From Tubulanus polymorphus (lineage: Eukaryota; Animalia; Nemertea), in assembly GCF_964204645.1 (NCBI RefSeq), contig NC_134033.1:2314131-2378130 (forward strand): a stretch of 64,000 bases of DNA, written 5' to 3'. The position numbers and the translations under genes were made by a program. Under the pieces are notes generated by a model. The model was not told the origin of the DNA, made no database searches, and saw nothing but the letters and a program-made list of their open reading frames with translations. Numbering within the stretch: the first letter of the stretch is position 1; every line of letters begins with the position of its first letter. Positions 1 to 64,000 of the stretch are shown here, one piece after another.

Positions 1-157
1 GTTCTGTCAAGTTCCAAATTTCTTGACTTAGGAACTTTTTGGGACTTTCCAAAAGTTCAAGTTTCTGACATTTTGGATAAATTAAAATAATGAGTAGTTG
101 CCATACTTAATGGACGGCTGACAAGAGCGAAAATGGATTTCTTAAAAGTACACCTAC

Positions 158-304
158 TATATGGCCGGTAAATTTCAGTCCTGCTAATAGCAATCGGACT
201 TTCCACGGTTCTTCCAGATCGTCGGGTAAAGGATGGTACATGTAATAAGCGATAATTCCAGTCCATAGCGCCAACAACAACACTGAATGCTTCAAAACCG
301 ACAT
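158..304 (-). CDS. First coding exon of an arylacetamide deacetylase / neutral cholesterol ester hydrolase (AADAC/NCEH1) family esterase; the rest of the gene lies left of the window
   Basis: MSVLKHSVLLLALWTGIIAYYMYHPLPDDLEEPWKVRLLLAG: signal anchor plus the YxPLPDxxEEPW motif typical of AADAC-family N-termini; phase-0 donor ATA|GTAGGT after 158. Confidence 0.8.
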
Positions 305-523
305 CGTCAGCGATACCTGAAATACGAGTCCGCATCCGCATTTTAATCACAACCAGGAACCGGCATAGTTCTGTTCGGGTTTAAAACTTGTCTTAATTTA
401 AAATATGCATTTTCTAAACTTTAAATACATCAGAAATTTTAATTCCACCCTCTTTAACATGATGACAACATTTTCTGCGAAAAATATGATCGTTTTAAAT
501 TCTTTTCTCGATAGTTACCTAAC

Positions 524-535
524 CAACCGGAAGTG
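524..535. promoter_or_regulatory. ETS-type motif (ACCGGAAGTG) upstream of the esterase start
   Basis: Consensus match about 220 bp upstream of the ATG at 304. Confidence 0.35.
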
Positions 536-1563
536 TAGACTTTGTTCGGTCGGCTGAAAACACGGACACGGATTGCTTTAGATCGCTAGCTGGCAACCAG
601 TCTAGTTCCAATAAAACACGGATACGGGCTATGCTTACCAGGGCTGGAATCGATTTGCAAAAAGCACGGATTTGGATGCCTTTAACCTAGACTCGAACCC
701 TATAAGAATTGTCTTTATTTCGGGTCTTGATCAGCGTAAAAAACGTAAAGAAACGATTCCGGCCCGACGATACATTGTGCACTGACCTCGCGCCTAATGG
801 GGTACCCGCGAAACCAGCTATACCACCAGATGGCGCGACAAGCAGTAGGTCGTGTGTTGTCAAAATTAGTTCATTTTCAATGACATTTGAACTGGATTTT
901 TGAACTCCTCAATCTATATACTACCAATATACAATACTTTCATTCTTCTAATCGGATATCGGTAAAGTTTCCAAAAATGATTCATTCATTTAAGAGAAAA
1001 GTTAATTTAGGTTTAATTGAAATGTAGACGAAATCGAACGTGGACGACCAACTATCTACTAGCGACACCTGGCGGATCCTCGCCTGCCATACGTGGAATC
1101 CTCGATTGCCACAGTAGCACTGCGGGTACCCCATTAGATCTACAAGTAGAGCCCCGCGTCAGAACAGATGATCTTAGGGCATCCAGCAGAGTCGGGATCC
1201 AGGGAAATCGGCCCTGGGAAGAAAAAGGCATTCTGTCGGATCCAGCCCACTGTCCAGTCGCCACATGGTAGGGGACCCGGCGAACCTCCTTCGGTTTTCG
1301 TTATTTTTGAAGAAATGAATCGCGAACCCGTAGTAGTGAAAAGGCAGGGGACCCGCGAGACCACTAACCCGTTAGATCCGTTCCTGACCCATATCACATA
1401 TCACAAGGACTCAGCGAAACGAATATGAAACCAGCGCCGGTATAAGAAAACATACACTTTAAATCCACTCATTTAGTGTTTACAAATATACCATTTTTTC
1501 ACTTACGCAAATAATTTTTAAGTTTACTGCATGATTTGTTTAGGAATAAAAATGAAAGCATTA

Positions 1564-1782
1564 GGCTAAAAAAATTGATACCTTGTTTCTCCGCTCTGCT
1601 GAGCTTAAATGTTGAACCGGCCGGCCGCCTATCTACCCTATACATTACTTTTTTTAAAATCGTGATCAATTTTACCATAACAGACCCGGCCGCTATGGAA
1701 ATGAACTGTTAACAAATTTTATCAAATTTTACAAAAATGACCCGGCCGCTGCGGAGAAACAAGGTATCATTTTTGTTTAGCC
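1564..1782. mobile_element. Tourist/PIF-Harbinger-like MITE
   Basis: TIRs GGCTAAA..A..TGATACCTTGTTTCTCCGC, flanked by TTA on both sides; second copy at 7615-7833. Confidence 0.75.
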
Positions 1783-2341
1783 TTATAGGTAAAAAACATG
1801 CAGTTAACTCAGAAAGCATAACCCCAGTGAGTAGGCCTTACGTCTGTGGTTTAGTTTCACGATCAGTTATTTTCACCACACAAGCCCATCCGATTATAAA
1901 AGCTACACCAACGATTAGGTATCTAACCGCAACCCGAGTTCAAGGGAGTAGTAGATTAAAGACGGGGGTTATGTCTAAAAGAATTCACCTACGACAGGTC
2001 TATTTTCTATTGAACGACGTGCTTAAAACAAGATTGAGATTCACATTTTGAAGAGTTTTTTCTTTTTTAAATCGAGAGATCTAAAAGTAGCATTTGATCA
2101 TTCGGGAACTCATTTGAACATTTTGAACACCCTTTCTTCTCAAGTCAGTCAACCCGCCAGATGGCGGTGTAGGTCAGGACAAGGCGTCTTTCTAAGATAC
2201 GCTCCAACGCCGTGGCAGTATAGCGAACTTCATTCTTACGACATACAGATAAAACTCCAGAGGTCTTTAAGATTATTTGTGCGCATCGGTTTTTGATGTC
2301 AAGTAGCGACGGTAACCTTGACCTTCGGTAGTATCATCCGG

Positions 2342-2709
2342 TCATTTAATGTGAATATTTTTGATATGCCGTTTAACATCAGAGGACTGACCGAACTGCC
2401 GATCGCAATACGGACATCGATAATTTTTCTGTTTGAGATGCACGTTTTTGTGGTGACGCGACAGCGTGTACGCGTTCGTCAAGACGGCGTTACAGACGTT
2501 GCAGACGAATTTCTCGGCGGAGGAAGCGGTTGTCGAAGCGTTCGGATTCATGGGTACACCGATCAGCGGCGGTACGTAGTAGCGCGATGTCTGCTGGGAT
2601 GTATTTCGCGTCGGGTGACGATGGGCCGAATTCCCCCACGATGCATTGCCGGTCGTCTGCCAAATGTCGCCACCACCGGAACTGCCGCCATGATAGTAAC
2701 TTCGGTTTC
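2342..2709 (-). CDS. Variable terminal exon V10 of the zinc-finger locus (2 C2H2 fingers)
   Basis: Acceptor TATTTTCAG|GA (phase 1), open through CNVCNAVLTNAYTLSRHHKNVH and CPYCDRQFGQSSDVKRHIKNIH to TGA. Confidence 0.85.
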
Positions 2710-2879
2710 CTGAAAATATACATGTTAAATCTAAATGAATTATTCGAATATTTTCGATTAGATTGAGTGGAAGTCACTCGATTATGGCAGGTTTTGATTG
2801 GTCTCTGCCGATTACGAAATTCTCTTCTGGTGCGTTCGTTTCAACCAGAATACGCTCTAACTATTCCGGAATAGTAAAA

Positions 2880-3266
2880 TGTCTAAACCTGATTGGTGCG
2901 GCCGGTAGAGAGTTTGTAATCTGTAAACCTGATAGAAGCGGCCGGTAGAGAGTTTGTAATCTGTAAACCCGATAGAAGCGGCCGGTAGAGAGTTTGTAAT
3001 CTGTAAACCCGATAGAAGTGGTCGGTAGAGCGTTAGTAATCTGTACACCCGATAGAAGCGGCCGGTAGAGAGTTTGTAATCTGTAAACCTGATAGAAGCG
3101 GCCGGTAGAGAGTTTGTAATCTGTACACCCGATAGAAGCGGCCGGTAGAGAGTTTGTAATCTGTAAACCCGATAGAAGCGGCCGGTAGAGAGTTTGTAAT
3201 CTGTAAACCTGATAGAAGCGGCCGGTAGAGAGTTTGTAATCTGTAAACCCGATAGAAGCGGCCGGA
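2880..3266. repeat. 40-bp minisatellite, about 9 copies
   Basis: Unit GCCGGTAGAGAGTTTGTAATCTGTAAACCCGATAGAAGCG recurring at 2901, 2941, 2981 and onward. Confidence 0.95.
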
Positions 3267-4382
3267 ATCAGGAATGCGATTCAAAGTGGAATATATTCCA
3301 CCGAAACATCATTGGGTTGTTATTCTTGCGAAACGCAGTATCATCTCTACATATAGAAATCAGCCAACAGAATACCACTTCTAAATATTTGTCAAGATTT
3401 ATTTTTGATATTGATGACGATGATGAATTTTCAAACATTTACACGCAGTTATAATGAACATAATTTATTTATACATAATATATACATATATGTACTGTAT
3501 GCACTAATGTACTCATATTTACCCTGTATCGACATAGAGACCATAAAATGCGTCACAGACTTAACAGGAGATACGATACACTGAACACGGGGCGTGGGGG
3601 TCTTTACAGGGGGAGGGGGAGGGGGTTAAATGAACTCTTAAATGATCGATTCTAGAGCGCACGGTTATACACGTGGTTACGGGGGAGTTGGACGTATCTA
3701 TAGTTTTAAGTTAGAAATATGTTTCGAAGTAAGTAAATGTCCGTAAAAAACTAAAACTTTCATTTAACGAAAACGAAAAGTCAGCGACTCGTGACTTCTA
3801 TTGGCAGCCACAACTAAAATTCGTTATAAGAATTCACGCCACGACGTAGTACCACAGCGAGAAGAGAGCGCCTTCTGCCGCACATATATTTACAATTACA
3901 CGATGTACAAGGTATTAAAACGTCAGAAAATTGAAAAATCAAAGATAGAACTTCGTTCCTGAATCGCGAAACTTGTAAAGGTCGGGGTCGCTTGAAGGTC
4001 GTCGCTTAACCCATTTTGTCTCGGAAATTTTTTCACACGATTCGTAACTTATGAACACAATGATCGTCCGAAGTCAACAGTTAAATCATATTTTGAAAAA
4101 ACTCCACGGTACAGTTTCTGTTGAAAATAACGAGAAATTTACTAAAACAAATCGTGGCGAACAAAACGCTGCACGAAACAGGATTACCGTAACAAAATAA
4201 TCGAGCGAATTCGACGAAACAAAGGACAGGATTTTTCGCAACGAAAAAGAGCGAACACTTTCCAAAAACACATTGAAATTATTACTGAGTCCCTTCCGAA
4301 CGCGGATGGATTGTTTTCACACGTAAGTCACAAAATTGACGGCGATTCCTATATTTTCGAATATTTCATCAGTAACCGACGA

Positions 4383-4651
4383 TCAACCAGGTTGCTGCTG
4401 CTGCTGCTGCTGTTGTTGTTGCTGGTGCTGTCTTTGATGGACGTGCAGCAGATGCGATTGCAAGTGGAAATTGTGCCCGAATCTGCGGAAGCACAGCGGA
4501 CACTGGAAATCTCTGATGTTTAAATGCACGGTTTTCTGGTGTCGTTTCAACGTCTGCTTAGTCCGGTAGCCGCGGCCGCACGCCGGGCAGATGTAGTCCC
4601 CGTAGCTGGTTCGTTCGTCGGTCCGCTGGTAGTAGGTCGCCGTCGTAACCG
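4383..4651 (-). CDS. Variable terminal exon V9 (2 C2H2 fingers plus polyQ tail); absent from the ORF track
   Basis: Acceptor ATTTTGCAG|CG (phase 1); manual translation gives YICPACGRGYRTKQTLKRHQKTVHLNIRDFQCPLCFRRFGHNFHLQSHLLHVH, polyQ, PG*; no in-frame ATG. Confidence 0.85.
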
Positions 4652-4939
4652 CTGCAAAATACGAGCAAAAATACTCCGCTAATTCGTTTGAAACTCTAGA
4701 AATTGAAATAGAACGCGCTTAATTCAATCTTGAGGTTTTTTAGTATCCTTTGATATTCCCGAATGGAAGATGGCCGATGAACGTAATTTGGCTACATGTG
4801 CTTATTTCTACTACTACTTCTTGACCGAATTTTAGAAATGTAATTCAAAACGTAAAATAAAAGTTCATGAAAGTTACAATAGTCTTGAGGTTTGCGTGTA
4901 AAGGCGCGTCAAAACGCGCAAGCTAATATCAGTCAGTCG

Positions 4940-5016
4940 TCGAATTCGGGATTCGAACTACGGATCGCACGTGTACCAGCCGGGGCAGTGCTCTAACTAA
5001 TTGACCCATCAGGGCG
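4940..5016 (-). mobile_element. Degenerate tRNA-derived SINE head
   Basis: A-box-like TGGGTCAATTAGTTAGAGCA and B-box GTTCGAATCC on the minus strand, no intact cloverleaf. Confidence 0.45.
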
Positions 5017-5590
5017 AGTAATAAAGTGACACTTGAAAATGATAAAACCAAGTACCACGGCTGATAACTGAAAATATATGAGCTTAAATTGAAGAAATTA
5101 ATAGCGAATTTTTTTCTAAAGCAGTAAAATCTTTCTCGCGATAAACCGATGAATAACAAGAAAAGCGATGGCGCCAAACAAAACAGACAGGAGACTAGTC
5201 GAAACTTGTGCTTTTCATCAATTTATCTTGGAAAAAAATATTCACCACTGCTTTTCAGAGACAAGCGACTGTCGTCTGATTCGGGTGAAGAATGCAAAGC
5301 CACCATCGAAGAAAAAAGGGTCAGAGTAATCTAACGTTTCAACTCAAGCGAGCCATTTTCAAAAAAGCTGAAATAATGAATTTTCGAAAAATCGAAGTTG
5401 AAACGCTAAGCTCTATCGAGCCAAACGCAGACGGCGCTGAGAAACCCGGAAACAGAGACGACGGAAATATATTTCCGAGCGATTCCCTGCGCGCGTCGGG
5501 CTGAACACTTTTTCTTCGATTGTATATTGATATTATATTCTTCAGATAGATTCAGTACTCATCCAGATAATCGAAACGATATCTTACGTC

Positions 5591-5967
5591 TCATAGCGAG
5601 AACAGCGTGTCCGTCGAGTCGGTCGTTTTGTTTTTGTCTTTGCGCACTATTTTATGTATGGCGAACATGTGTTTCTCGGCGGCGGTTTTCTGCGCGAACA
5701 GTCTCCGGCAAATCGGGCAGGAGAACTCGCGTATTTTCAAGTGTACAGTGCGCTGGTGTCGTTGCAGGTTGGCCATGCTCGAGTACGACTCGCCGCACGT
5801 GTTGCACGGGTGCTGTTTGGCGGACGAACGCGACAGACGCCGGCGCCGAGGAGTTTTGGGCCGGTGGTGGCCGGTTGTGTTGGTGGTGGCGGCGGGCGCC
5901 GGCGGCGGCGAGGGGAAGTCCGGAAACGGCGGCGGAAAACGCATCAGCGGAAAGTGAGGTCGCCAGC
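5591..5967 (-). CDS. Variable terminal exon V8 (2 C2H2 fingers)
   Basis: Acceptor TCGTTGCAG|GC (phase 1), GWRPHFPLMRFPPPF...CNTCGESYSSMANLQRHQRTVH...CPICRRLFAQKTAAEKHMFAIH. Confidence 0.85.
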
Positions 5968-6160
5968 CTGCAACGACACAAAAACAAGAAGACCACGATT
6001 TAAAATTTCAGTTCAGCTAGCTTGATACGAGGTTAAGAAATAATTTTGGAGACGAAAAAATTGTCTTTTTCGTATTAAGGACAGAGAATATGTATGATAT
6101 ATATTATGAGTGAATAAACGAAACGGATAGTACTTTATTGGTTAACTTGTTTTTGAAGAA

Positions 6161-6490
6161 CCATCCTCCCCCGGCAGGGATTCGAACCTGATCGCATCGA
6201 GACTCGCCACGGTACGAAACCCTGCCATTCTAGACGGGTGCGTAGGTACATGCGCAGCTTAGGTGATGTCATTATTAGCCAATCAGAAATCCTGTTTTAT
6301 TTTAGCCCGGGTTTTTCCATTTAAAGTTCTTCTTTGAAATTTACCTCAGCAATTATACAACGAGCGATCTGATTGCTGGGGCAAGTTTTCGCTCTGCAAA
6401 CCTGCGCACCCGGTCTGGTGTGGCAGGCGTTCGTGCCGTGGCTGAGTGTAGCGATGCCATCAGGTTCGAGTCCCAGCCGAGGAAGGATGG
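6161..6490. mobile_element. Palindromic element with two inverted tRNA-like arms
   Basis: Reverse complement of 6161-6240 aligns with 6407-6490; both arms carry B-box GGTTCGA(A/G)TCCC facing outward. Confidence 0.6.
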
Positions 6491-7614
6491 AGCTTTCGCT
6501 ATTAGCTTGTACAATAGCTTCATCTGATGAACGAAGCTACCATACATTAATATATAAAGTCTGCACCAGGTCAACGCGGCTCATCTACGAATCTTCTCAT
6601 CGTGAAAAGTTTCAGAAAAATTACATAAGACACTGTTTTGAAAATACACCTCCCGGAAAGGAAAAAGACCGTATGCCCGGTTGAAGAAATATATAATGCG
6701 TCGTGATAGGCTGTCCGGAGCGAGGGGTTTCAGAGTTTAACACCGATATATGATTCGCGTAAACGTAATCAATTTGATAGAAAAGAAAAAGTCGATCGCC
6801 AATGCAAAACTACGTACATAACCGACACCAGACTATATTTCATCGAACATTCATCAGACAGGGTTTCGTGGAGTAGCGATCGACTGCTTCGGGTGAAGAT
6901 TAAAACCGACAGTAGAAAAAAAACAAACCGTAAGACGATGTCGAATGTTACTATTAAGAGAAATCCAACGACGGAATGACATTTCACCACGCGGTTTACG
7001 AATCGTTTCAACACAGCCAGCAACGCCGCTAACCAAACAAAAACTGACTGAATCGAATAATTTGAATATAAAACGTATTTATTTTCATCATTATCTTTAC
7101 TTTGCACATCTCCCTCTTAATTGAGAAGATTAAAATACAGTTTAAACTTGTGACTACTCGCCTGGAAATCGGTGGAAAGTCAGGGGATTTTATTTCTTTT
7201 CTAAAGTCGAATTTTGTAAAGAAGCTAGAAACCACGGAAAATGTAGGAAAATTTGTTGAGATTGCAGAGTTACCATTCATGTCTTACATATTTGACCGCA
7301 TATATTGATTGGATTCTTAGTAGTCCAAGTCAGGGAAAACGACGTGAATAACTCAGTAACAACCCGTCGCTGTACGAAACGAAGATAATCTATTGTTTTT
7401 TGTTGTTGTTGTCGTTGTAGATCTCGAGAGGAAGATTTCGTTTCGAACGAGTCGCGAGGAATTAATTCGTAAAGGAGTATTAAAAGAGAATTACGACGCC
7501 GATCAAATCGAGCAACAGGAATCACCGTCATTGATTCGTCAGCGTGAATTAGGTATGTTGTGATTCATACAGTTAACTTCGCTTAACTCGGACTTTAAAT
7601 TAGACTAGAACTTA

Positions 7615-7833
7615 GGCTAAACAAAAATGATACCTTGTTTCTCCGCAGCGGCCGGGTCATTTTTGTAAAATATGATAAAATTTATAAACAGTTCATTTCT
7701 ATAGCGGCCGGGTCTGTTATGGTGAAATTGATCACGATTTTAAAAAAAGTAATGCATAGGGTAGATAGGCGGCCGGCCGGGTCAACATTTAAGCTCAGCA
7801 GAGCGGAGAAACAAGGTATCAATTTTTTTGGCC
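7615..7833. mobile_element. Tourist/PIF-Harbinger-like MITE, inverted copy of 1564-1782
   Basis: Same TIRs, TTA flanks, internal sequence reverse-complementary to the first copy. Confidence 0.75.
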
Positions 7834-8335
7834 TTATATAACAGCGTAAACCTACCGTTTACAACTAAATTCATCGATTATTTCAAAATGATAATTTTCA
7901 ACTAAAAAGATTCATCATAGCTATGAAAAGAAAAACTCGCTTTTTTAATCACGATGCAACAATTACCTTATCATAATCAAAACTGCTTTCTCTGAATGAA
8001 TGATTGAAAAAATTATTTGTAAATTTGCGAAACTTGATGAAAAATGTTTGCGGACGTTCCGTTCGTTGAGTAGAGTTTAATGTCTGCAGGTTATGAAAAA
8101 GAGTCTGCGATTACGTTAAAAAAATTACTGATTTTCATCCTTAAAATGCAATGTCAATAAACAATAAAATGTAGCCGAATCGATCTCCTTTTCGCGACAG
8201 CATCCACTGAAAGCTGATGACTGAATGATGAACTTTTGGTGCACCAAGGTCGCTAGGTCTTTGCTAAATCGACCTTGACATTACAGTTAAGTTGCAGAAA
8301 GAAACGTTCCCGGAAGATCTGGCGAGGAAAATTCA

Positions 8336-8446
8336 GGATCCAGTTCTACAGTCATGAGTTAGAGTTAACTCTGAGTTGAAATTAGTTCATTTTCAATGAG
8401 TTAACTCTGGGTCGAATCTGAAACTCACAACTGTGGAACTGGGTCC
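8336..8446. mobile_element. Short palindromic MITE family (related copies near 46713, 52710, 55825, 56345)
   Basis: GGATCCAGTTC..CAG..TGAGTT ... AACTCACAACTGTGGAACTGGGTCC inverted ends. Confidence 0.6.
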
Positions 8447-8559
8447 AGATGTTTAACCACGAAAATTCTGGCAACCACAAAGACATCCATTCGATACAGC
8501 AGAATAGACATGTTTAATATTCACAGGTGCGTGCTATAAGACCAACTCTTAAACTTGTA

Positions 8560-8890
8560 CAATTTACATATTCACATGACTGCACATGTTTCTGGATACA
8601 TGTATCACTAACACATGGTAATTCCCCCATTCACATGTGCACCACATGTAAATGTATCCCACCTTTACATGCACATGTATCACACCAAAATTTGTTTATA
8701 TATCCCACTCACATGCTTAACTGTATTGCACCCACATGTACAATTATTCCACCTTAAAGCTGATGTATCCCACCCACCACATGTATCCCACCCACCATAT
8801 GTAGCCCACCCACCACATGTATCCCACCCGCCACATGTATCCCACCCACCACACGTATCCCACCCACCACATGTATCCCACCCGCATGTT
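8560..8890. repeat. 18-bp tandem repeat (CCACATGTATCCCACCCA) with a degenerate left extension
   Basis: About 7 clean copies at 8760-8890; CACATG-rich decayed copies to the left. Confidence 0.85.
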
Positions 8891-9000
8891 ATACTGTATT
8901 ACATTAAGTACAAGCACATACTATTGATTATATTTGCTCATTTACTGAGATATATCCCCCGTTTGATTGTTATGATTGTGGACTATAGGGGGCGTTGTAT

Positions 9001-9494
9001 TCAGTTATTAGTGGGTAACCGCGCGTGTACTGACACGTCCTCTGTAACGTTATGCACGCGCACCAGGTGGCGCTGTAGCTGTATCGGCTGGCCGTAACGC
9101 TCGCTACAGAACAGACACTTATAGCGACGGATTCCGAGGTGGATGATTTTCATGTGTCGTTTCAGATTGTAAACGTATTTGAACGATTTGCCGCAAATCG
9201 AGCACGTCGCTCCGACTGTCGCCGGCGACACGGTCGGAGCGATCGGCTGCGCCGGAGCCACGGAGCCGTCCATTCGATTCATTAGCGCGTCGACGTCGTC
9301 GATATCCTCGTACGGGTTCGAGATTTGATCCCGCGCGTGGAGCAGGTCATCGTCGTCGTCATCGTCGGCGGTATCGACGATGCGAGATCGCCCTCCTCGT
9401 CTGCGGCGGCCGCGTTCGGACCACGGCGAGGACGAGAATCGACACGAATCACCGACCGTCGCGCGATTCCGCGCCGACACGACCGCGACCATTC
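9001..9494 (-). CDS. Variable terminal exon V7 (2 C2H2 fingers)
   Basis: Acceptor TATTTTGCAG|GA (phase 1); CSICGKSFKYVYNLKRHMKIIH and CLFCSERYGQPIQLQRHLVRVH. Confidence 0.85.
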
Positions 9495-10347
9495 CTGCAA
9501 AATATAGAGCCACAAACGAAACATCAGTAACGTCTTCCAAATTAGATTTTCACACGAGTATCAGGGGCATCGCTTAAAATATCGAAAAATCTCAAAATAT
9601 CTTCATCGCAAAATCTCATTTTCAGCAGCAATCTTTCGTAAGACAATCTAGATTTACTCGTCAACTGTGACATTCGATGACATTCGAAATTCCATTCCTT
9701 TATTTGTATCTTAAAACACAATTTTCTGGTACACAGAATGATGAATAATCAGCTTCAATACATGTACAGTTAGTACACTCGGTACTCTGCGCTCAAGTTT
9801 GTGTATTTTACCGAAACAAAAATTTGTAAACCTTTAAATTCCCTCATTCTCGACTCGGTGAAACGTCTGAAGCAGTCTTGAAAACAAAGTTATTTTGAAT
9901 TGTTCTTGAATGTGAGAAAATGTCGTAAGGTCACGTGACAGCGGCGGGACGACAGAACGATGCGCGCGTGTAAAAGGCCTTTTCAATATGGCGTCGGTGT
10001 TAGTAATCTGGTTTAGTGAGGTCCGAGGACGATCTCATCACAACAAGGCTAGAAGACTCACAATCGTACCGTTACGAAATGAATCATCGGATTTCTAATT
10101 TTCGACAATTCCGCTTCGCGGGGACCTATCCACAAATGACAGCCATTACGAACGTCGTCTTCACAGAAATTTTCTTTGACGATTCTCAACTCTCAGTAAC
10201 CGTTGAACTCGAGGCAGTATTTACATCCCAAATGTTACCGACTTATGACAGTCTACTGAAATAAATATACCGGGGTGGTCGCTGCCGAGGATTCGAGCAA
10301 AAAAAGCAATTTACTGTTCGTACGAAAAGCATCCGTCTTAATGTCAT

Positions 10348-10748
10348 CTAATACGTCGTGTTCGTGATTCTATGAACTTTGATTAGGTGGCGCGTCAGTT
10401 GCATGGAATAGCCGAACGACTCCGGGCAGAATCGACACGAATGCCGTTTGATTCCCATGTGTACGTAACTCGTGTGTCGGTTCAAACTGTACAGATGTTT
10501 GAAACGTTTTTCGCAGACGTTGCAAACGAATTCCGTCGTCTGCCGAAAAGTTCCGTCGTCTGTCGCAGCGCCGCTGCCGCCGCGCTCGGCGACACCCGCT
10601 AGATCGCCGTGGTAATATGAAGCGTCGCTGTTGTCTCGGTCGTCAACCAGGTGACGCTGATGGTCTCCATGCGCGCGTTGATTGGTTGCTGTCGCTGACG
10701 ACGATTGATAATTAACGTAATGATAGTCTCCGTAGCCTCCGGCCAGTC
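10348..10748 (-). CDS. Variable terminal exon V6 (2 C2H2 fingers); absent from the ORF track
   Basis: Acceptor ATTTTTGTAG|GA (phase 1); manual translation GLAGGYGDYHY...FVCNVCEKRFKHLYSLNRHTSYVHMGIKRHSCRFCPESFGYSMQLTRHLIKVHRITNTTY*. Confidence 0.85.
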
Positions 10749-10791
10749 CTACAAAAATGCAATTTGAAATCGGTCAAACGACTGTGTTCAA

Positions 10792-11079
10792 CCCTTTCAG
10801 TGTGTCTACATCACAGTGCGGTGTATAAATCCGTGATGGACTATGCTAGTACATCGCATCGCGATGTATTGATGAATTCAGTTTTTATCTCCAATGAAAG
10901 ATGGCAGCACCTGTCAAACATTGTTAAATATTTGTAAACTAACAATTCAGGGCAGAGCAGTGTAGCACCGCGGTGCAGACGCATTATAGCGCTATGCCTG
11001 TTATTCAACGCAATTTTTTAGAGACTTAACATTATCTCCAGCACTTAAATAGGACATTAATGAGTCGGCACTGAAAGGG
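10792..11079. mobile_element. piggyBac-like non-autonomous MITE
   Basis: TIRs CCCTTTCAGTG / CACTGAAAGGG; same family as 27268-27526 and 57054-57333. Confidence 0.7.
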
Positions 11080-12061
11080 TTTTAAATGGTTGGAATTAAT
11101 TAGGTTTGCTAGTCGCGTCTACTATTTCAAATAGTAGACCATTCACCCGGTAAGCGTTAGCTATGAAATTCGATCTCTGCGGTTGTCAGATTTTAGCACC
11201 ATCGTCGCGCTGGGTACAGGTTGGAACACGTAGGACTGATTTCGATAAAACGAAATGACAAAATGTCAAAACGTTTTGTAAATGAAATGAACGCGCGATA
11301 CAAATTCAGCAGACGGATTTTAAGATATGTTTACAGCTGTTTGGCGCTTAAAATACTCTAGGCTGAGCTCGACAGTGAAGACTTGCGGTACCAGAGACTT
11401 TGATCATTTTGGTCTCTGAACAAAAACCCGTCTAAAAACTAATTTGAAAACTAATCTTACATGTTAAAAAAAAGACTTAAACCTCACTTGAGACTTAAAT
11501 ATGACCGAAAACATCGGACATCTTGGACGATAAAACAAACAATAACAACAGATTTGTAATAATTAAAGTCTGGTCTGAACGATTGGAACCGGGCTGAAGC
11601 TAACTTAGGATAAATCGAGGACGACCATGTCAACTCGGGAAAAGTTGTCGATTTCAATTAATGAACCGCATGCTGTAGAGGTGTTAGTCATTACTGTCTC
11701 TCAGGACTGTTTATAACACAGTAGACTCCGCCTGCCTTGGATCTTGTGGGGTGGATAGATTCTTTCCGAGGAGCGTGTATTTCGGGACAGACGGAGCAGG
11801 GATGGGCTGTCATCACGGCGAGTTGTGGAGTGAGAAAATGTCCAACATATTGTCAGTCAGAGCGCGAGAAAATGTCTAACACATTGTCAGTCAGAGCGCG
11901 AGAAAACCGATGCAATCGCCTCCGGGGTCAATGGAGTCCAGAGCACTTGATCTGATTCTAGAGGCAATCGTTTCTGGAGTCAATGGAGCATGTGATAATC
12001 CGAGGAAATCGACTTCGTGGTGAACGCAGTCAACTGTATGCCAGGACTCCAGAAACGATTT

Positions 12062-12393
12062 TCAATAACCATCATGGCGGCGCAGCCGAGACTGCGCCAT
12101 CACGTTGTTTCGTATCTGATGAACTTTCTCCAGGTGGCGCATGAGTTGCGTTTGGTATCCGTATTTCTCGTCGCAGAACGCGCACTCGTAACGCCGCGCG
12201 TTCAAATGCACGATTTGAACGTGATTTCGAACGTTCGTCGAATTCTTGAAGTTCTTCGCGCAATACGAACACGAGAACGACGACGTCTGCGGTTGATTGC
12301 CGCATGTCTGCTCGATTGCCTCGTAGCGCCCCCACGTGGCGGAATTTTCCCCGGACGGCGGGTATCCGTAATAGAAGGTATCAGCGTCCATGC
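12062..12393 (-). CDS. Variable terminal exon V5 (2 C2H2 fingers)
   Basis: Acceptor TATTTTGCAG|GC (phase 1); CSYCAKNFKNSTNVRNHVQIVH and CAFCDEKYGYQTQLMRHLEKVH. Confidence 0.85.
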
Positions 12394-12483
12394 CTGCAAA
12401 ATATCCAGAACACTTTGATTACCACCGGGAATGAAAGCTCAATCGGGAATGAAAGGTCAATCGGGCGACATCAGTGTCGAGGT

Positions 12484-12700
12484 CACGACCTCAATGTTAA
12501 GGTCACGCATGAAGGAGCCGAATCACGAGCGATTTCGTGAACCCCCACTAGGTGGAGCTGTAGCTTCTGTCCGTTCGAAGCGTCGGCCGCAAACTCCGAA
12601 CATTTGAAACCAAAATTCATCCTTTTCGGTGACAGACCAAGTACAGCAACGCATCAGACAAAGCCTTCCCCTTGCATTCCGTGGAGTAAATAGCTTCCAT
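12484..12700 (-). pseudogene. Possible decayed zinc-finger variable exon
   Basis: Minus strand reads FKCSE...GQKLQLHLVGVHE, with CGRRF in a shifted frame between. Confidence 0.4.
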
Positions 12701-13672
12701 CGCTGATTATAGATGGCGCTATCCTTCGGCAACTGTTGAAGACATGTCCTCGATCATCGTTTGCTAAATCACGTTCCCTCGGAAGCTATTGTAGTTTGCA
12801 ACAAGCAGACGGTCGAGATGTGGACATTGTCAGACCAGTCCTAGAGAACACAGGCTCCATAGCAGTTACAGTCAGCATTTTTTCTGAATCCAAAGACCAG
12901 TTTCCTGTATTTTCCTGAATCAACACTTCAATTCGCACGTTAAGCCGCAGAGGCCCGCATAAAATTCGTCAATAGAAATTGTAAGCAATCTCAGGAGTTT
13001 ACCTCAAAAATAGGCCGTATCTTTGGCTTGTTATAATTTTTCCCCCAAAAGTCGGCACTTTTCAGAATACACTAGACTCGCTTCAAACTCGCGAAACAGC
13101 AGAGCGAGGCTCTTGACTAACAGCAACGATCTCACAAAATTCACCGAGCTTAGAAATATAACCTAAGCCCGAATATTCTGGTACGACAACATAATCGTCA
13201 GATCTACATATCCGTCATTCGTTGGAACCATTGGAAATTAGGTCTCATATTTGGGTTACCAAATTTTGAGACTTCGGTCTCCATCTCGGGGTTTGTAGGT
13301 CTCAAGTTTCGATCAAGTCCACCCTCTTAACGTGCGTCATGTCCAGTGTGAACTTAACTTAAGTGAACTTAAGTATTTTCCTCTTGGTAAAAATCGAGAA
13401 CCTAAAATAAACAGTTTTCCATCGAAGGTTTGGATAGGATTATGAATTTGTATATCCCCGTGTAATGAGTAGATCTATTGAGGAGGCGCTCCGCGTGGAA
13501 CTCGGTGAATGGAGCCGTCCTTTCAATTTACTCCAATAAACCGAGAAGACATCGAAGGGATTAACTATTCCATCAGATGAAAAAGAACGAAAAGACTTGG
13601 GTGAAATGTGTTGACGAGAAAATTTATTTACACTTTCAAAACAAGGGTGAATTCGACACTAACACAAAATTA

Positions 13673-13674
13673 CA

Positions 13675-13768
<94 letters not shown>

Positions 13769-13923
13769 CTTAATTCGGATCACGGACTTACAAAATTCAT
13801 CCATTTTTTTTGTGGAAAATCTGGAATTAGTCATTTTCTTGTATATTAGCGAACGAATGGACTGCAAATATTGTCCGGATTAAGACCAAAATGCAAATCG
13901 AGCCGATCCGGATTAAGAGGGTT

Positions 13924-13989
<66 letters not shown>
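13673..13989. repeat. Two (TA)n microsatellites flanking a short element with inverted ends
   Basis: (TA)n at 13673-13765 and 13928-13989; inner CTTAATTCGGATC / GATCCGGATTAAG. Confidence 0.85.
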
Positions 13990-13991
<2 letters not shown>

Positions 13992-15418
13992 CCAATTACA
14001 ATTGGGATCACGATTTACAATCGAGATGAACGAACTTCGCCGTCAAAATCCTATCAAAAATAGTCTAAACCCCGCGAACGGTTTCGAATACAAACGATAC
14101 AATAACGATAATTCAGAGAAATCTTTTTAGGAAATCCATTTTCTATTTCTTTTTCTAAATGTGTGTGTGCGAAGCGCTGAATAAAAAAATGTAAATAGCG
14201 TTTAAATGCGTCGGTCGTCCGAATATTTGTACAATAACCTGTTTTTTTTTTTCTAGCGCTAGCAAAATTACGAAATCATTTCATTTACGAATTGCGAACA
14301 TAAAACATCGTTAAATTCAATTAATATCTTAATTCGTATATCATTTTTTAATAATAATATTAGAATATATTCATTTATTCTCATTTCATATAAGTATCAT
14401 ACATAACGTTTAACTATAAATGGAACCGTAACCGAACGACCAAACTCGACCAGTCCTCCGTCAAACCCACACACTTTCAAACCTCCAAAATGCTGGAGAT
14501 AATTTGAAAATTTCACCCCGGCGCATTTTATAACGGGTATATTGCATCTACCTTGCTGTGCGGTGTATAATGGACGTACTGATATATTGGATATATTGTG
14601 CCGACCTCCCGGTGTTATGAAAAAACGAAATACGCATATGTTGCATCTACCCCGCAGTGCGGCGTATCGTTTATCAGTATTTCATAATATCTGACAGATG
14701 CTGCCATCTTTCAATAGACAATTTAACTAATCAATATATACATGGATGCACCGCACTATGGGGAAGGTACTATGAAAGGTGGCTGGATTAATACACCGCA
14801 TAGCGAGGTAAATGCGCTGAAAAAGGTTGGTTTGACTCCCGAGTCCGACTGTAGAGTCATTACCAACCAATGACCGGCAGAAACTGGGTCGATTTTTAAT
14901 CATCTTTTTTTCAACAATACCAAGTAATATTATTATCTTACATATGTCATCGATATTTACAAAATTAATGGGCACTAACGAAAATAACAAATTCATCAAA
15001 ATATCAAACCGCTAATATAACAAACTCCTCAAAATATCGATCTGCTCTCCGTACAAAAGAAATTAAATTAGTTAACGAAAGTCGACCGCGTTCGGCATTT
15101 TCCTGGTAAAATTCTGCATTAGGCCTGGTCCCCTAAATCTAGATTACGCAAAATTAATTGACAATACGAAACCAACTCAAAATATAACAACAATCGCGCA
15201 AAAACCGGCTCCGAATACAGAAAACGTCGCCTAACTCGGTACAAGTTGGGACCGCACTTAAATTGGTGGAGTAAAACTAAAATCCGAGTTGAGGATTGGA
15301 AAATATGTAAACAAGTCAGAAAATAAGTCGGGAATCAAATTTGTTTCTATCAGAGTTGTCAAAAGCCGAAATTTGCAAGAATGAGTTGGACGGGAAAATT
15401 TAATTAAGAATTGATTTG

Positions 15419-16836
15419 TTAGTGGTCGATATTTTCATCGATCATCGCGCGTTCGTTCCGTTTATGTTTCTCCGACGCGTAGTGAGACTCGAGATCCTGC
15501 AGCGTACCGATCGACTCGTCGCACACCGCACACTCGAACGGTCCCTGCTGCTCGTGCGCGACGGCCATGTGTCGCATCAGATCGCGACCAGTCGTGAAAC
15601 CCTCGCCGCACGTGCCGCATTCGTAGATCATCTGAACGGCGCTCGCGTCGACCGGCGGGATCGGTAGCGTATCCGCGGCGCCGCCGAGAATGACGTGTCC
15701 GTGCGCGTCCGATTTGTGCGCGTCGAGAAGAGTCTGCCGCGTGAAATGAACGTTGCATTTGTCGCAGGAGAAAACGCGATTCAGATTTGCAAGTAATCCG
15801 TCTGCCGGAACAACAGCGTCTGCTCGTACTAATCCGTCTGCCGAGACAACAGTGTCTGCTCGTACTAATCTGTCTGCTTGTACTAATCCGTCTGCCGAGA
15901 CAACAGCCTCTGTTCGTACTAATCCGTCTGCCGAAACAACAGAGTCTGCTCGTACTAATCCGTCTGCCGAGACAACAGCGTCTGCTCGTACTAATCCGTC
16001 TGCTGAGACAACAGCGTCTGCTCGTACTAATCCACCTGCTTGTCGCGTGGGAACCTCATCCTCGCCAATACGGTTTACCGAGCTCAGTCTATGGCAGTGT
16101 TTATCGTGCTGTCGGTATTTCTCGAGCGTTTCGAACTGTTGCGCGCACGCGCGACACGAGAACGGCAACGGATCGAGCGCCGACTTCGAATGAACAAACT
16201 GAACGTGGCGTTGCAACGACACGCGATCGGTGAACGGCTTCGCGCAGATATCGCACGGCCAGATTTTCACCTTCAATCGCCCGCTGTACCGCTCGGCGTG
16301 CACGACCACCAGGTGGCGCTTCAGGTCGTATTCGCGTTGGAATTTACGCGCGCACTCCGGGCAGGCGAAGCGACGCGCGCGTTCGTGTATCCCGGCGACG
16401 TGTCGGTACGCATTCGGGCAGTGTTTGAATTCCGCGCGACAAAGGCGGCAGACGTACGAACGAACGCCGGTTACCGGGTCGACGATCGTTTCGATTTGAT
16501 CCTTCGTCGTTTGCGTGTAGGCCGTCGATTTTTTACGATCGCCGCACGACGACGACGGAATCAACGTCGCCAGATCGGTCGTCGAAGCTTTCCGATATTT
16601 TCCGTCGCATGCGTACATGACCGTTTTCTCGCGCGTCAATTTCGACGACGACGGATTCCGCGACACGTGAACGTCGTGCGCGGCGGTCAGGTGATCCTTC
16701 AAGGCGCCGCGCGATACGAAATAATCGCGACACAGCGGACACCGTACACTGATCCGCGTCGTCGATCCGTTCGCCGAACCCTCGTCACCGGAACCGTCCG
16801 TTTCGTTTCCATGTCGTTTCGAAGGCTCAACGGAAC
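15419..16836 (-). CDS. Variable terminal exon V4 (8 C2H2 fingers, internal 12-aa repeat)
   Basis: Acceptor TCATTTCAG|GT (phase 1); first finger CPLCRDYFVSRGALKDHLTAAH begins upstream of the track's ORF start; stop at 15419. Confidence 0.88.
15790..16040 (-). repeat. In-frame 36-bp coding minisatellite (GLVRADAVVSAD, about 7 units)
   Basis: Unit CTCGTACTAATCCGTCTGCCGAGACAACAGCGTCTG on + strand. Confidence 0.9.
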
Positions 16837-17192
16837 CTGAAATGACAGGAAACTAGAAAATAAATATCACGGTTCGCACCAACGCAATGTGTATAGCTTT
16901 ATAGCCTCAAAATGGCTGCCAGGCAGTGACAAGGGTTTTAACCGTGTGACGAGGGTTTTCTAAATAATCTAAAAATTTCAATAAAAGCCAACTTAAGTTT
17001 TTTAATTACATATTCTAACTTTCTTTAAAATTATTAGACCAATGCACCATTTATAACTACTATTCCTCGATGAGGGGAAAATTTCAAGTTCGCCGGGAAA
17101 AATTTTTTCAATTTTGACTGAAAAGGAATGACTGAACTGATCGCGATCGAAAAATCCCGAGCTCGTTAAAAACAGTCACCGCACCTGATGAC

Positions 17193-18529
17193 TTACTCCT
17201 GATCGCCTGGCGACGGTTCCACTGGCTGCTCACAGATGGAGCCGTCGTCTTGCTGCATGACGTAAATAATCTGCGGTTGTTGCTGATTCGGGTCGGTCTG
17301 CTCAGAGATTGCGGTTGCGTCGGCAACGTTGCCGCCGTTATTAACCTCGTCCAGCTGCACGGCCGACGCAATAATCGACAGCAACTGCTGCTTGGCGTCG
17401 TCGTCGATATCCATATCCTCGGTCGCCGCGGCCGAGATCGTCTCGATACCGTCGCCGCCGTCCTCCGACTTCACGTAACCGACGGAAACCGGTTCGAAGT
17501 GGTGCATCTTCAACAGCTCGTCCTGCGTCAGCGGCTCGTCGCTCGTCTTCGACGTCACCGTCTGGTGCCGCGCGCTCAACAGGTGGCGCTTCAGGTCGTG
17601 TTTCTGCGCGAACGTCTTGCCGCACACGTAGCACATGAAATGGCGTTTGCCCTCGTGTACGTTGCGTTTGTGGCGCGTCAGGTTCGTTTCGGCGTTGAAC
17701 ACCTTTTCGCACTGGTCGCACGCGAACTTCTCCGAGTCCTCGACGTGCTGTCGCAGGATGTGCGACTTCAGGTCGTCCTCGCGCGAGTACTCCTTACCGC
17801 AATGGCCGCACACGAAGTCGCGTATATCCGTGTGTATCGACTTGTTGTGGCGTTCGAGGTTGCGTTTCGAGTAGAACGTCTGCAGACAGATGCCGCACGC
17901 GTAAACCTTGGCCGTGCCGTCCGCGTTGTGCGTGTTCTTCAAATGCCGGTTGAGGTCTTCGTTGCGTTTGAACGACTTGTTGCAGTCGGCGCGCGGGCAC
18001 GGGTAGTTGCGCTCCTGCTGGTGAACGGTGGACATGTGGCGCTGGACGTTGCGCGGCGAGTGGAACAACTTGCCGCAAACGTCGCACGGGTGATCGGCGA
18101 CGCGCGTCGCGCCGTCGACCGGGTGGCAGTTTTTGCGATGCGCCGTCAGGTAGTCGGAACGCAGGAACGTTTTCGCACAGATGTCGCACATCAACGAGTA
18201 CGTCTTCTCGTGGAAGCCCTCGACGTGACGAATCAACGAACGCTTCAACTTGAACGTGCGGTCGCAGCCCTCGTACGTGCACGACCAGAACTCGTCGGGC
18301 ACCGGCGCGACGCCGTGCGCCGTCTCGCGGTGTTTAACGTACGCGGCGCGATCGGTGAACCGCTCGTCGCAGTCGGCGCAACGCAAGTCGACGTTGTGGT
18401 CGATTTTGATGTGCGTTTCGAGCGATTGCTCGAGCGTGAATTTTTTCGGACACTCGGGACAGTAGTGCGTCGACAACGCGGCGAGCACGCGCTGCTTTAC
18501 TTGTTTGTCTTTCTCTTCGCGGCTCAGCT
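17193..18529 (-). CDS. Variable terminal exon V3 (10 C2H2 fingers)
   Basis: Acceptor TCTTTACAG|AG (phase 1); ten CxxC..HxxxxH-type units from CPECPKKF to CYVCGKTFAQKHDLKRH. Confidence 0.9.
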
Positions 18530-19707
18530 CTGTAAAGACACAGTAGAACCTCATGTTAGTAAATTATGATATCAATAATCAGATCATTTTTATCAATCGG
18601 GAACTGATTAGGTTTGACCCGACTACTTTGTAGCTTTCCCCGGAAAAGAGAGTAAATTTACATCAAAAATCGTAGTCTTATAGCAAATGAACTAGAAATC
18701 ATTCTGATTTTGAGAGTATTTTGGAAGTCTTGGGAGTGAATGACTTTTCAGCCTTCATACTCAATGTGCAATCATTAATTTTTCCTTTATTCAATTTTTT
18801 CATGTCAATCACAATTAATCAATCAATCAATCAATTTCAGGGTTAAGTTCAGAATCGGGGCATTAATTTGGGCGACACACATTTCAACCTTTTAGATATC
18901 GCGGTCAACCAAAAATATGTGTCGGCATAAAACATGAGGTTCTACCATATCTCGTAAACCATTCGTAGTAATCAACTTCACGCCGATAGGAAAAAAAAAA
19001 ATATATATATATCTCATTAACGGATAATTCTGAATTTCTAAACGCAGACCGATACTTTGTAAACGTTGATACTCGTAAAAACACACAATCTAAAAAAAAA
19101 CTCGAAATCATTCTGACGAACAAGAAATCAAAATTATGAATATGAAACTAGAAATCTTGACTAAAATCTGTACACATCAAATTCATAACTGTCAAACTGC
19201 AAATATGTATATTGAAAAAAAGGGGGAAAAAAAAAACTCGAAATCTTGTCAAACCTTGACAAAAACTAAATAAATTCTGCAAATCTAGATTATATACGCG
19301 TCAAAACTCGAACTCTACGTCATCAACGGTCTTTCGAAACATTAAGTAGACATGTTCATTACTCTACAGTCAGTTGTATCTCATCATTCTCTATTCATTA
19401 GCGCCAGGAAAACTGCGTCCGCGTCTGCGGCGCGCCGGGGACCGTTGCGCAAACAACTTAAGCCTGTTTTTACTGACGAGTTTATTTTGATAACGGCGCT
19501 GAAAATGAATTCCTCGATATCCGGGAAATCCGGACCCAATAATTGGCAAAAAAAAATAATCTGGAATTCTGAAGAAATCCGGCGATGTGGTAACTGTGTG
19601 AAAATCTAGCTCGCGAAATTTTCTTCTCGGAAGCCTTGTTGTCTTTAGCCTTACTCACTTTCAAAGTTATTTTCGTCGCCGCTTTTACAAAAATGAATCC
19701 ACGAGTT

Positions 19708-21032
19708 CTACTTCGTGTCGACAATTTGCCGTACGATCTGCTGTATATTCTCCGCCGCCTGCTCCTCGTCCATTTCCTCCTCCTCCACCGCCACCTCGTC
19801 GTCGTCCTCGATCTCCTGCTTCGGCGTGCGAACGTAAATGACCTTCGGCTTGTGTTTCTTGCGGTAGTGCGTCTGCAGCTGGTCGGTGCGGTTGAAATTC
19901 TCGCCGCACGCGTCGCAGATCAGCTGCCGCGCGCCCTCGTGTATCGTCGCCAGGTGGCGCTCTAAACCGCGCGTCGACGAGAACTCCTTGTCGCAGATGT
20001 AGCAGACGGGCCGGTCGGAGGTGTCGTCGTACTCCAACGCCTCGTCGGCGTAATCGACCGGCGCTCCCGGTTCGAGGTGCTCGTTCAGGAAATGCCGGTT
20101 CAACGCGATCGGGTCGCCGTACGCCTGCTGGCATTCCGCGCAGTTGTGCTCGGCGTCGTTAGCGCTCTTGTGTTCGGCGTACAGATGCTTCAACGCGTCG
20201 TCGATCTTCGAGAACGCGAGACCGCAGATTTTACAGATGACCGTGCAGTCGTCGGTGAACACGGACGTCGCGTACGCGAAATCGTCGCCGAACAATTTCT
20301 TCAAGTGTTCCTCCGAGCGCAGATGCGCAAGGAGTATGTCGCGCGTGAGGAACCCGACGCGACACAACGTGCAGCCGAGCACCTTCTGGTGCGTCGCCTC
20401 GTGCGCGTCGAGCTCGGCCTGCGTGCCGAACCGGTGCCGGCAACTCGCGAAGTTACACGCGAACTTGAAATCCTCGGAGAAGCTGCGCTTGGCGCCGGGG
20501 AACACGCCGACCGACTCGTCGTTGTCGTGTTGCGCGGCGAGATGCCGCATCAGCTGCGGCTTACGACGGAACGCGATGCCGCAGCTGCGACAGCCGTACG
20601 GCCGCACCTGCAGGTGTTTCTCCATCACGTGGCGGTCCTTGTTCGTCGCGTTGTCGTAGATCTTGCCGCAGAACTCGCACGTGCACCGCGTCACCGAGCG
20701 GTACTCGCCGACCGGCGCGCGTTTACGCCTGACGATCTTCTCGCCGGCGAGCGTGTCCTCCTCGTGCGCGGCGAGCAGGTGCTCGACGAGGTATTCCTTG
20801 CGTTTGAACGACATCGCGCAGTGCTCGCAGTCGTACGCCGGCGTCGCCGCCGGTTCGTGTACCTCGCGCACGTGGCGTTTACAATTGAACAGCGTCGTGA
20901 ACGTTTTCTCGCAGTACGTGCACTTCGTGGTCGTGTTGCGTCGCGACGGCACGGTCGGAGTCCGAGGCGGAGTCCGCGTCGCCGAGTCACCCGATGACGA
21001 ACGTAGTTTCATTAGGATTTTTTGCGTAAGAC
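19708..21032 (-). CDS. Variable terminal exon V2 (10 C2H2 fingers)
   Basis: Acceptor TCTTTCCAG|GT (phase 1), GLTQKILMKLRSS...; ten fingers and an acidic tail. Confidence 0.88.
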
Positions 21033-21469
21033 CTGGAAAGACAGGGAAGAGCGTTTGTTTTTAGTTTTTTTTTCTTTTTGCACCGATTTTGTGTTTCTCT
21101 TAAAATCCCGAAATATAAATCGGGCGTGTAATTTTTTCGCGGGGGACGTGGACCGAATCGAAACCCGAGACGGCGGGAAATATTTCGGGGGATTTTTCTC
21201 ATTTCAATATCTAAATTTTCGAACAAAGTTTACTCTTCACCTGTCGTTTCCAGGAACGAAAAAAAAAGAAGACGAAGTCAGCTGAAATTTTGAAAGTCAC
21301 GAACGCCGGGTCGACTCGCTGAATACGGGTCATCACGGATTTACGCAGTTGTGATAAATCTTACCCACGAGAAATTTCTCATCATAACCGGAAAAAAGAT
21401 GATGTTTGATGCGCTCCGACTTGGAAAATGATTTATATCTTGGCATCCCGGAAAATGGTCTTAGATCTT

Positions 21470-21885
21470 AAGACTGGTCGTAAGCTGTTTGATTGGCTAT
21501 AGAACCAAGATGAACTTAAGACTAGTCGTAAGCTGTTTGATTGGCTATAGAACCAAGATGAACTTAGACTGGTCGTAAGCTGTTTGATTGGCTATAGAAC
21601 CAAGATGAACTTAAGACTGGTCGTAAGCTGTTTGATTGGCTATAGAACCAAGATGAACTTAAGACTGGTCGTAAGCTGTTTGATTGGCTATAGAACCAAG
21701 ATGAACTTAGACTGGTCGTAAGCTGTTTGATTGGCTATAGAACCAAGATGAACTTAAGACTGGTCGTAAGCTGTTTGATTGGCTATAGAACCAAGATGAA
21801 CTTAAGACTGGTCGTAAGCTTTTTGATTGGCTATAGAACCAAGATGAACTTAAGTCTGGTCTTAAGTTGTTAGATTGGCTATGAT
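21470..21885. repeat. 48-bp minisatellite, about 8 copies, related to the dispersed repeat at 25950-26150
   Basis: Unit AAGACTGGTCGTAAGCTGTTTGATTGGCTATAGAACCAAGATGAACTT. Confidence 0.93.
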
Positions 21886-23074
21886 TGCCAAGGTTTTACA
21901 GTCTTAACAACTCAAGACTAGTCTCAACTCATTTTGGTTCTATAGCTACCGCTTTGGAACCAAAATGAGTTAAGACTGGTCTTAAGTTGTTTAGGCTGTA
22001 AAACCTCAATCATTTTAAAATAGTCTCAAATCCAGCGCCGGGAGGCTCAGTTGCAGTCAGGACTTCCAAAGCCTAAGTACGGTCTTTCATTTAACTGCTA
22101 CACGTAGAGATTGGCTAAAGAACCACGTTAGACACGGTTTTAAATCTTAGCCAGTCGCTGCGCTAACTGAATCCAGGAATCGCAACAAATATCAATCATC
22201 GGGAATCACGACTTTTCTCGTTAAGACAGAGTTAACCATAGATTCAAATAGATATTGCGCACACGCGGGTAAACATTTTTATATTTTTAAGTACACTTTT
22301 TTATTTTCCTGTAAATGATTCTTTTTTTTTTGTTACATTCGAGAATAAATCGAACTCGGTCGGTCGATCCGGAACTACTATATATAAGACATGCAAAAAA
22401 TGCAAAAATTGCTCTCTCGCTCTGTTCTGTCCAGCCCGCCCGCCCTCCCTCCTCGTAAAATAAATAAATAGTGACAACATGTATACAAAAGATATTCAGG
22501 ACTAGCGTTCATAAAAATGATATGATTAAAATGGAGCTCGTTGCTGCTACGGGGGCCAAGTGCTCAAATTGTTCGTGGCTTTCATCGACATTTCACGATT
22601 AAAATTGAATCAAATTGTTTTTGACATCGAGTAAATGATCAGTCAGCAATTTTAACACCGACCAAATATTAAGAGTAAAGTTTTTTCACTCTATTTGGAT
22701 TCGCATTTCAAAGTTGATCACCGAGGTTCATATGAAAATTGGGGCTACATTTGCTCAAAAAATGGTTCGAGTCCGAACGTCGACGTAGCGACAATTCGAA
22801 GTTCATCGTTATTACGACATTCATTCGTCGTTTATCTCGAGTCGATGAGCCCCCGATTCCGATGGAAAAAATCACGACGCCATCTGGTGACGGACCGCCC
22901 GAATCGTAACAAGCCCCATTTTCAACGCAGGGAATAAAAACATTGAATTCAATTCGAACACGAGATGAAGACGAAAATCGTTTTGAGAACGAGACAAAAA
23001 ATGCGGCTAAAATTTTCCGAAAAGTTTTTCTTTTTTTATCCGAGAAAATCTTCGCGATAACCTCTGCGGGGATC

Positions 23075-23616
23075 CTACGACTGGGCCAACATCAGATCGA
23101 TGTGCGGATCGAAATCCGGTGGCGGGAGATTCTCATTCGAGAAAACCATCGCGGCTGCGGCATTAGACGTAGGTGGTGGCGCCACCGAGCGAGTAATGGC
23201 AGACGTACCGTCCGTCTGCTGGTGCGCGATCAGAGCGGACGGCGACGCGACGACCGCCGGCGCCGACGTCGTTACGCCGAGCGCGCTGCCCGAACAATGT
23301 CTCGACTGGTGGCGTTTCAGATTGAACGACTGGCCGAAGCTCTTTCCGCAGCCGTTACAATGGAACTTACGCACGCCGACGTGCACGGTCATGTGATGTC
23401 GGCGCATCGTGTGTAAATGCATGAACGACTGTCCGCAGTGATTGCAGTAGTAAAGCGACGCCGGGTCGACGCCACGTTTCGCAGCGATGCCGCGTTTCGT
23501 CGCCGATTTACGCGGCGTCGTCGTCTGGCCGCGGACGCCGCCGTCTGCTGCTGCCGTCAATAGCCGACCGTCGCCGCCGCCCTGGTGGTGGTAGTAACGT
23601 GCCATCGGATCGGCCC
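23075..23616 (-). CDS. Variable terminal exon V1, most proximal (2 fingers)
   Basis: Acceptor TACTTGCAG|GG (phase 1); CNHCGQSFMHLHTMRRHHMTVH and CNGCGKSFGQSFNLKRHQSRHC. Confidence 0.85.
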
Positions 23617-24814
23617 CTGCAAGTAGAGGCAAGAGACGAACGATCAGATCAGTTGACACAAACACGGGCAGCAGACGAGCGTGGTCAGCCAGCAGACGGA
23701 CTGGTTAACGGGCAGACGGGCTGGTCAGCTGGCAGACGACAGGACCATTCAATTCCAAGAGCAGACGGACTTGGCTTAAAAAAGCCGGTGGACCGCTCGG
23801 CAGACGCATTACCCGAAGAAATAGTCCAAGCTTAGAAATCTCAGACCGGGAACAGCTACTGAACCCGCCAGCACATTAGGCCTATAAATTAGTCAAAAGG
23901 GAAGACTGACCGGCCAACGACCAGTCGACTTACAACGAAGTCCCAAGAAATTCCTTCTTAAATTGAGACAAGATTTCGAATTCATCTTAAACCGCCGCGC
24001 GGCGAAATCGAATTCCATTTCGGATTCGAAATTCCGATGACCGAAAGAAACTTCAAAATATTCGGGAAAAAAAAAAACGGAAATATTTCCCGGCGCCCAC
24101 TCGAAAATCATTACGAAAACCGACGACGACGAAAACGTTATTTCCGAACCTGGAAACTTTTAAAATGACAGGATTTTTCTCCGTTTTGAGTTCGAAACTT
24201 TTTATCCATTTTACACAGGTTGACATATACACAAAATACAAAATCGAAAGCAGTATTTTTTACTTTGAGTGTCATCTAGAAAATGATCCTAGGGTCCCTG
24301 ATATGCCAAATGAAACTACAACCCTCAACCTGAGAATGAGTTCTGAACAAATTTCGTATCCAAAGAATCAAAGTTGAAGAGAATTGGCCGCATTTTTTAG
24401 TAGTTTGAACTTTCGAGTTCGGCAAAAATACTGCTTCGGAATAGAATATGCTCAGAAATTTCACATTGCGGTTTGAATGAAGACTTTAGGAGCGGAGGAC
24501 AGTTTTATGATAAATTCGATTCTCTTCATGACTTTCCGATGACCTTCCAGCATTTGAACACGATTCTTCCGAAACTGAACTCTCAGGTAGGAAGTCGGAC
24601 AGAGGAGTAGACGGGTGGGGAGAGGAGGCTCATTAAGAGAGGAGAGGGAAAAAAATGAGAGGGAAACAGAGAGTTCAAATGAAACTTTCGTTTTCGAATT
24701 CAAATTTTGTCTAATTTTTCGAGAACAAACTGGTCGTAAAATTTCCGAGCATTTTTTAAAAGAAGACTTTACGAGAAGATTTTTTATTTTGGTAAAAAGT
24801 TATCGAGTACGCAC

Positions 24815-25357
24815 CTGCTAGATTGTGACTGGTTCCGGGCTGCGGTTCCTGACTGTCGCTCCACGACGACTGCGTGTCCAAACCGGTCTGCTCCAACGCG
24901 GCGAAACTGTTATCAGCGGTCGTCACGGCCGACGCGTACGTCGACACGTCCGCCGTCTGCATAGCAACGCGTCGACGCTGCGGCGTCTGCTGATACGCGG
25001 TCGGCGTCATCGCGTTGCTGCCCGACGTTTTGCGTTTGCGGCCGCCGCGCGACACGGCGGCTGCCGCCGATTTTTGTCCGCGCGTCATCAGTTTTTGTTG
25101 CTCGGCGCCCGACGGTTCGTTTTTGATATTTTGCACGATGCGGTTGACGATGTTGTCCTTTTTATTGTTCGTCGTCGACGACGATTCGCCTACGCTGAAT
25201 TCGCCTTCCTGCCACGCGATGTCGCCCTCCTCGGCGGCACCCGGGTATTCCGGTTTAGTCGTGTATTCGTGGTCCTGGCTCTGATTTTCGAGGTCCATCA
25301 CCTCGTTGATGGCGGTTTGCGCCGTCGCCTGAAATTCTTCGTTGTCATATTCCTCGC
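24815..25357 (-). CDS. Last constant exon of the zinc-finger locus (acidic / low-complexity linker)
   Basis: Acceptor TTTTTCCAG|GC, donor GCAG|GTGCGT (phase 1), 543 nt; contains IKNE (SUMO consensus) and RKRK (NLS-like). Confidence 0.8.
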
Positions 25358-26224
25358 CTGGAAAAATAATTTTCGACCGAATCGAAAATTTAACAAAATC
25401 TTCAAACCACTTATTCATGAGGCTTTTAATCAATTTTATTGATTATTCTATATTTTACGTTATGTTATACAATTGTAAATACTTCTTGATGTCCCTCTGT
25501 ATACCTCTCATCGAGGTGATGAGTGTAAATAAATTTCAATTTCAATTTCAATTCATTAACAAAGGTCTGGGCTTCAAATCGTTCATTCTCGGAGTTTTAA
25601 AGGAGAAAATTTCAAGAAAGTGTAGGCATCACTTTCATATTCTCAATTACTGTAGACTACTCCTAAATCGGTACTGTTTATCTCAGTTAACCGTTAATTC
25701 GGTGATTTTTGTAAGCAAATTTCTATTCTATTCATTACCTTAACCCGGTTTCTAATTCGGTAAGAAAAAAAAAATCCGCTCGCGATTGTATCAATTTACG
25801 GGTAGCTTCTAAACAGCTAAAAACTGGACAAGAATTCCTACTTATTTCTCTCAAAATTGGAGGAGTTTCGGGCATTTTGCTCAAATCAAAAGAGTTTCAA
25901 GCACCTATTAAATTTTTGATTTATTAGAAGGAAACCAGGGGACAGTCGTGACTTAAGTACAAAAGTGGTCTTGGTTAGATTAGCTATAGAACTAAGTTGG
26001 TCTTAGACTGGTCTTAAGTCTAAGCCATGACTATGCAACTGGCCCTGAAGTCCGAAAGTGGTCTTCATTCTTAAGACTGGTCTTAAGTTGTGAGATTGGC
26101 TATCGAACTAAGTTTGTCATATAGAACTAAGCCATGACTATGCAACCTGCCACTGAAGTTATAGCGGCCCGAGTCACGACCCCACAACTGGGGCGCGGCA
26201 CTGCGTCACTCGACAAATACTGAC

Positions 26225-26365
26225 CGTCGCTGGTGCAAGATCGACGCGATTTCGAACGTTCTTCCTGCCATTCGTGCCACGTTTCGTCGTCCGCCGATAA
26301 AACGATACTATCCAATAATCCTTTATGATTCCAGATGCACTCGATCAGCGTTCCTTCCGGAATAT
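26225..26365 (-). CDS. Constant exon of the zinc-finger locus (alternative acceptor possible at 26430)
   Basis: DIPEGTLIECIWNHKGLLDSIVLSADDETWHEWQEERSKSRRSCTSD; phase-1 donor G|GTCAGT joins 25357 in frame. Confidence 0.65.
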
Positions 26366-26505
26366 CTACAATTACATACAACACAATACACATATATACC
26401 CTATTCAAAGATTTAGACTTCTTCGTCATCCTACAATATAGTGCAAAATGGATTAAAAAACCTATGTCTTAGATCTGTATAATATACCTTTACTGGTCCT
26501 ATTAA

Positions 26506-26905
26506 CCCTTTCAGTGCGTCTACACCGCAGTGCGTTGTATAAATCAGTGATTGACTTTGCTAGTACACCCCATTGCACATTTCAAATACATTTACATAAA
26601 ACAAACAGGGGAAATTCCGGTAGAGGTTTAACCCTTTCAGTGCTTCTTCACCGCAATGCATAAATCAAAGATAGATTTTGCTAGTACGCCGCACTTAGGT
26701 GCATTGATGTAATTAGTTATCTCTTTCGAAAAATGGCAGCACCTGTCAAACATAGTGAAATACTAGTCACTAACGATACGCCGCACCGTGGTGTAGATGC
26801 ACTATAGAGGTATTCCCGTTATTCAACACACTAGGGTGGAATTTTTTTAAATTTTCAAAATTATCTCCAGCACTATAGGGTATTGATTAGTCAACACTGA
26901 AAGTG
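26506..26905. mobile_element. Partial or nested copies of the piggyBac-like MITE
   Basis: TTAACCCTTTCAGTGC starts near 26502 and 26628. Confidence 0.6.
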
Positions 26906-27050
26906 TGAAGACCTATATCATAAGGTAAATAATACCAAACCTGACTGGGCTAGGCCAACTGATATATGCTCTCGAGCTACGTTGAAATTCAGCGCAAGTT
27001 GTGCAATTGAGAAATGTTACCCTGCAACCTTCGAAGCATTTCGAACTTAC

Positions 27051-27134
27051 CTAACGTTAAATTCGATAATACGACCATTTTTTATTCGATGTTTTATACG
27101 TTCGCAGCTCGCGTGAAAAACTAAACCAAATCCT
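27051..27134 (-). CDS. Probable start-codon exon of the zinc-finger locus (ATG at 27078, MVVLSNLTL)
   Basis: Long polyT-CAG acceptor and TAG|GTAAGT donor; AAAAATGG context with upstream in-frame stops; phase 1 joins 26365 in frame. Confidence 0.55.
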
Positions 27135-27267
27135 CTGAAAAAAAAAAAAAACATTTTCAGTTATACCGAGAAACACTTTTTCTACAGGGGGCCAATTTTG
27201 ACTTGCTTATTCCGTAACATGAACGTGATTTTCCCCGACTTGATCTGCTAAGAATCCAATCAATTAA

Positions 27268-27526
27268 CCCTTTCAGTGCAACCCTTTCGGTGATTGATTT
27301 TGCTAGTACACCGCACTGCGGTGTATTGATGTAATTAGTAATTATCTCTCTTGTAAAATGGCAGCACCTGTCAAAAATAGTGGAATACTAGTAACTAACG
27401 ATACACCGCACCGCGGTGTAGATGCACGATAGTGCTATTCACGTTATTCAACAGACTAGGGTGGAATTTTTTAGAATTTTCAAATTATCTCCAGCACTTA
27501 AGGGTATTTAGTCAGCACTGAAAGGG
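27268..27526. mobile_element. piggyBac-like MITE with TTAA target-site duplication
   Basis: TTAA|CCCTTTCAGTGC ... GCACTGAAAGGG|TTAA. Confidence 0.8.
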
Positions 27527-27776
27527 TTAACAGTCAAATACGCAAGACATGAAAACCGTTTGATTTTACAAAGTGGCTATAATTACGGCTTCGTCAATTC
27601 GACACTTACGACGGTTTTATATTGAATTTAGAATAACGGTTTTGAGAGGAGAGGATTAGTGTCAAGAGGGTGAGAAGAGGGTCCACTGGGTTAGGGGTAA
27701 GGGTCCGTTTTACCCCCTAGGGATAGGATTAGGGTAAGGTGAGGCTATATGTAGTTAAAACATTCGGTTGGTTTTC

Positions 27777-27945
27777 AGCGAGCCTGGTGGTCTAGTGGTA
27801 TGATGCTGCCCTAGTAATTTACTCGCCCGGGTTCGCGTCTCGCTCTATTTTCTCTTAACTCTATTCTCCACACTTGCCATGAATTTTCTAAGTCGCGCAC
27901 CTCAGTGCGCGTGCGCAACGTGAATAAGCCAATCAGAATAAAAAC
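27777..27945 (+). mobile_element. tRNA-derived SINE
   Basis: A-box TGGTCTAGTGG, B-box-like GGTTCGCGTC; body similar to the inverted copy at 60675-60835. Confidence 0.6.
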
Positions 27946-29692
27946 GTCTTAAGTAAAGCTATGATCATCGGTCTATGGCGTCATAAATATAGCCCGAGCT
28001 AAATCGGACGAGTAGTTGCTGAGTACTGAGTGGTTAAAGTGCCGACTGAGCGCCAGTCGGCAATTTCGACGTAAAATAACGACTACGTGACTGGGTGGTT
28101 CACGCGAGCTCTTTAGTATAGGCAGTATACGGAGCTCCGCGAACCGGCCATTCTCAGGACTCGGTGAACTATTATACAAACCCAAAATTCTCTGGTTGTT
28201 TAAGAACATAAAATACCCTAACTCTTCCCTGTGTTATACAGTTAGTGGCCACCCAGTACTAACAAAATGATGAAATTTTTATCTTACTTTTTCAGGAGTC
28301 AGATCAAACATAGACAAATTGATAATATAATTTTCCTAAAATCTGAAATTTCTAGACAAGGTTGAAACTTAAGGAAAAAAATGTTAAGATTTACACGAAC
28401 AACAGTCAACTTTTTACAGCACATTCAACCAAAAAAATCTATAGCAAATTGGAAATTGAAACACTGGATTGATTCCAAACAAGCAAGACGCGGTATTCGT
28501 GGCGCCATCTACAAGTAGAACGCGTCACCACAAAGGAAAATGGACGCCATTAATTTGCAACATTTTAAATCTTGTTTATCGGTTGAAATAAAGCGATTTA
28601 ATTCACCTAAACTATCCGTTCGGCTGCTCCGAACTTTACTTCATCTCAAGACACCCGATCCGCGGTTAATGTCGCTTGAATTGCGCTCGATTTGAGGTTG
28701 TTTTCCGTTGCAAATTTGCCCGCTTCGGCTCAAGTTGATAACGCGCTCAGCGCCGCCTATCCGTTTGAATTGCGCTGTTGTCGAAAATGGGTTGGCTCCG
28801 AGATTATACGGATCGGGGTAGACATTCGCGTCGAGCCTCCGATATCCGTTGTCGGTACAGAGTTCGTTTGTTAGCGCCGTTACGTCGGTTCCGATCCTGG
28901 TTTCCAAAGGCTGAGTTGCTCATTCAGCATTCAGCACCACTTGAAACGATTGCAGAACCTCGCTTATTTGTCAGTCGACCCGAATTGCTAAATTTCCATC
29001 GCGCGTCCCCACCCGCCAGTTCCACTAGTCAATGACTTGAAGTTTGGAAACATCATCAAAATAACTTTAAGTTTGTAAACATCATGAAAATGAAACACGC
29101 AATATTCCAGCCAAACAGTCATCCGAGATTCCATGTGATGTCGGCTGTCCAGAAAACCAGAATTCGTCTTGGAAATTCAAGATCCGAACGACGTAAAAGC
29201 AGTGAGGCCTATATCAGTTTTGAATGATTTACAGTTTACTAGAATTTGAGTTTTTTATTCTCGACTTTCAATGTATATTTTGTGGGGTATAACGGTCAAA
29301 ACAGGGGTTGTCCCGAATACAATACCCGTATAGTTTGAGTTTTTGTTATGGCTTCATCGTAGGGTAAGTCTACGAAACCGTGAAGATCCGAACGTGAAGC
29401 AAAATACACTTAAACAATAAATTCTATCGCATAAGAATCAATAGAGGAACTTTTAGATTATTTACAGTTGATACGGGTCAGAATATTTTATCAATCATTG
29501 GCTTGTATATCAAGCGTATGGTATCAATACAAGCGACGCCCTAAAAACAATACTATTGTTTGGGTTTGCCAACGAAAGGGAACCTTTCTTGCGCAATAAT
29601 TTTAATATACCACGACATTCATCATTTACCCGCTGTAGCTGCATTTTCATATAAGTTAGGGATGGGTACACACGTATCTATGGATTTTATTG

Positions 29693-30634
29693 TTACAATC
29701 TACAGCGGATTTTTGCGCAGAAATATTCGCGAATTTCTCGTCCCAGTAAAAGATATATGTAGAAATTCACCACATAGTTACAAAGATGGAATTGTGTTGA
29801 AAAATCGAATAGAAATTCTCTTCGTCCAGAAGTTATCGGTAACAATGACGTAATTGTTGTTGGAAGTGTAAATATTGCGAACGCCAGTGAAACTGTTACG
29901 AGCATTATTGTCGTACGTTTTGATTTGGTAGTTTTCTGATCGGACGAAACCATTTTTGAACCTCTGAATAAATGAATGACTATAACAGAATTCGACGTGA
30001 GAATCATGGTTAAAGGTATGACGTGATTGTGGATGACAATTGTGGCAAAAAATGTATATTGGTCGATTAATTCATAGTAACATCCGAATAGCTGGTCGTT
30101 AAAATGTATCGACAAAGCAGGCGTGAGATACATAAACAATACATTCACTGCGGTAATTATCAATGTGGCAAATCTAGCGAATCTCGGTGTACATATCAAA
30201 CGAGATGTGAACGGGAAGAGCACAACTGCCCCTCGTTCTAGAGATATCGCTACTACCAACCACGAACTTATACAGGATGCAAGCGCCATTACAAATTCAT
30301 AGATTTTACAACCAATCAGTGAATTCATCATGTATATAGGATCAGTGTTCAGATTCAAGAGAACAAACTGTAAAACAGGCATCAGCGTGTAGTTGAAGCA
30401 GAACGTGAAATCACTGAGAGACAAAACGATCAGATAGTTAGCGTAAGACAAACCGCGGAATCTGCGACTTATCATTATCAGGAAAGTAGCCGAATTTCCG
30501 AAAGCTCCCAACAGGAACAGGACAGGCAGAACGACCAGTGACACAGTACGGTAGATTCCAGATCTGGTCATCATTGACATGAGAACGATGTAACCGTTGT
30601 AAGTTCGACCAATTTGCATCTTAGTTGAATTCAT
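29693..30634 (-). CDS. Intronless class A (rhodopsin-family) GPCR, orphan peptide-receptor-like / putative chemoreceptor, copy 1
   Basis: Seven hydrophobic segments, GN in TM1, LSLSD in TM2, SLER (DRY equivalent), NFYIY (NPxxY equivalent). Confidence 0.92.
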   Translation of the reverse strand: MNSTKMQIGRTYNGYIVLMSMMTRSGIYRTVSLVVLPVLFLLGAFGNSATFLIMISRRFRGLSYANYLIVLSLSDFTFCFNYTLMPVLQFVLLNLNTDPIYMMNSLIGCKIYEFVMALASCISSWLVVAISLERGAVVLFPFTSRLICTPRFARFATLIITAVNVLFMYLTPALSIHFNDQLFGCYYELIDQYTFFATIVIHNHVIPLTMILTSNSVIVIHLFRGSKMVSSDQKTTKSKRTTIMLVTVSLAFAIFTLPTTITSLLPITSGRREFLFDFSTQFHLCNYVVNFYIYLLLGREIREYFCAKIRCRL

Positions 30635-30890
30635 GATTCAGACGATAATCAAGCATTGAAGGTGTGGACTGACAGTCTCAATAGATTGACGCTAATGAAA
30701 CTCACAATTTATTGTTGGGATCAAATGAAAAATCGATTCTCAGAAACCGAACACAATCGACTCCGATTTACGAAAGTATGTTATTTGTATAAAGATACAA
30801 ATTCATCTAGATTAAAGATCCATATTTGTTGTACACGAATTCATCGTAAATGGTGAAATATTGATGACGGGGTCTAATACTAAAACATCT

Positions 30891-31002
30891 GGGCCCGGCT
30901 TTATAGACTGGTATTTACTATAACCCGGTAGTTAACTTGACTGAAAATGATTTGAGTTAGCCCCCCGGGTTAAAGATAATACCAGTCCATAAAACTGAGC
31001 CC
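30891..31002. mobile_element. Short MITE-like element (related copy near 55100-55193)
   Basis: GGGCCCGGCTTTATAGACTGG ... CCAGTCCATAAAACTGAGCCC inverted ends. Confidence 0.55.
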
Positions 31003-31902
31003 TGATCAGGTATAGAAAATGTCTATCAGTTCTAAGCAGGAAAATAGCTTTAGTAGTTCATTATTCATACAACGTAACAATACCCGCTATTATTAATTTG
31101 AAAACAACGATATAATAACAATGACATTGACATGAATTTTCAAGGAGTCTCAGTTCATAATTGTAGTTCAAAGGATTTTCAATTTTGCAATATGAGCGAA
31201 ACAAGAACTTGATTACAACAACATCAAAAACAACAGCAATATTGACTGGAATTTTCAAGGGATAGGAATTGAAAACATGAGAAAACAATGAATTAACTGC
31301 TGGAAGATACCAGTCGGTCATAACGGGATCCAAGTCGAAGGGAGGGAGGGGGCTTGTCCGTGGGGGTCAGGACACCTCAATATAATTTTGAGGGTCCCTT
31401 AGAAATTCCATACTGAGTATTTTCTGGGGGAAAATCAAAACTTCACTTATCAAATATCCGGATCCTAAAGGAAGCGAAATTTCGAATTTTTGATGATAGT
31501 TGATATCAGCAACGAAATGCATGGCGAAGCTTCGGAAAAGGCCCTAAAGTTCTGAAGTTGACACCCCTTCCTGAGTTGTACGGTGGCTGAATCTGGCCAC
31601 ATTGAAAAAAGATGACACTCGATCTCCATCAACTTTTTGCTTAATACAACGATAACCACACTCAAACGTGGTGAACGGATAATAAGATAAAAACCCACTA
31701 TCGTCAGGTCACACCTGACGATGATCTCTAAGCTGAGATCGAAACGTCGTGTATTCTACATATTTTAGATTGAATAAATTCTTGTTTTTAAATTCTTTTA
31801 ATCTGTAGATAGTGGGTTTCTATCTTACTTTTTGCTTTATTACACGCCACGTTAAAACCAGTTTTTTCTACTCAACCACACGTTGAAGACTGATGTTTAG
31901 GC

Positions 31903-31975
31903 GCCTCCGTAGCCTAATGGATATGGCATCGGCCTCCTAAGCCGGGGGTTGCGGGTTCGAGTCCCGCCGGGGGTA
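31903..31975 (+). tRNA. tRNA-Arg(CCT)
   Basis: 73 nt GCCTCCG...GGGGGTA, anticodon loop CTCCTAA, GGTTCGAGTCCC T-loop, downstream TTTT. Confidence 0.93.
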
Positions 31976-32273
31976 CATTTTACTTCCTTCTTCACTCCCG
32001 GCAGGTGTGGTGGTATTTTCTAAAGGTCAAGAGTTCTTAAGTGGCATTGAAGATGATTGATTAAGTGGCATAGCATAAATATTAAAAAAGAAAACGCGGT
32101 GCTCGAATATGTCATATTTCATTTTAAGTTGTGACCCGAATAATAAAATTGTGTATGTCAAATCCCTGCATGTAATTCAACTAGATGTAGTCGACTCGGA
32201 TTTGTCGAACCGTTAGCTCGTATGAACGGAAACCATTACTAGTCTAGCGTTGAACAAAATTCAACGGTTGAAA

Positions 32274-33227
32274 TCAATGGTTATTTGTCTGAATATTTCT
32301 ACAGCGAATTTTCGCACGGAAATATTCGCGAATTTCTCGTCCCAGTAAAAGATATATGTAGAAATTGACGACGTAGTTACAAACGTGGAATAGCGTGAAA
32401 ATGTCGAGTAGAAAATCTCTCCGTCCAGACGATATTGGTAAAAATACGATTATAGTAGTTGGAAGTGTAAATATTGCGAATGCGAGTGAAACTGTTACGA
32501 GCATTATTGTCGTACGTTTTGATTTGGTAGTTTTCTGATCGGACGAAACCATTTTTGAGCCTCTGAATAACTGAACTATTATAACAGAATTCGATGTTAT
32601 GATCAAAGATAAAGGTATTAAGTGAATGTGGATGACGATGATGGAGAAATGTCTTATTTGGTCAGATAGTTCATAGTAACATCCGAAGAACTTTTCGGAA
32701 AACTGAATCGACAAAGCAGGCGTGAGATAAATAAGCAGTACATTCACTGCGGTAATTATCAGTGTGGTAAATCTAGCGAATCTCGGTGTACATATCAAAC
32801 GAGATGTGAACGGGAAGAGCACAACTGCCGCACGTTCTAGAGATATCGCTACTATAAACCATGAACTGATGCAGGACGTCAGACTCATCACAAATTCATA
32901 GATTTTGCAACCGATCAGTGAATTGATAATGAATATTGGACCGTTGTTAAGATGCGAGCGAACAAACTGTAAAACAGGCATCAGCGTGTAGTTGACGCAG
33001 AACGTAAAATCACTGAGAGACAAAACGATCAGATAGTTAGCGTAAGATAAACCGCGGAATCGGCGACTTATCATTATCAGGAAAGTAGCCGAATTGCCGA
33101 TGGCTCCTAAGAGGAACACGACAGGCAGAACGACCAGTGACACAGCACGGTAGATTCCAGATCTGTGCACAACAGACATGATGACAATGTTACTAACATA
33201 ACTTCGACCAATTTGAGTTGAATTCAT
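32274..33227 (-). CDS. Intronless class A GPCR, copy 2
   Basis: Paralog of 29693-30634 with the same motifs. Confidence 0.92.
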   Translation of the reverse strand: MNSTQIGRSYVSNIVIMSVVHRSGIYRAVSLVVLPVVFLLGAIGNSATFLIMISRRFRGLSYANYLIVLSLSDFTFCVNYTLMPVLQFVRSHLNNGPIFIINSLIGCKIYEFVMSLTSCISSWFIVAISLERAAVVLFPFTSRLICTPRFARFTTLIITAVNVLLIYLTPALSIQFSEKFFGCYYELSDQIRHFSIIVIHIHLIPLSLIITSNSVIIVQLFRGSKMVSSDQKTTKSKRTTIMLVTVSLAFAIFTLPTTIIVFLPISSGRRDFLLDIFTLFHVCNYVVNFYIYLLLGREIREYFRAKIRCRNIQTNNH

Positions 33228-34159
33228 GATTAACTTAAATCAAGCATTGAAGGCGTGGACCGTCAGTCTCAATAGATCGACGCTAATGAAACTCACAATT
33301 TATTGTTCGGATCAAATGAAAAATCAATTCTCGGAAACATAACACAATTTACTCAGGTTTAGGAAAGTTTATTCTTTGTGTAAAGATGTAAATCTGTCTG
33401 GGTTAAAATCAATGTTCGTCGTACAAGAATTCACGTTTAAGATGGTAGAATATCGATAAACGAGGTAATATATACATATATCGTAACGGGTTGGAAAATT
33501 TGTATCGCTTCTATACAGGAAAATCTAGCTTTAGCTATCATTATTCAACTACATGGTATAGTATAGTCAGGGAAGTGTCATCACACTTCCCTGGTATAGT
33601 ATAGTATCAGTATACAATTCAGTGCAGTGCAGTGCAGTGTAGTGCGGTATCAGTGCAGTGCAGAGCATAGCATAACATTGCAAAGAATATCATAGCACAG
33701 CATGTATATCACAGTTGTACAAACTGGTCTCAGATCGGATGGAAAATGCTACGTAGGTTCAAAGGCAATAGTAGCCGCTATCACTCTTTGATTACAGCAC
33801 CATCAAAAACACTGACCGGGATTTTCATAAGTGCAGTTCTTTATTAGTTCCAATTAAGGGTAATTCCTGATGATGTCATTGTAGGAAAAACAAGAACTTA
33901 GGTATAGCTGAAGATACGGATATTGAAAACATGAGAAATCATTTGAATCATTACTCCAAGCTGGAACCTACTTGAGGGTCTCGTGAAAATTGCAGACTTA
34001 GTATTTTCTGGAGATCTAAGCTCAAAATTGAATTTCTGAACGACCCGCTAAAATATCGTGATATACATGAAAGCGAATCGCTTTTCGTTTAAACGCCACG
34101 TTAAAACCAGTTTTCGTTCTAGTACGACCTTCACTTCATACGACCTTCACTTCATCGGC

Positions 34160-34232
34160 GCCTCCGTAGCCTAATGGATATGGCATCGGCCTCCTAAGCC
34201 GGGGGTTGCGGGTTCGAGTCCCGCCGGGGGTA
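34160..34232 (+). tRNA. tRNA-Arg(CCT), identical to 31903-31975
   Basis: Same 73-nt sequence followed by CATTTT. Confidence 0.93.
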
Positions 34233-34749
34233 CATTTTACCAATCCCTAGAACAGGAGAACAGTCTCAAAATCCCTACAATCAAAGCAAACTTTTTAACG
34301 CCACAATGAAGCCAACTTTTCTTGAGTGGCATTCAAACGAAAAAGACCACGTTGAAGCGAAATTTTTTGTTTAAACATGCTGTTGAATGAAACAAAACAA
34401 AAGGTAAAATATCTTTTAATAGAAAATGGTGGAGCTTGAATGTCACATTTTTCAATGTAGCCCGAATTAGCCACTATAGATTTGTGTATGCTACAGGCTT
34501 AGGGAATAGTGTCATTTTTCTACACGTGTTTCAACTAGAATGTACTTCATTCGTATTCGGAATGTCAAACCGTCAGTTCAATCTACGTATGAACGCACAA
34601 AAATATTTTCCACTCCACAAACGACAAGTTCCACAAACTCTCACAGAGTATAGCTTTCACCAAACGACAAGCCGTGCAGATAATGATAGGGCTTGTTTCG
34701 ACTGTTCGTCTAGATCGTAGGGTTCACGCCCGGCGTCTGAAATATCATC

Positions 34750-35739
34750 ATGGAACGCATTCAATGGTTCAACGAATCGGTTGCTCAGAAATGTTTCCCT
34801 ACAAGACGCGTTGTATGGAATCTGGTTTCGGTTATTATGATCGGTACAATAGGATGGTGCGGTATCTTCGCTAACACCGTCACTATCTTCGTCTTGTACC
34901 GTTTACATAAACTGAACCAGCCCGCCACTTCATATTTCATACTAATGTTACTCGCCCTCTTTGACGATATAGCTAGCGTGGCAACCGTTATGTACAATCA
35001 GTTGACTTGGGTGTTGAAAATCAGCCGTCACGGAAAAATGGGATTGTTTTTAGACAGTTCAAAAGCGGCCCCTGAACTTTACATAGCGGGTAACTTGCTC
35101 TTAAAATGGACATCTTACACTCGTAACAGTTTAACGGTACTAGTGACGATCGACCGCGCGTTTAACATTTGTTTTCCATTTAAAGCTAAAAGACTTTGGA
35201 AGTTAAAGCAATGTAACGTCGTTTTTACGGCATTCTTTATCGTGTGGACGGCGCTGTTTTGTTTTCGCGCCCAAGACAGGGTTATCGTGTACATCATTAA
35301 CGAATGCACGTTCGGCAGGCGTATGCTCGGTGTCAAAACTATCTATAATCAACACAGGACAGTAAGTCTTCTGCAAAATATCTTCTCGACTTACATACCC
35401 GTTGCGCTCGTACCGATGTTGAACTTAATTATGGTCCTAAGTTTAAAGAGACACGGCGAGGATCGTAATAAACTAACTGGTCCCAGAACTGATAATCAAA
35501 ATAAACAGACCAGCGGAGCTTCGAGAATGGTGTTTATAGCGTCTGCTATATTCGTGGTTTTGAATCTGCCCGATATAGTTTACAATATACTGAATCTTAT
35601 GCCGAATCTAGTTATATGGCCTTTATTGCTTACAAACGACGTTTGTCAAGCGCTGAACTCCAGTGTCAACGGTATTTTCTATTTCATTTACAGCCCGAAA
35701 TTCAAACAAGAACTGAAATCTCTATGGGGTAGCTACTAG
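34750..35739 (+). CDS. Intronless class A GPCR, divergent from the flanking cluster (FMRFamide-receptor-like family)
   Basis: GIFAN TM1, LALFD TM2, TIDR, ICFPFKAK ICL2, LNSSVNGIFY TM7, SPKFKQEL helix 8. Confidence 0.9.
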   Translation: MERIQWFNESVAQKCFPTRRVVWNLVSVIMIGTIGWCGIFANTVTIFVLYRLHKLNQPATSYFILMLLALFDDIASVATVMYNQLTWVLKISRHGKMGLFLDSSKAAPELYIAGNLLLKWTSYTRNSLTVLVTIDRAFNICFPFKAKRLWKLKQCNVVFTAFFIVWTALFCFRAQDRVIVYIINECTFGRRMLGVKTIYNQHRTVSLLQNIFSTYIPVALVPMLNLIMVLSLKRHGEDRNKLTGPRTDNQNKQTSGASRMVFIASAIFVVLNLPDIVYNILNLMPNLVIWPLLLTNDVCQALNSSVNGIFYFIYSPKFKQELKSLWGSY

Positions 35740-36561
35740 TTCGGAATGACTGTAGAACGATAGCCCCCCCCTCACCTCGGAATTGTCCCCGATATTATAA
35801 CCTCCCCACGGTCAAATAGACTTCACCGTACCTGATCCTGGGGGTTTGGGTGGTGGTGTCCGTGGAGGTCAGGACACCACACTAAAATCTCGAGGCGGTC
35901 CCTTATAAATTCCAGACTGAATATATTTCTTAAATGAGACTTCTTCAAACATTTTTTTCTAAATTCGTTCTTATTCATGCAATATTGACACGAATGAGAA
36001 ATGTTTTATTCATTTATCAATGTTTATTTATATATTTATTTGGTAACAAACTCTCAACTTGGGTCGCCCTAAATACAATATCTTGTGATGTGTCACAAAA
36101 ATCGAAAGATTTTAAGAGTGTTGCATAATCAGTTTAATCTCACAGCGTGAACAATATTCATTATTTACCCACTGATAGTTACAGGTTTTATAGAAGTTTA
36201 TATTTTGATCAATCCCAATTTTCATTACGCATAATTAGCGGCATGAACATATTAAGTTTCTCTACACTGGGACATCTATATCAATATTGTAGATTTCTAT
36301 TGACCAATTCACTGCATGCAGCTTCAGCGTCACATGAGTGACTTGCTCAGTTCAAATCACTTCTCACTGCCATCTCTAAGCTGTTTTTATCTTTAAAAAT
36401 GCTTCTACCTTCATCTTTTTCTACCGCATCAATTTTAGTCAACATCGACGAGATTATGACCAATGCTAGTTTTTGAAAACAGAAAGATATTTTTATTTGC
36501 TTTAATTTCATGTCGGGTAAAGTTGCGCGTTGAGTGAAGAACCAAACTTAAACATCAATGG

Positions 36562-37512
36562 TTATTTGACTGGATTTCTACAGCGGATTTTTCTACAAAA
36601 ATATTCGCGAATTTCTCGTCCCAGTAAAAGATATATGTAGAAATTTACCACATAGTTACACTGGTGGAACATACTAAAAATGTCGTATAGAAAATCTATC
36701 TGTTCCGGTGAACCTGGTAAAAATGTAGTAATAGTGGATGGAAGTGTGAATATTGCGAACGCCAGTGAAACTGTTACGAGCATTATTGTCGTACGTTTTG
36801 ATTTTGTAGTTTTCTGATCGGACGAAACCATTTTTGAACCTCTGAATAACTGAATTATTATAACAGAATTTGATGTCATGATCAACGTTAAAGGTAGCAT
36901 AAACGTATAGATGACAATTACAATGAAATATCTTATTTGATCAAAGAATTTATAGTAACATCCAAAAGACTGGTTGGTTAAATGTATCGACAAAGCAGGT
37001 GTGATATACATAAGCAGTACATTCACTGCAGTAATTATCAGCATACTAAATCTAGCGAATCTCGGTGTACATATCAAACGAGATGTGAACGGGAAGAGCA
37101 CAACTGCCCCTCGTTCTAGAGATATCGCTACTATCAACCATGAACTAGTACAGGATGCAAGTACCATAACAAATTCATACATTTTACAACTGATCAGAGA
37201 ATTCATCATGTATATAGGATCAGTGTTCAGATTCAAGAGAACAAACTGTAAAACAGGCATCAGTGTAAAGTTGATGCAGAACACGAAATCACTGAGAGAC
37301 AAAACGATCAGATAGTTAGCGTAAGATAAACTGCGGAATCTGCGACTTATCATTATCAGGAAAGTAGCCGAATTGCCGAAGGCTCCCAAGAGGAACACGG
37401 TAGGTAAAACGACCAGTGACATAGTACGGTAGATACCAGACTTGTTCTGTATAGACATGAGAATGATGTAACTGTTGTAAGTTCGACCAATTTGCATCTT
37501 AGTTGAATTCAT
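36562..37512 (-). CDS. Intronless class A GPCR, copy 3
   Basis: 316 aa paralog, motifs intact. Confidence 0.92.
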   Translation of the reverse strand: MNSTKMQIGRTYNSYIILMSIQNKSGIYRTMSLVVLPTVFLLGAFGNSATFLIMISRRFRSLSYANYLIVLSLSDFVFCINFTLMPVLQFVLLNLNTDPIYMMNSLISCKMYEFVMVLASCTSSWLIVAISLERGAVVLFPFTSRLICTPRFARFSMLIITAVNVLLMYITPALSIHLTNQSFGCYYKFFDQIRYFIVIVIYTFMLPLTLIMTSNSVIIIQLFRGSKMVSSDQKTTKSKRTTIMLVTVSLAFAIFTLPSTITTFLPGSPEQIDFLYDIFSMFHQCNYVVNFYIYLLLGREIREYFCRKIRCRNPVK

Positions 37513-38829
37513 GATTGGCGATAATCAACTCGTGAAGGTGTGGACTGACAGTCTCAATAGATCGACGCTAATGAAGCTCTAAAACCTATTGTTCGGATCA
37601 AATGAAAAATCAATTCTAAGAAACCGAACACAATTTACTCAGATTTAGGAAAGTTTATTATTTGTAAAAGATATAAATATATCTAGATTGAAAGGAAATA
37701 TTCGTCGTACAAGAATTCACTGTAAATGGTGAAATACTGATGACGGGGTCAAATATTAGAATATCTTAACGGGTTGGACAATGTCTATCAGTTTTATACG
37801 GGTGAAATAGCTTTAGTAGTTCATAATCAAAACACACAGTAAAGTAAATATTCATTACTCATTACAGTTGTACAAACTGGACTGATTGGAAATACAAGGT
37901 CCAAAGGTAATCATCCTTTCATTACAACTACAACAACATTGCCACGAATTTTGAAGGGCAGTTCTTTACTTTATAAGTTCCGAATAAAGGGAATTTGCCG
38001 CAAGAACTTGAATATAGCTGCAAAGCATAGCTACATCCTTCACATTCGAACTGAAGAGATGAAAGTTGTATACATGAAAACAATGTATCAACTGTTGAAA
38101 GATATCCGTATATACCAGTTCGCTAAACTGGATTCACGTCGAATCCCTGCAGTGGCGGATCCAGGGGGAATGCGGTGGTGGTGTCCGTGGAGGTCAGGAC
38201 ACCTCACTAAATTCTCGAATAAAATATGAATCTTTTATCTTCATTTGTTCTTATCCACGCAATATTGACACGAATGAGAAATGTTTCTATTCATTTATCA
38301 ATGCTTATGCATATTTTTGGTAACAACGTCTCAATTTGGGTCGCCCTAAATACAATATCTTGTGATGTGTCACAAAAAAAACGAAACATTTTAAGAGTGT
38401 TGCATAATCAGTTTAATCTCACAGCTTGAAAAATATTCATTATTTACCCACTGATAGTTACAGGTTTTATAGAAGTTTATGTTTTAATCAATCCCAATTT
38501 TCATTACTGCATAAGATGACTACCATGATTCTCTTTACCGGGACATCTATATCAATTGTAGATTTCTATTGACCAATTCACTCCATGCAGCTTCAGCGTC
38601 ACCTGAGTGCCTTGATCAGTTCAAATCTCTTCTCACTGCCATCTCTAAGCAGTTTTTATCTTAAAAAATGCTTCTACCTTTATCTTTTTCTACCGCATCA
38701 CTTTTAGTCAACATCAACGAGAATATGACTAATGCTAGTTTTTGAAAACGGGAAGATATTTTCCTTTGCTTTAATTTCATGTCGGGTAAAGTTGCGTGCT
38801 AAGTGAAGAATCAATCTTTACATCAATGG

Positions 38830-39780
38830 TTATTTGACTGAATTTCTACAGCGAATTTTTGTACAAAAATATTCGCGAATTTCTCGTCCGAGTAAAAGAT
38901 ATATGTAGAAATTTACCACATAGTTACACTGGTGGAACATGCTAAAAATGTCGTATAGAAAATCTATCTGTTCCTGTGAACCTGGTAAAAATGTAGCAAT
39001 AGTGGATGGAAGTGTGAATATTGCGAACGCCAGTGAAACTGTTACAAGCATTATTGTTGTACGTTTTGATTTTGTAGTTTTCTGATCGGACGAAATCATG
39101 TTTGAACCTCTGAATAACTGAATTATTATTACAGAATTTGATGTCATGATTAACGTTAAAGGTAGCATATACGCATAGATGCAAAATACAATGAAATATA
39201 TTATTTGATCAAATAATTCATAGTAACATCCAAAAGACTGGTCGGTAAAATATATCGACAAAGTAGGCGTGAGATAATTAAACAATACGCTCACTGCAAT
39301 AATTATCAGGATACTAAATCTAGCGAATCTCGGTGTACATATCAAACGAGATGTGAACGGGAAGAGAACAACTGCCGCACGTTCTAGAGATATCGCTACT
39401 ACCAACCACGAACTAGTACAGGATGCAATTACCATAACAAACTCATACATTTTACAACTGATCAGTGAATTCATGATGAACATTGGACCGATGTTAGTGT
39501 GCAAGAGAACAAACTGTAAAACAGGCATCAGTGTAATGTTGATACAGAACACGAAATCACAGAGAGACAAAACGATCAGATAGTTAGCGTAAGATAAACT
39601 GCGGAATCTGCGACTTATCATTATCAGGAAAGTAGCCGAATTGCCGAAGGCTCCCAGGAGGAACACGACAGGCAGAACGACCAGTGACACAGTACGGTAG
39701 ATACCAGACTTGTTCTGTATAGACATGATAATGATGTAGCTGTTGTAAGTTCGACCAATTTGCATCTGAGTTGAATTCAT
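38830..39780 (-). CDS. Intronless class A GPCR, copy 4
   Basis: 316 aa paralog in a ~2.2 kb tandem unit. Confidence 0.92.
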   Translation of the reverse strand: MNSTQMQIGRTYNSYIIIMSIQNKSGIYRTVSLVVLPVVFLLGAFGNSATFLIMISRRFRSLSYANYLIVLSLCDFVFCINITLMPVLQFVLLHTNIGPMFIMNSLISCKMYEFVMVIASCTSSWLVVAISLERAAVVLFPFTSRLICTPRFARFSILIIIAVSVLFNYLTPTLSIYFTDQSFGCYYELFDQIIYFIVFCIYAYMLPLTLIMTSNSVIIIQLFRGSNMISSDQKTTKSKRTTIMLVTVSLAFAIFTLPSTIATFLPGSQEQIDFLYDIFSMFHQCNYVVNFYIYLLLGREIREYFCTKIRCRNSVK

Positions 39781-41043
39781 GATTGGCGATAATCAACTCG
39801 TGAATGTGTGGACCGTCAGTCTCAATAGATCGACGCTAATGAAACTCACAATCTATTGTTCGGATCAAATGAAAAATCATTTCTAAGAAACCGAACACAA
39901 TTTACTCAGATTTAGGAAAGTTTATTATTTGTAAAAGATATAAATATATCTAGATTGAAAAGAAATATTCGTCGTACAAGAATTCACTATAAATGGTGAA
40001 ATACTGATGACGGGGTCAAATATTAAAATATCTTAACGGGTTGGACAATGTCTATCAGTTCTATACAGGTAAAATAGCTTTAGTAGTTCATAATCAAAAC
40101 ACACAGTAAAGTAAATATTCATTACTCATTACAGTTGTACAAACTGGACTGATTGGAAATATAAGGTCCAAAGATAATCATCCTTTCATTACAACAACAA
40201 CAACATTGCCACGAATTTTGAAGGGCAGTTCTTTACTTTATAAGTTCCGATTTAGGGGAATTTGCCAATGTCATCCTTTTAGGGAACGCAAGAACTTGAA
40301 TATAGCTGCAAAGCATAGCTACATCCTTCACATTCGAACTGTAGAGATGAAAGTTGTAAACATGAAAACAATGTATCAACTGTTGAAAGATATCCGTACC
40401 AGTGGGTTGGTCATAACTGGATTCACGTCGAATCCCTGCAGTGGCGGATCCAGGGGGAATGTGGTGGTGGTGTCCGTTGAGGTCAGGACACCTCACTGAA
40501 TTCTCGAATAAAATATGAATATTTTATCTTCATTTGTTCTTATCCATGCAATATCGACACGAATGAGAATGTTTTATTCATTTATATATGTTTATTCATA
40601 TTTTTGGTAACAATGTCTCAACATGGGTCGCCCTAAATACAATGTCTTGTGATGTGTCACAAAAAAACGAAAGATTTTAAGAGTGTTGCATAATCAGTTT
40701 AATCTCACAGCGTGAACAACATTCATTATTTACCCACTGATAGTTACAGGTTTTATAGAAGTAGCGGCATAGGATGACTACCATGCTTCTCTTTACTGGG
40801 ACATCTATATCAATTGTAGATTTCCATTGACCAATTCAAATATATTCTCACTGCCATCTCTAAGCAGTTTTGATCTTAAAAAATGCTTCTAATTTTATCT
40901 ACTTCTACCGCATCACTTTTAGTCAACATCAACGAGATTATGACTAATGCTAGTTTTGGAAAAAAAAAGATATATTTTTTTTGCTTTGATTTCGTGTCGG
41001 GTAAAGTTGTATGAAATGAAGAATCAAACTTAAACATCAATGG

Positions 41044-41994
41044 TTATTTGACTGAATTTCTACAGCGGATTTTTGTACAAAAATATTCGCGAATTTCTCG
41101 TCCCAGTAAAAGATATATGTAGAAATTTACCACATAGTTACACTGGTGGAACATGCTAAAAATGTCGTATAGAAAATCACTCTGTTCCGGTGAGATTGGT
41201 AAAAATGTAGTAATAGTGGTTGGAAGTGTGAATATTGCGAATGCGAGTGAAACTGTTACGAGCATTATTGTTGTACGTTTTGATTTTGTCGTTTTCTGAT
41301 CGGACGACACCATTTTTGAACCTTTGAATAACTGAATTATTATAACAGAATTTGATGTCATGATCAACGTTAAAGGTAGCATAAACGCATAGATGACACC
41401 TACGCTAAAGTATATCATTTGGTCAAATAATTCATAGTAACATCCAAAAGACTGGTCGGTAAAACGTATCGACAAAGCAGGCGTGAGATACATAAACAAT
41501 ACGCTTACTGCAGTAATTATTAGTGTAGTAAACCTAGCGAATGTCGGTGTACATATCAAACGAGATGTGAACGGGAAGAGCACAACTGCCGCACGTTCTA
41601 GAGATATTGCTACTATCAACCACGAACTAATACAGGATGCAAGCGCCATTATAAACTCATAGATTTTACAACTGATTAGTGAATTCACGATAAATATTGG
41701 ACCGATGTTTGTGCGTAAGAGAAAGAACTGTAAAACAGGCACCAGTGTAAAATTGATGCAGAACACGAAATCACTGAGAGACAAAACGATCAGATAGTTA
41801 GCGTAAGATAAACCGCGGAATCTGCGACTTATCATTATCAGGAAAGTAGCCGAATTGCCGACGGCTCCCAAGAGGAACATGACAGGCAGAACGACCAGTG
41901 ACACAGTACGGTAGATACCAGACTTGTTCTGTATAGACATGAGAACGATGTAGCTGTTGTAAGTTCGACCAATTTGCATCTGAGTAGAATTCAT
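41044..41994 (-). CDS. Intronless class A GPCR, copy 5
   Basis: 316 aa paralog in a ~2.2 kb tandem unit. Confidence 0.92.
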   Translation of the reverse strand: MNSTQMQIGRTYNSYIVLMSIQNKSGIYRTVSLVVLPVMFLLGAVGNSATFLIMISRRFRGLSYANYLIVLSLSDFVFCINFTLVPVLQFFLLRTNIGPIFIVNSLISCKIYEFIMALASCISSWLIVAISLERAAVVLFPFTSRLICTPTFARFTTLIITAVSVLFMYLTPALSIRFTDQSFGCYYELFDQMIYFSVGVIYAFMLPLTLIMTSNSVIIIQLFKGSKMVSSDQKTTKSKRTTIMLVTVSLAFAIFTLPTTITTFLPISPEQSDFLYDIFSMFHQCNYVVNFYIYLLLGREIREYFCTKIRCRNSVK

Positions 41995-43765
41995 GATTCA
42001 CGATAATCAATTCTTGAAGGTGTGGACTGACAGTTTCAATAGATCGACGCTAATGAAGCTCACAAATTTATTGTTCGGATCAAATGAAAAATCAATTCTC
42101 AGAAACCGAACACAATTTGCCCAGATTTATGAAAGTTTATTTTTTGTATGAATATTATAAATTTGTCTAGATTGAAATTAAATATTCGTTGTACAAGAAT
42201 TCATTGTATATGGTGAAATACTGATATCGGGGTCAGATATTAGAATATTTTAACGGGTTTGAAAATGTCTATCAGTTCTATGTAGGAAAAATAGCATGGC
42301 ATCGCATGGCATCGCATCGCATCGCGATGTATATCACAGTTGTACAAACTGGTCTGATGGGAAATGCATAAGGTCCAAATGTAACAACACCCGCTATCAC
42401 TCTTTGATCACGACAACGACAAAAATTGACAAGAATTTTCAAGGACGGTTCTTAATTAGTTCGAATTGAGGGTATTTCCCGATATGATGTCATTTGTAGG
42501 GAAAAAAACAGATAAAGGTAGAAGCTTTTTTAAGATAAAAACTGCCGAGAGAGATGGCAGTGAGAAGAGATTTAAACTGATCAAGACACTCAGGTGACGC
42601 TGAAGCTGTATGGAGTGAATTGGTCTTAAGCATCACATTAGTTTAATATGCCGATGAGATATATATATACAACAGCGCATTCAATTTTTTGAATACACGG
42701 GTTCGACCATGGGCATCCCTAGGGGAGAGGGGGGTAGTTCGAACGAACCCCCTTTTGAATTTTCAAACGTCGACGAGCGTCGGCACATGGTCTGCAAAGC
42801 AAGATAAAATCGTGGATGCTAAGTGAACGGCCTCCGATTGCACCAGAACCCGCCTGCTTGTAAGAAATCTTCACCAATTTTCTGGGGGAGGACCCACAGA
42901 ACCCCTTTTATTCCTAAAAGCGAACTCCCCAAAAAGAATCCTGGGGACGCCCATGTAATCGAACCGTACCTGTTTTTAACTTTCCAGTCAGTTTTTAGTT
43001 GGCACTCGTCTCGCTGATCTTGATTTCTTATGTTTTAGAAATGCATGACATCCGTCCTGTTATGGCGAAACATATTTTCACGCGTACTGTAGTATGTATT
43101 GAAGGCTCAGTGAACACATCTGATAAATCTGATCCTCGTGGATCCGAAGGACATTGATTCGATCACACTGGTTTTTCCAATGCCCTCCTCACAGCAACGT
43201 CTTATAGATAGAAACCTGTTTCAATGAATCCATGATTGTTTGAAGAAGCTGATGTTTCAAGCCGCGTTCACACGACAACTAGTTAGACCGGTCTAAATGG
43301 GTCCGTACCTGAAATTTAGACCGGACCAAATTTTGGTGAGCGTTCACGCGCCGTTGTGACACGCGTTTATAAAAATCGCTTGTCACCGGGCCGTCTGCTA
43401 AATAATTCGCTAGGCCTGGATGAAGTCTTGCTTCGAGATTCCAAGTAGAGCAAGACATTCTTCATTTGACCAACACATCGATACCTCCTTTCCAGAGGCC
43501 TACTCGCAAAAGGAAAATGTTTTTCTCACGAATGTGAATAGTAGCGTCGGATAAATAGACAAAATATTGAACATCGTTTATAAGCAGAGAAATCATGAAA
43601 TTTATTGTGAGCACTCCATAGAATACAAACGGATGACTGGCACCATAAATTCCCTTTGACAGTCTGCAATAGATACGGTGAAATAGTTTCAAATAATATA
43701 TCGATATGGTACCTAATTCTATGAAGTTCTAGGTTCATTTACCAGAAGCTGTTCTGTCGTTTTTC

Positions 43766-44036
43766 TTAACTCTGTTTACAGACCCCATTCGGATCGCATA
43801 ATGACAGGCGCAACATTCTCTCCAAAGGATTGGTCTTTTCGTTTTCCTCTTCGGCTGCTGTAGCCATGGCCAACATGGACGCAAACATCCAACAGAGCGG
43901 AACTGCGAACTCGAACAAGTAACCTTAAAATCAAAACATACCTCAGCGTTAAATAGAACCCGCTAAATATTATTTTGACCAAAACCTGGCTTTTCGTCTC
44001 CGCACAAATAAACATCATCGTTAACTTACGAATCAT
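43766..44036 (-). CDS. Candidate two-exon small secreted peptide precursor, copy A
   Basis: ATG ATT C|GTAAGT ... CAG|TT CCG gives MILPLCWMFASMLAMATAAEEENEKTNPLERMLRLSLCDPNGVCKQS*. Confidence 0.45.
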
Positions 44037-47000
44037 GTTGTTGATGCTCAGCGTTGTATGATCTGTTAAAACGGCACCTGTATTAAAGACATTCACAGAA
44101 AAAAATGGAACTACGTAGCACATTTAAGGGTACAGCTGCCACACTGGGAGTACAGTTTTGCGGGTATGGTACCCTTTGTATTTGGCAGTCAATGGTACCC
44201 TCCCCCTAAAGGTTAAATGCCAATCCACAGGGTGAAATTAAGAACCTTTCAAACAAAGGGTATACCAGGTATCACCCGCAATGATGTTAAGAACCACATT
44301 AGATCAAGGGTACTGCAGTCACCTAAAGAATAGATTTATCGTTAAAGGAAAAAATTCGACCTCGAAAATCAACATCAGTTGATGGCCGTTCCGTCGAACC
44401 GTGTTCAGAACTTACTCACGTGTTTGGCAGAACTGGCTTCCGTAGTTATGCTCGCTCCATCGAACTGCCTCTTTAAATAATGCCAACCCGATCGATAACT
44501 CGCCAACATCATGATATCAATGTTGCGTTTGTTCAGGCGCTGTAAGTGTGAAATTTGAATCATCTCTCATCCATCTACCGAAAAATTTCAACAATTTAAA
44601 AGCAGCTGGCAAAAATTGAAATTAGCTGAAATCGGAGTAATATTTTTTTCCGATATCTATTTCATATCCATAGAATAAACGAATTTTACTAAAAATTCAG
44701 ATAACATCGTGAAATACGACTTTCTCTGCGTAGAAAGGCGTCTTTCCCCCCGATAGACGTTATATACATGTACAGACCCCTCTGAGCAACAAATAGTAAA
44801 TCAATAAACAGTAAACCTTGCGTAAGTCGGATCGGCGAAAGTCGGATAATTACGGAAACGGCGGGCATGGATCTCGACGGAAAACCGAATTTTGAATTAA
44901 AGAAGAAAATATCTGAATTCATGTCGAGATAATCACTCGACATGTAATCGGCAAAAATATTCTTCAAACGTAAATGATTTTATGTTGAGATATATTTCAA
45001 CTGAAAATAAGATTTTTATTTCTCGTGAATGATGTCCCCAGGACGCTTCCGTAGATAATCGCTTACATCGGATTTATAATATTGATGGCCCGATTGTTCC
45101 TTCTCTTTTTCAGCGAAAAAATTATATTCGAAAGTCGGATTTCATATAAGTCGGAAATTCGTAACACTTTTCTTCGTCCCAAAATAAGATTTCAGTTAAA
45201 ATCCCTCGTCGAAAGTCGAAGGGCTATTTTCCTGCCATTGCAGTTTGATTTTTTCCCTGTTCCGACCCGTGTTCCTGGCTTGAAATGGACCCCCCGTCTT
45301 TATTTTCAATCTAGTAACTTGTCAAAGTTATGTTCATCTTAATTTTCAACCTCGTGATTTGCAAAGAAGTTAGTTATTTTTTTCCATTTTTCCGATCAAA
45401 TGAATCAAATTCATAAAAATTGTCACTGCATTTTTATATCTTTCAGCAGTCCTTACGAGGCTTTATACAGGAGATACTCAAATAATAATTTAGAAATAAA
45501 CATTTAATTTCATATTTAATTTCCCTTCCATTTTGAAACGCCTATTATAAAGATATCGTAATTTTTCCCCCTCGCCCTCCAATTTTTTCTCTTAAAAAAA
45601 TCCGATTTGTCACAAATCGGCTGGAGGAAAATAAGGTTCAGATTCAGATTCAATTTTTATCGTTCACAAATTTTACAATTCGCATCGAACAAAAATATAC
45701 ATCGATAATACATTAAAAAAAAATGACGGTATAACAGCGTGGGGAGTTCACAGTTTACAATTTGATTTGAGCATATTCGAATAAATCTAGAAAGATTTAT
45801 CGAGAATTCCTTGATCTTTTGTACAGAAAAGGGAGTTCATATTTTCAAAATTTGAAGCTGACCAAAATCTTCTAGGGATTAGTTTTAATGTCCCTGATCA
45901 ACCATCGCTTACACAGTACGGTAATATATATTTAAAAAAAAAAACTTTAAAATAATTTTAGAATAATTTTTTTCCAATGCAATCCTATACCGATCGATAC
46001 TCGCGTATCGAATTTCCACGCACTTTATTTTTGAATAGGTAATTCAAGATATATTTTCAGTTTGTTCAGTTTGGCTCAAAATGGAGACGTTTTGAAGCGT
46101 GATCCATCAGTAAACGCAGGAAATATAAGTACGTAAATCATACAGCGAAGTGAATTGGTATCAATTTTCATTTCCGTTTGACAACGTCACCCGGTACTAA
46201 TCCGATCCTCTACAGCCTCTATCCTACAACTTCCCCGATTTGAATGGAACCTACCGGGACCACAGTCATACGAGTGAACGCGAGAATGAATCCCACAATT
46301 ATTGAGCCAAAATGCCGCAATTTTTTTGAATATTCGAAATGTAATATATCGGGCGTAGTTTTTAGCCGAAACGTCGCTCAAATATGTATACATTTCAATT
46401 TAACAACTTTGCATTTTTGGCTTCATTATTGTGGGATTTCTCGCGTTTAAATTCATCATACACGAATATTGTGTGGTTATCGACCTTTCATACAAGTTTC
46501 ATTGTATATTCAACGATGCAATAATGCAAGCAGACTTTATGAATATCAAACGAGAGACCTAAGTTGTTGTGGTACGAATTGAGGTCGGAATCCGAAGGTT
46601 GAGTGCTTCAAAATCCATTCGAACAAATTTGTTCTCACGTCGAGGGGACTTTTAACACGTAACTACCGGCGGCGTCGATCCAACGTGGTTTAGATATGGT
46701 ACCAAACGCTCCTGGATCCAGTTCCACGGTTGTGAGTTGAGATTTGACTCAGAGTTAATTCATCGAAAATGAGCTGATTTCAACTCGGAGTAGTTAACTC
46801 TGACTGTGGACCCGAACCCGCTTATTCGAAGATACTGCGGAACCCCTGATTCGAATATTCTCGGAGCTACCCTCGCAATTGTTGCCTCGCCTGCCGAGAT
46901 AAACGAAGCCCGACAAGCGGATTGACTACGGTGGTACGAGTCCCGACTGAACCACACCGACCTCGGCTACCAGTGCCCGCTCTAGACCAGCCGGGTTCAT

Positions 47001-47714
47001 CGAGGTTTTAATCCTAAAATAAGAGTCAAACTGTTTTTTTTTCTTGCAGTTACACAAACTACGGCAAAACGTTGACAGGGGCTGAGCGGCCACTTTTATT
47101 CTATCCCTGATGTGCACGTTGTTTTCCCTGACTTGATCTGCAAGGATCCAATCAACAAATACGCAAGACATAGACAAAAACTGTGATTTTACGCATAATC
47201 TGACCTTCTCAACAAATATCCCTGACTTTTAGCTCTTTTCTCTCCACAAAATTCCCTGACTTAAAAAAAAAAGAAGTTTTCCCTGATTTCCAGGTGAGTG
47301 GCGCCCTGGTTAAGAATAGTATTCAAATAAAATGACTAACAAAAAAATTATTTCATTAAAGTTAATTACAATTCATTTATCTTTTATTTTAGACAAATAT
47401 TTACACATATCTATATAATATCTCATTATTTTGTGGTTTTTATAATAATAGTAATAATATTAATAATAATACATGTATTTATATTTTTTTTCTTTCATAT
47501 ATATTTGGCTGGCCGTAAAGTGTAGCACGATTAATTAATAATGTTATCGATTTAAAAAAATGTCCAACTTTATTTCTAGAGCCAGGAGCGAAGATAGTGA
47601 CACTGACTTAACTGCCAGGGTCAGCACAGATAAGGTCTATATAAAAAGAATGAAGACACAAGATGACTTGTTTCCTACACAGTAAACTCTGCCTTACGCA
47701 AGCAGTGCTGTAAA

Positions 47715-48240
47715 TTGAGTTGAGAATCAGGGAACTCGATTGCTGTCAATATTTCACCGAGTTGACAATCAGGGAACTCGGTAGCGTTTTTGGTTGGATT
47801 GCTGTCAACATTTTGCGAGGGTACACTGTAGCGTGTCGAGACTACTGTCAATATTTCAACGAGTTGACAATCAGGGAACTCGGTAGCGTGTTGAGACTGC
47901 TGTAAATATTTCAACGAGTTGACAATCAGGGAACTCGGTAGCGTTTGGTTGGATTGCTGTCAACATTTTGCGAGGCTACACTGTAGCGTGTCGAGACTAC
48001 TGTCAATATTTCAACGAGTTGACAATCAGGGAACTCGGTAGCGTGTTGAGACTGCTGTAAATATTTCAACGAGTTGACAATCAGGGAACTCGGTAGCGTT
48101 TGGTTGGATTGCTGTCAACATTTTGCGAGGCTACACTGTAGCGTGTCGAGACTACTGTCAATATTTCAACGAGTTGACAATCAGGGAACTCGGTAGCGTG
48201 TTGAGACTGCTGTAAATATTTCACCGAGTTGAGAATCAGA
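47715..48240. repeat. Composite ~55-bp tandem repeat with higher-order structure
   Basis: Recurrent GAGTTGACAATCAGGGAACTCGGTAGCG; shorter array at 53725-54050. Confidence 0.9.
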
Positions 48241-49592
48241 GAGATTAAAGTTTTTCCAAATATGTCTTAGTCCTAACGCAGAGTCTACTGTATATGCAGG
48301 AGTCCTCTCAATTTCTTTTTCTTAAAGACACAAACTTAATCCGTTTTTTGGATTAAACCGAACCCGAATCTATCCTAAAACCGGGTTCGACTTGTATCTC
48401 CGCGTACATGCAGGTCATCAACGTGGTACACAGGGGTTTTAAAAATAACATTCAACATTTTCTAATCACGTCAAGGGGCGCGACTAGCGTTTAAAAGAGA
48501 ACGACGACGACAACGACGATCCTCGGTCCTCATCGTGTAGATAATAAATAAAAAACTTTTTTTTTCGTTCAATATCCAGGGTTCTTATTGATCAGGGGGA
48601 TAAAAAGATTCCTTCGATCCGGGTTCCACAGATCGGAGTCACAAGATTCAACTCTACAGCGACGTTTCTTTTAATTCTCACGATATTTCCCTGACCCTCG
48701 ACCAAAAATTTCCTGATTAAATTATAAGATATCCTCAGTGAAGGCCGTTTCTTATCGAGGGGTTCCTTGTGTCACTCGTCACCAGCATGAACAACAAGAC
48801 ACCAAAAATTCAAATTCCCTGATTAAATTATAAGATATCCTCAGTGAGGGATGTTTCTTATCGCGAAGTTTCTTGTAGGAATATTTTTACGCGTTTCTTG
48901 CGTGGAAGAAAGAAGTTAAGATGGGGAAGACTTTTAAGTGCAGAAACTCTAAAAACATTCTTTGTCGGAATATTGCCCGAACATCACCGTGGCACCTAGA
49001 AGAGTTGATTAGCGTCTCTTGAATTCCAGTTGGCACTCGCCTTGCTGATCTTGATTTCTTATGTTTCAGAAATGCACGAAATCCGTCCTGTATAGGCGAA
49101 AAATATTTTTACGCGTACTGCAGTATGAAGGCTTAGTGGCAACATATGATAAATCTGATCCTCGTGGATCCGAGGGACGTTGGCTCTTACACACTGGTTT
49201 TTCCAATGCCCTTCACAGCGGCGTCTTGGATAGAATCCTGTCTCAACGAATACATGATTGTTTGAAGAAGTTGATGTTTCTTTTGGTCGAAATTGTCACG
49301 TCGTCGATATATAGCCTACACGTCGATACCGCCTTTACAGAGGCCTACTCGCAAAAGAAAAATGTATTTTCGTCGAATATGAATAGTAGCATATCGAACG
49401 CGTTATATGAGCAGGGAAATCATGAAATTTATTTTGAGTACTTCATAGAATACAAACGGATGACTGGCTCCATAAATTCCCTTTGACAGTCTGCAATAGA
49501 TACGATGAAATATTTTCAAATGATATATCGATGGTGGTACTTAATTCTATGAAGTTCTAGAGTTATTTACCAGAGCTGCTCTGTCGTTTTTC

Positions 49593-49863
49593 TTAACTCT
49601 GTTTACAGACCCCATTCGGATCGCATGCAAACTGGCGCACCATTCTCTCCAAAGGATTGGTCTTTTCGTTTTCCTCTTCGGCTGCTGTAGCCATGGCCAA
49701 CATGGACACAAACATCCAACAGAGCGGAACTGCGAACTCAAACAAGTAATCTTAAAATCAAAACATACCTCAGCGTTAAATAGAACCCGCTAAATATTAT
49801 TTTGACCAAAACCTGGCTTTTCGTCTCCGCACAAATAAACATCATCGTTAACTTACGAATCAT
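49593..49863 (-). CDS. Candidate two-exon small secreted peptide precursor, copy B
   Basis: Same splice signals; MILPLCWMFVSMLAMATAAEEENEKTNPLERMVRQFACDPNGVCKQS*. Confidence 0.45.
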
Positions 49864-52800
49864 GTTGTTGATGCTCAGCGTTGTATGATCCGTTAAAACG
49901 GCACCTGTATTAAAGACATTCACAGAAAAAAATGGAACTACGTAGCACATTTAAGGGCACTATAACAGCTGCCACACTGGGAGTACCCTTTTGCGGGTAT
50001 GGTACCCGTTGTATTGGGTCATCAATGGTACCCTCCCCCTAAAGGTAAAATGCCAATCCACAGGGTGAAATTAAGAACCTTTCAAACAAAGGGTATACCA
50101 GGTATCACCCGCAATAGTGATGTTAAGAACCACATTAGATCAAGGGTACTGCAGTCACCTAAAGAATAGATTTATCGTAAAAGTAAAAAATTCGACCTCG
50201 AAAATCAACATCAGTTGATGGCCGTTCCGTCGAACCGTGTTCAGAACTTACTCACGTGTTTGGTAGAACTGGCCTCAGTAGTTATGCTCGCTCCATCGAA
50301 CTGCCTCTTTAAATAATGCCAACCCGATCGATAACTCGCCAACATCATGATATCAATGTTGCGTTTGTTCAGGCGCTGTAAGTGTGAAATTTGAATCATC
50401 TCTCATCCATCTACCGAAAAATTTCAACAATTTAAAAGCAGCTGGCAAAAATTGAAATTAGCTGAAATCGGAGTAATATTTGTTTCCGATATCTATTTCA
50501 TATCCATAGAATAAACGAATTTTACTAAAAATTCAGATAACATCGTGAAATACGACTTTCTCTGCGTAGAAAGGCGTCTTTCCCCCCGATAGACGTTATA
50601 TACATGTACAGACCCCTCTGAGCAACAAATAGTAAATCAATAAACAGTAAACCTTGCGTAAGTCGGATCGGCGAAAGTCGGATAATTACGGAAACGGCGG
50701 GCATGGATCTCGACGGAAAATCGAATTTTGAATTAAAGAAGAAAATATCTGAATTTATGTCGAAATAATCACTCGCCATATAATCGGCAATAATATTCAT
50801 CAATCGTAAATGATTTTATGTTGAGATATATCCCAACTGAAAATAAGATTTTTATTTCTCGTAAATGATGTCCCCAGGACGCTTCCGTAGATAATCGCTT
50901 ACATCGGATTTATAATATTGATGGCCCGATTGTTCCTTCTCTTTTTCAGCGAAAAAATTATATTCGAAAGTCGGATTTCATATAAGTCGGAAATTCGTAA
51001 CACTTTTCTTCGTCCCAAAATAAGATTTCAGTTAAAATCCCTCGTCGAAAGTCGAAGGGCTATTTTCCTGCCATTGCAGTTTGATTTTTTCCCTGTTCCG
51101 ACCCGTGTTCCTGGCTTGAAATGGACCCCCCGTCTTTATTTTCAATCTAGTAACTTGTCAAAGTTATGTTCATCTTAATTTTCAACCTCGTGATTTGCAA
51201 AGAAGTTAGTTATTTTTTTCCATTTTTCCGATCAAATGAATCAAATTCATAAAAATTGTCACTGCATTTTTATATCTTTCAGCAGTCCTTACGAGGCTTT
51301 ATACAGGAGATACTCAAATAATAATTTAGAAATAAACATTTAATTTCATATTTAATTTCCCTTCCATTTTGAAACGCCTATTATAAAGATATCGTAATTT
51401 TTCCCCCTCGCCCTCCAATTTTTTCTCTTGAAAAAATCCGTGCTTCAAAATTTGTGGGGGGGGGGGGGACTGCACCCTGCCTATGAACGACCGACCCCGA
51501 TTCTACCAACGTTTTCACGTAAAAAAAAGCCAAAACAATTACATTGTTTGACGTAGATTTTACGCGACGTCAAAACAATCAAATTATGAGGATACAGATT
51601 TCTGTTTTGTCACAAATCGGCTGGAGGAAAATAAGGTTCAGATTCAGATTCAATTTTTATCGTTCACAAATTTTACAATTCGCATCGAACAAAAATATAC
51701 ATCGATTATTGATAAATAAAAAATGACGGTATAACAGCGTGGGGAGTTCACAGTTTACAATTTGATTTGAGCATATTCGAATAAATCTAGAAAGATTTAT
51801 CGAGAATTCCTTGATCTTTTGTACAGAAAAGGGAGTTCATATTTTCAAAATTTGAAGCTGACCAAAATCTTCTAGGGATTAGTTTTAATGTCCCTGATCA
51901 ACCATCGCTTACACAGTACGGTAATATATATTTAAAAAAAAAAACTTTAAAATAATTTTAGAATAATTTTTTTCCAATGCAATCCTATACCGATCGATAC
52001 TCGCGTATCGAATTTCCACGCACTTTATTTTTGAATAGGTAATTCAAGATATATTTTCAGTTTGTTCAGTTTGGCTCAAAATGGAGACGTTTTGAAGCGT
52101 GATCCATCAGTAAACGCAGGAAATATAAGTACGTAAATCATACAGCGAAGTGAATTGGTATCAATTTTCATTTCCGTTTGACAACGTCACCCGGTACTAA
52201 TCCGATCCTCTACAGCCTCTATCCTACAACTTCCCCGATTTGAATGGAACCTACCGGGACCAAAGTCATACGAGTGAACGCGAGAATGAATCCCACAATA
52301 ATTGAGCCAAAATGCCGCAATTTTTTTGAATATTCGAAATGTAATATATCGGGCGTAGTTTTTAGCCGAAACGTCGCTCAAATATGTATACATTTCAATT
52401 TAACAACTCTGCATTTTTGGCTCAATTATTGTGGGATTTCTCGCGTTTAAATTCATCATACACGAATATTGTGTGGTTATCGACCTTTCATACAAGTTTC
52501 ATTGTATATTCAACGCAATAATGCAAGCAGACTTTATGAATATCAAACGAGAGACCTAAGTTGTTGCGGTACGAATTAAGGTCGGAATCCGAAGGTTGAG
52601 TGCTTCAAAATCCATTCGAACAAATTTGTTCTCACGTCGAGGGGACTTTTAACACGTAGCTACCAGCGGCGTCGATCAAAAGTAGTTTAGATATGGTACC
52701 AAACGCTCCTGGATCCAGTTCCACAGTTGTGAGTTGAGATTTGACTCAGAGTTAATTCATCGAAAATGAGCTGATTTCAACTCGGAGTAGTTAACTCTGA

Positions 52801-53724
52801 CTGTGGACCCGAACCCGCTTATTCGAAGATACTGGGGAACTCCTGATTCGAATATTCTCGGAGCTACCCGCGCAATTGTTACCTCGCTTGCCGAGATAAA
52901 CAAAGCCCGACAAGCGAGATTGACTAGGTGGGGACGAATCCCGACTGAACCACACCGACCTCGGCTACCAGTGCCCGCTCTAGACCAGCCGGGTTCATCG
53001 AGGTTTTAATCCTAAAATAAGAGTCAAACTGTTTTTTTTCTTGCAGTTACACAAACTACGGCAAAACGTTGTCAGGGGCTGGGCGGCCACTTATATTCTA
53101 TCCCTAACGTGCACGTTGTTTTCCCCGACTTGATCTGCAAGGATCCAATCGACACAAGTCAACAAATACGTAAGACATAGACAGAAACGGTGATTTTACG
53201 CATAATCTGACCTTCTCAACAAATATCCCTGACTTTTAGCTCTTTTCTTCACAAAATTCCCTGACTTTAAAAAAAAAGAAGTTTTCCCTGATTTCCAGGT
53301 GAGCGGCGCCCTGGTTAAGAATAGTAATCAAATAAAATGGCTAACAAACAAATTATTTCGTTAAAGTTAATTACAATTCATTTATCTTTTATTTTAGACA
53401 AATATTTACACATATCTATATAATATCTCATTATTTTGTGGTTTTTATAATAATAGTAATAATATTAATAATAATACATGTATTTATATTTTTTTTCTTT
53501 CTTACATATATATTTGGCTGGCCGTAAAGTGTAGCACAATTAATTAATAATGTTATCGATTTAAAAAAATGTCCAACTTTATTTCTAGAGCCAGGAGCGA
53601 AGATAGTGACACTGACTTAACTGCCAGGGTCAGCACAGATAAGGTCTGTATAAAAAGAATGAAGACACAAGATGACTTGTTTCCTACACAGTAAACTCTG
53701 CCTTACTCAAGCAGTGCTGTAAAT

Positions 53725-54050
53725 TGAGTTGAGAATCAGGGAACTCGATTGCTGTCAATATTTCACCGAGTTGACAATCAGGGAACTCGGTAGCGTTTTT
53801 GGTTGGATCGCTGTCAACATTTTGCGAGGGTACACTGTAGCGTGTCGAGACTACTGTCAATATTTCAACGAGTTGACAATCAGGGAACTCGGTAGCGTGT
53901 CGAGACTACTGTCAATATTTCAACGAGTTGACAATCAGGGAACTCGGTAGCGTGTTGAGACCGCTGTAAATACTTCAACGAGTTGACAATCAGGGAACTC
54001 GGTAGCGTGTTGAGACTGCTGTAAATATTTTACCGAGTTGAGAATCAGAG
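53725..54050. repeat. Second copy of the composite ~55-bp repeat
   Basis: Same unit as 47715-48240 with fewer copies. Confidence 0.9.
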
Positions 54051-54499
54051 AGATTAAAGGTTTTCCAAATATGTCTTAGTCCTAAGGCAGAGTCTTCTGT
54101 ATACGCAGGAGTCCTCTCAATTTCTTTTTCTTAAAGACACAAACTTAATCCGTTTTTTGGATTAAACCGAACCCGAATCTATCCTAAAACCGGGTTCGAC
54201 TTGTATCTCCGCGTACATGCAGGTCATCAACGTGGTACACAGGGGTTTTAAAAATAACATTCAACATTTTCTAATCACGTCAAGGGGCGCGAGTAGCGTT
54301 TAAAAGAGAACGACGACGATCACCGGTCCTCATCGTGTAGATAATAAATAAAAAACTTTTTTTTTCGTTCAATATCCAGGGTTCTTATCGATCAGGGGGA
54401 TAAAAAGATTCCCTCGATCCGGGTTCCACAGATCGGAGTCACAAGATTCAACTCTACAGCGACGTTTCTTTTAATTCTCACGATATTTCCGTGACCCTC

Positions 54500-54930
54500 G
54501 ACCAAAAATTCCCTGATTGAACTATAAGATATCCTCAGTGGGGACTATCAAGAGGTTCCTTGTGTCACTTGTCACCAGCAAGAACAACAAGACACCAAAA
54601 ATTCAAATTCCCTGATTAAATTATAAGATATCCTCAGTGAGGGATGTTTCTTATCGAGAGGTTCCTCGTGTCACTCGTCACCAGCAAGAACGACAAGACA
54701 TCAAAAATTCAAATTCCCTGATTGAATTATAAGATATCCTCAGTGGAGGCTGTTTCTTATCAAGAGGTTCATTGTGTCACTCGTCACCAGCAAGAACAAG
54801 ACACCAAAAATTCAAATATCCAAATTAAGTCATAAGATTAGATAGCCTCGGTGAGGGCTGTTTCTTATCAAGAGGTTCCTCTGCGTCACTTGTTACCAAC
54901 AAAAACAACAAGAAACCAAAAATTCAGTTC
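54500..54930. repeat. ~105-bp tandem repeat, about 4 copies (fewer copies at 48700-48865)
   Basis: Recurrent CCTGATT(A/G)AATTATAAGATATCCTCAGTG...GTCACCAGCAAGAAC...CCAAAAATTCAAA. Confidence 0.8.
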
Positions 54931-55696
54931 AAATTGCCTCATTTCTAAGGAAACAGTTTGAATAAGTCCCTAGTTTACCCTGCAGGGAAAAATAATCATC
55001 GAGTCTAGTTGCATAGACTGGTTAACTTCAACCCGATGGTTTACTCAATTGAAAACAAATTCAGTTTAGTCCCTTATTTTCCCTGATCCTTTAGAACCCT
55101 GGCGCCGGTTTTAAAGACGGATACTAACTTTAACCCGAGGGCAAACCCAATTCAATTTGAATTGAGATAACACCAGTCTATAAAACTGAGCCCTGAAAAT
55201 CGTACACGACCACCGAGTTCAAACGTGGCCCGCTAAAATATCCGTCTGCCATACGCTCGCCGCGTCGACAGCTACAAATAGAGAAAAACCAAACCGCATG
55301 CAGATGAAAATTCCGACGACTAAATATAAATTCACGACGCGAGACGCGCGCTTGCGCCGAGCGTATTACGTAATATCCAACAACAGCAACAACAACGGTA
55401 AGCGTTTAAAAAATCCGTCTGCCTAAAATTCCGAAGACGTACCTCCGCGCGACCTTGAAAACCGTCATCGGCCACGACCAGACGTAGTCTACTACCTATA
55501 TACAAATCACACGCGAATCCCGAACATTTTTTTCCTCTCAACTCGAATCCTCTAAAGTCCGCGTCGCTTTTCCCGACCGAAATTAAATCGTCAATTTTTA
55601 CTCGCGAAATATATTCTTCTTTCTTCTATCGTCAGTTCGTTTTTGTTTTTTTTGTTTTCCGAAGTCCGTTCCCGTCGGTGGCGCCGATATTCGCGT

Positions 55697-56413
55697 TCAG
55701 ACGGCCGTGTGCGATTTTTCTACGATCGGTCGCGCGTACTCCACGAAGTCGTCGATCAAAACCGGCCACGCGCCTGAAAAAAAATACGGAGACAATGTTT
55801 CAAAATTCGTTGAATCTGCACGACCCAGTTCCACAGTTGTGAGTTTTCACAGTTTGATTGATTAAGTTTTGCCAGAGCAAACAAAGCGCTAAAAAAATAT
55901 CAAGACACAAGTTTCGACTTTGTTTGACAATATGTCACATTGACATCCATTTCACTTGAAAAGTCACGTAGCATGAAAATCAATTCTAATTCTGGACCCA
56001 ATTCCACATTAAAATTTTAAACCTAAATCAGGGGCTCAAATATCAACTGACATTTCACCACCTTCAAAATTCGAATGTGCCCTCCAAAAAGTCAGGAAAC
56101 GTTTTTTCAAAGAAAAACGAATATCTCAAAGTGACTAAAAATAAATCCAAATGTGTCTGTCCTGATACGGGCAGAAACTCCTAAATTTTCCATGGGTGGA
56201 CCACCAGGACGCTACCAGTGTTTCCCTTGCAGTCCCCGTATCGCGAAATCTGCCCTTTACAAATTAAGTGCCCATTCCAATTTTGAAGTCCACTCCTTCA
56301 AAGAACCCTTGAAGCAGTACCCAGTATGGCGGAGTTTACTCGTCCCAGCCACAGTTGTGAGTTAACTTCAATCAACAATTGTTGAACTGGGTCCTTATTC
56401 AGGGTCCCGAGGG

Positions 56414-56458
<45 letters not shown>

Positions 56459-59400
56459 TATGATCAGTCATTCCAGAATTCAAGGACTTTTCGAGGAATT
56501 TTCAAGGAGAAAATTTCAAATTTCGATGAGTGTATACATCACTCTCATATCCCAATCACAGTACAACACTCCTCCCTAATTGGTTCTGTTGATCTTGGCA
56601 AACCATTAATTCAGTGGAATCTGTACTTATTAGGCCTTTTACCGCTAACTACTAGGCTTAAAACCTGAAAACTTTCTAGTTGCTAATTTCTCCAAATTCA
56701 AGGAGTTTTAAAGGACTTTTGAGCATTTTTCTCACTTTTTATGCGGATGAAAAACATTTTTGGTTTAGAAGTTTTCAAGGAACCGTAAGGACGACCCTGT
56801 TATTAAAGCCCCCCGGAAGGAATTGAATAAAATAGATTTCGAAACGAACCCTCCTCGTCGTAGTTACTCATGTTATCGTCGATTTGTTGACTAAAATCTA
56901 ATAAGAGATTCCAAGTATCTTTCGGGATCGCGCGTTTGTGATGTTCCTACGAACGAGAAATAAACAAAATATCAATTTCATTCGCCATCAGATGGACGTG
57001 AATTTTGCCGATTAATGATCAAATAGGCCTACATTTTCACAAGGTTTCATAAACCCTTTCAGTGCGGACTAATTAATACCCTATAGTGCTGGAGATAATT
57101 TAAAAATTTTGAAAAATTCCATCCTAATGTGTTGAATAATGGGAATACCACTTAGCGCGTCTACACCGCGGCACGGTGTATGGTTCATTACTAATACTTC
57201 ACTATGTTTGACAGGTGCTGCCATCTCTCAAGAGAGATAATTACTAATTACATCAATACACCGCAGTGCGGTGTACTAGCAAAATCCATCACCGATTTAT
57301 ACACCGCACTGCGGTGTATACGCACTGAAAGGGTTCAATTAAAACGGCATTAAAAGATTTTTTTTGCGTTCGACGAGAGATTATACCTCTAAAAACTGAC
57401 ACCATAGATCTAAGAATCGAAATCTGCCACGTAGAACTATATTCCAGTAAGCTATAGCCATATCCAAATCTGAAATGCAAATAATAAACGACATCTACAT
57501 ATAAACCATGAGCCTTACCATCATAAAATCATCCAAATATCTTTTCATAAATCATTCCCTCTGAAGACCTTTCTAGAAATGATGGCTGCCTCTATAAATC
57601 CCCCCCATGACAACATCAAATTATCCAAATATCTTTTCATTCATTCCCTCTAAAGACCTTTCTAGAAAAGATGGCAGCCTCTATAAATCCCCTTATGACA
57701 TCATCAAATTTTCCAAACATCTTTTCATTCATTCCCTCTAAAGACCTTTCTAGAAAAGATGGCTGCCTCTATAAATCCCTCTATGACATCATCAAATTAC
57801 GCGGCTATTTCATCCCTAGAAAACGTGGTTGCATTCATAAATCCCCCTATGACATCATTGAATTATCCGAATTTTCGATCGATTGATGCTTCCAGAAAAG
57901 ATGGCCGACTTCATAAATCCCCCTATGACACCATGAAATTGCCTGCTGATGATTTGAATTTCAATTCAATTCAATAAAATCTTTATTGCATGAAGCAATG
58001 AGAATCCAGAAAAGTCAAATGCCTTCATCAAAATCCCCTTTATTGACATCATTTTCTAAACTCGAATTACGGAGTTTTTTTATGATCAGCGAATACTGAT
58101 ATGCAGGTTTCCATGACCCTGTTTTCATTCTTCACTTAATCCCTCCGGGCGACCGTATTTTACGCTTACCTAATCCTTTTTGACCGGGATTTTTCGCGTA
58201 ATTAAACGTGAACTGATAAAAATCTTTGAACTTCAAAACGTCTTTGATCTCGTTCTCTAGCGTGTTGCACTTCGTTTTTAGTTTCTCGATCGCGTCGCAG
58301 CTGAAACGATGAACGAACGAACGAAACGATAAATAGGTCAGAAAATCGACGAGCTCAACCTTGAAAAACAGTTCAGTTAACCGCGTACACGAATAGGCCT
58401 AATAACAGATATCCAAGTTCGATGGATCAGACCTGACTTGATTGTTGTTACAACCATAAACTACAGTCGGGGTCCCTTTTCAGGGAGATTTTAAGGAGAA
58501 AATTTCAAATTGCCAGGAGCGTATGTATCAGTATCAGCCCCCGGAAAATTGCCCCCTAGACAATCGCCCCCCAAATTAAATCTTTTTAATCTTAAAGTAA
58601 CACAGATATTTACTTAAAATTAATTACACAAAGTGAACTAATTCTAGCTAATTACTCTAGGACTGATTTAAAGTTTTTGATTGGCTAAAGTAACTCTAAA
58701 ACTAATTCCAATAAATCGGCCAACGTTAACTAATGCACTAATAAGTGGACTAATTAAGTTTCCTTTAATTTGGTAAGTGAATTATAATTACACAAGGACT
58801 GATTTAAAGTTTTTGATCTGCACACAACATCAGTAATTCTATATAATATAAATCTATATTCAATAATATACAAATGAATTTCCAAGTAAAGTATTTAGGT
58901 GGTATTAATCCAAATCGAAAAGAATTTTATTCGGGGGGGGGGGGGGGGGCAATTGTCCTAGAATCGTATGTATCAGTTCCATATCCTGATTACTGTAGAC
59001 TCCTCCTAAATCGTTACCGTTTATCTCGGTAAACAGTTCATTCAGTGATATTGTAAGTAAATATAATCCTTTACACTAACCAACCAACCTTTGGTTTCTA
59101 ATTCAGTAACCGCATACTGCGTGTATTAGGCCTACGAATACTGCTGACTAGGCCTAAAACCTAAACATTTTGAAATTGCCAATTACTCGAAAACTCAAGG
59201 GGTTTTCAATGACTTTGCGAGTTGATGTGCACTACGTCATTAATATTTGCGTTGCAAAATAACAACAATTACAATAATGAATTTTAGCGTGTATTTTGTG
59301 ATTAGATATATTTCATAGGTTTTATTTTCTTAATAAATCTTAATAATCATTTTTGATAGAATGTGCACTACGTCATCGATATACCTGGTTGCCTGTCAAT

Positions 59401-62400
59401 TCAATTAAATTATCGATATATTCAAATCCACAATAACTTTATCAACCATTATGATGTAATAATTCTATATCATTTTATCGTTGACGATATGAAGCGATTT
59501 ATTTTTTCAAGGCGTCAATAAACTTTCAAGTTAAGTTTTTTTTTTTACTCGTTTCATACTGACCCTAACTCGGTCATTCCGTTGTAGAATTCTTCCTTCG
59601 TGAATTCGCATTGCGTCGCCGCCTTGAATTTCCACGCGATGATCAACACGACTCGGTTCTCCGGTTGGAGACCGAGGTCGTTCAGTAGTTTGATTATTCC
59701 TTCAGACGTAATCTTCTCCTCTTCTTCGTGAGGATCTGAAAATCACACGTGCACGATGACATCATAGGGGGATTCATAGCAGATGTAACTACAGCTAAAG
59801 GGTCTAAAGAACCAATATTACTAGACAATTTGAGATGTCATAGGGGGATTCATAGACTAAGAGGTAGCCATGTTTTCTGGGAATGTCATAGGGGGATTTA
59901 TGGAGGCAGGCATAATTTCTAGAAGTGTTTAAGAAACATTTTGATGATGTCATAGGGGGATTTATAGAGGCAGGTGTAATTTCTACAAGTGTCTAATAGA
60001 CGATTTGATGATGTCATAGGGGGATTTATGGAGGCAGGCGTAATTTCTACAAGTGCCTAATAGACAATTTGATGATGTCATAGAAGGATTTATGGATGCA
60101 GACAATTTTTAGGGATGGGTTTCATGATAAAATCTTACAGACGCTATACGATGATGTCATAGGGGGACTTATGGAGGCAGATTATATCTTTTCTGGAAGG
60201 GTCTATATCATTCTGATGATGTCATAGGGGATTCATTGAAGCAGCTTTATACTATCACAGTGGATTTATGTAAAGAAAAATAAATTTTTGTTTTTTTTTT
60301 AGAAGAATTTTTCAATCAATAAGAGTTACTCTAACGAACATTTTTTTTTGCTGGAAACCACAACGAACCTTTATATCGAGTGAAAGCCTGTTCGAGTTTC
60401 TTGCGATCCACTTTGTTCGGTTTGTATCGGTCGGGGGCCTGGAAGTAGTTGTCGCAAGCGGTCGCTAGTTTCCAGTCGTGCGACGTTAAACACTGAATCG
60501 CCGTGTCCTCGCGAGTGTTCGTGAACGCTATAAACTGCCTCACTTTCTCTCTCTGAGACGCCTTCAATTTATGCTGAAATCAATAAAAACCGTAGGTCAC
60601 CGTTTATAGTTGGGCAGGAGATATTTTGCCGACGCGGTATTTATTCCCGTTGATGCTATTTTTTGCCATCGGCGCGTTCTGATTGGCTAATCCACGCCGC
60701 GCACGCGCGCTGAGGTGCGCCACTTAGAAATTTCAAGGAAAGTGTGGATGACAGAGTTAGAGAAAATAGGAGCATAGAGCGGGATTCGAACCCGGACCAG
60801 CGCATTGCTAGTTTAACATCTCATCACCGCGTATAGTTTATTTGAGTGGTTACCTAATCGTTGGTGGTAAGCTAATCAGATGGGCTTTTTTGAAAACATC
60901 CGGGTCCGGTTGCTCAAAAGTTGGTTAAGAGTTAACCAGTGGATAGTTGATATGGTGACAATTGAAATTTCATTGTTACTATGGTATTTAAAGGCCGACA
61001 ATCTTGAACCAACTTTCGAGCAACTGGCCCCAGATCGTGAAACTAAACCACAGACAGCAGGGTTCGAACTAAGAAAAAAATCCACTAGTCAAAGGGGCAA
61101 GATGATTTCTAATTTCACAAGTCCGACTAAAAATCCATTAGTCCGATCGCGAATACAATAGTCCCGAACTGTCGGACTAGCGCTTAGTTCAAACCCCGGA
61201 CAAGGCACTGACTATGACTACATTTACCGAGCCACACCACCAGTCACCTTTACCTTTGACCTGCAGGGGCGGGTACATAGGCTAATCTAGGACTTGTCGA
61301 ACGCAAAAAAGAGCACCTTCATATTTGCAAAAAGGCAATATTAGGAATACTCAGGGTCTAACCGCACTACTCACAGGGGACCTGACGCAAAAAGTTTTTG
61401 ACTCCGGAATCATAGACATAGGTACTATGTATAAAAATATTTTTAGGATACTGGGGTCAAAAACTTCAGGTGTCAGGTCCCCGTGGCACTACTGCAGTTT
61501 TTAAGCGGCGCACCACAGTGGATGGAAAGGTGACCGTCCTTAGTAGTGTTGTTAGAGAATATCGTTTTGGTAAATGTACAAGGTTAGGTAAATAACTAAC
61601 TATTTAGGGACATTCTGAAGCGCATTCGCTACCAAAGTTTTTATCATAGAACGGTAGAAGTATCGGTGTTAATGTCTATTCATTAATGGATGAGACCTGT
61701 TTTTCTTGGATATTTTGCTTACTTTTTGGGGTACATACCTCATTTATGTCTTTACACAATGCCAAAAATCGCGGACAACAACTGAATATCCGATATATTT
61801 CCAGTTCTGTACCAATTAGATGGATTGGCAAAAAGACTCCTTAAGTCCAATTGAATGAGAGAGAAAATCCTCCATTTTGTGAAATTTCTTGAATTTTTAC
61901 ATTGTCACCATGCCTACGAAATGAAGTTATTTTTCTTGTGGGGTCTCAACAACTAAATCAGGGTGGCGAAGGCATGGTAACAATGTTCAAATCCAAGAAA
62001 TTTGACAAAATGGAGGATTTTCTCTCTCATTCAACTGGACTTAAGGAGTCTTTTTGCCAATCCATCTAATTGGTACAGAACTGGAAATATATCGGATATT
62101 CAGTTGTTGTCCGCGATTTTTGGCATTCTGTTAAGACATAAATGAGGTATGTACCCCAAAAAGTAAACAAAATATCCCAGAAAAACAGGTCTCATCAATT
62201 AATAAATAGACATTAGACCACGTAGATTTATTAGACTGAAAGGAGCCAGAGGAGGGGACAGCACCCCCCCCCCCCCCAAGTAAACAGCCCCAACTAAATT
62301 ATCGCTTCTGTCAAGGTTTGAACTTCGTTTCTTCGACATTTAAAACTCGAATCTAATAAAAAATGACAATCTATTGAAATAACCCGCTGGAGTTGAGTGG

Positions 62401-62440
62401 AACCCGAGTAATCGGTATTTATTCATCCAGTGTTTACCAT
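55697..62440 (-). CDS. DCUN1D1: DCN1-like neddylation E3 (DCUN1D1/2 ortholog); exons 62438-62440 (ATG only), 60369-60573, 59564-59735, 58170-58300, 57387-57469, 56850-56946, 55697-55773
   Basis: M|[14 protein letters not shown] (UBA-like), [86 protein letters not shown]; all junctions GT-AG and phase-compatible. Confidence 0.95.
56414..56457. repeat. (TAA)n microsatellite in a DCN1 intron
   Basis: Direct observation. Confidence 0.95.
57054..57333. mobile_element. piggyBac-like MITE in a DCN1 intron
   Basis: CCCTTTCAGTGC ... GCACTGAAAGGG. Confidence 0.75.
57520..57940 (+). repeat. Degenerate satellite array with core ATAAATCCCCCTATGACATCATCAAA
   Basis: About 5 cores in the intron between DCN1 exons 4 and 5. 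Confidence 0.8.
59755..60240 (-). repeat. Same satellite in inverted orientation
   Basis: About 8 cores TGATGTCATAGGGGGATTTAT in the intron between DCN1 exons 2 and 3. Confidence 0.8.
60675..60835 (-). mobile_element. tRNA-derived SINE (same family as 27777-27945)
   Basis: GGGATTCGAACCC (B box on minus strand), TCTGATTGGCT tail, shared body. Confidence 0.6.
61670..62215. mobile_element. Foldback / long-TIR MITE: ~250-bp inverted arms with a ~50-bp spacer
   Basis: 61670-61918 is nearly the reverse complement of 61968-62215; begins and ends with TA. Confidence 0.8.
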
Positions 62441-62459
62441 TTTTCAGCATCGACATCAA

Positions 62460-62502
62460 AACCGGAAGTCCTACGCTTTACCAGGCTGCCGCGCATGCGC
62501 GT
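62460..62502. promoter_or_regulatory. DCN1 proximal promoter motifs (ETS CCGGAAGT; NRF1-type GCGCATGCGC)
   Basis: Consensus matches 20-60 bp upstream of the ATG-only exon. Confidence 0.55.
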
Positions 62503-63096
62503 AGATGATAAGCTGAGCGAGAACGGGGTGGCTCCGATTTTATGGAGTGCTCCTACAGTGTGCCCCGAAAATCTTAATTCGCCTAATCGGGCGGGAGATG
62601 ATTTCATTGTAACATCGAATACTAACCAAAAACGAGTATCGTAAGTTACCCTCACTAATACAAGAAAACAACCATTTTTCTCTGCGGCAACGGTCGGCTT
62701 TTATTTTCACCGATCGTGGTACACGTTTACTATTTCCAACAAGTTTAGTCTTTTATCATACGTAATTTGAAGGTTTGCAAATTCTATTTCGAGTTAATGA
62801 AACATGCAAACTACACGAAAATCTATTTAAGGTTACGTCGACACAATGCCTGGCGCTGTTTTCAGACACTGCACCAAAGAAATGATGAAATGCGAAAATA
62901 GTTTGTCGTATCGTGGACGCCTAGTTTATGAGTCTTTTGTTAGATAAATTACAGCGTGTGGCAATTCTATGGCGAAGAATCAACCGGCGTGATGAAACGG
63001 CGAAGAATCTACGTCCAATTTACGCTTCACTTAGGGACGATTCGACCGGAGGCAAATAATAGAACCAAGTCTAGCAGAGCTTTCATACCGCTAGTG

Positions 63097-64000
63097 ATGT
63101 TCGATAACATCTCTCGTTCTGTTACGACTGGGAGCGGCCCAACGTTGAAGCTAAACTTGTGTCAGAAAGGCCTAACTTACCCGGTTAAAACCAGATATGA
63201 ATTCAATATTATAATGTATTTGGGATGTTATCTACCGGCGTCTCTACTGGGTTTAATATTCAATGCATTCACGTTGTTAGTTCTAAAACAATTTAAATCT
63301 GATGTTTATTTTCTCATCAAAATTCTCGCTTTAAACGATCTGTTGTTTATGATCGCTACATTCATTCTTTATCCGCTGAGAACTGCGTACATCTACGCCG
63401 TTTTGGGTGATTTGTTATTTCGCGTAGATGACTGGAGTTTCGGGTTGATCTTTATTTCAATTTCTTTGCCGTTTTTCTATGTATTTCAGATGACACGTAA
63501 CTGGTGCACTGTACTGCTCAGTCTAGAGCGGTTAATCGTCGTATTGTTTCCAATAAAATCTCGCAAAATCCCCAAACGGTTGATCTCCAAATATGCGATG
63601 ATGTTTATTTCATTGGTTGCATTTTCTGGACATTTATGTCAGTTTATACCCAGACGACATATCGGATTCATAAACTGTCCAGACCATTGGCCATACATTA
63701 TGCATCGTACCACCATGATCTGGAAGTCTGCTGCTTTTAATTTCTGGCTTTTCAGGATTTCTGAGTGGATTATCTTTATGTACCTTACTGCCGCGTTTCC
63801 GCTGTGCTTTTTAGCATTTATCAATTTAATTCTTATTTCGGTGATATTCTACCGTCGGGTTACTCGACGTTCGAAGCTCGGTGTTACTGACGAATCGTCT
63901 AGAAGGGAAATGAGGGTTTTAAGGATGGTTTTATCGGTAGTTTTATTGTTTATTATTTGTGAAGGTTTCGGTTTTCTCGATCGGTTAGACGCCATGTTTC
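63097..64000 (+). CDS. Intronless class A GPCR, truncated by the window end (an upstream in-frame ATG exists at 62992)
   Basis: Manual translation MFDNIS...GLIFNAFTLLVL...ILALNDLLF...RNWCTVLLSLERLIVVLFPIKS...; open to 64000. Confidence 0.85.
   Translation, partial: MFDNISRSVTTGSGPTLKLNLCQKGLTYPVKTRYEFNIIMYLGCYLPASLLGLIFNAFTLLVLKQFKSDVYFLIKILALNDLLFMIATFILYPLRTAYIYAVLGDLLFRVDDWSFGLIFISISLPFFYVFQMTRNWCTVLLSLERLIVVLFPIKSRKIPKRLISKYAMMFISLVAFSGHLCQFIPRRHIGFINCPDHWPYIMHRTTMIWKSAAFNFWLFRISEWIIFMYLTAAFPLCFLAFINLILISVIFYRRVTRRSKLGVTDESSRREMRVLRMVLSVVLLFIICEGFGFLDRLDAMF

Follow-up and report, generated by a model that had tools for sequence, protein, structure and literature searches.

The minus strand of the 64,000-nucleotide stretch of DNA analysed here (the window), from the nemertean Tubulanus polymorphus, holds a genuine alternative-last-exon transcription-factor gene, which would extend from about position 27134 to about position 1000 (Table 1). 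We consider it probable that a single constant front is combined in this gene with a last exon taken from a set of up to ten, all encoding C2H2 zinc fingers. As predicted, the constant 5′ part would comprise exons E1, E2 and E3 (237 residues in all) and close with a phase-1 donor at 24815, from which splicing would lead to one of up to ten terminal exons, each having its own phase-1 acceptor, its own C2H2 set (2, 8 or 10 fingers), its own stop codon and, in most cases, a separate poly(A) signal. The resulting isoforms, predicted to measure 326 to 709 residues, would have a common N-terminal part and a variable DNA-binding end. The choice between them would be made by 3′ splice sites competing in cis, coupled to cleavage and polyadenylation, and a nuclear, DNA-binding function is to be expected of the products. 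An earlier note on this DNA, made from the letters alone, had allowed that the system may be undescribed and held its host to be probably a non-arthropod. The host is indeed a non-arthropod, and our literature search found no published description of this gene.

Table 1 Constant and variable exons of the gene in window coordinates; for V1 to V10 the higher coordinate is the acceptor position
Exon	Position	Strand	Features
E1 (putative)	27051..27134	-	codes for MVVLSNLTL (nine codons, from ATG 27078) and ends with one further base; donor G/gtaagt after 27051, phase 1
E2	26225..26365	-	core of the N-terminal three-helix motif; both ends in phase 1
E3	24815..25357	-	constant linker, 180 codons, finger-less; phase-1 donor GCAG/gtgcgt
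V1	23075..23616	-	179 codons, 2 fingers, stop TAG; 3′ UTR to ~22290, AATAAA 22305
V2	19708..21032	-	440 codons, 10 fingers, stop TAG; AATAAA 19486
V3	17193..18529	-	444 codons, 10 fingers, stop TAA; AATAAA 17006
V4	15419..16836	-	471 codons, 8 fingers, stop TAA; finger 1 not preceded by a Met
V5	12062..12393	-	109 codons, 2 fingers, stop TGA; variant poly(A) hexamers only
V6	10348..10748	-	132 codons, 2 fingers, stop TAG; finger 1 precedes the first Met; AATAAA 9704
V7	9001..9494	-	163 codons, 2 fingers, stop TGA
V8	5591..5967	-	124 codons, 2 fingers, stop TGA; variant poly(A) hexamers only
V9	4383..4651	-	88 codons, 2 fingers, stop TGA; Met-free; 4695 (phase 2) has an equal acceptor score
V10	2342..2709	-	121 codons, 2 fingers, stop TGA; final block of the array

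Constant exons

Translation probably starts at ATG 27078, which would open a three-helix motif of 48 residues in total with conserved LD, DDxTWxxW and R (the N-motif). An in-frame TAA lies just upstream of this ATG, at 27084, and the putative 5′ boundary of E1 comes after a T-run and cag. E1 would be spliced to E2; the RNA contigs that bear E2 extend 3 letters (TAG) beyond the E2 acceptor, matching the end of E1, and then run on for ~200 nt off the stretch compared (20880-26879). The arrangement of E1 also matches that of the paralogs, in which Met plus 7-9 residues are contiguous with the motif.

For E3, which the earlier note had described as finger-less with a phase-1 donor, recomputation of the phase gave the same result. 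Its composition is acidic, then basic with RKRK, a likely nuclear localisation signal, and the linker is probably disordered. A full HMMER search of 1.84 billion representative proteins gave no real homolog of E3; its two matches were bacterial repeat proteins and were rejected as chance matches. Homologs of the constant exon were also sought by a word-indexed search with a length window of 99-315 aa, in which full isoforms would be missed, and none was found.

The N-motif belongs to a family with 49 matches in the T. polymorphus genome by profile search. Within the window, the N-motif profile and E3 occur once each, so the zinc-finger blocks have no 5′ exons of the N-motif family of their own. 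An N-motif exon is followed by same-strand C2H2 exons at nine of ten sampled paralog loci; several paralog loci have 2-4 separate C2H2 blocks, and 15 near-identical N-motif copies at C8:11.41-11.64 Mb show local tandem amplification. When E2, E3 and five N-exons of paralogs were run against Pfam with hmmscan, no match appeared up to an E of 10, a result that rules out a KRAB, SCAN or ZAD identity of the motif. A loose pattern resemblance to MADF/trihelix was likewise rejected, as there was no Pfam match (PF10545) and the best values from the PDB Foldseek (E 6.7) and VIA (Z 3.7) searches are not meaningful; neither the PDB search nor the VIA-wide search yielded a meaningful structural relative of any kind, and the ESM Atlas gave only sub-threshold bacterial leads. 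A homodimer prediction for the N-motif, run without controls, scored 0.02, a value that carries no weight either way on binding.

Variable exons

When stop-to-stop frames were scanned by regular expression, the minus strand gave exactly ten open frames with C2H2 fingers, all within 2345-23704, and the plus strand no credible one. The scan thereby recovered the coordinates of the ten minus-strand blocks, each with its own stop, that the earlier note had listed. The pattern C-x2-4-C-x12-H-x3-5-H was seen in all ten blocks, and V1-V4 scored 39-143 bits against Pfam zf-C2H2 (PF00096; cut-off 25.2). Aligned with one another, the seven two-finger modules show no gaps and 25-49% identity, and the recognition residues are distinct in every finger; together, these features indicate old exon duplications kept intact, and the finger sets would be expected to differ in DNA specificity. 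No further finger block was found in the window or in the 10 kb that lie beyond its start, and its long gaps held no extra or decayed finger exon. As a protein query, V3 retrieved only generic C2H2 proteins (≤34% identity), none of them with the N-motif. All five AATAAA candidates put forward earlier, near 22300, 19481, 14374, 9699 and 3398, were found (at 22305, 19486, 14379, 9704 and 3403); V5 and V8 are without canonical AATAAA or ATTAAA.

The ten acceptors are pyrimidine-rich YAG sites, followed by G in nine exons and by C in V9, and on checking all ten exons are in phase 1, as the earlier note had it, the same phase as that of the sole donor available to them. Each AG lying after the upstream in-frame stop and before finger 1 was given a score by a simple fixed rule; the acceptor chosen previously scored highest in nine of the ten blocks, V9 being the tie, and the untied top-scoring acceptors were all phase 1. 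The chance of at least nine phase-1 acceptors in ten (P ~4e-4) assumes independent phases, which these are not, because the blocks are diverged duplicates; an equal phase can be inherited through duplication and is alone no proof of use. No plausible internal donor was found in V5-V10, so these exons are terminal, and chaining of the blocks via internal donors was rejected, with no candidate in V5-V10 and only moderate GT sites in V1-V4.

RNA evidence for splicing

Public RNA contigs and unitigs of runs X1 and X3, together with the DNA-like run X2, were compared over 20880-26879 (6 kb), a stretch that takes in the variable exons V1 and V2. The RNA sequences show the E2-E3 junction, an E3-V2 junction that omits V1, and a V1 boundary at the predicted acceptor. 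RNA contigs of X1 and of X3, which come from two independent studies, contain the E2-E3 joint (25356/26224, with GT..AG read on the minus strand). In a 284-nt contig of X1, 24813-24983 continues directly on 20918-21030; donor 24815 is thus joined in frame to acceptor 21032 of V2, the letters GT fitting either side, and V1 is skipped. This E3-V2 joint is held by one contig record, at depth 3.7. With it, the finger-less exon is joined in RNA both to the exon upstream and, via its donor, to a zinc-finger block, in agreement with the single gene that the earlier note had proposed, and the donor does not serve V1 alone; splicing to V1 alone was the outcome that the same note had named as telling against its proposal.

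An RNA unitig of X3 (23144-23620) stops 4 letters beyond the V1 acceptor, and these letters, gcag, are common to the end of E3. The exon end is the exact point at which an E3-to-V1 junction would branch the assembly, although the boundary could also stem from a haplotype difference. The intron unitig has a much lower depth, and coverage ends near 22300-22480. The region is rich in SNPs. In total, two of the ten variable exons have RNA support, indirect in the case of V1, namely the two that lie within the stretch compared.

Alternative explanations

The RNA comparison spans V1 and V2 only, and the remaining exons might be explained otherwise: V3-V10 could be separate zinc-finger genes with 5′ exons or promoters of their own, or disused relics of duplication, a reading that we regard as unlikely. 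It can draw on the frequency of phase 1 in this zinc-finger family (the top-scoring acceptor of 11 of 17 paralog C2H2 exons) and on the start codons. The earlier note had held that V9 lacks any ATG and that the first exonic Met falls after finger 1 in V3, V4 and V6. This stands for V4, V6 and V9, but in V3 an in-frame ATG (18554) precedes the acceptor by 25 nt, so that this block could in principle stand alone. Counting that ATG, a Met lies ahead of finger 1 in V1, V2, V3, V5, V7, V8 and V10, and these might also arise from internal promoters. Separate genes are harder to reconcile with V4, V6 and V9, which have no start codon before finger 1, the frame and both fingers of V9 being intact even though it has no Met anywhere, and with the finding that the window has no other N-motif or E3-like exon. 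Against relics, all frames are intact despite identities of 25-49%, and strong acceptors fall exactly at the open-frame starts, which speaks against both versions. From the matching phases, the startless V4, V6 and V9, the lack of another N-terminal exon in the window and the donor-less V5-V10, we infer that V3-V10 are used as further terminal exons of the same gene.

The manner of joining and the contigs themselves also need to be weighed. Some or all variable exons might be joined by trans-splicing of separately transcribed RNAs, as happens in Drosophila mod(mdg4) and partly in lola; given this precedent in the nearest known systems (PMC13490949, PMC4667647) and a distance of 22 kb from the donor to V10, across nine poly(A) regions, the idea deserves mention, but we hold it to be improbable. 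Cis splicing suffices, since each of the ten exons is found on the strand of the donor and downstream of it, and a search for shared intron motifs upstream of the acceptors found nothing above shuffled controls except the acceptor consensus. Shuffled controls were not exceeded either when the donor-side intron was tested for docking/selector RNA pairing with the 300 nt that precede each acceptor. It is scarcely credible that the junction contigs are artefacts, whether de Bruijn chimeras formed via the shared GCAG/GT letters or a processed retrocopy elsewhere, despite the low depth and single record of the E3-V2 contig. The joints hit GT..AG sites that had been predicted beforehand, and do so in frame; the E2-E3 joint recurs in two independent studies, while the contigs of the DNA-like run cross the splice sites unspliced and contain no joints; and E3 is single-copy in the genome, which argues against a retrocopy.

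Discussion

To our knowledge, hardly any last-exon arrays that exchange the DNA-binding domain of a transcription factor are on record outside the BTB genes of arthropods, where neuronal wiring, sex determination and insulator function depend on them. In lola, about 20 alternative 3′ terminal exons are available, most with a zinc-finger pair of differing specificity, and the variants number just 2-5 in fru, broad and ttk. As in lola, constant 5′ exons would lead here to one of many same-strand 3′ terminal exons with their own stop and poly(A) site, and the two-finger module found in most lola terminal exons accounts for seven of the ten blocks; unlike lola, three exons carry 8-10 fingers. The feature that defines the lola group, one donor serving several DNA-binding terminal exons, is seen in the E3-V2 joint and the V1 boundary and would extend to the other eight exons. 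The N-terminus of lola, an arthropod gene, is a BTB of the TTK type, which is arthropod-specific (PMC11426971), whereas this nemertean gene has a 48-residue helical motif of no named family. A similar combination of one effector/oligomerisation N-terminus with alternative DNA-binding C-terminal exons is found in mod(mdg4), fruitless, broad and tramtrack, but these are arthropod BTB proteins and our gene is neither. mod(mdg4) has FLYWCH fingers, variable exons on both strands and obligatory trans-splicing (PMC13490949), in contrast to the present array, all of which lies on the minus strand.

The absence of a BTB domain, already claimed in the earlier note, was confirmed by a six-frame search of the whole genome (PF00651): of its 57 matches none falls in C9:2314131-2378130, and 310 kb separate the window from the closest one on C9. 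Membership of the lola, mod(mdg4), fru and broad group by BTB is thereby ruled out, given also that the constant exons have no Pfam match and that an in-frame stop precedes the ATG. The cuticle R&R domain, as a mark of an arthropod host, was not found in the genome. By comparison with these systems, the locus looks like the lola design invented independently outside arthropods and without BTB.

Other known systems share parts of this organisation. KRAB, SCAN and ZAD, too, are short N-terminal modules that head C2H2 genes in large numbers within a single lineage and show local amplification in tandem, but they have no sequence (Pfam) or structural match to the N-motif, and their genes usually have one finger array each, as opposed to an array of alternative terminal exons. 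Tandem variable exons are also joined to a common constant part in the clustered protocadherins and UGT1A; there, however, it is the first exons that vary, each under a promoter of its own, and the constant part lies 3′, so that the polarity is reversed and choice would be made here by splicing and polyadenylation.

A BTB-less case from a ribbon worm would mark the design as a convergent solution and not the quirk of one domain family, and it would provide a second system in which to study the choice that one donor makes among ten acceptors over 22 kb, past nine poly(A) regions. It also points to a new zinc-finger-associated N-terminal module that is present in 49 genome copies. Gene-annotation pipelines may break up such loci or fuse them, with the consequence that transcription-factor counts in spiralians may be off. 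More tentatively, and with doubt outweighing confidence, the N-motif gene family with its terminal zinc-finger exon arrays, evolved repeatedly, might constitute a second, independent and genome-wide lola-like system in Tubulanus, perhaps in nemerteans more widely, in which the motif would take a BTB-like partner-binding or oligomerising role and long-range or trans-splicing might be involved. If true, transcription-factor specificities would be multiplied in this lineage from few promoters.

Two minor observations concern the coding sequence. Among the polymorphisms listed, six of the seven in exons are synonymous, as are all four in E3. V4 contains an in-frame 36-nt coding tandem repeat between its fingers 5 and 6.

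RNA evidence on the proposed splicing of the constant exons to the zinc-finger exons

In this analysis, we relate ten C2H2 zinc-finger blocks (V1 to V10) and three constant 5′ exons (E1 to E3) of Tubulanus polymorphus to one proposed gene, in which the E3 donor would be spliced to one of up to ten alternative last exons. Contigs from four public runs of this species were compared over 20880-26879, which covers E2, E3, V1 and V2. One run, X2, has even depth and contigs that are unspliced across splice sites, and behaves as DNA. Two others, X1 (2014) and X3 (2024), each contain a contig jumping from 25356 to 26224, and since this jump is GT..AG on the minus strand, E2 is spliced to E3. A 284-nt contig of X1 runs over 24813-24983 and then directly over 20918-21030, with zero extra letters between; the letters GT can be assigned to either side, so that the joint is that of donor 24815 to acceptor 21032. 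The spliced form thus runs in frame from E3 into V2 and leaves V1 out. In X3, V1 is a clean unitig (23144-23620) ending four letters past its acceptor; these letters (gcag) are identical to the last four of E3, and the end is the exact point where spliced and unspliced forms would diverge. An intron unitig overlaps it at far lower depth, and coverage stops near the AATAAA at 22305. We read this as use of V1 at its predicted acceptor, noting that the partner exon is not displayed and that a haplotype difference could also make such a branch. Contig depth is a poor measure and gives no ranking of the isoforms. The earlier note had proposed junctions from donor 24815 to all ten acceptors; the V2 joint and the V1 boundary, at the two acceptors that the RNA stretch covers, agree with it. 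We consider the array well anchored for two of its ten exons and probable for the remaining eight.

The introns contain very high-copy repeats (21467-21882, 25880-26100 and 26480-26880), among them a 48-nt tandem repeat of 8.7 copies. Other intron repeat elements reach 100 to 4000 times single-copy depth in X2, and they give rise to numerous spurious joints that link 21880 with 26000-26075.

Features of the window (for V exons, the acceptor position)
Feature	Position	Strand	Remarks
E1 (putative)	27051-27134	minus	
E2	26225-26365	minus	
E3	24815-25357	minus	no fingers
V1	23616	minus	2 fingers
V2	21032	minus	10 fingers
V3	18529	minus	10 fingers
V4	16836	minus	8 fingers
V5	12393	minus	2 fingers
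V6	10748	minus	2 fingers
V7	9494	minus	2 fingers
V8	5967	minus	2 fingers
V9	4651	minus	2 fingers
V10	2709	minus	2 fingers
GPCR gene	29693-30634	minus	Pfam 7tm_1 match
GPCR gene	32274-33227	minus	
GPCR gene	36562-37512	minus	
GPCR gene	38830-39780	minus	
GPCR gene	41044-41994	minus	
Divergent GPCR	34750-35739	plus	

Structure of the zinc-finger exons

A scan of stop-to-stop frames across the window returned ten C2H2-bearing open frames between 2345 and 23704, all on the minus strand and equal in number to the blocks reported earlier; no extra finger block, intact or decayed, was found in the window or 10 kb beyond its start. Pfam zf-C2H2 matched in every block tested. All ten blocks, like the constant exons, fall on GC-rich islands whose CpG ratio is high. 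Each block has a pyrimidine-rich YAG| acceptor, after which nine blocks continue with G and V9 with C, and the first base of all ten exons is codon position 2 (phase 1); E3 is phase 1 at both ends, with donor GCAG|gtgcgt. Because these acceptors had been picked by eye, it matters that a single fixed scheme, which rewards pyrimidines from -20 to -4, a Y at -3 and a G at +1 and penalises an upstream AG, applied to every AG from the upstream in-frame stop to the first finger, gave the same site the top score in 9/10 blocks and a tie in V9, every untied winner being phase 1. Equally good sites occur at a background of about 1 to 4 per kb of minus strand. Seven two-finger modules align gap-free at 25-49% identity, which marks them as old duplicates whose phase would be inherited, so the acceptor phases of the ten blocks are not independent events.

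Start codons had been said to be missing or late in four blocks. V9 has zero Met, and V4 and V6 have none ahead of finger 1, but V3 must be dropped from this list, since an ATG at 18554 stands in frame 25 nt before its acceptor. The AATAAA candidates named earlier are present as hexamers; V5 and V8 have variant poly(A) hexamers only. No plausible internal donor was found in V5-V10, and V1-V4 hold moderate ones only, so the blocks behave as terminal exons.

Within V4, an in-frame 36-nt tandem repeat (15794-16040, about 5-7 copies) lies between fingers 5 and 6; its 12-residue unit, of type ADGLVRADAVVS, makes a repetitive linker within the finger array. A 40-nt tandem repeat (2884-3265; 9.6 copies, 94% identity) lies between V9 and V10.

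The constant region and its family

Across the whole genome, 57 BTB matches came from a six-frame search, none of them in the window, in line with the earlier claim that the locus is without BTB. E2-bearing contigs continue for three letters (TAG) beyond the E2 acceptor and then for about 200 nt outside 20880-26879. Putative E1 ends in ...GTTAG|gtaagt at 27051, in phase 1, with an ATG at 27078 and an in-frame TAA at 27084. E2 holds the core of a 48-residue motif (N-motif), which in paralogs follows without a break on a start codon 7-9 residues before it (MFVLSIS-DFP..., MLLLEGVEV-HVxE...), a pattern matched by MVVLSNLTL (E1) joined to DIPEG... (E2). From the TAG letters, the E1 phase and the paralog starts we infer an E1-E2 junction that is well supported, and, with the paralog pattern, the protein would begin with the N-motif rather than BTB.

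E3 occurs once in the genome, belongs to no Pfam family and has no real homolog among 1.84 billion representatives. Its acidic start, RKRK stretch and S/T/Q-rich composition would suit a disordered activation and nuclear-localisation linker. The listed polymorphisms are synonymous in 4/4 cases in E3 and 2/3 in V1, which supports the reading frames.

Elsewhere in the genome (268 Mb, 77 contigs), E2 has weak paralogs; a profile from an alignment of 14 of them (A1) gave 49 matches, one of which is in the window, with invariant D, T, W, W and R in ...LD..[VI]...DD.TW..W...R. At nine of ten sampled paralog loci, C2H2 open frames lie 1-8 kb past the motif exon on its own strand, and none was found on the opposite strand at the sampled loci. 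Five of these loci have 2-4 separate C2H2 blocks, and of 17 top-scoring acceptors in paralog blocks 11 are in phase 1. The N-motif is modelled as three helices (AlphaFold2, shallow alignment; mean pLDDT 82) and has no meaningful match in Pfam, Foldseek PDB or VIA-wide. Its association with zinc fingers, together with this lack of database matches, suggests an unnamed module of zinc-finger genes in this lineage; that it serves to bind partners or to oligomerise is a guess.

Of the 49 matches, 15 are near-identical N-motif exon copies on both strands of contig C8 (11413650-11638767, 225 kb), where this zinc-finger family has recently been amplified in tandem.

Proposed mechanism and comparison with known systems

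Simple counting gives 712 nt of constant sequence, which would code for 237 residues with one base left over; the first two bases of the chosen V exon would finish this split codon, and the predicted products would span 326 to 709 residues. The residues at helix positions -1, 2, 3 and 6 differ in every finger, so the finger sets are likely to have different DNA preferences. The choice of last exon could be made in cis, by splice-site use competing with cleavage at each upstream poly(A) site, or the V exons could be joined to the constant part by trans-splicing. Since all V exons already lie downstream on the same strand, choice in cis is favoured; no signals of competing RNA structure were found. 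In the intron upstream of V1, the sequenced individuals differ strongly from the reference (23591-24236, with 20 nt deleted at 23711; SNPs are also numerous at 24330-24767), which makes the region suited to telling cis from trans-splicing by allele.

This design is that of the Drosophila genes lola, fru, broad and mod(mdg4). In contrast to these, the locus lacks the defining BTB domain, and its host is a palaeonemertean ribbon worm, not an arthropod; no cuticle R&R domain of the arthropod type was found in the genome, consistent with the non-arthropod origin guessed from sequence. On these two counts the locus is no member of the lola group, though it appears to work like it. Literature searches turned up such loci only in arthropods, and nothing on Tubulanus or nemertean zinc-finger genes, in line with the earlier suggestion that the system may be undescribed.

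Neighbouring genes

In the 10 kb ahead of the window (C9:2304131-2314130; the window is C9:2314131-2378130), three tandem minus-strand open frames carry a GDSAGG esterase/lipase-type motif, and arrays of alternative terminal exons may be frequent in this genome. Directly upstream of the zinc-finger gene lies a tandem array (29693-41994) of five rhodopsin-type GPCR genes, all intronless, about 315 aa long and closely alike; it has the look of a chemoreceptor-like expansion specific to the lineage.
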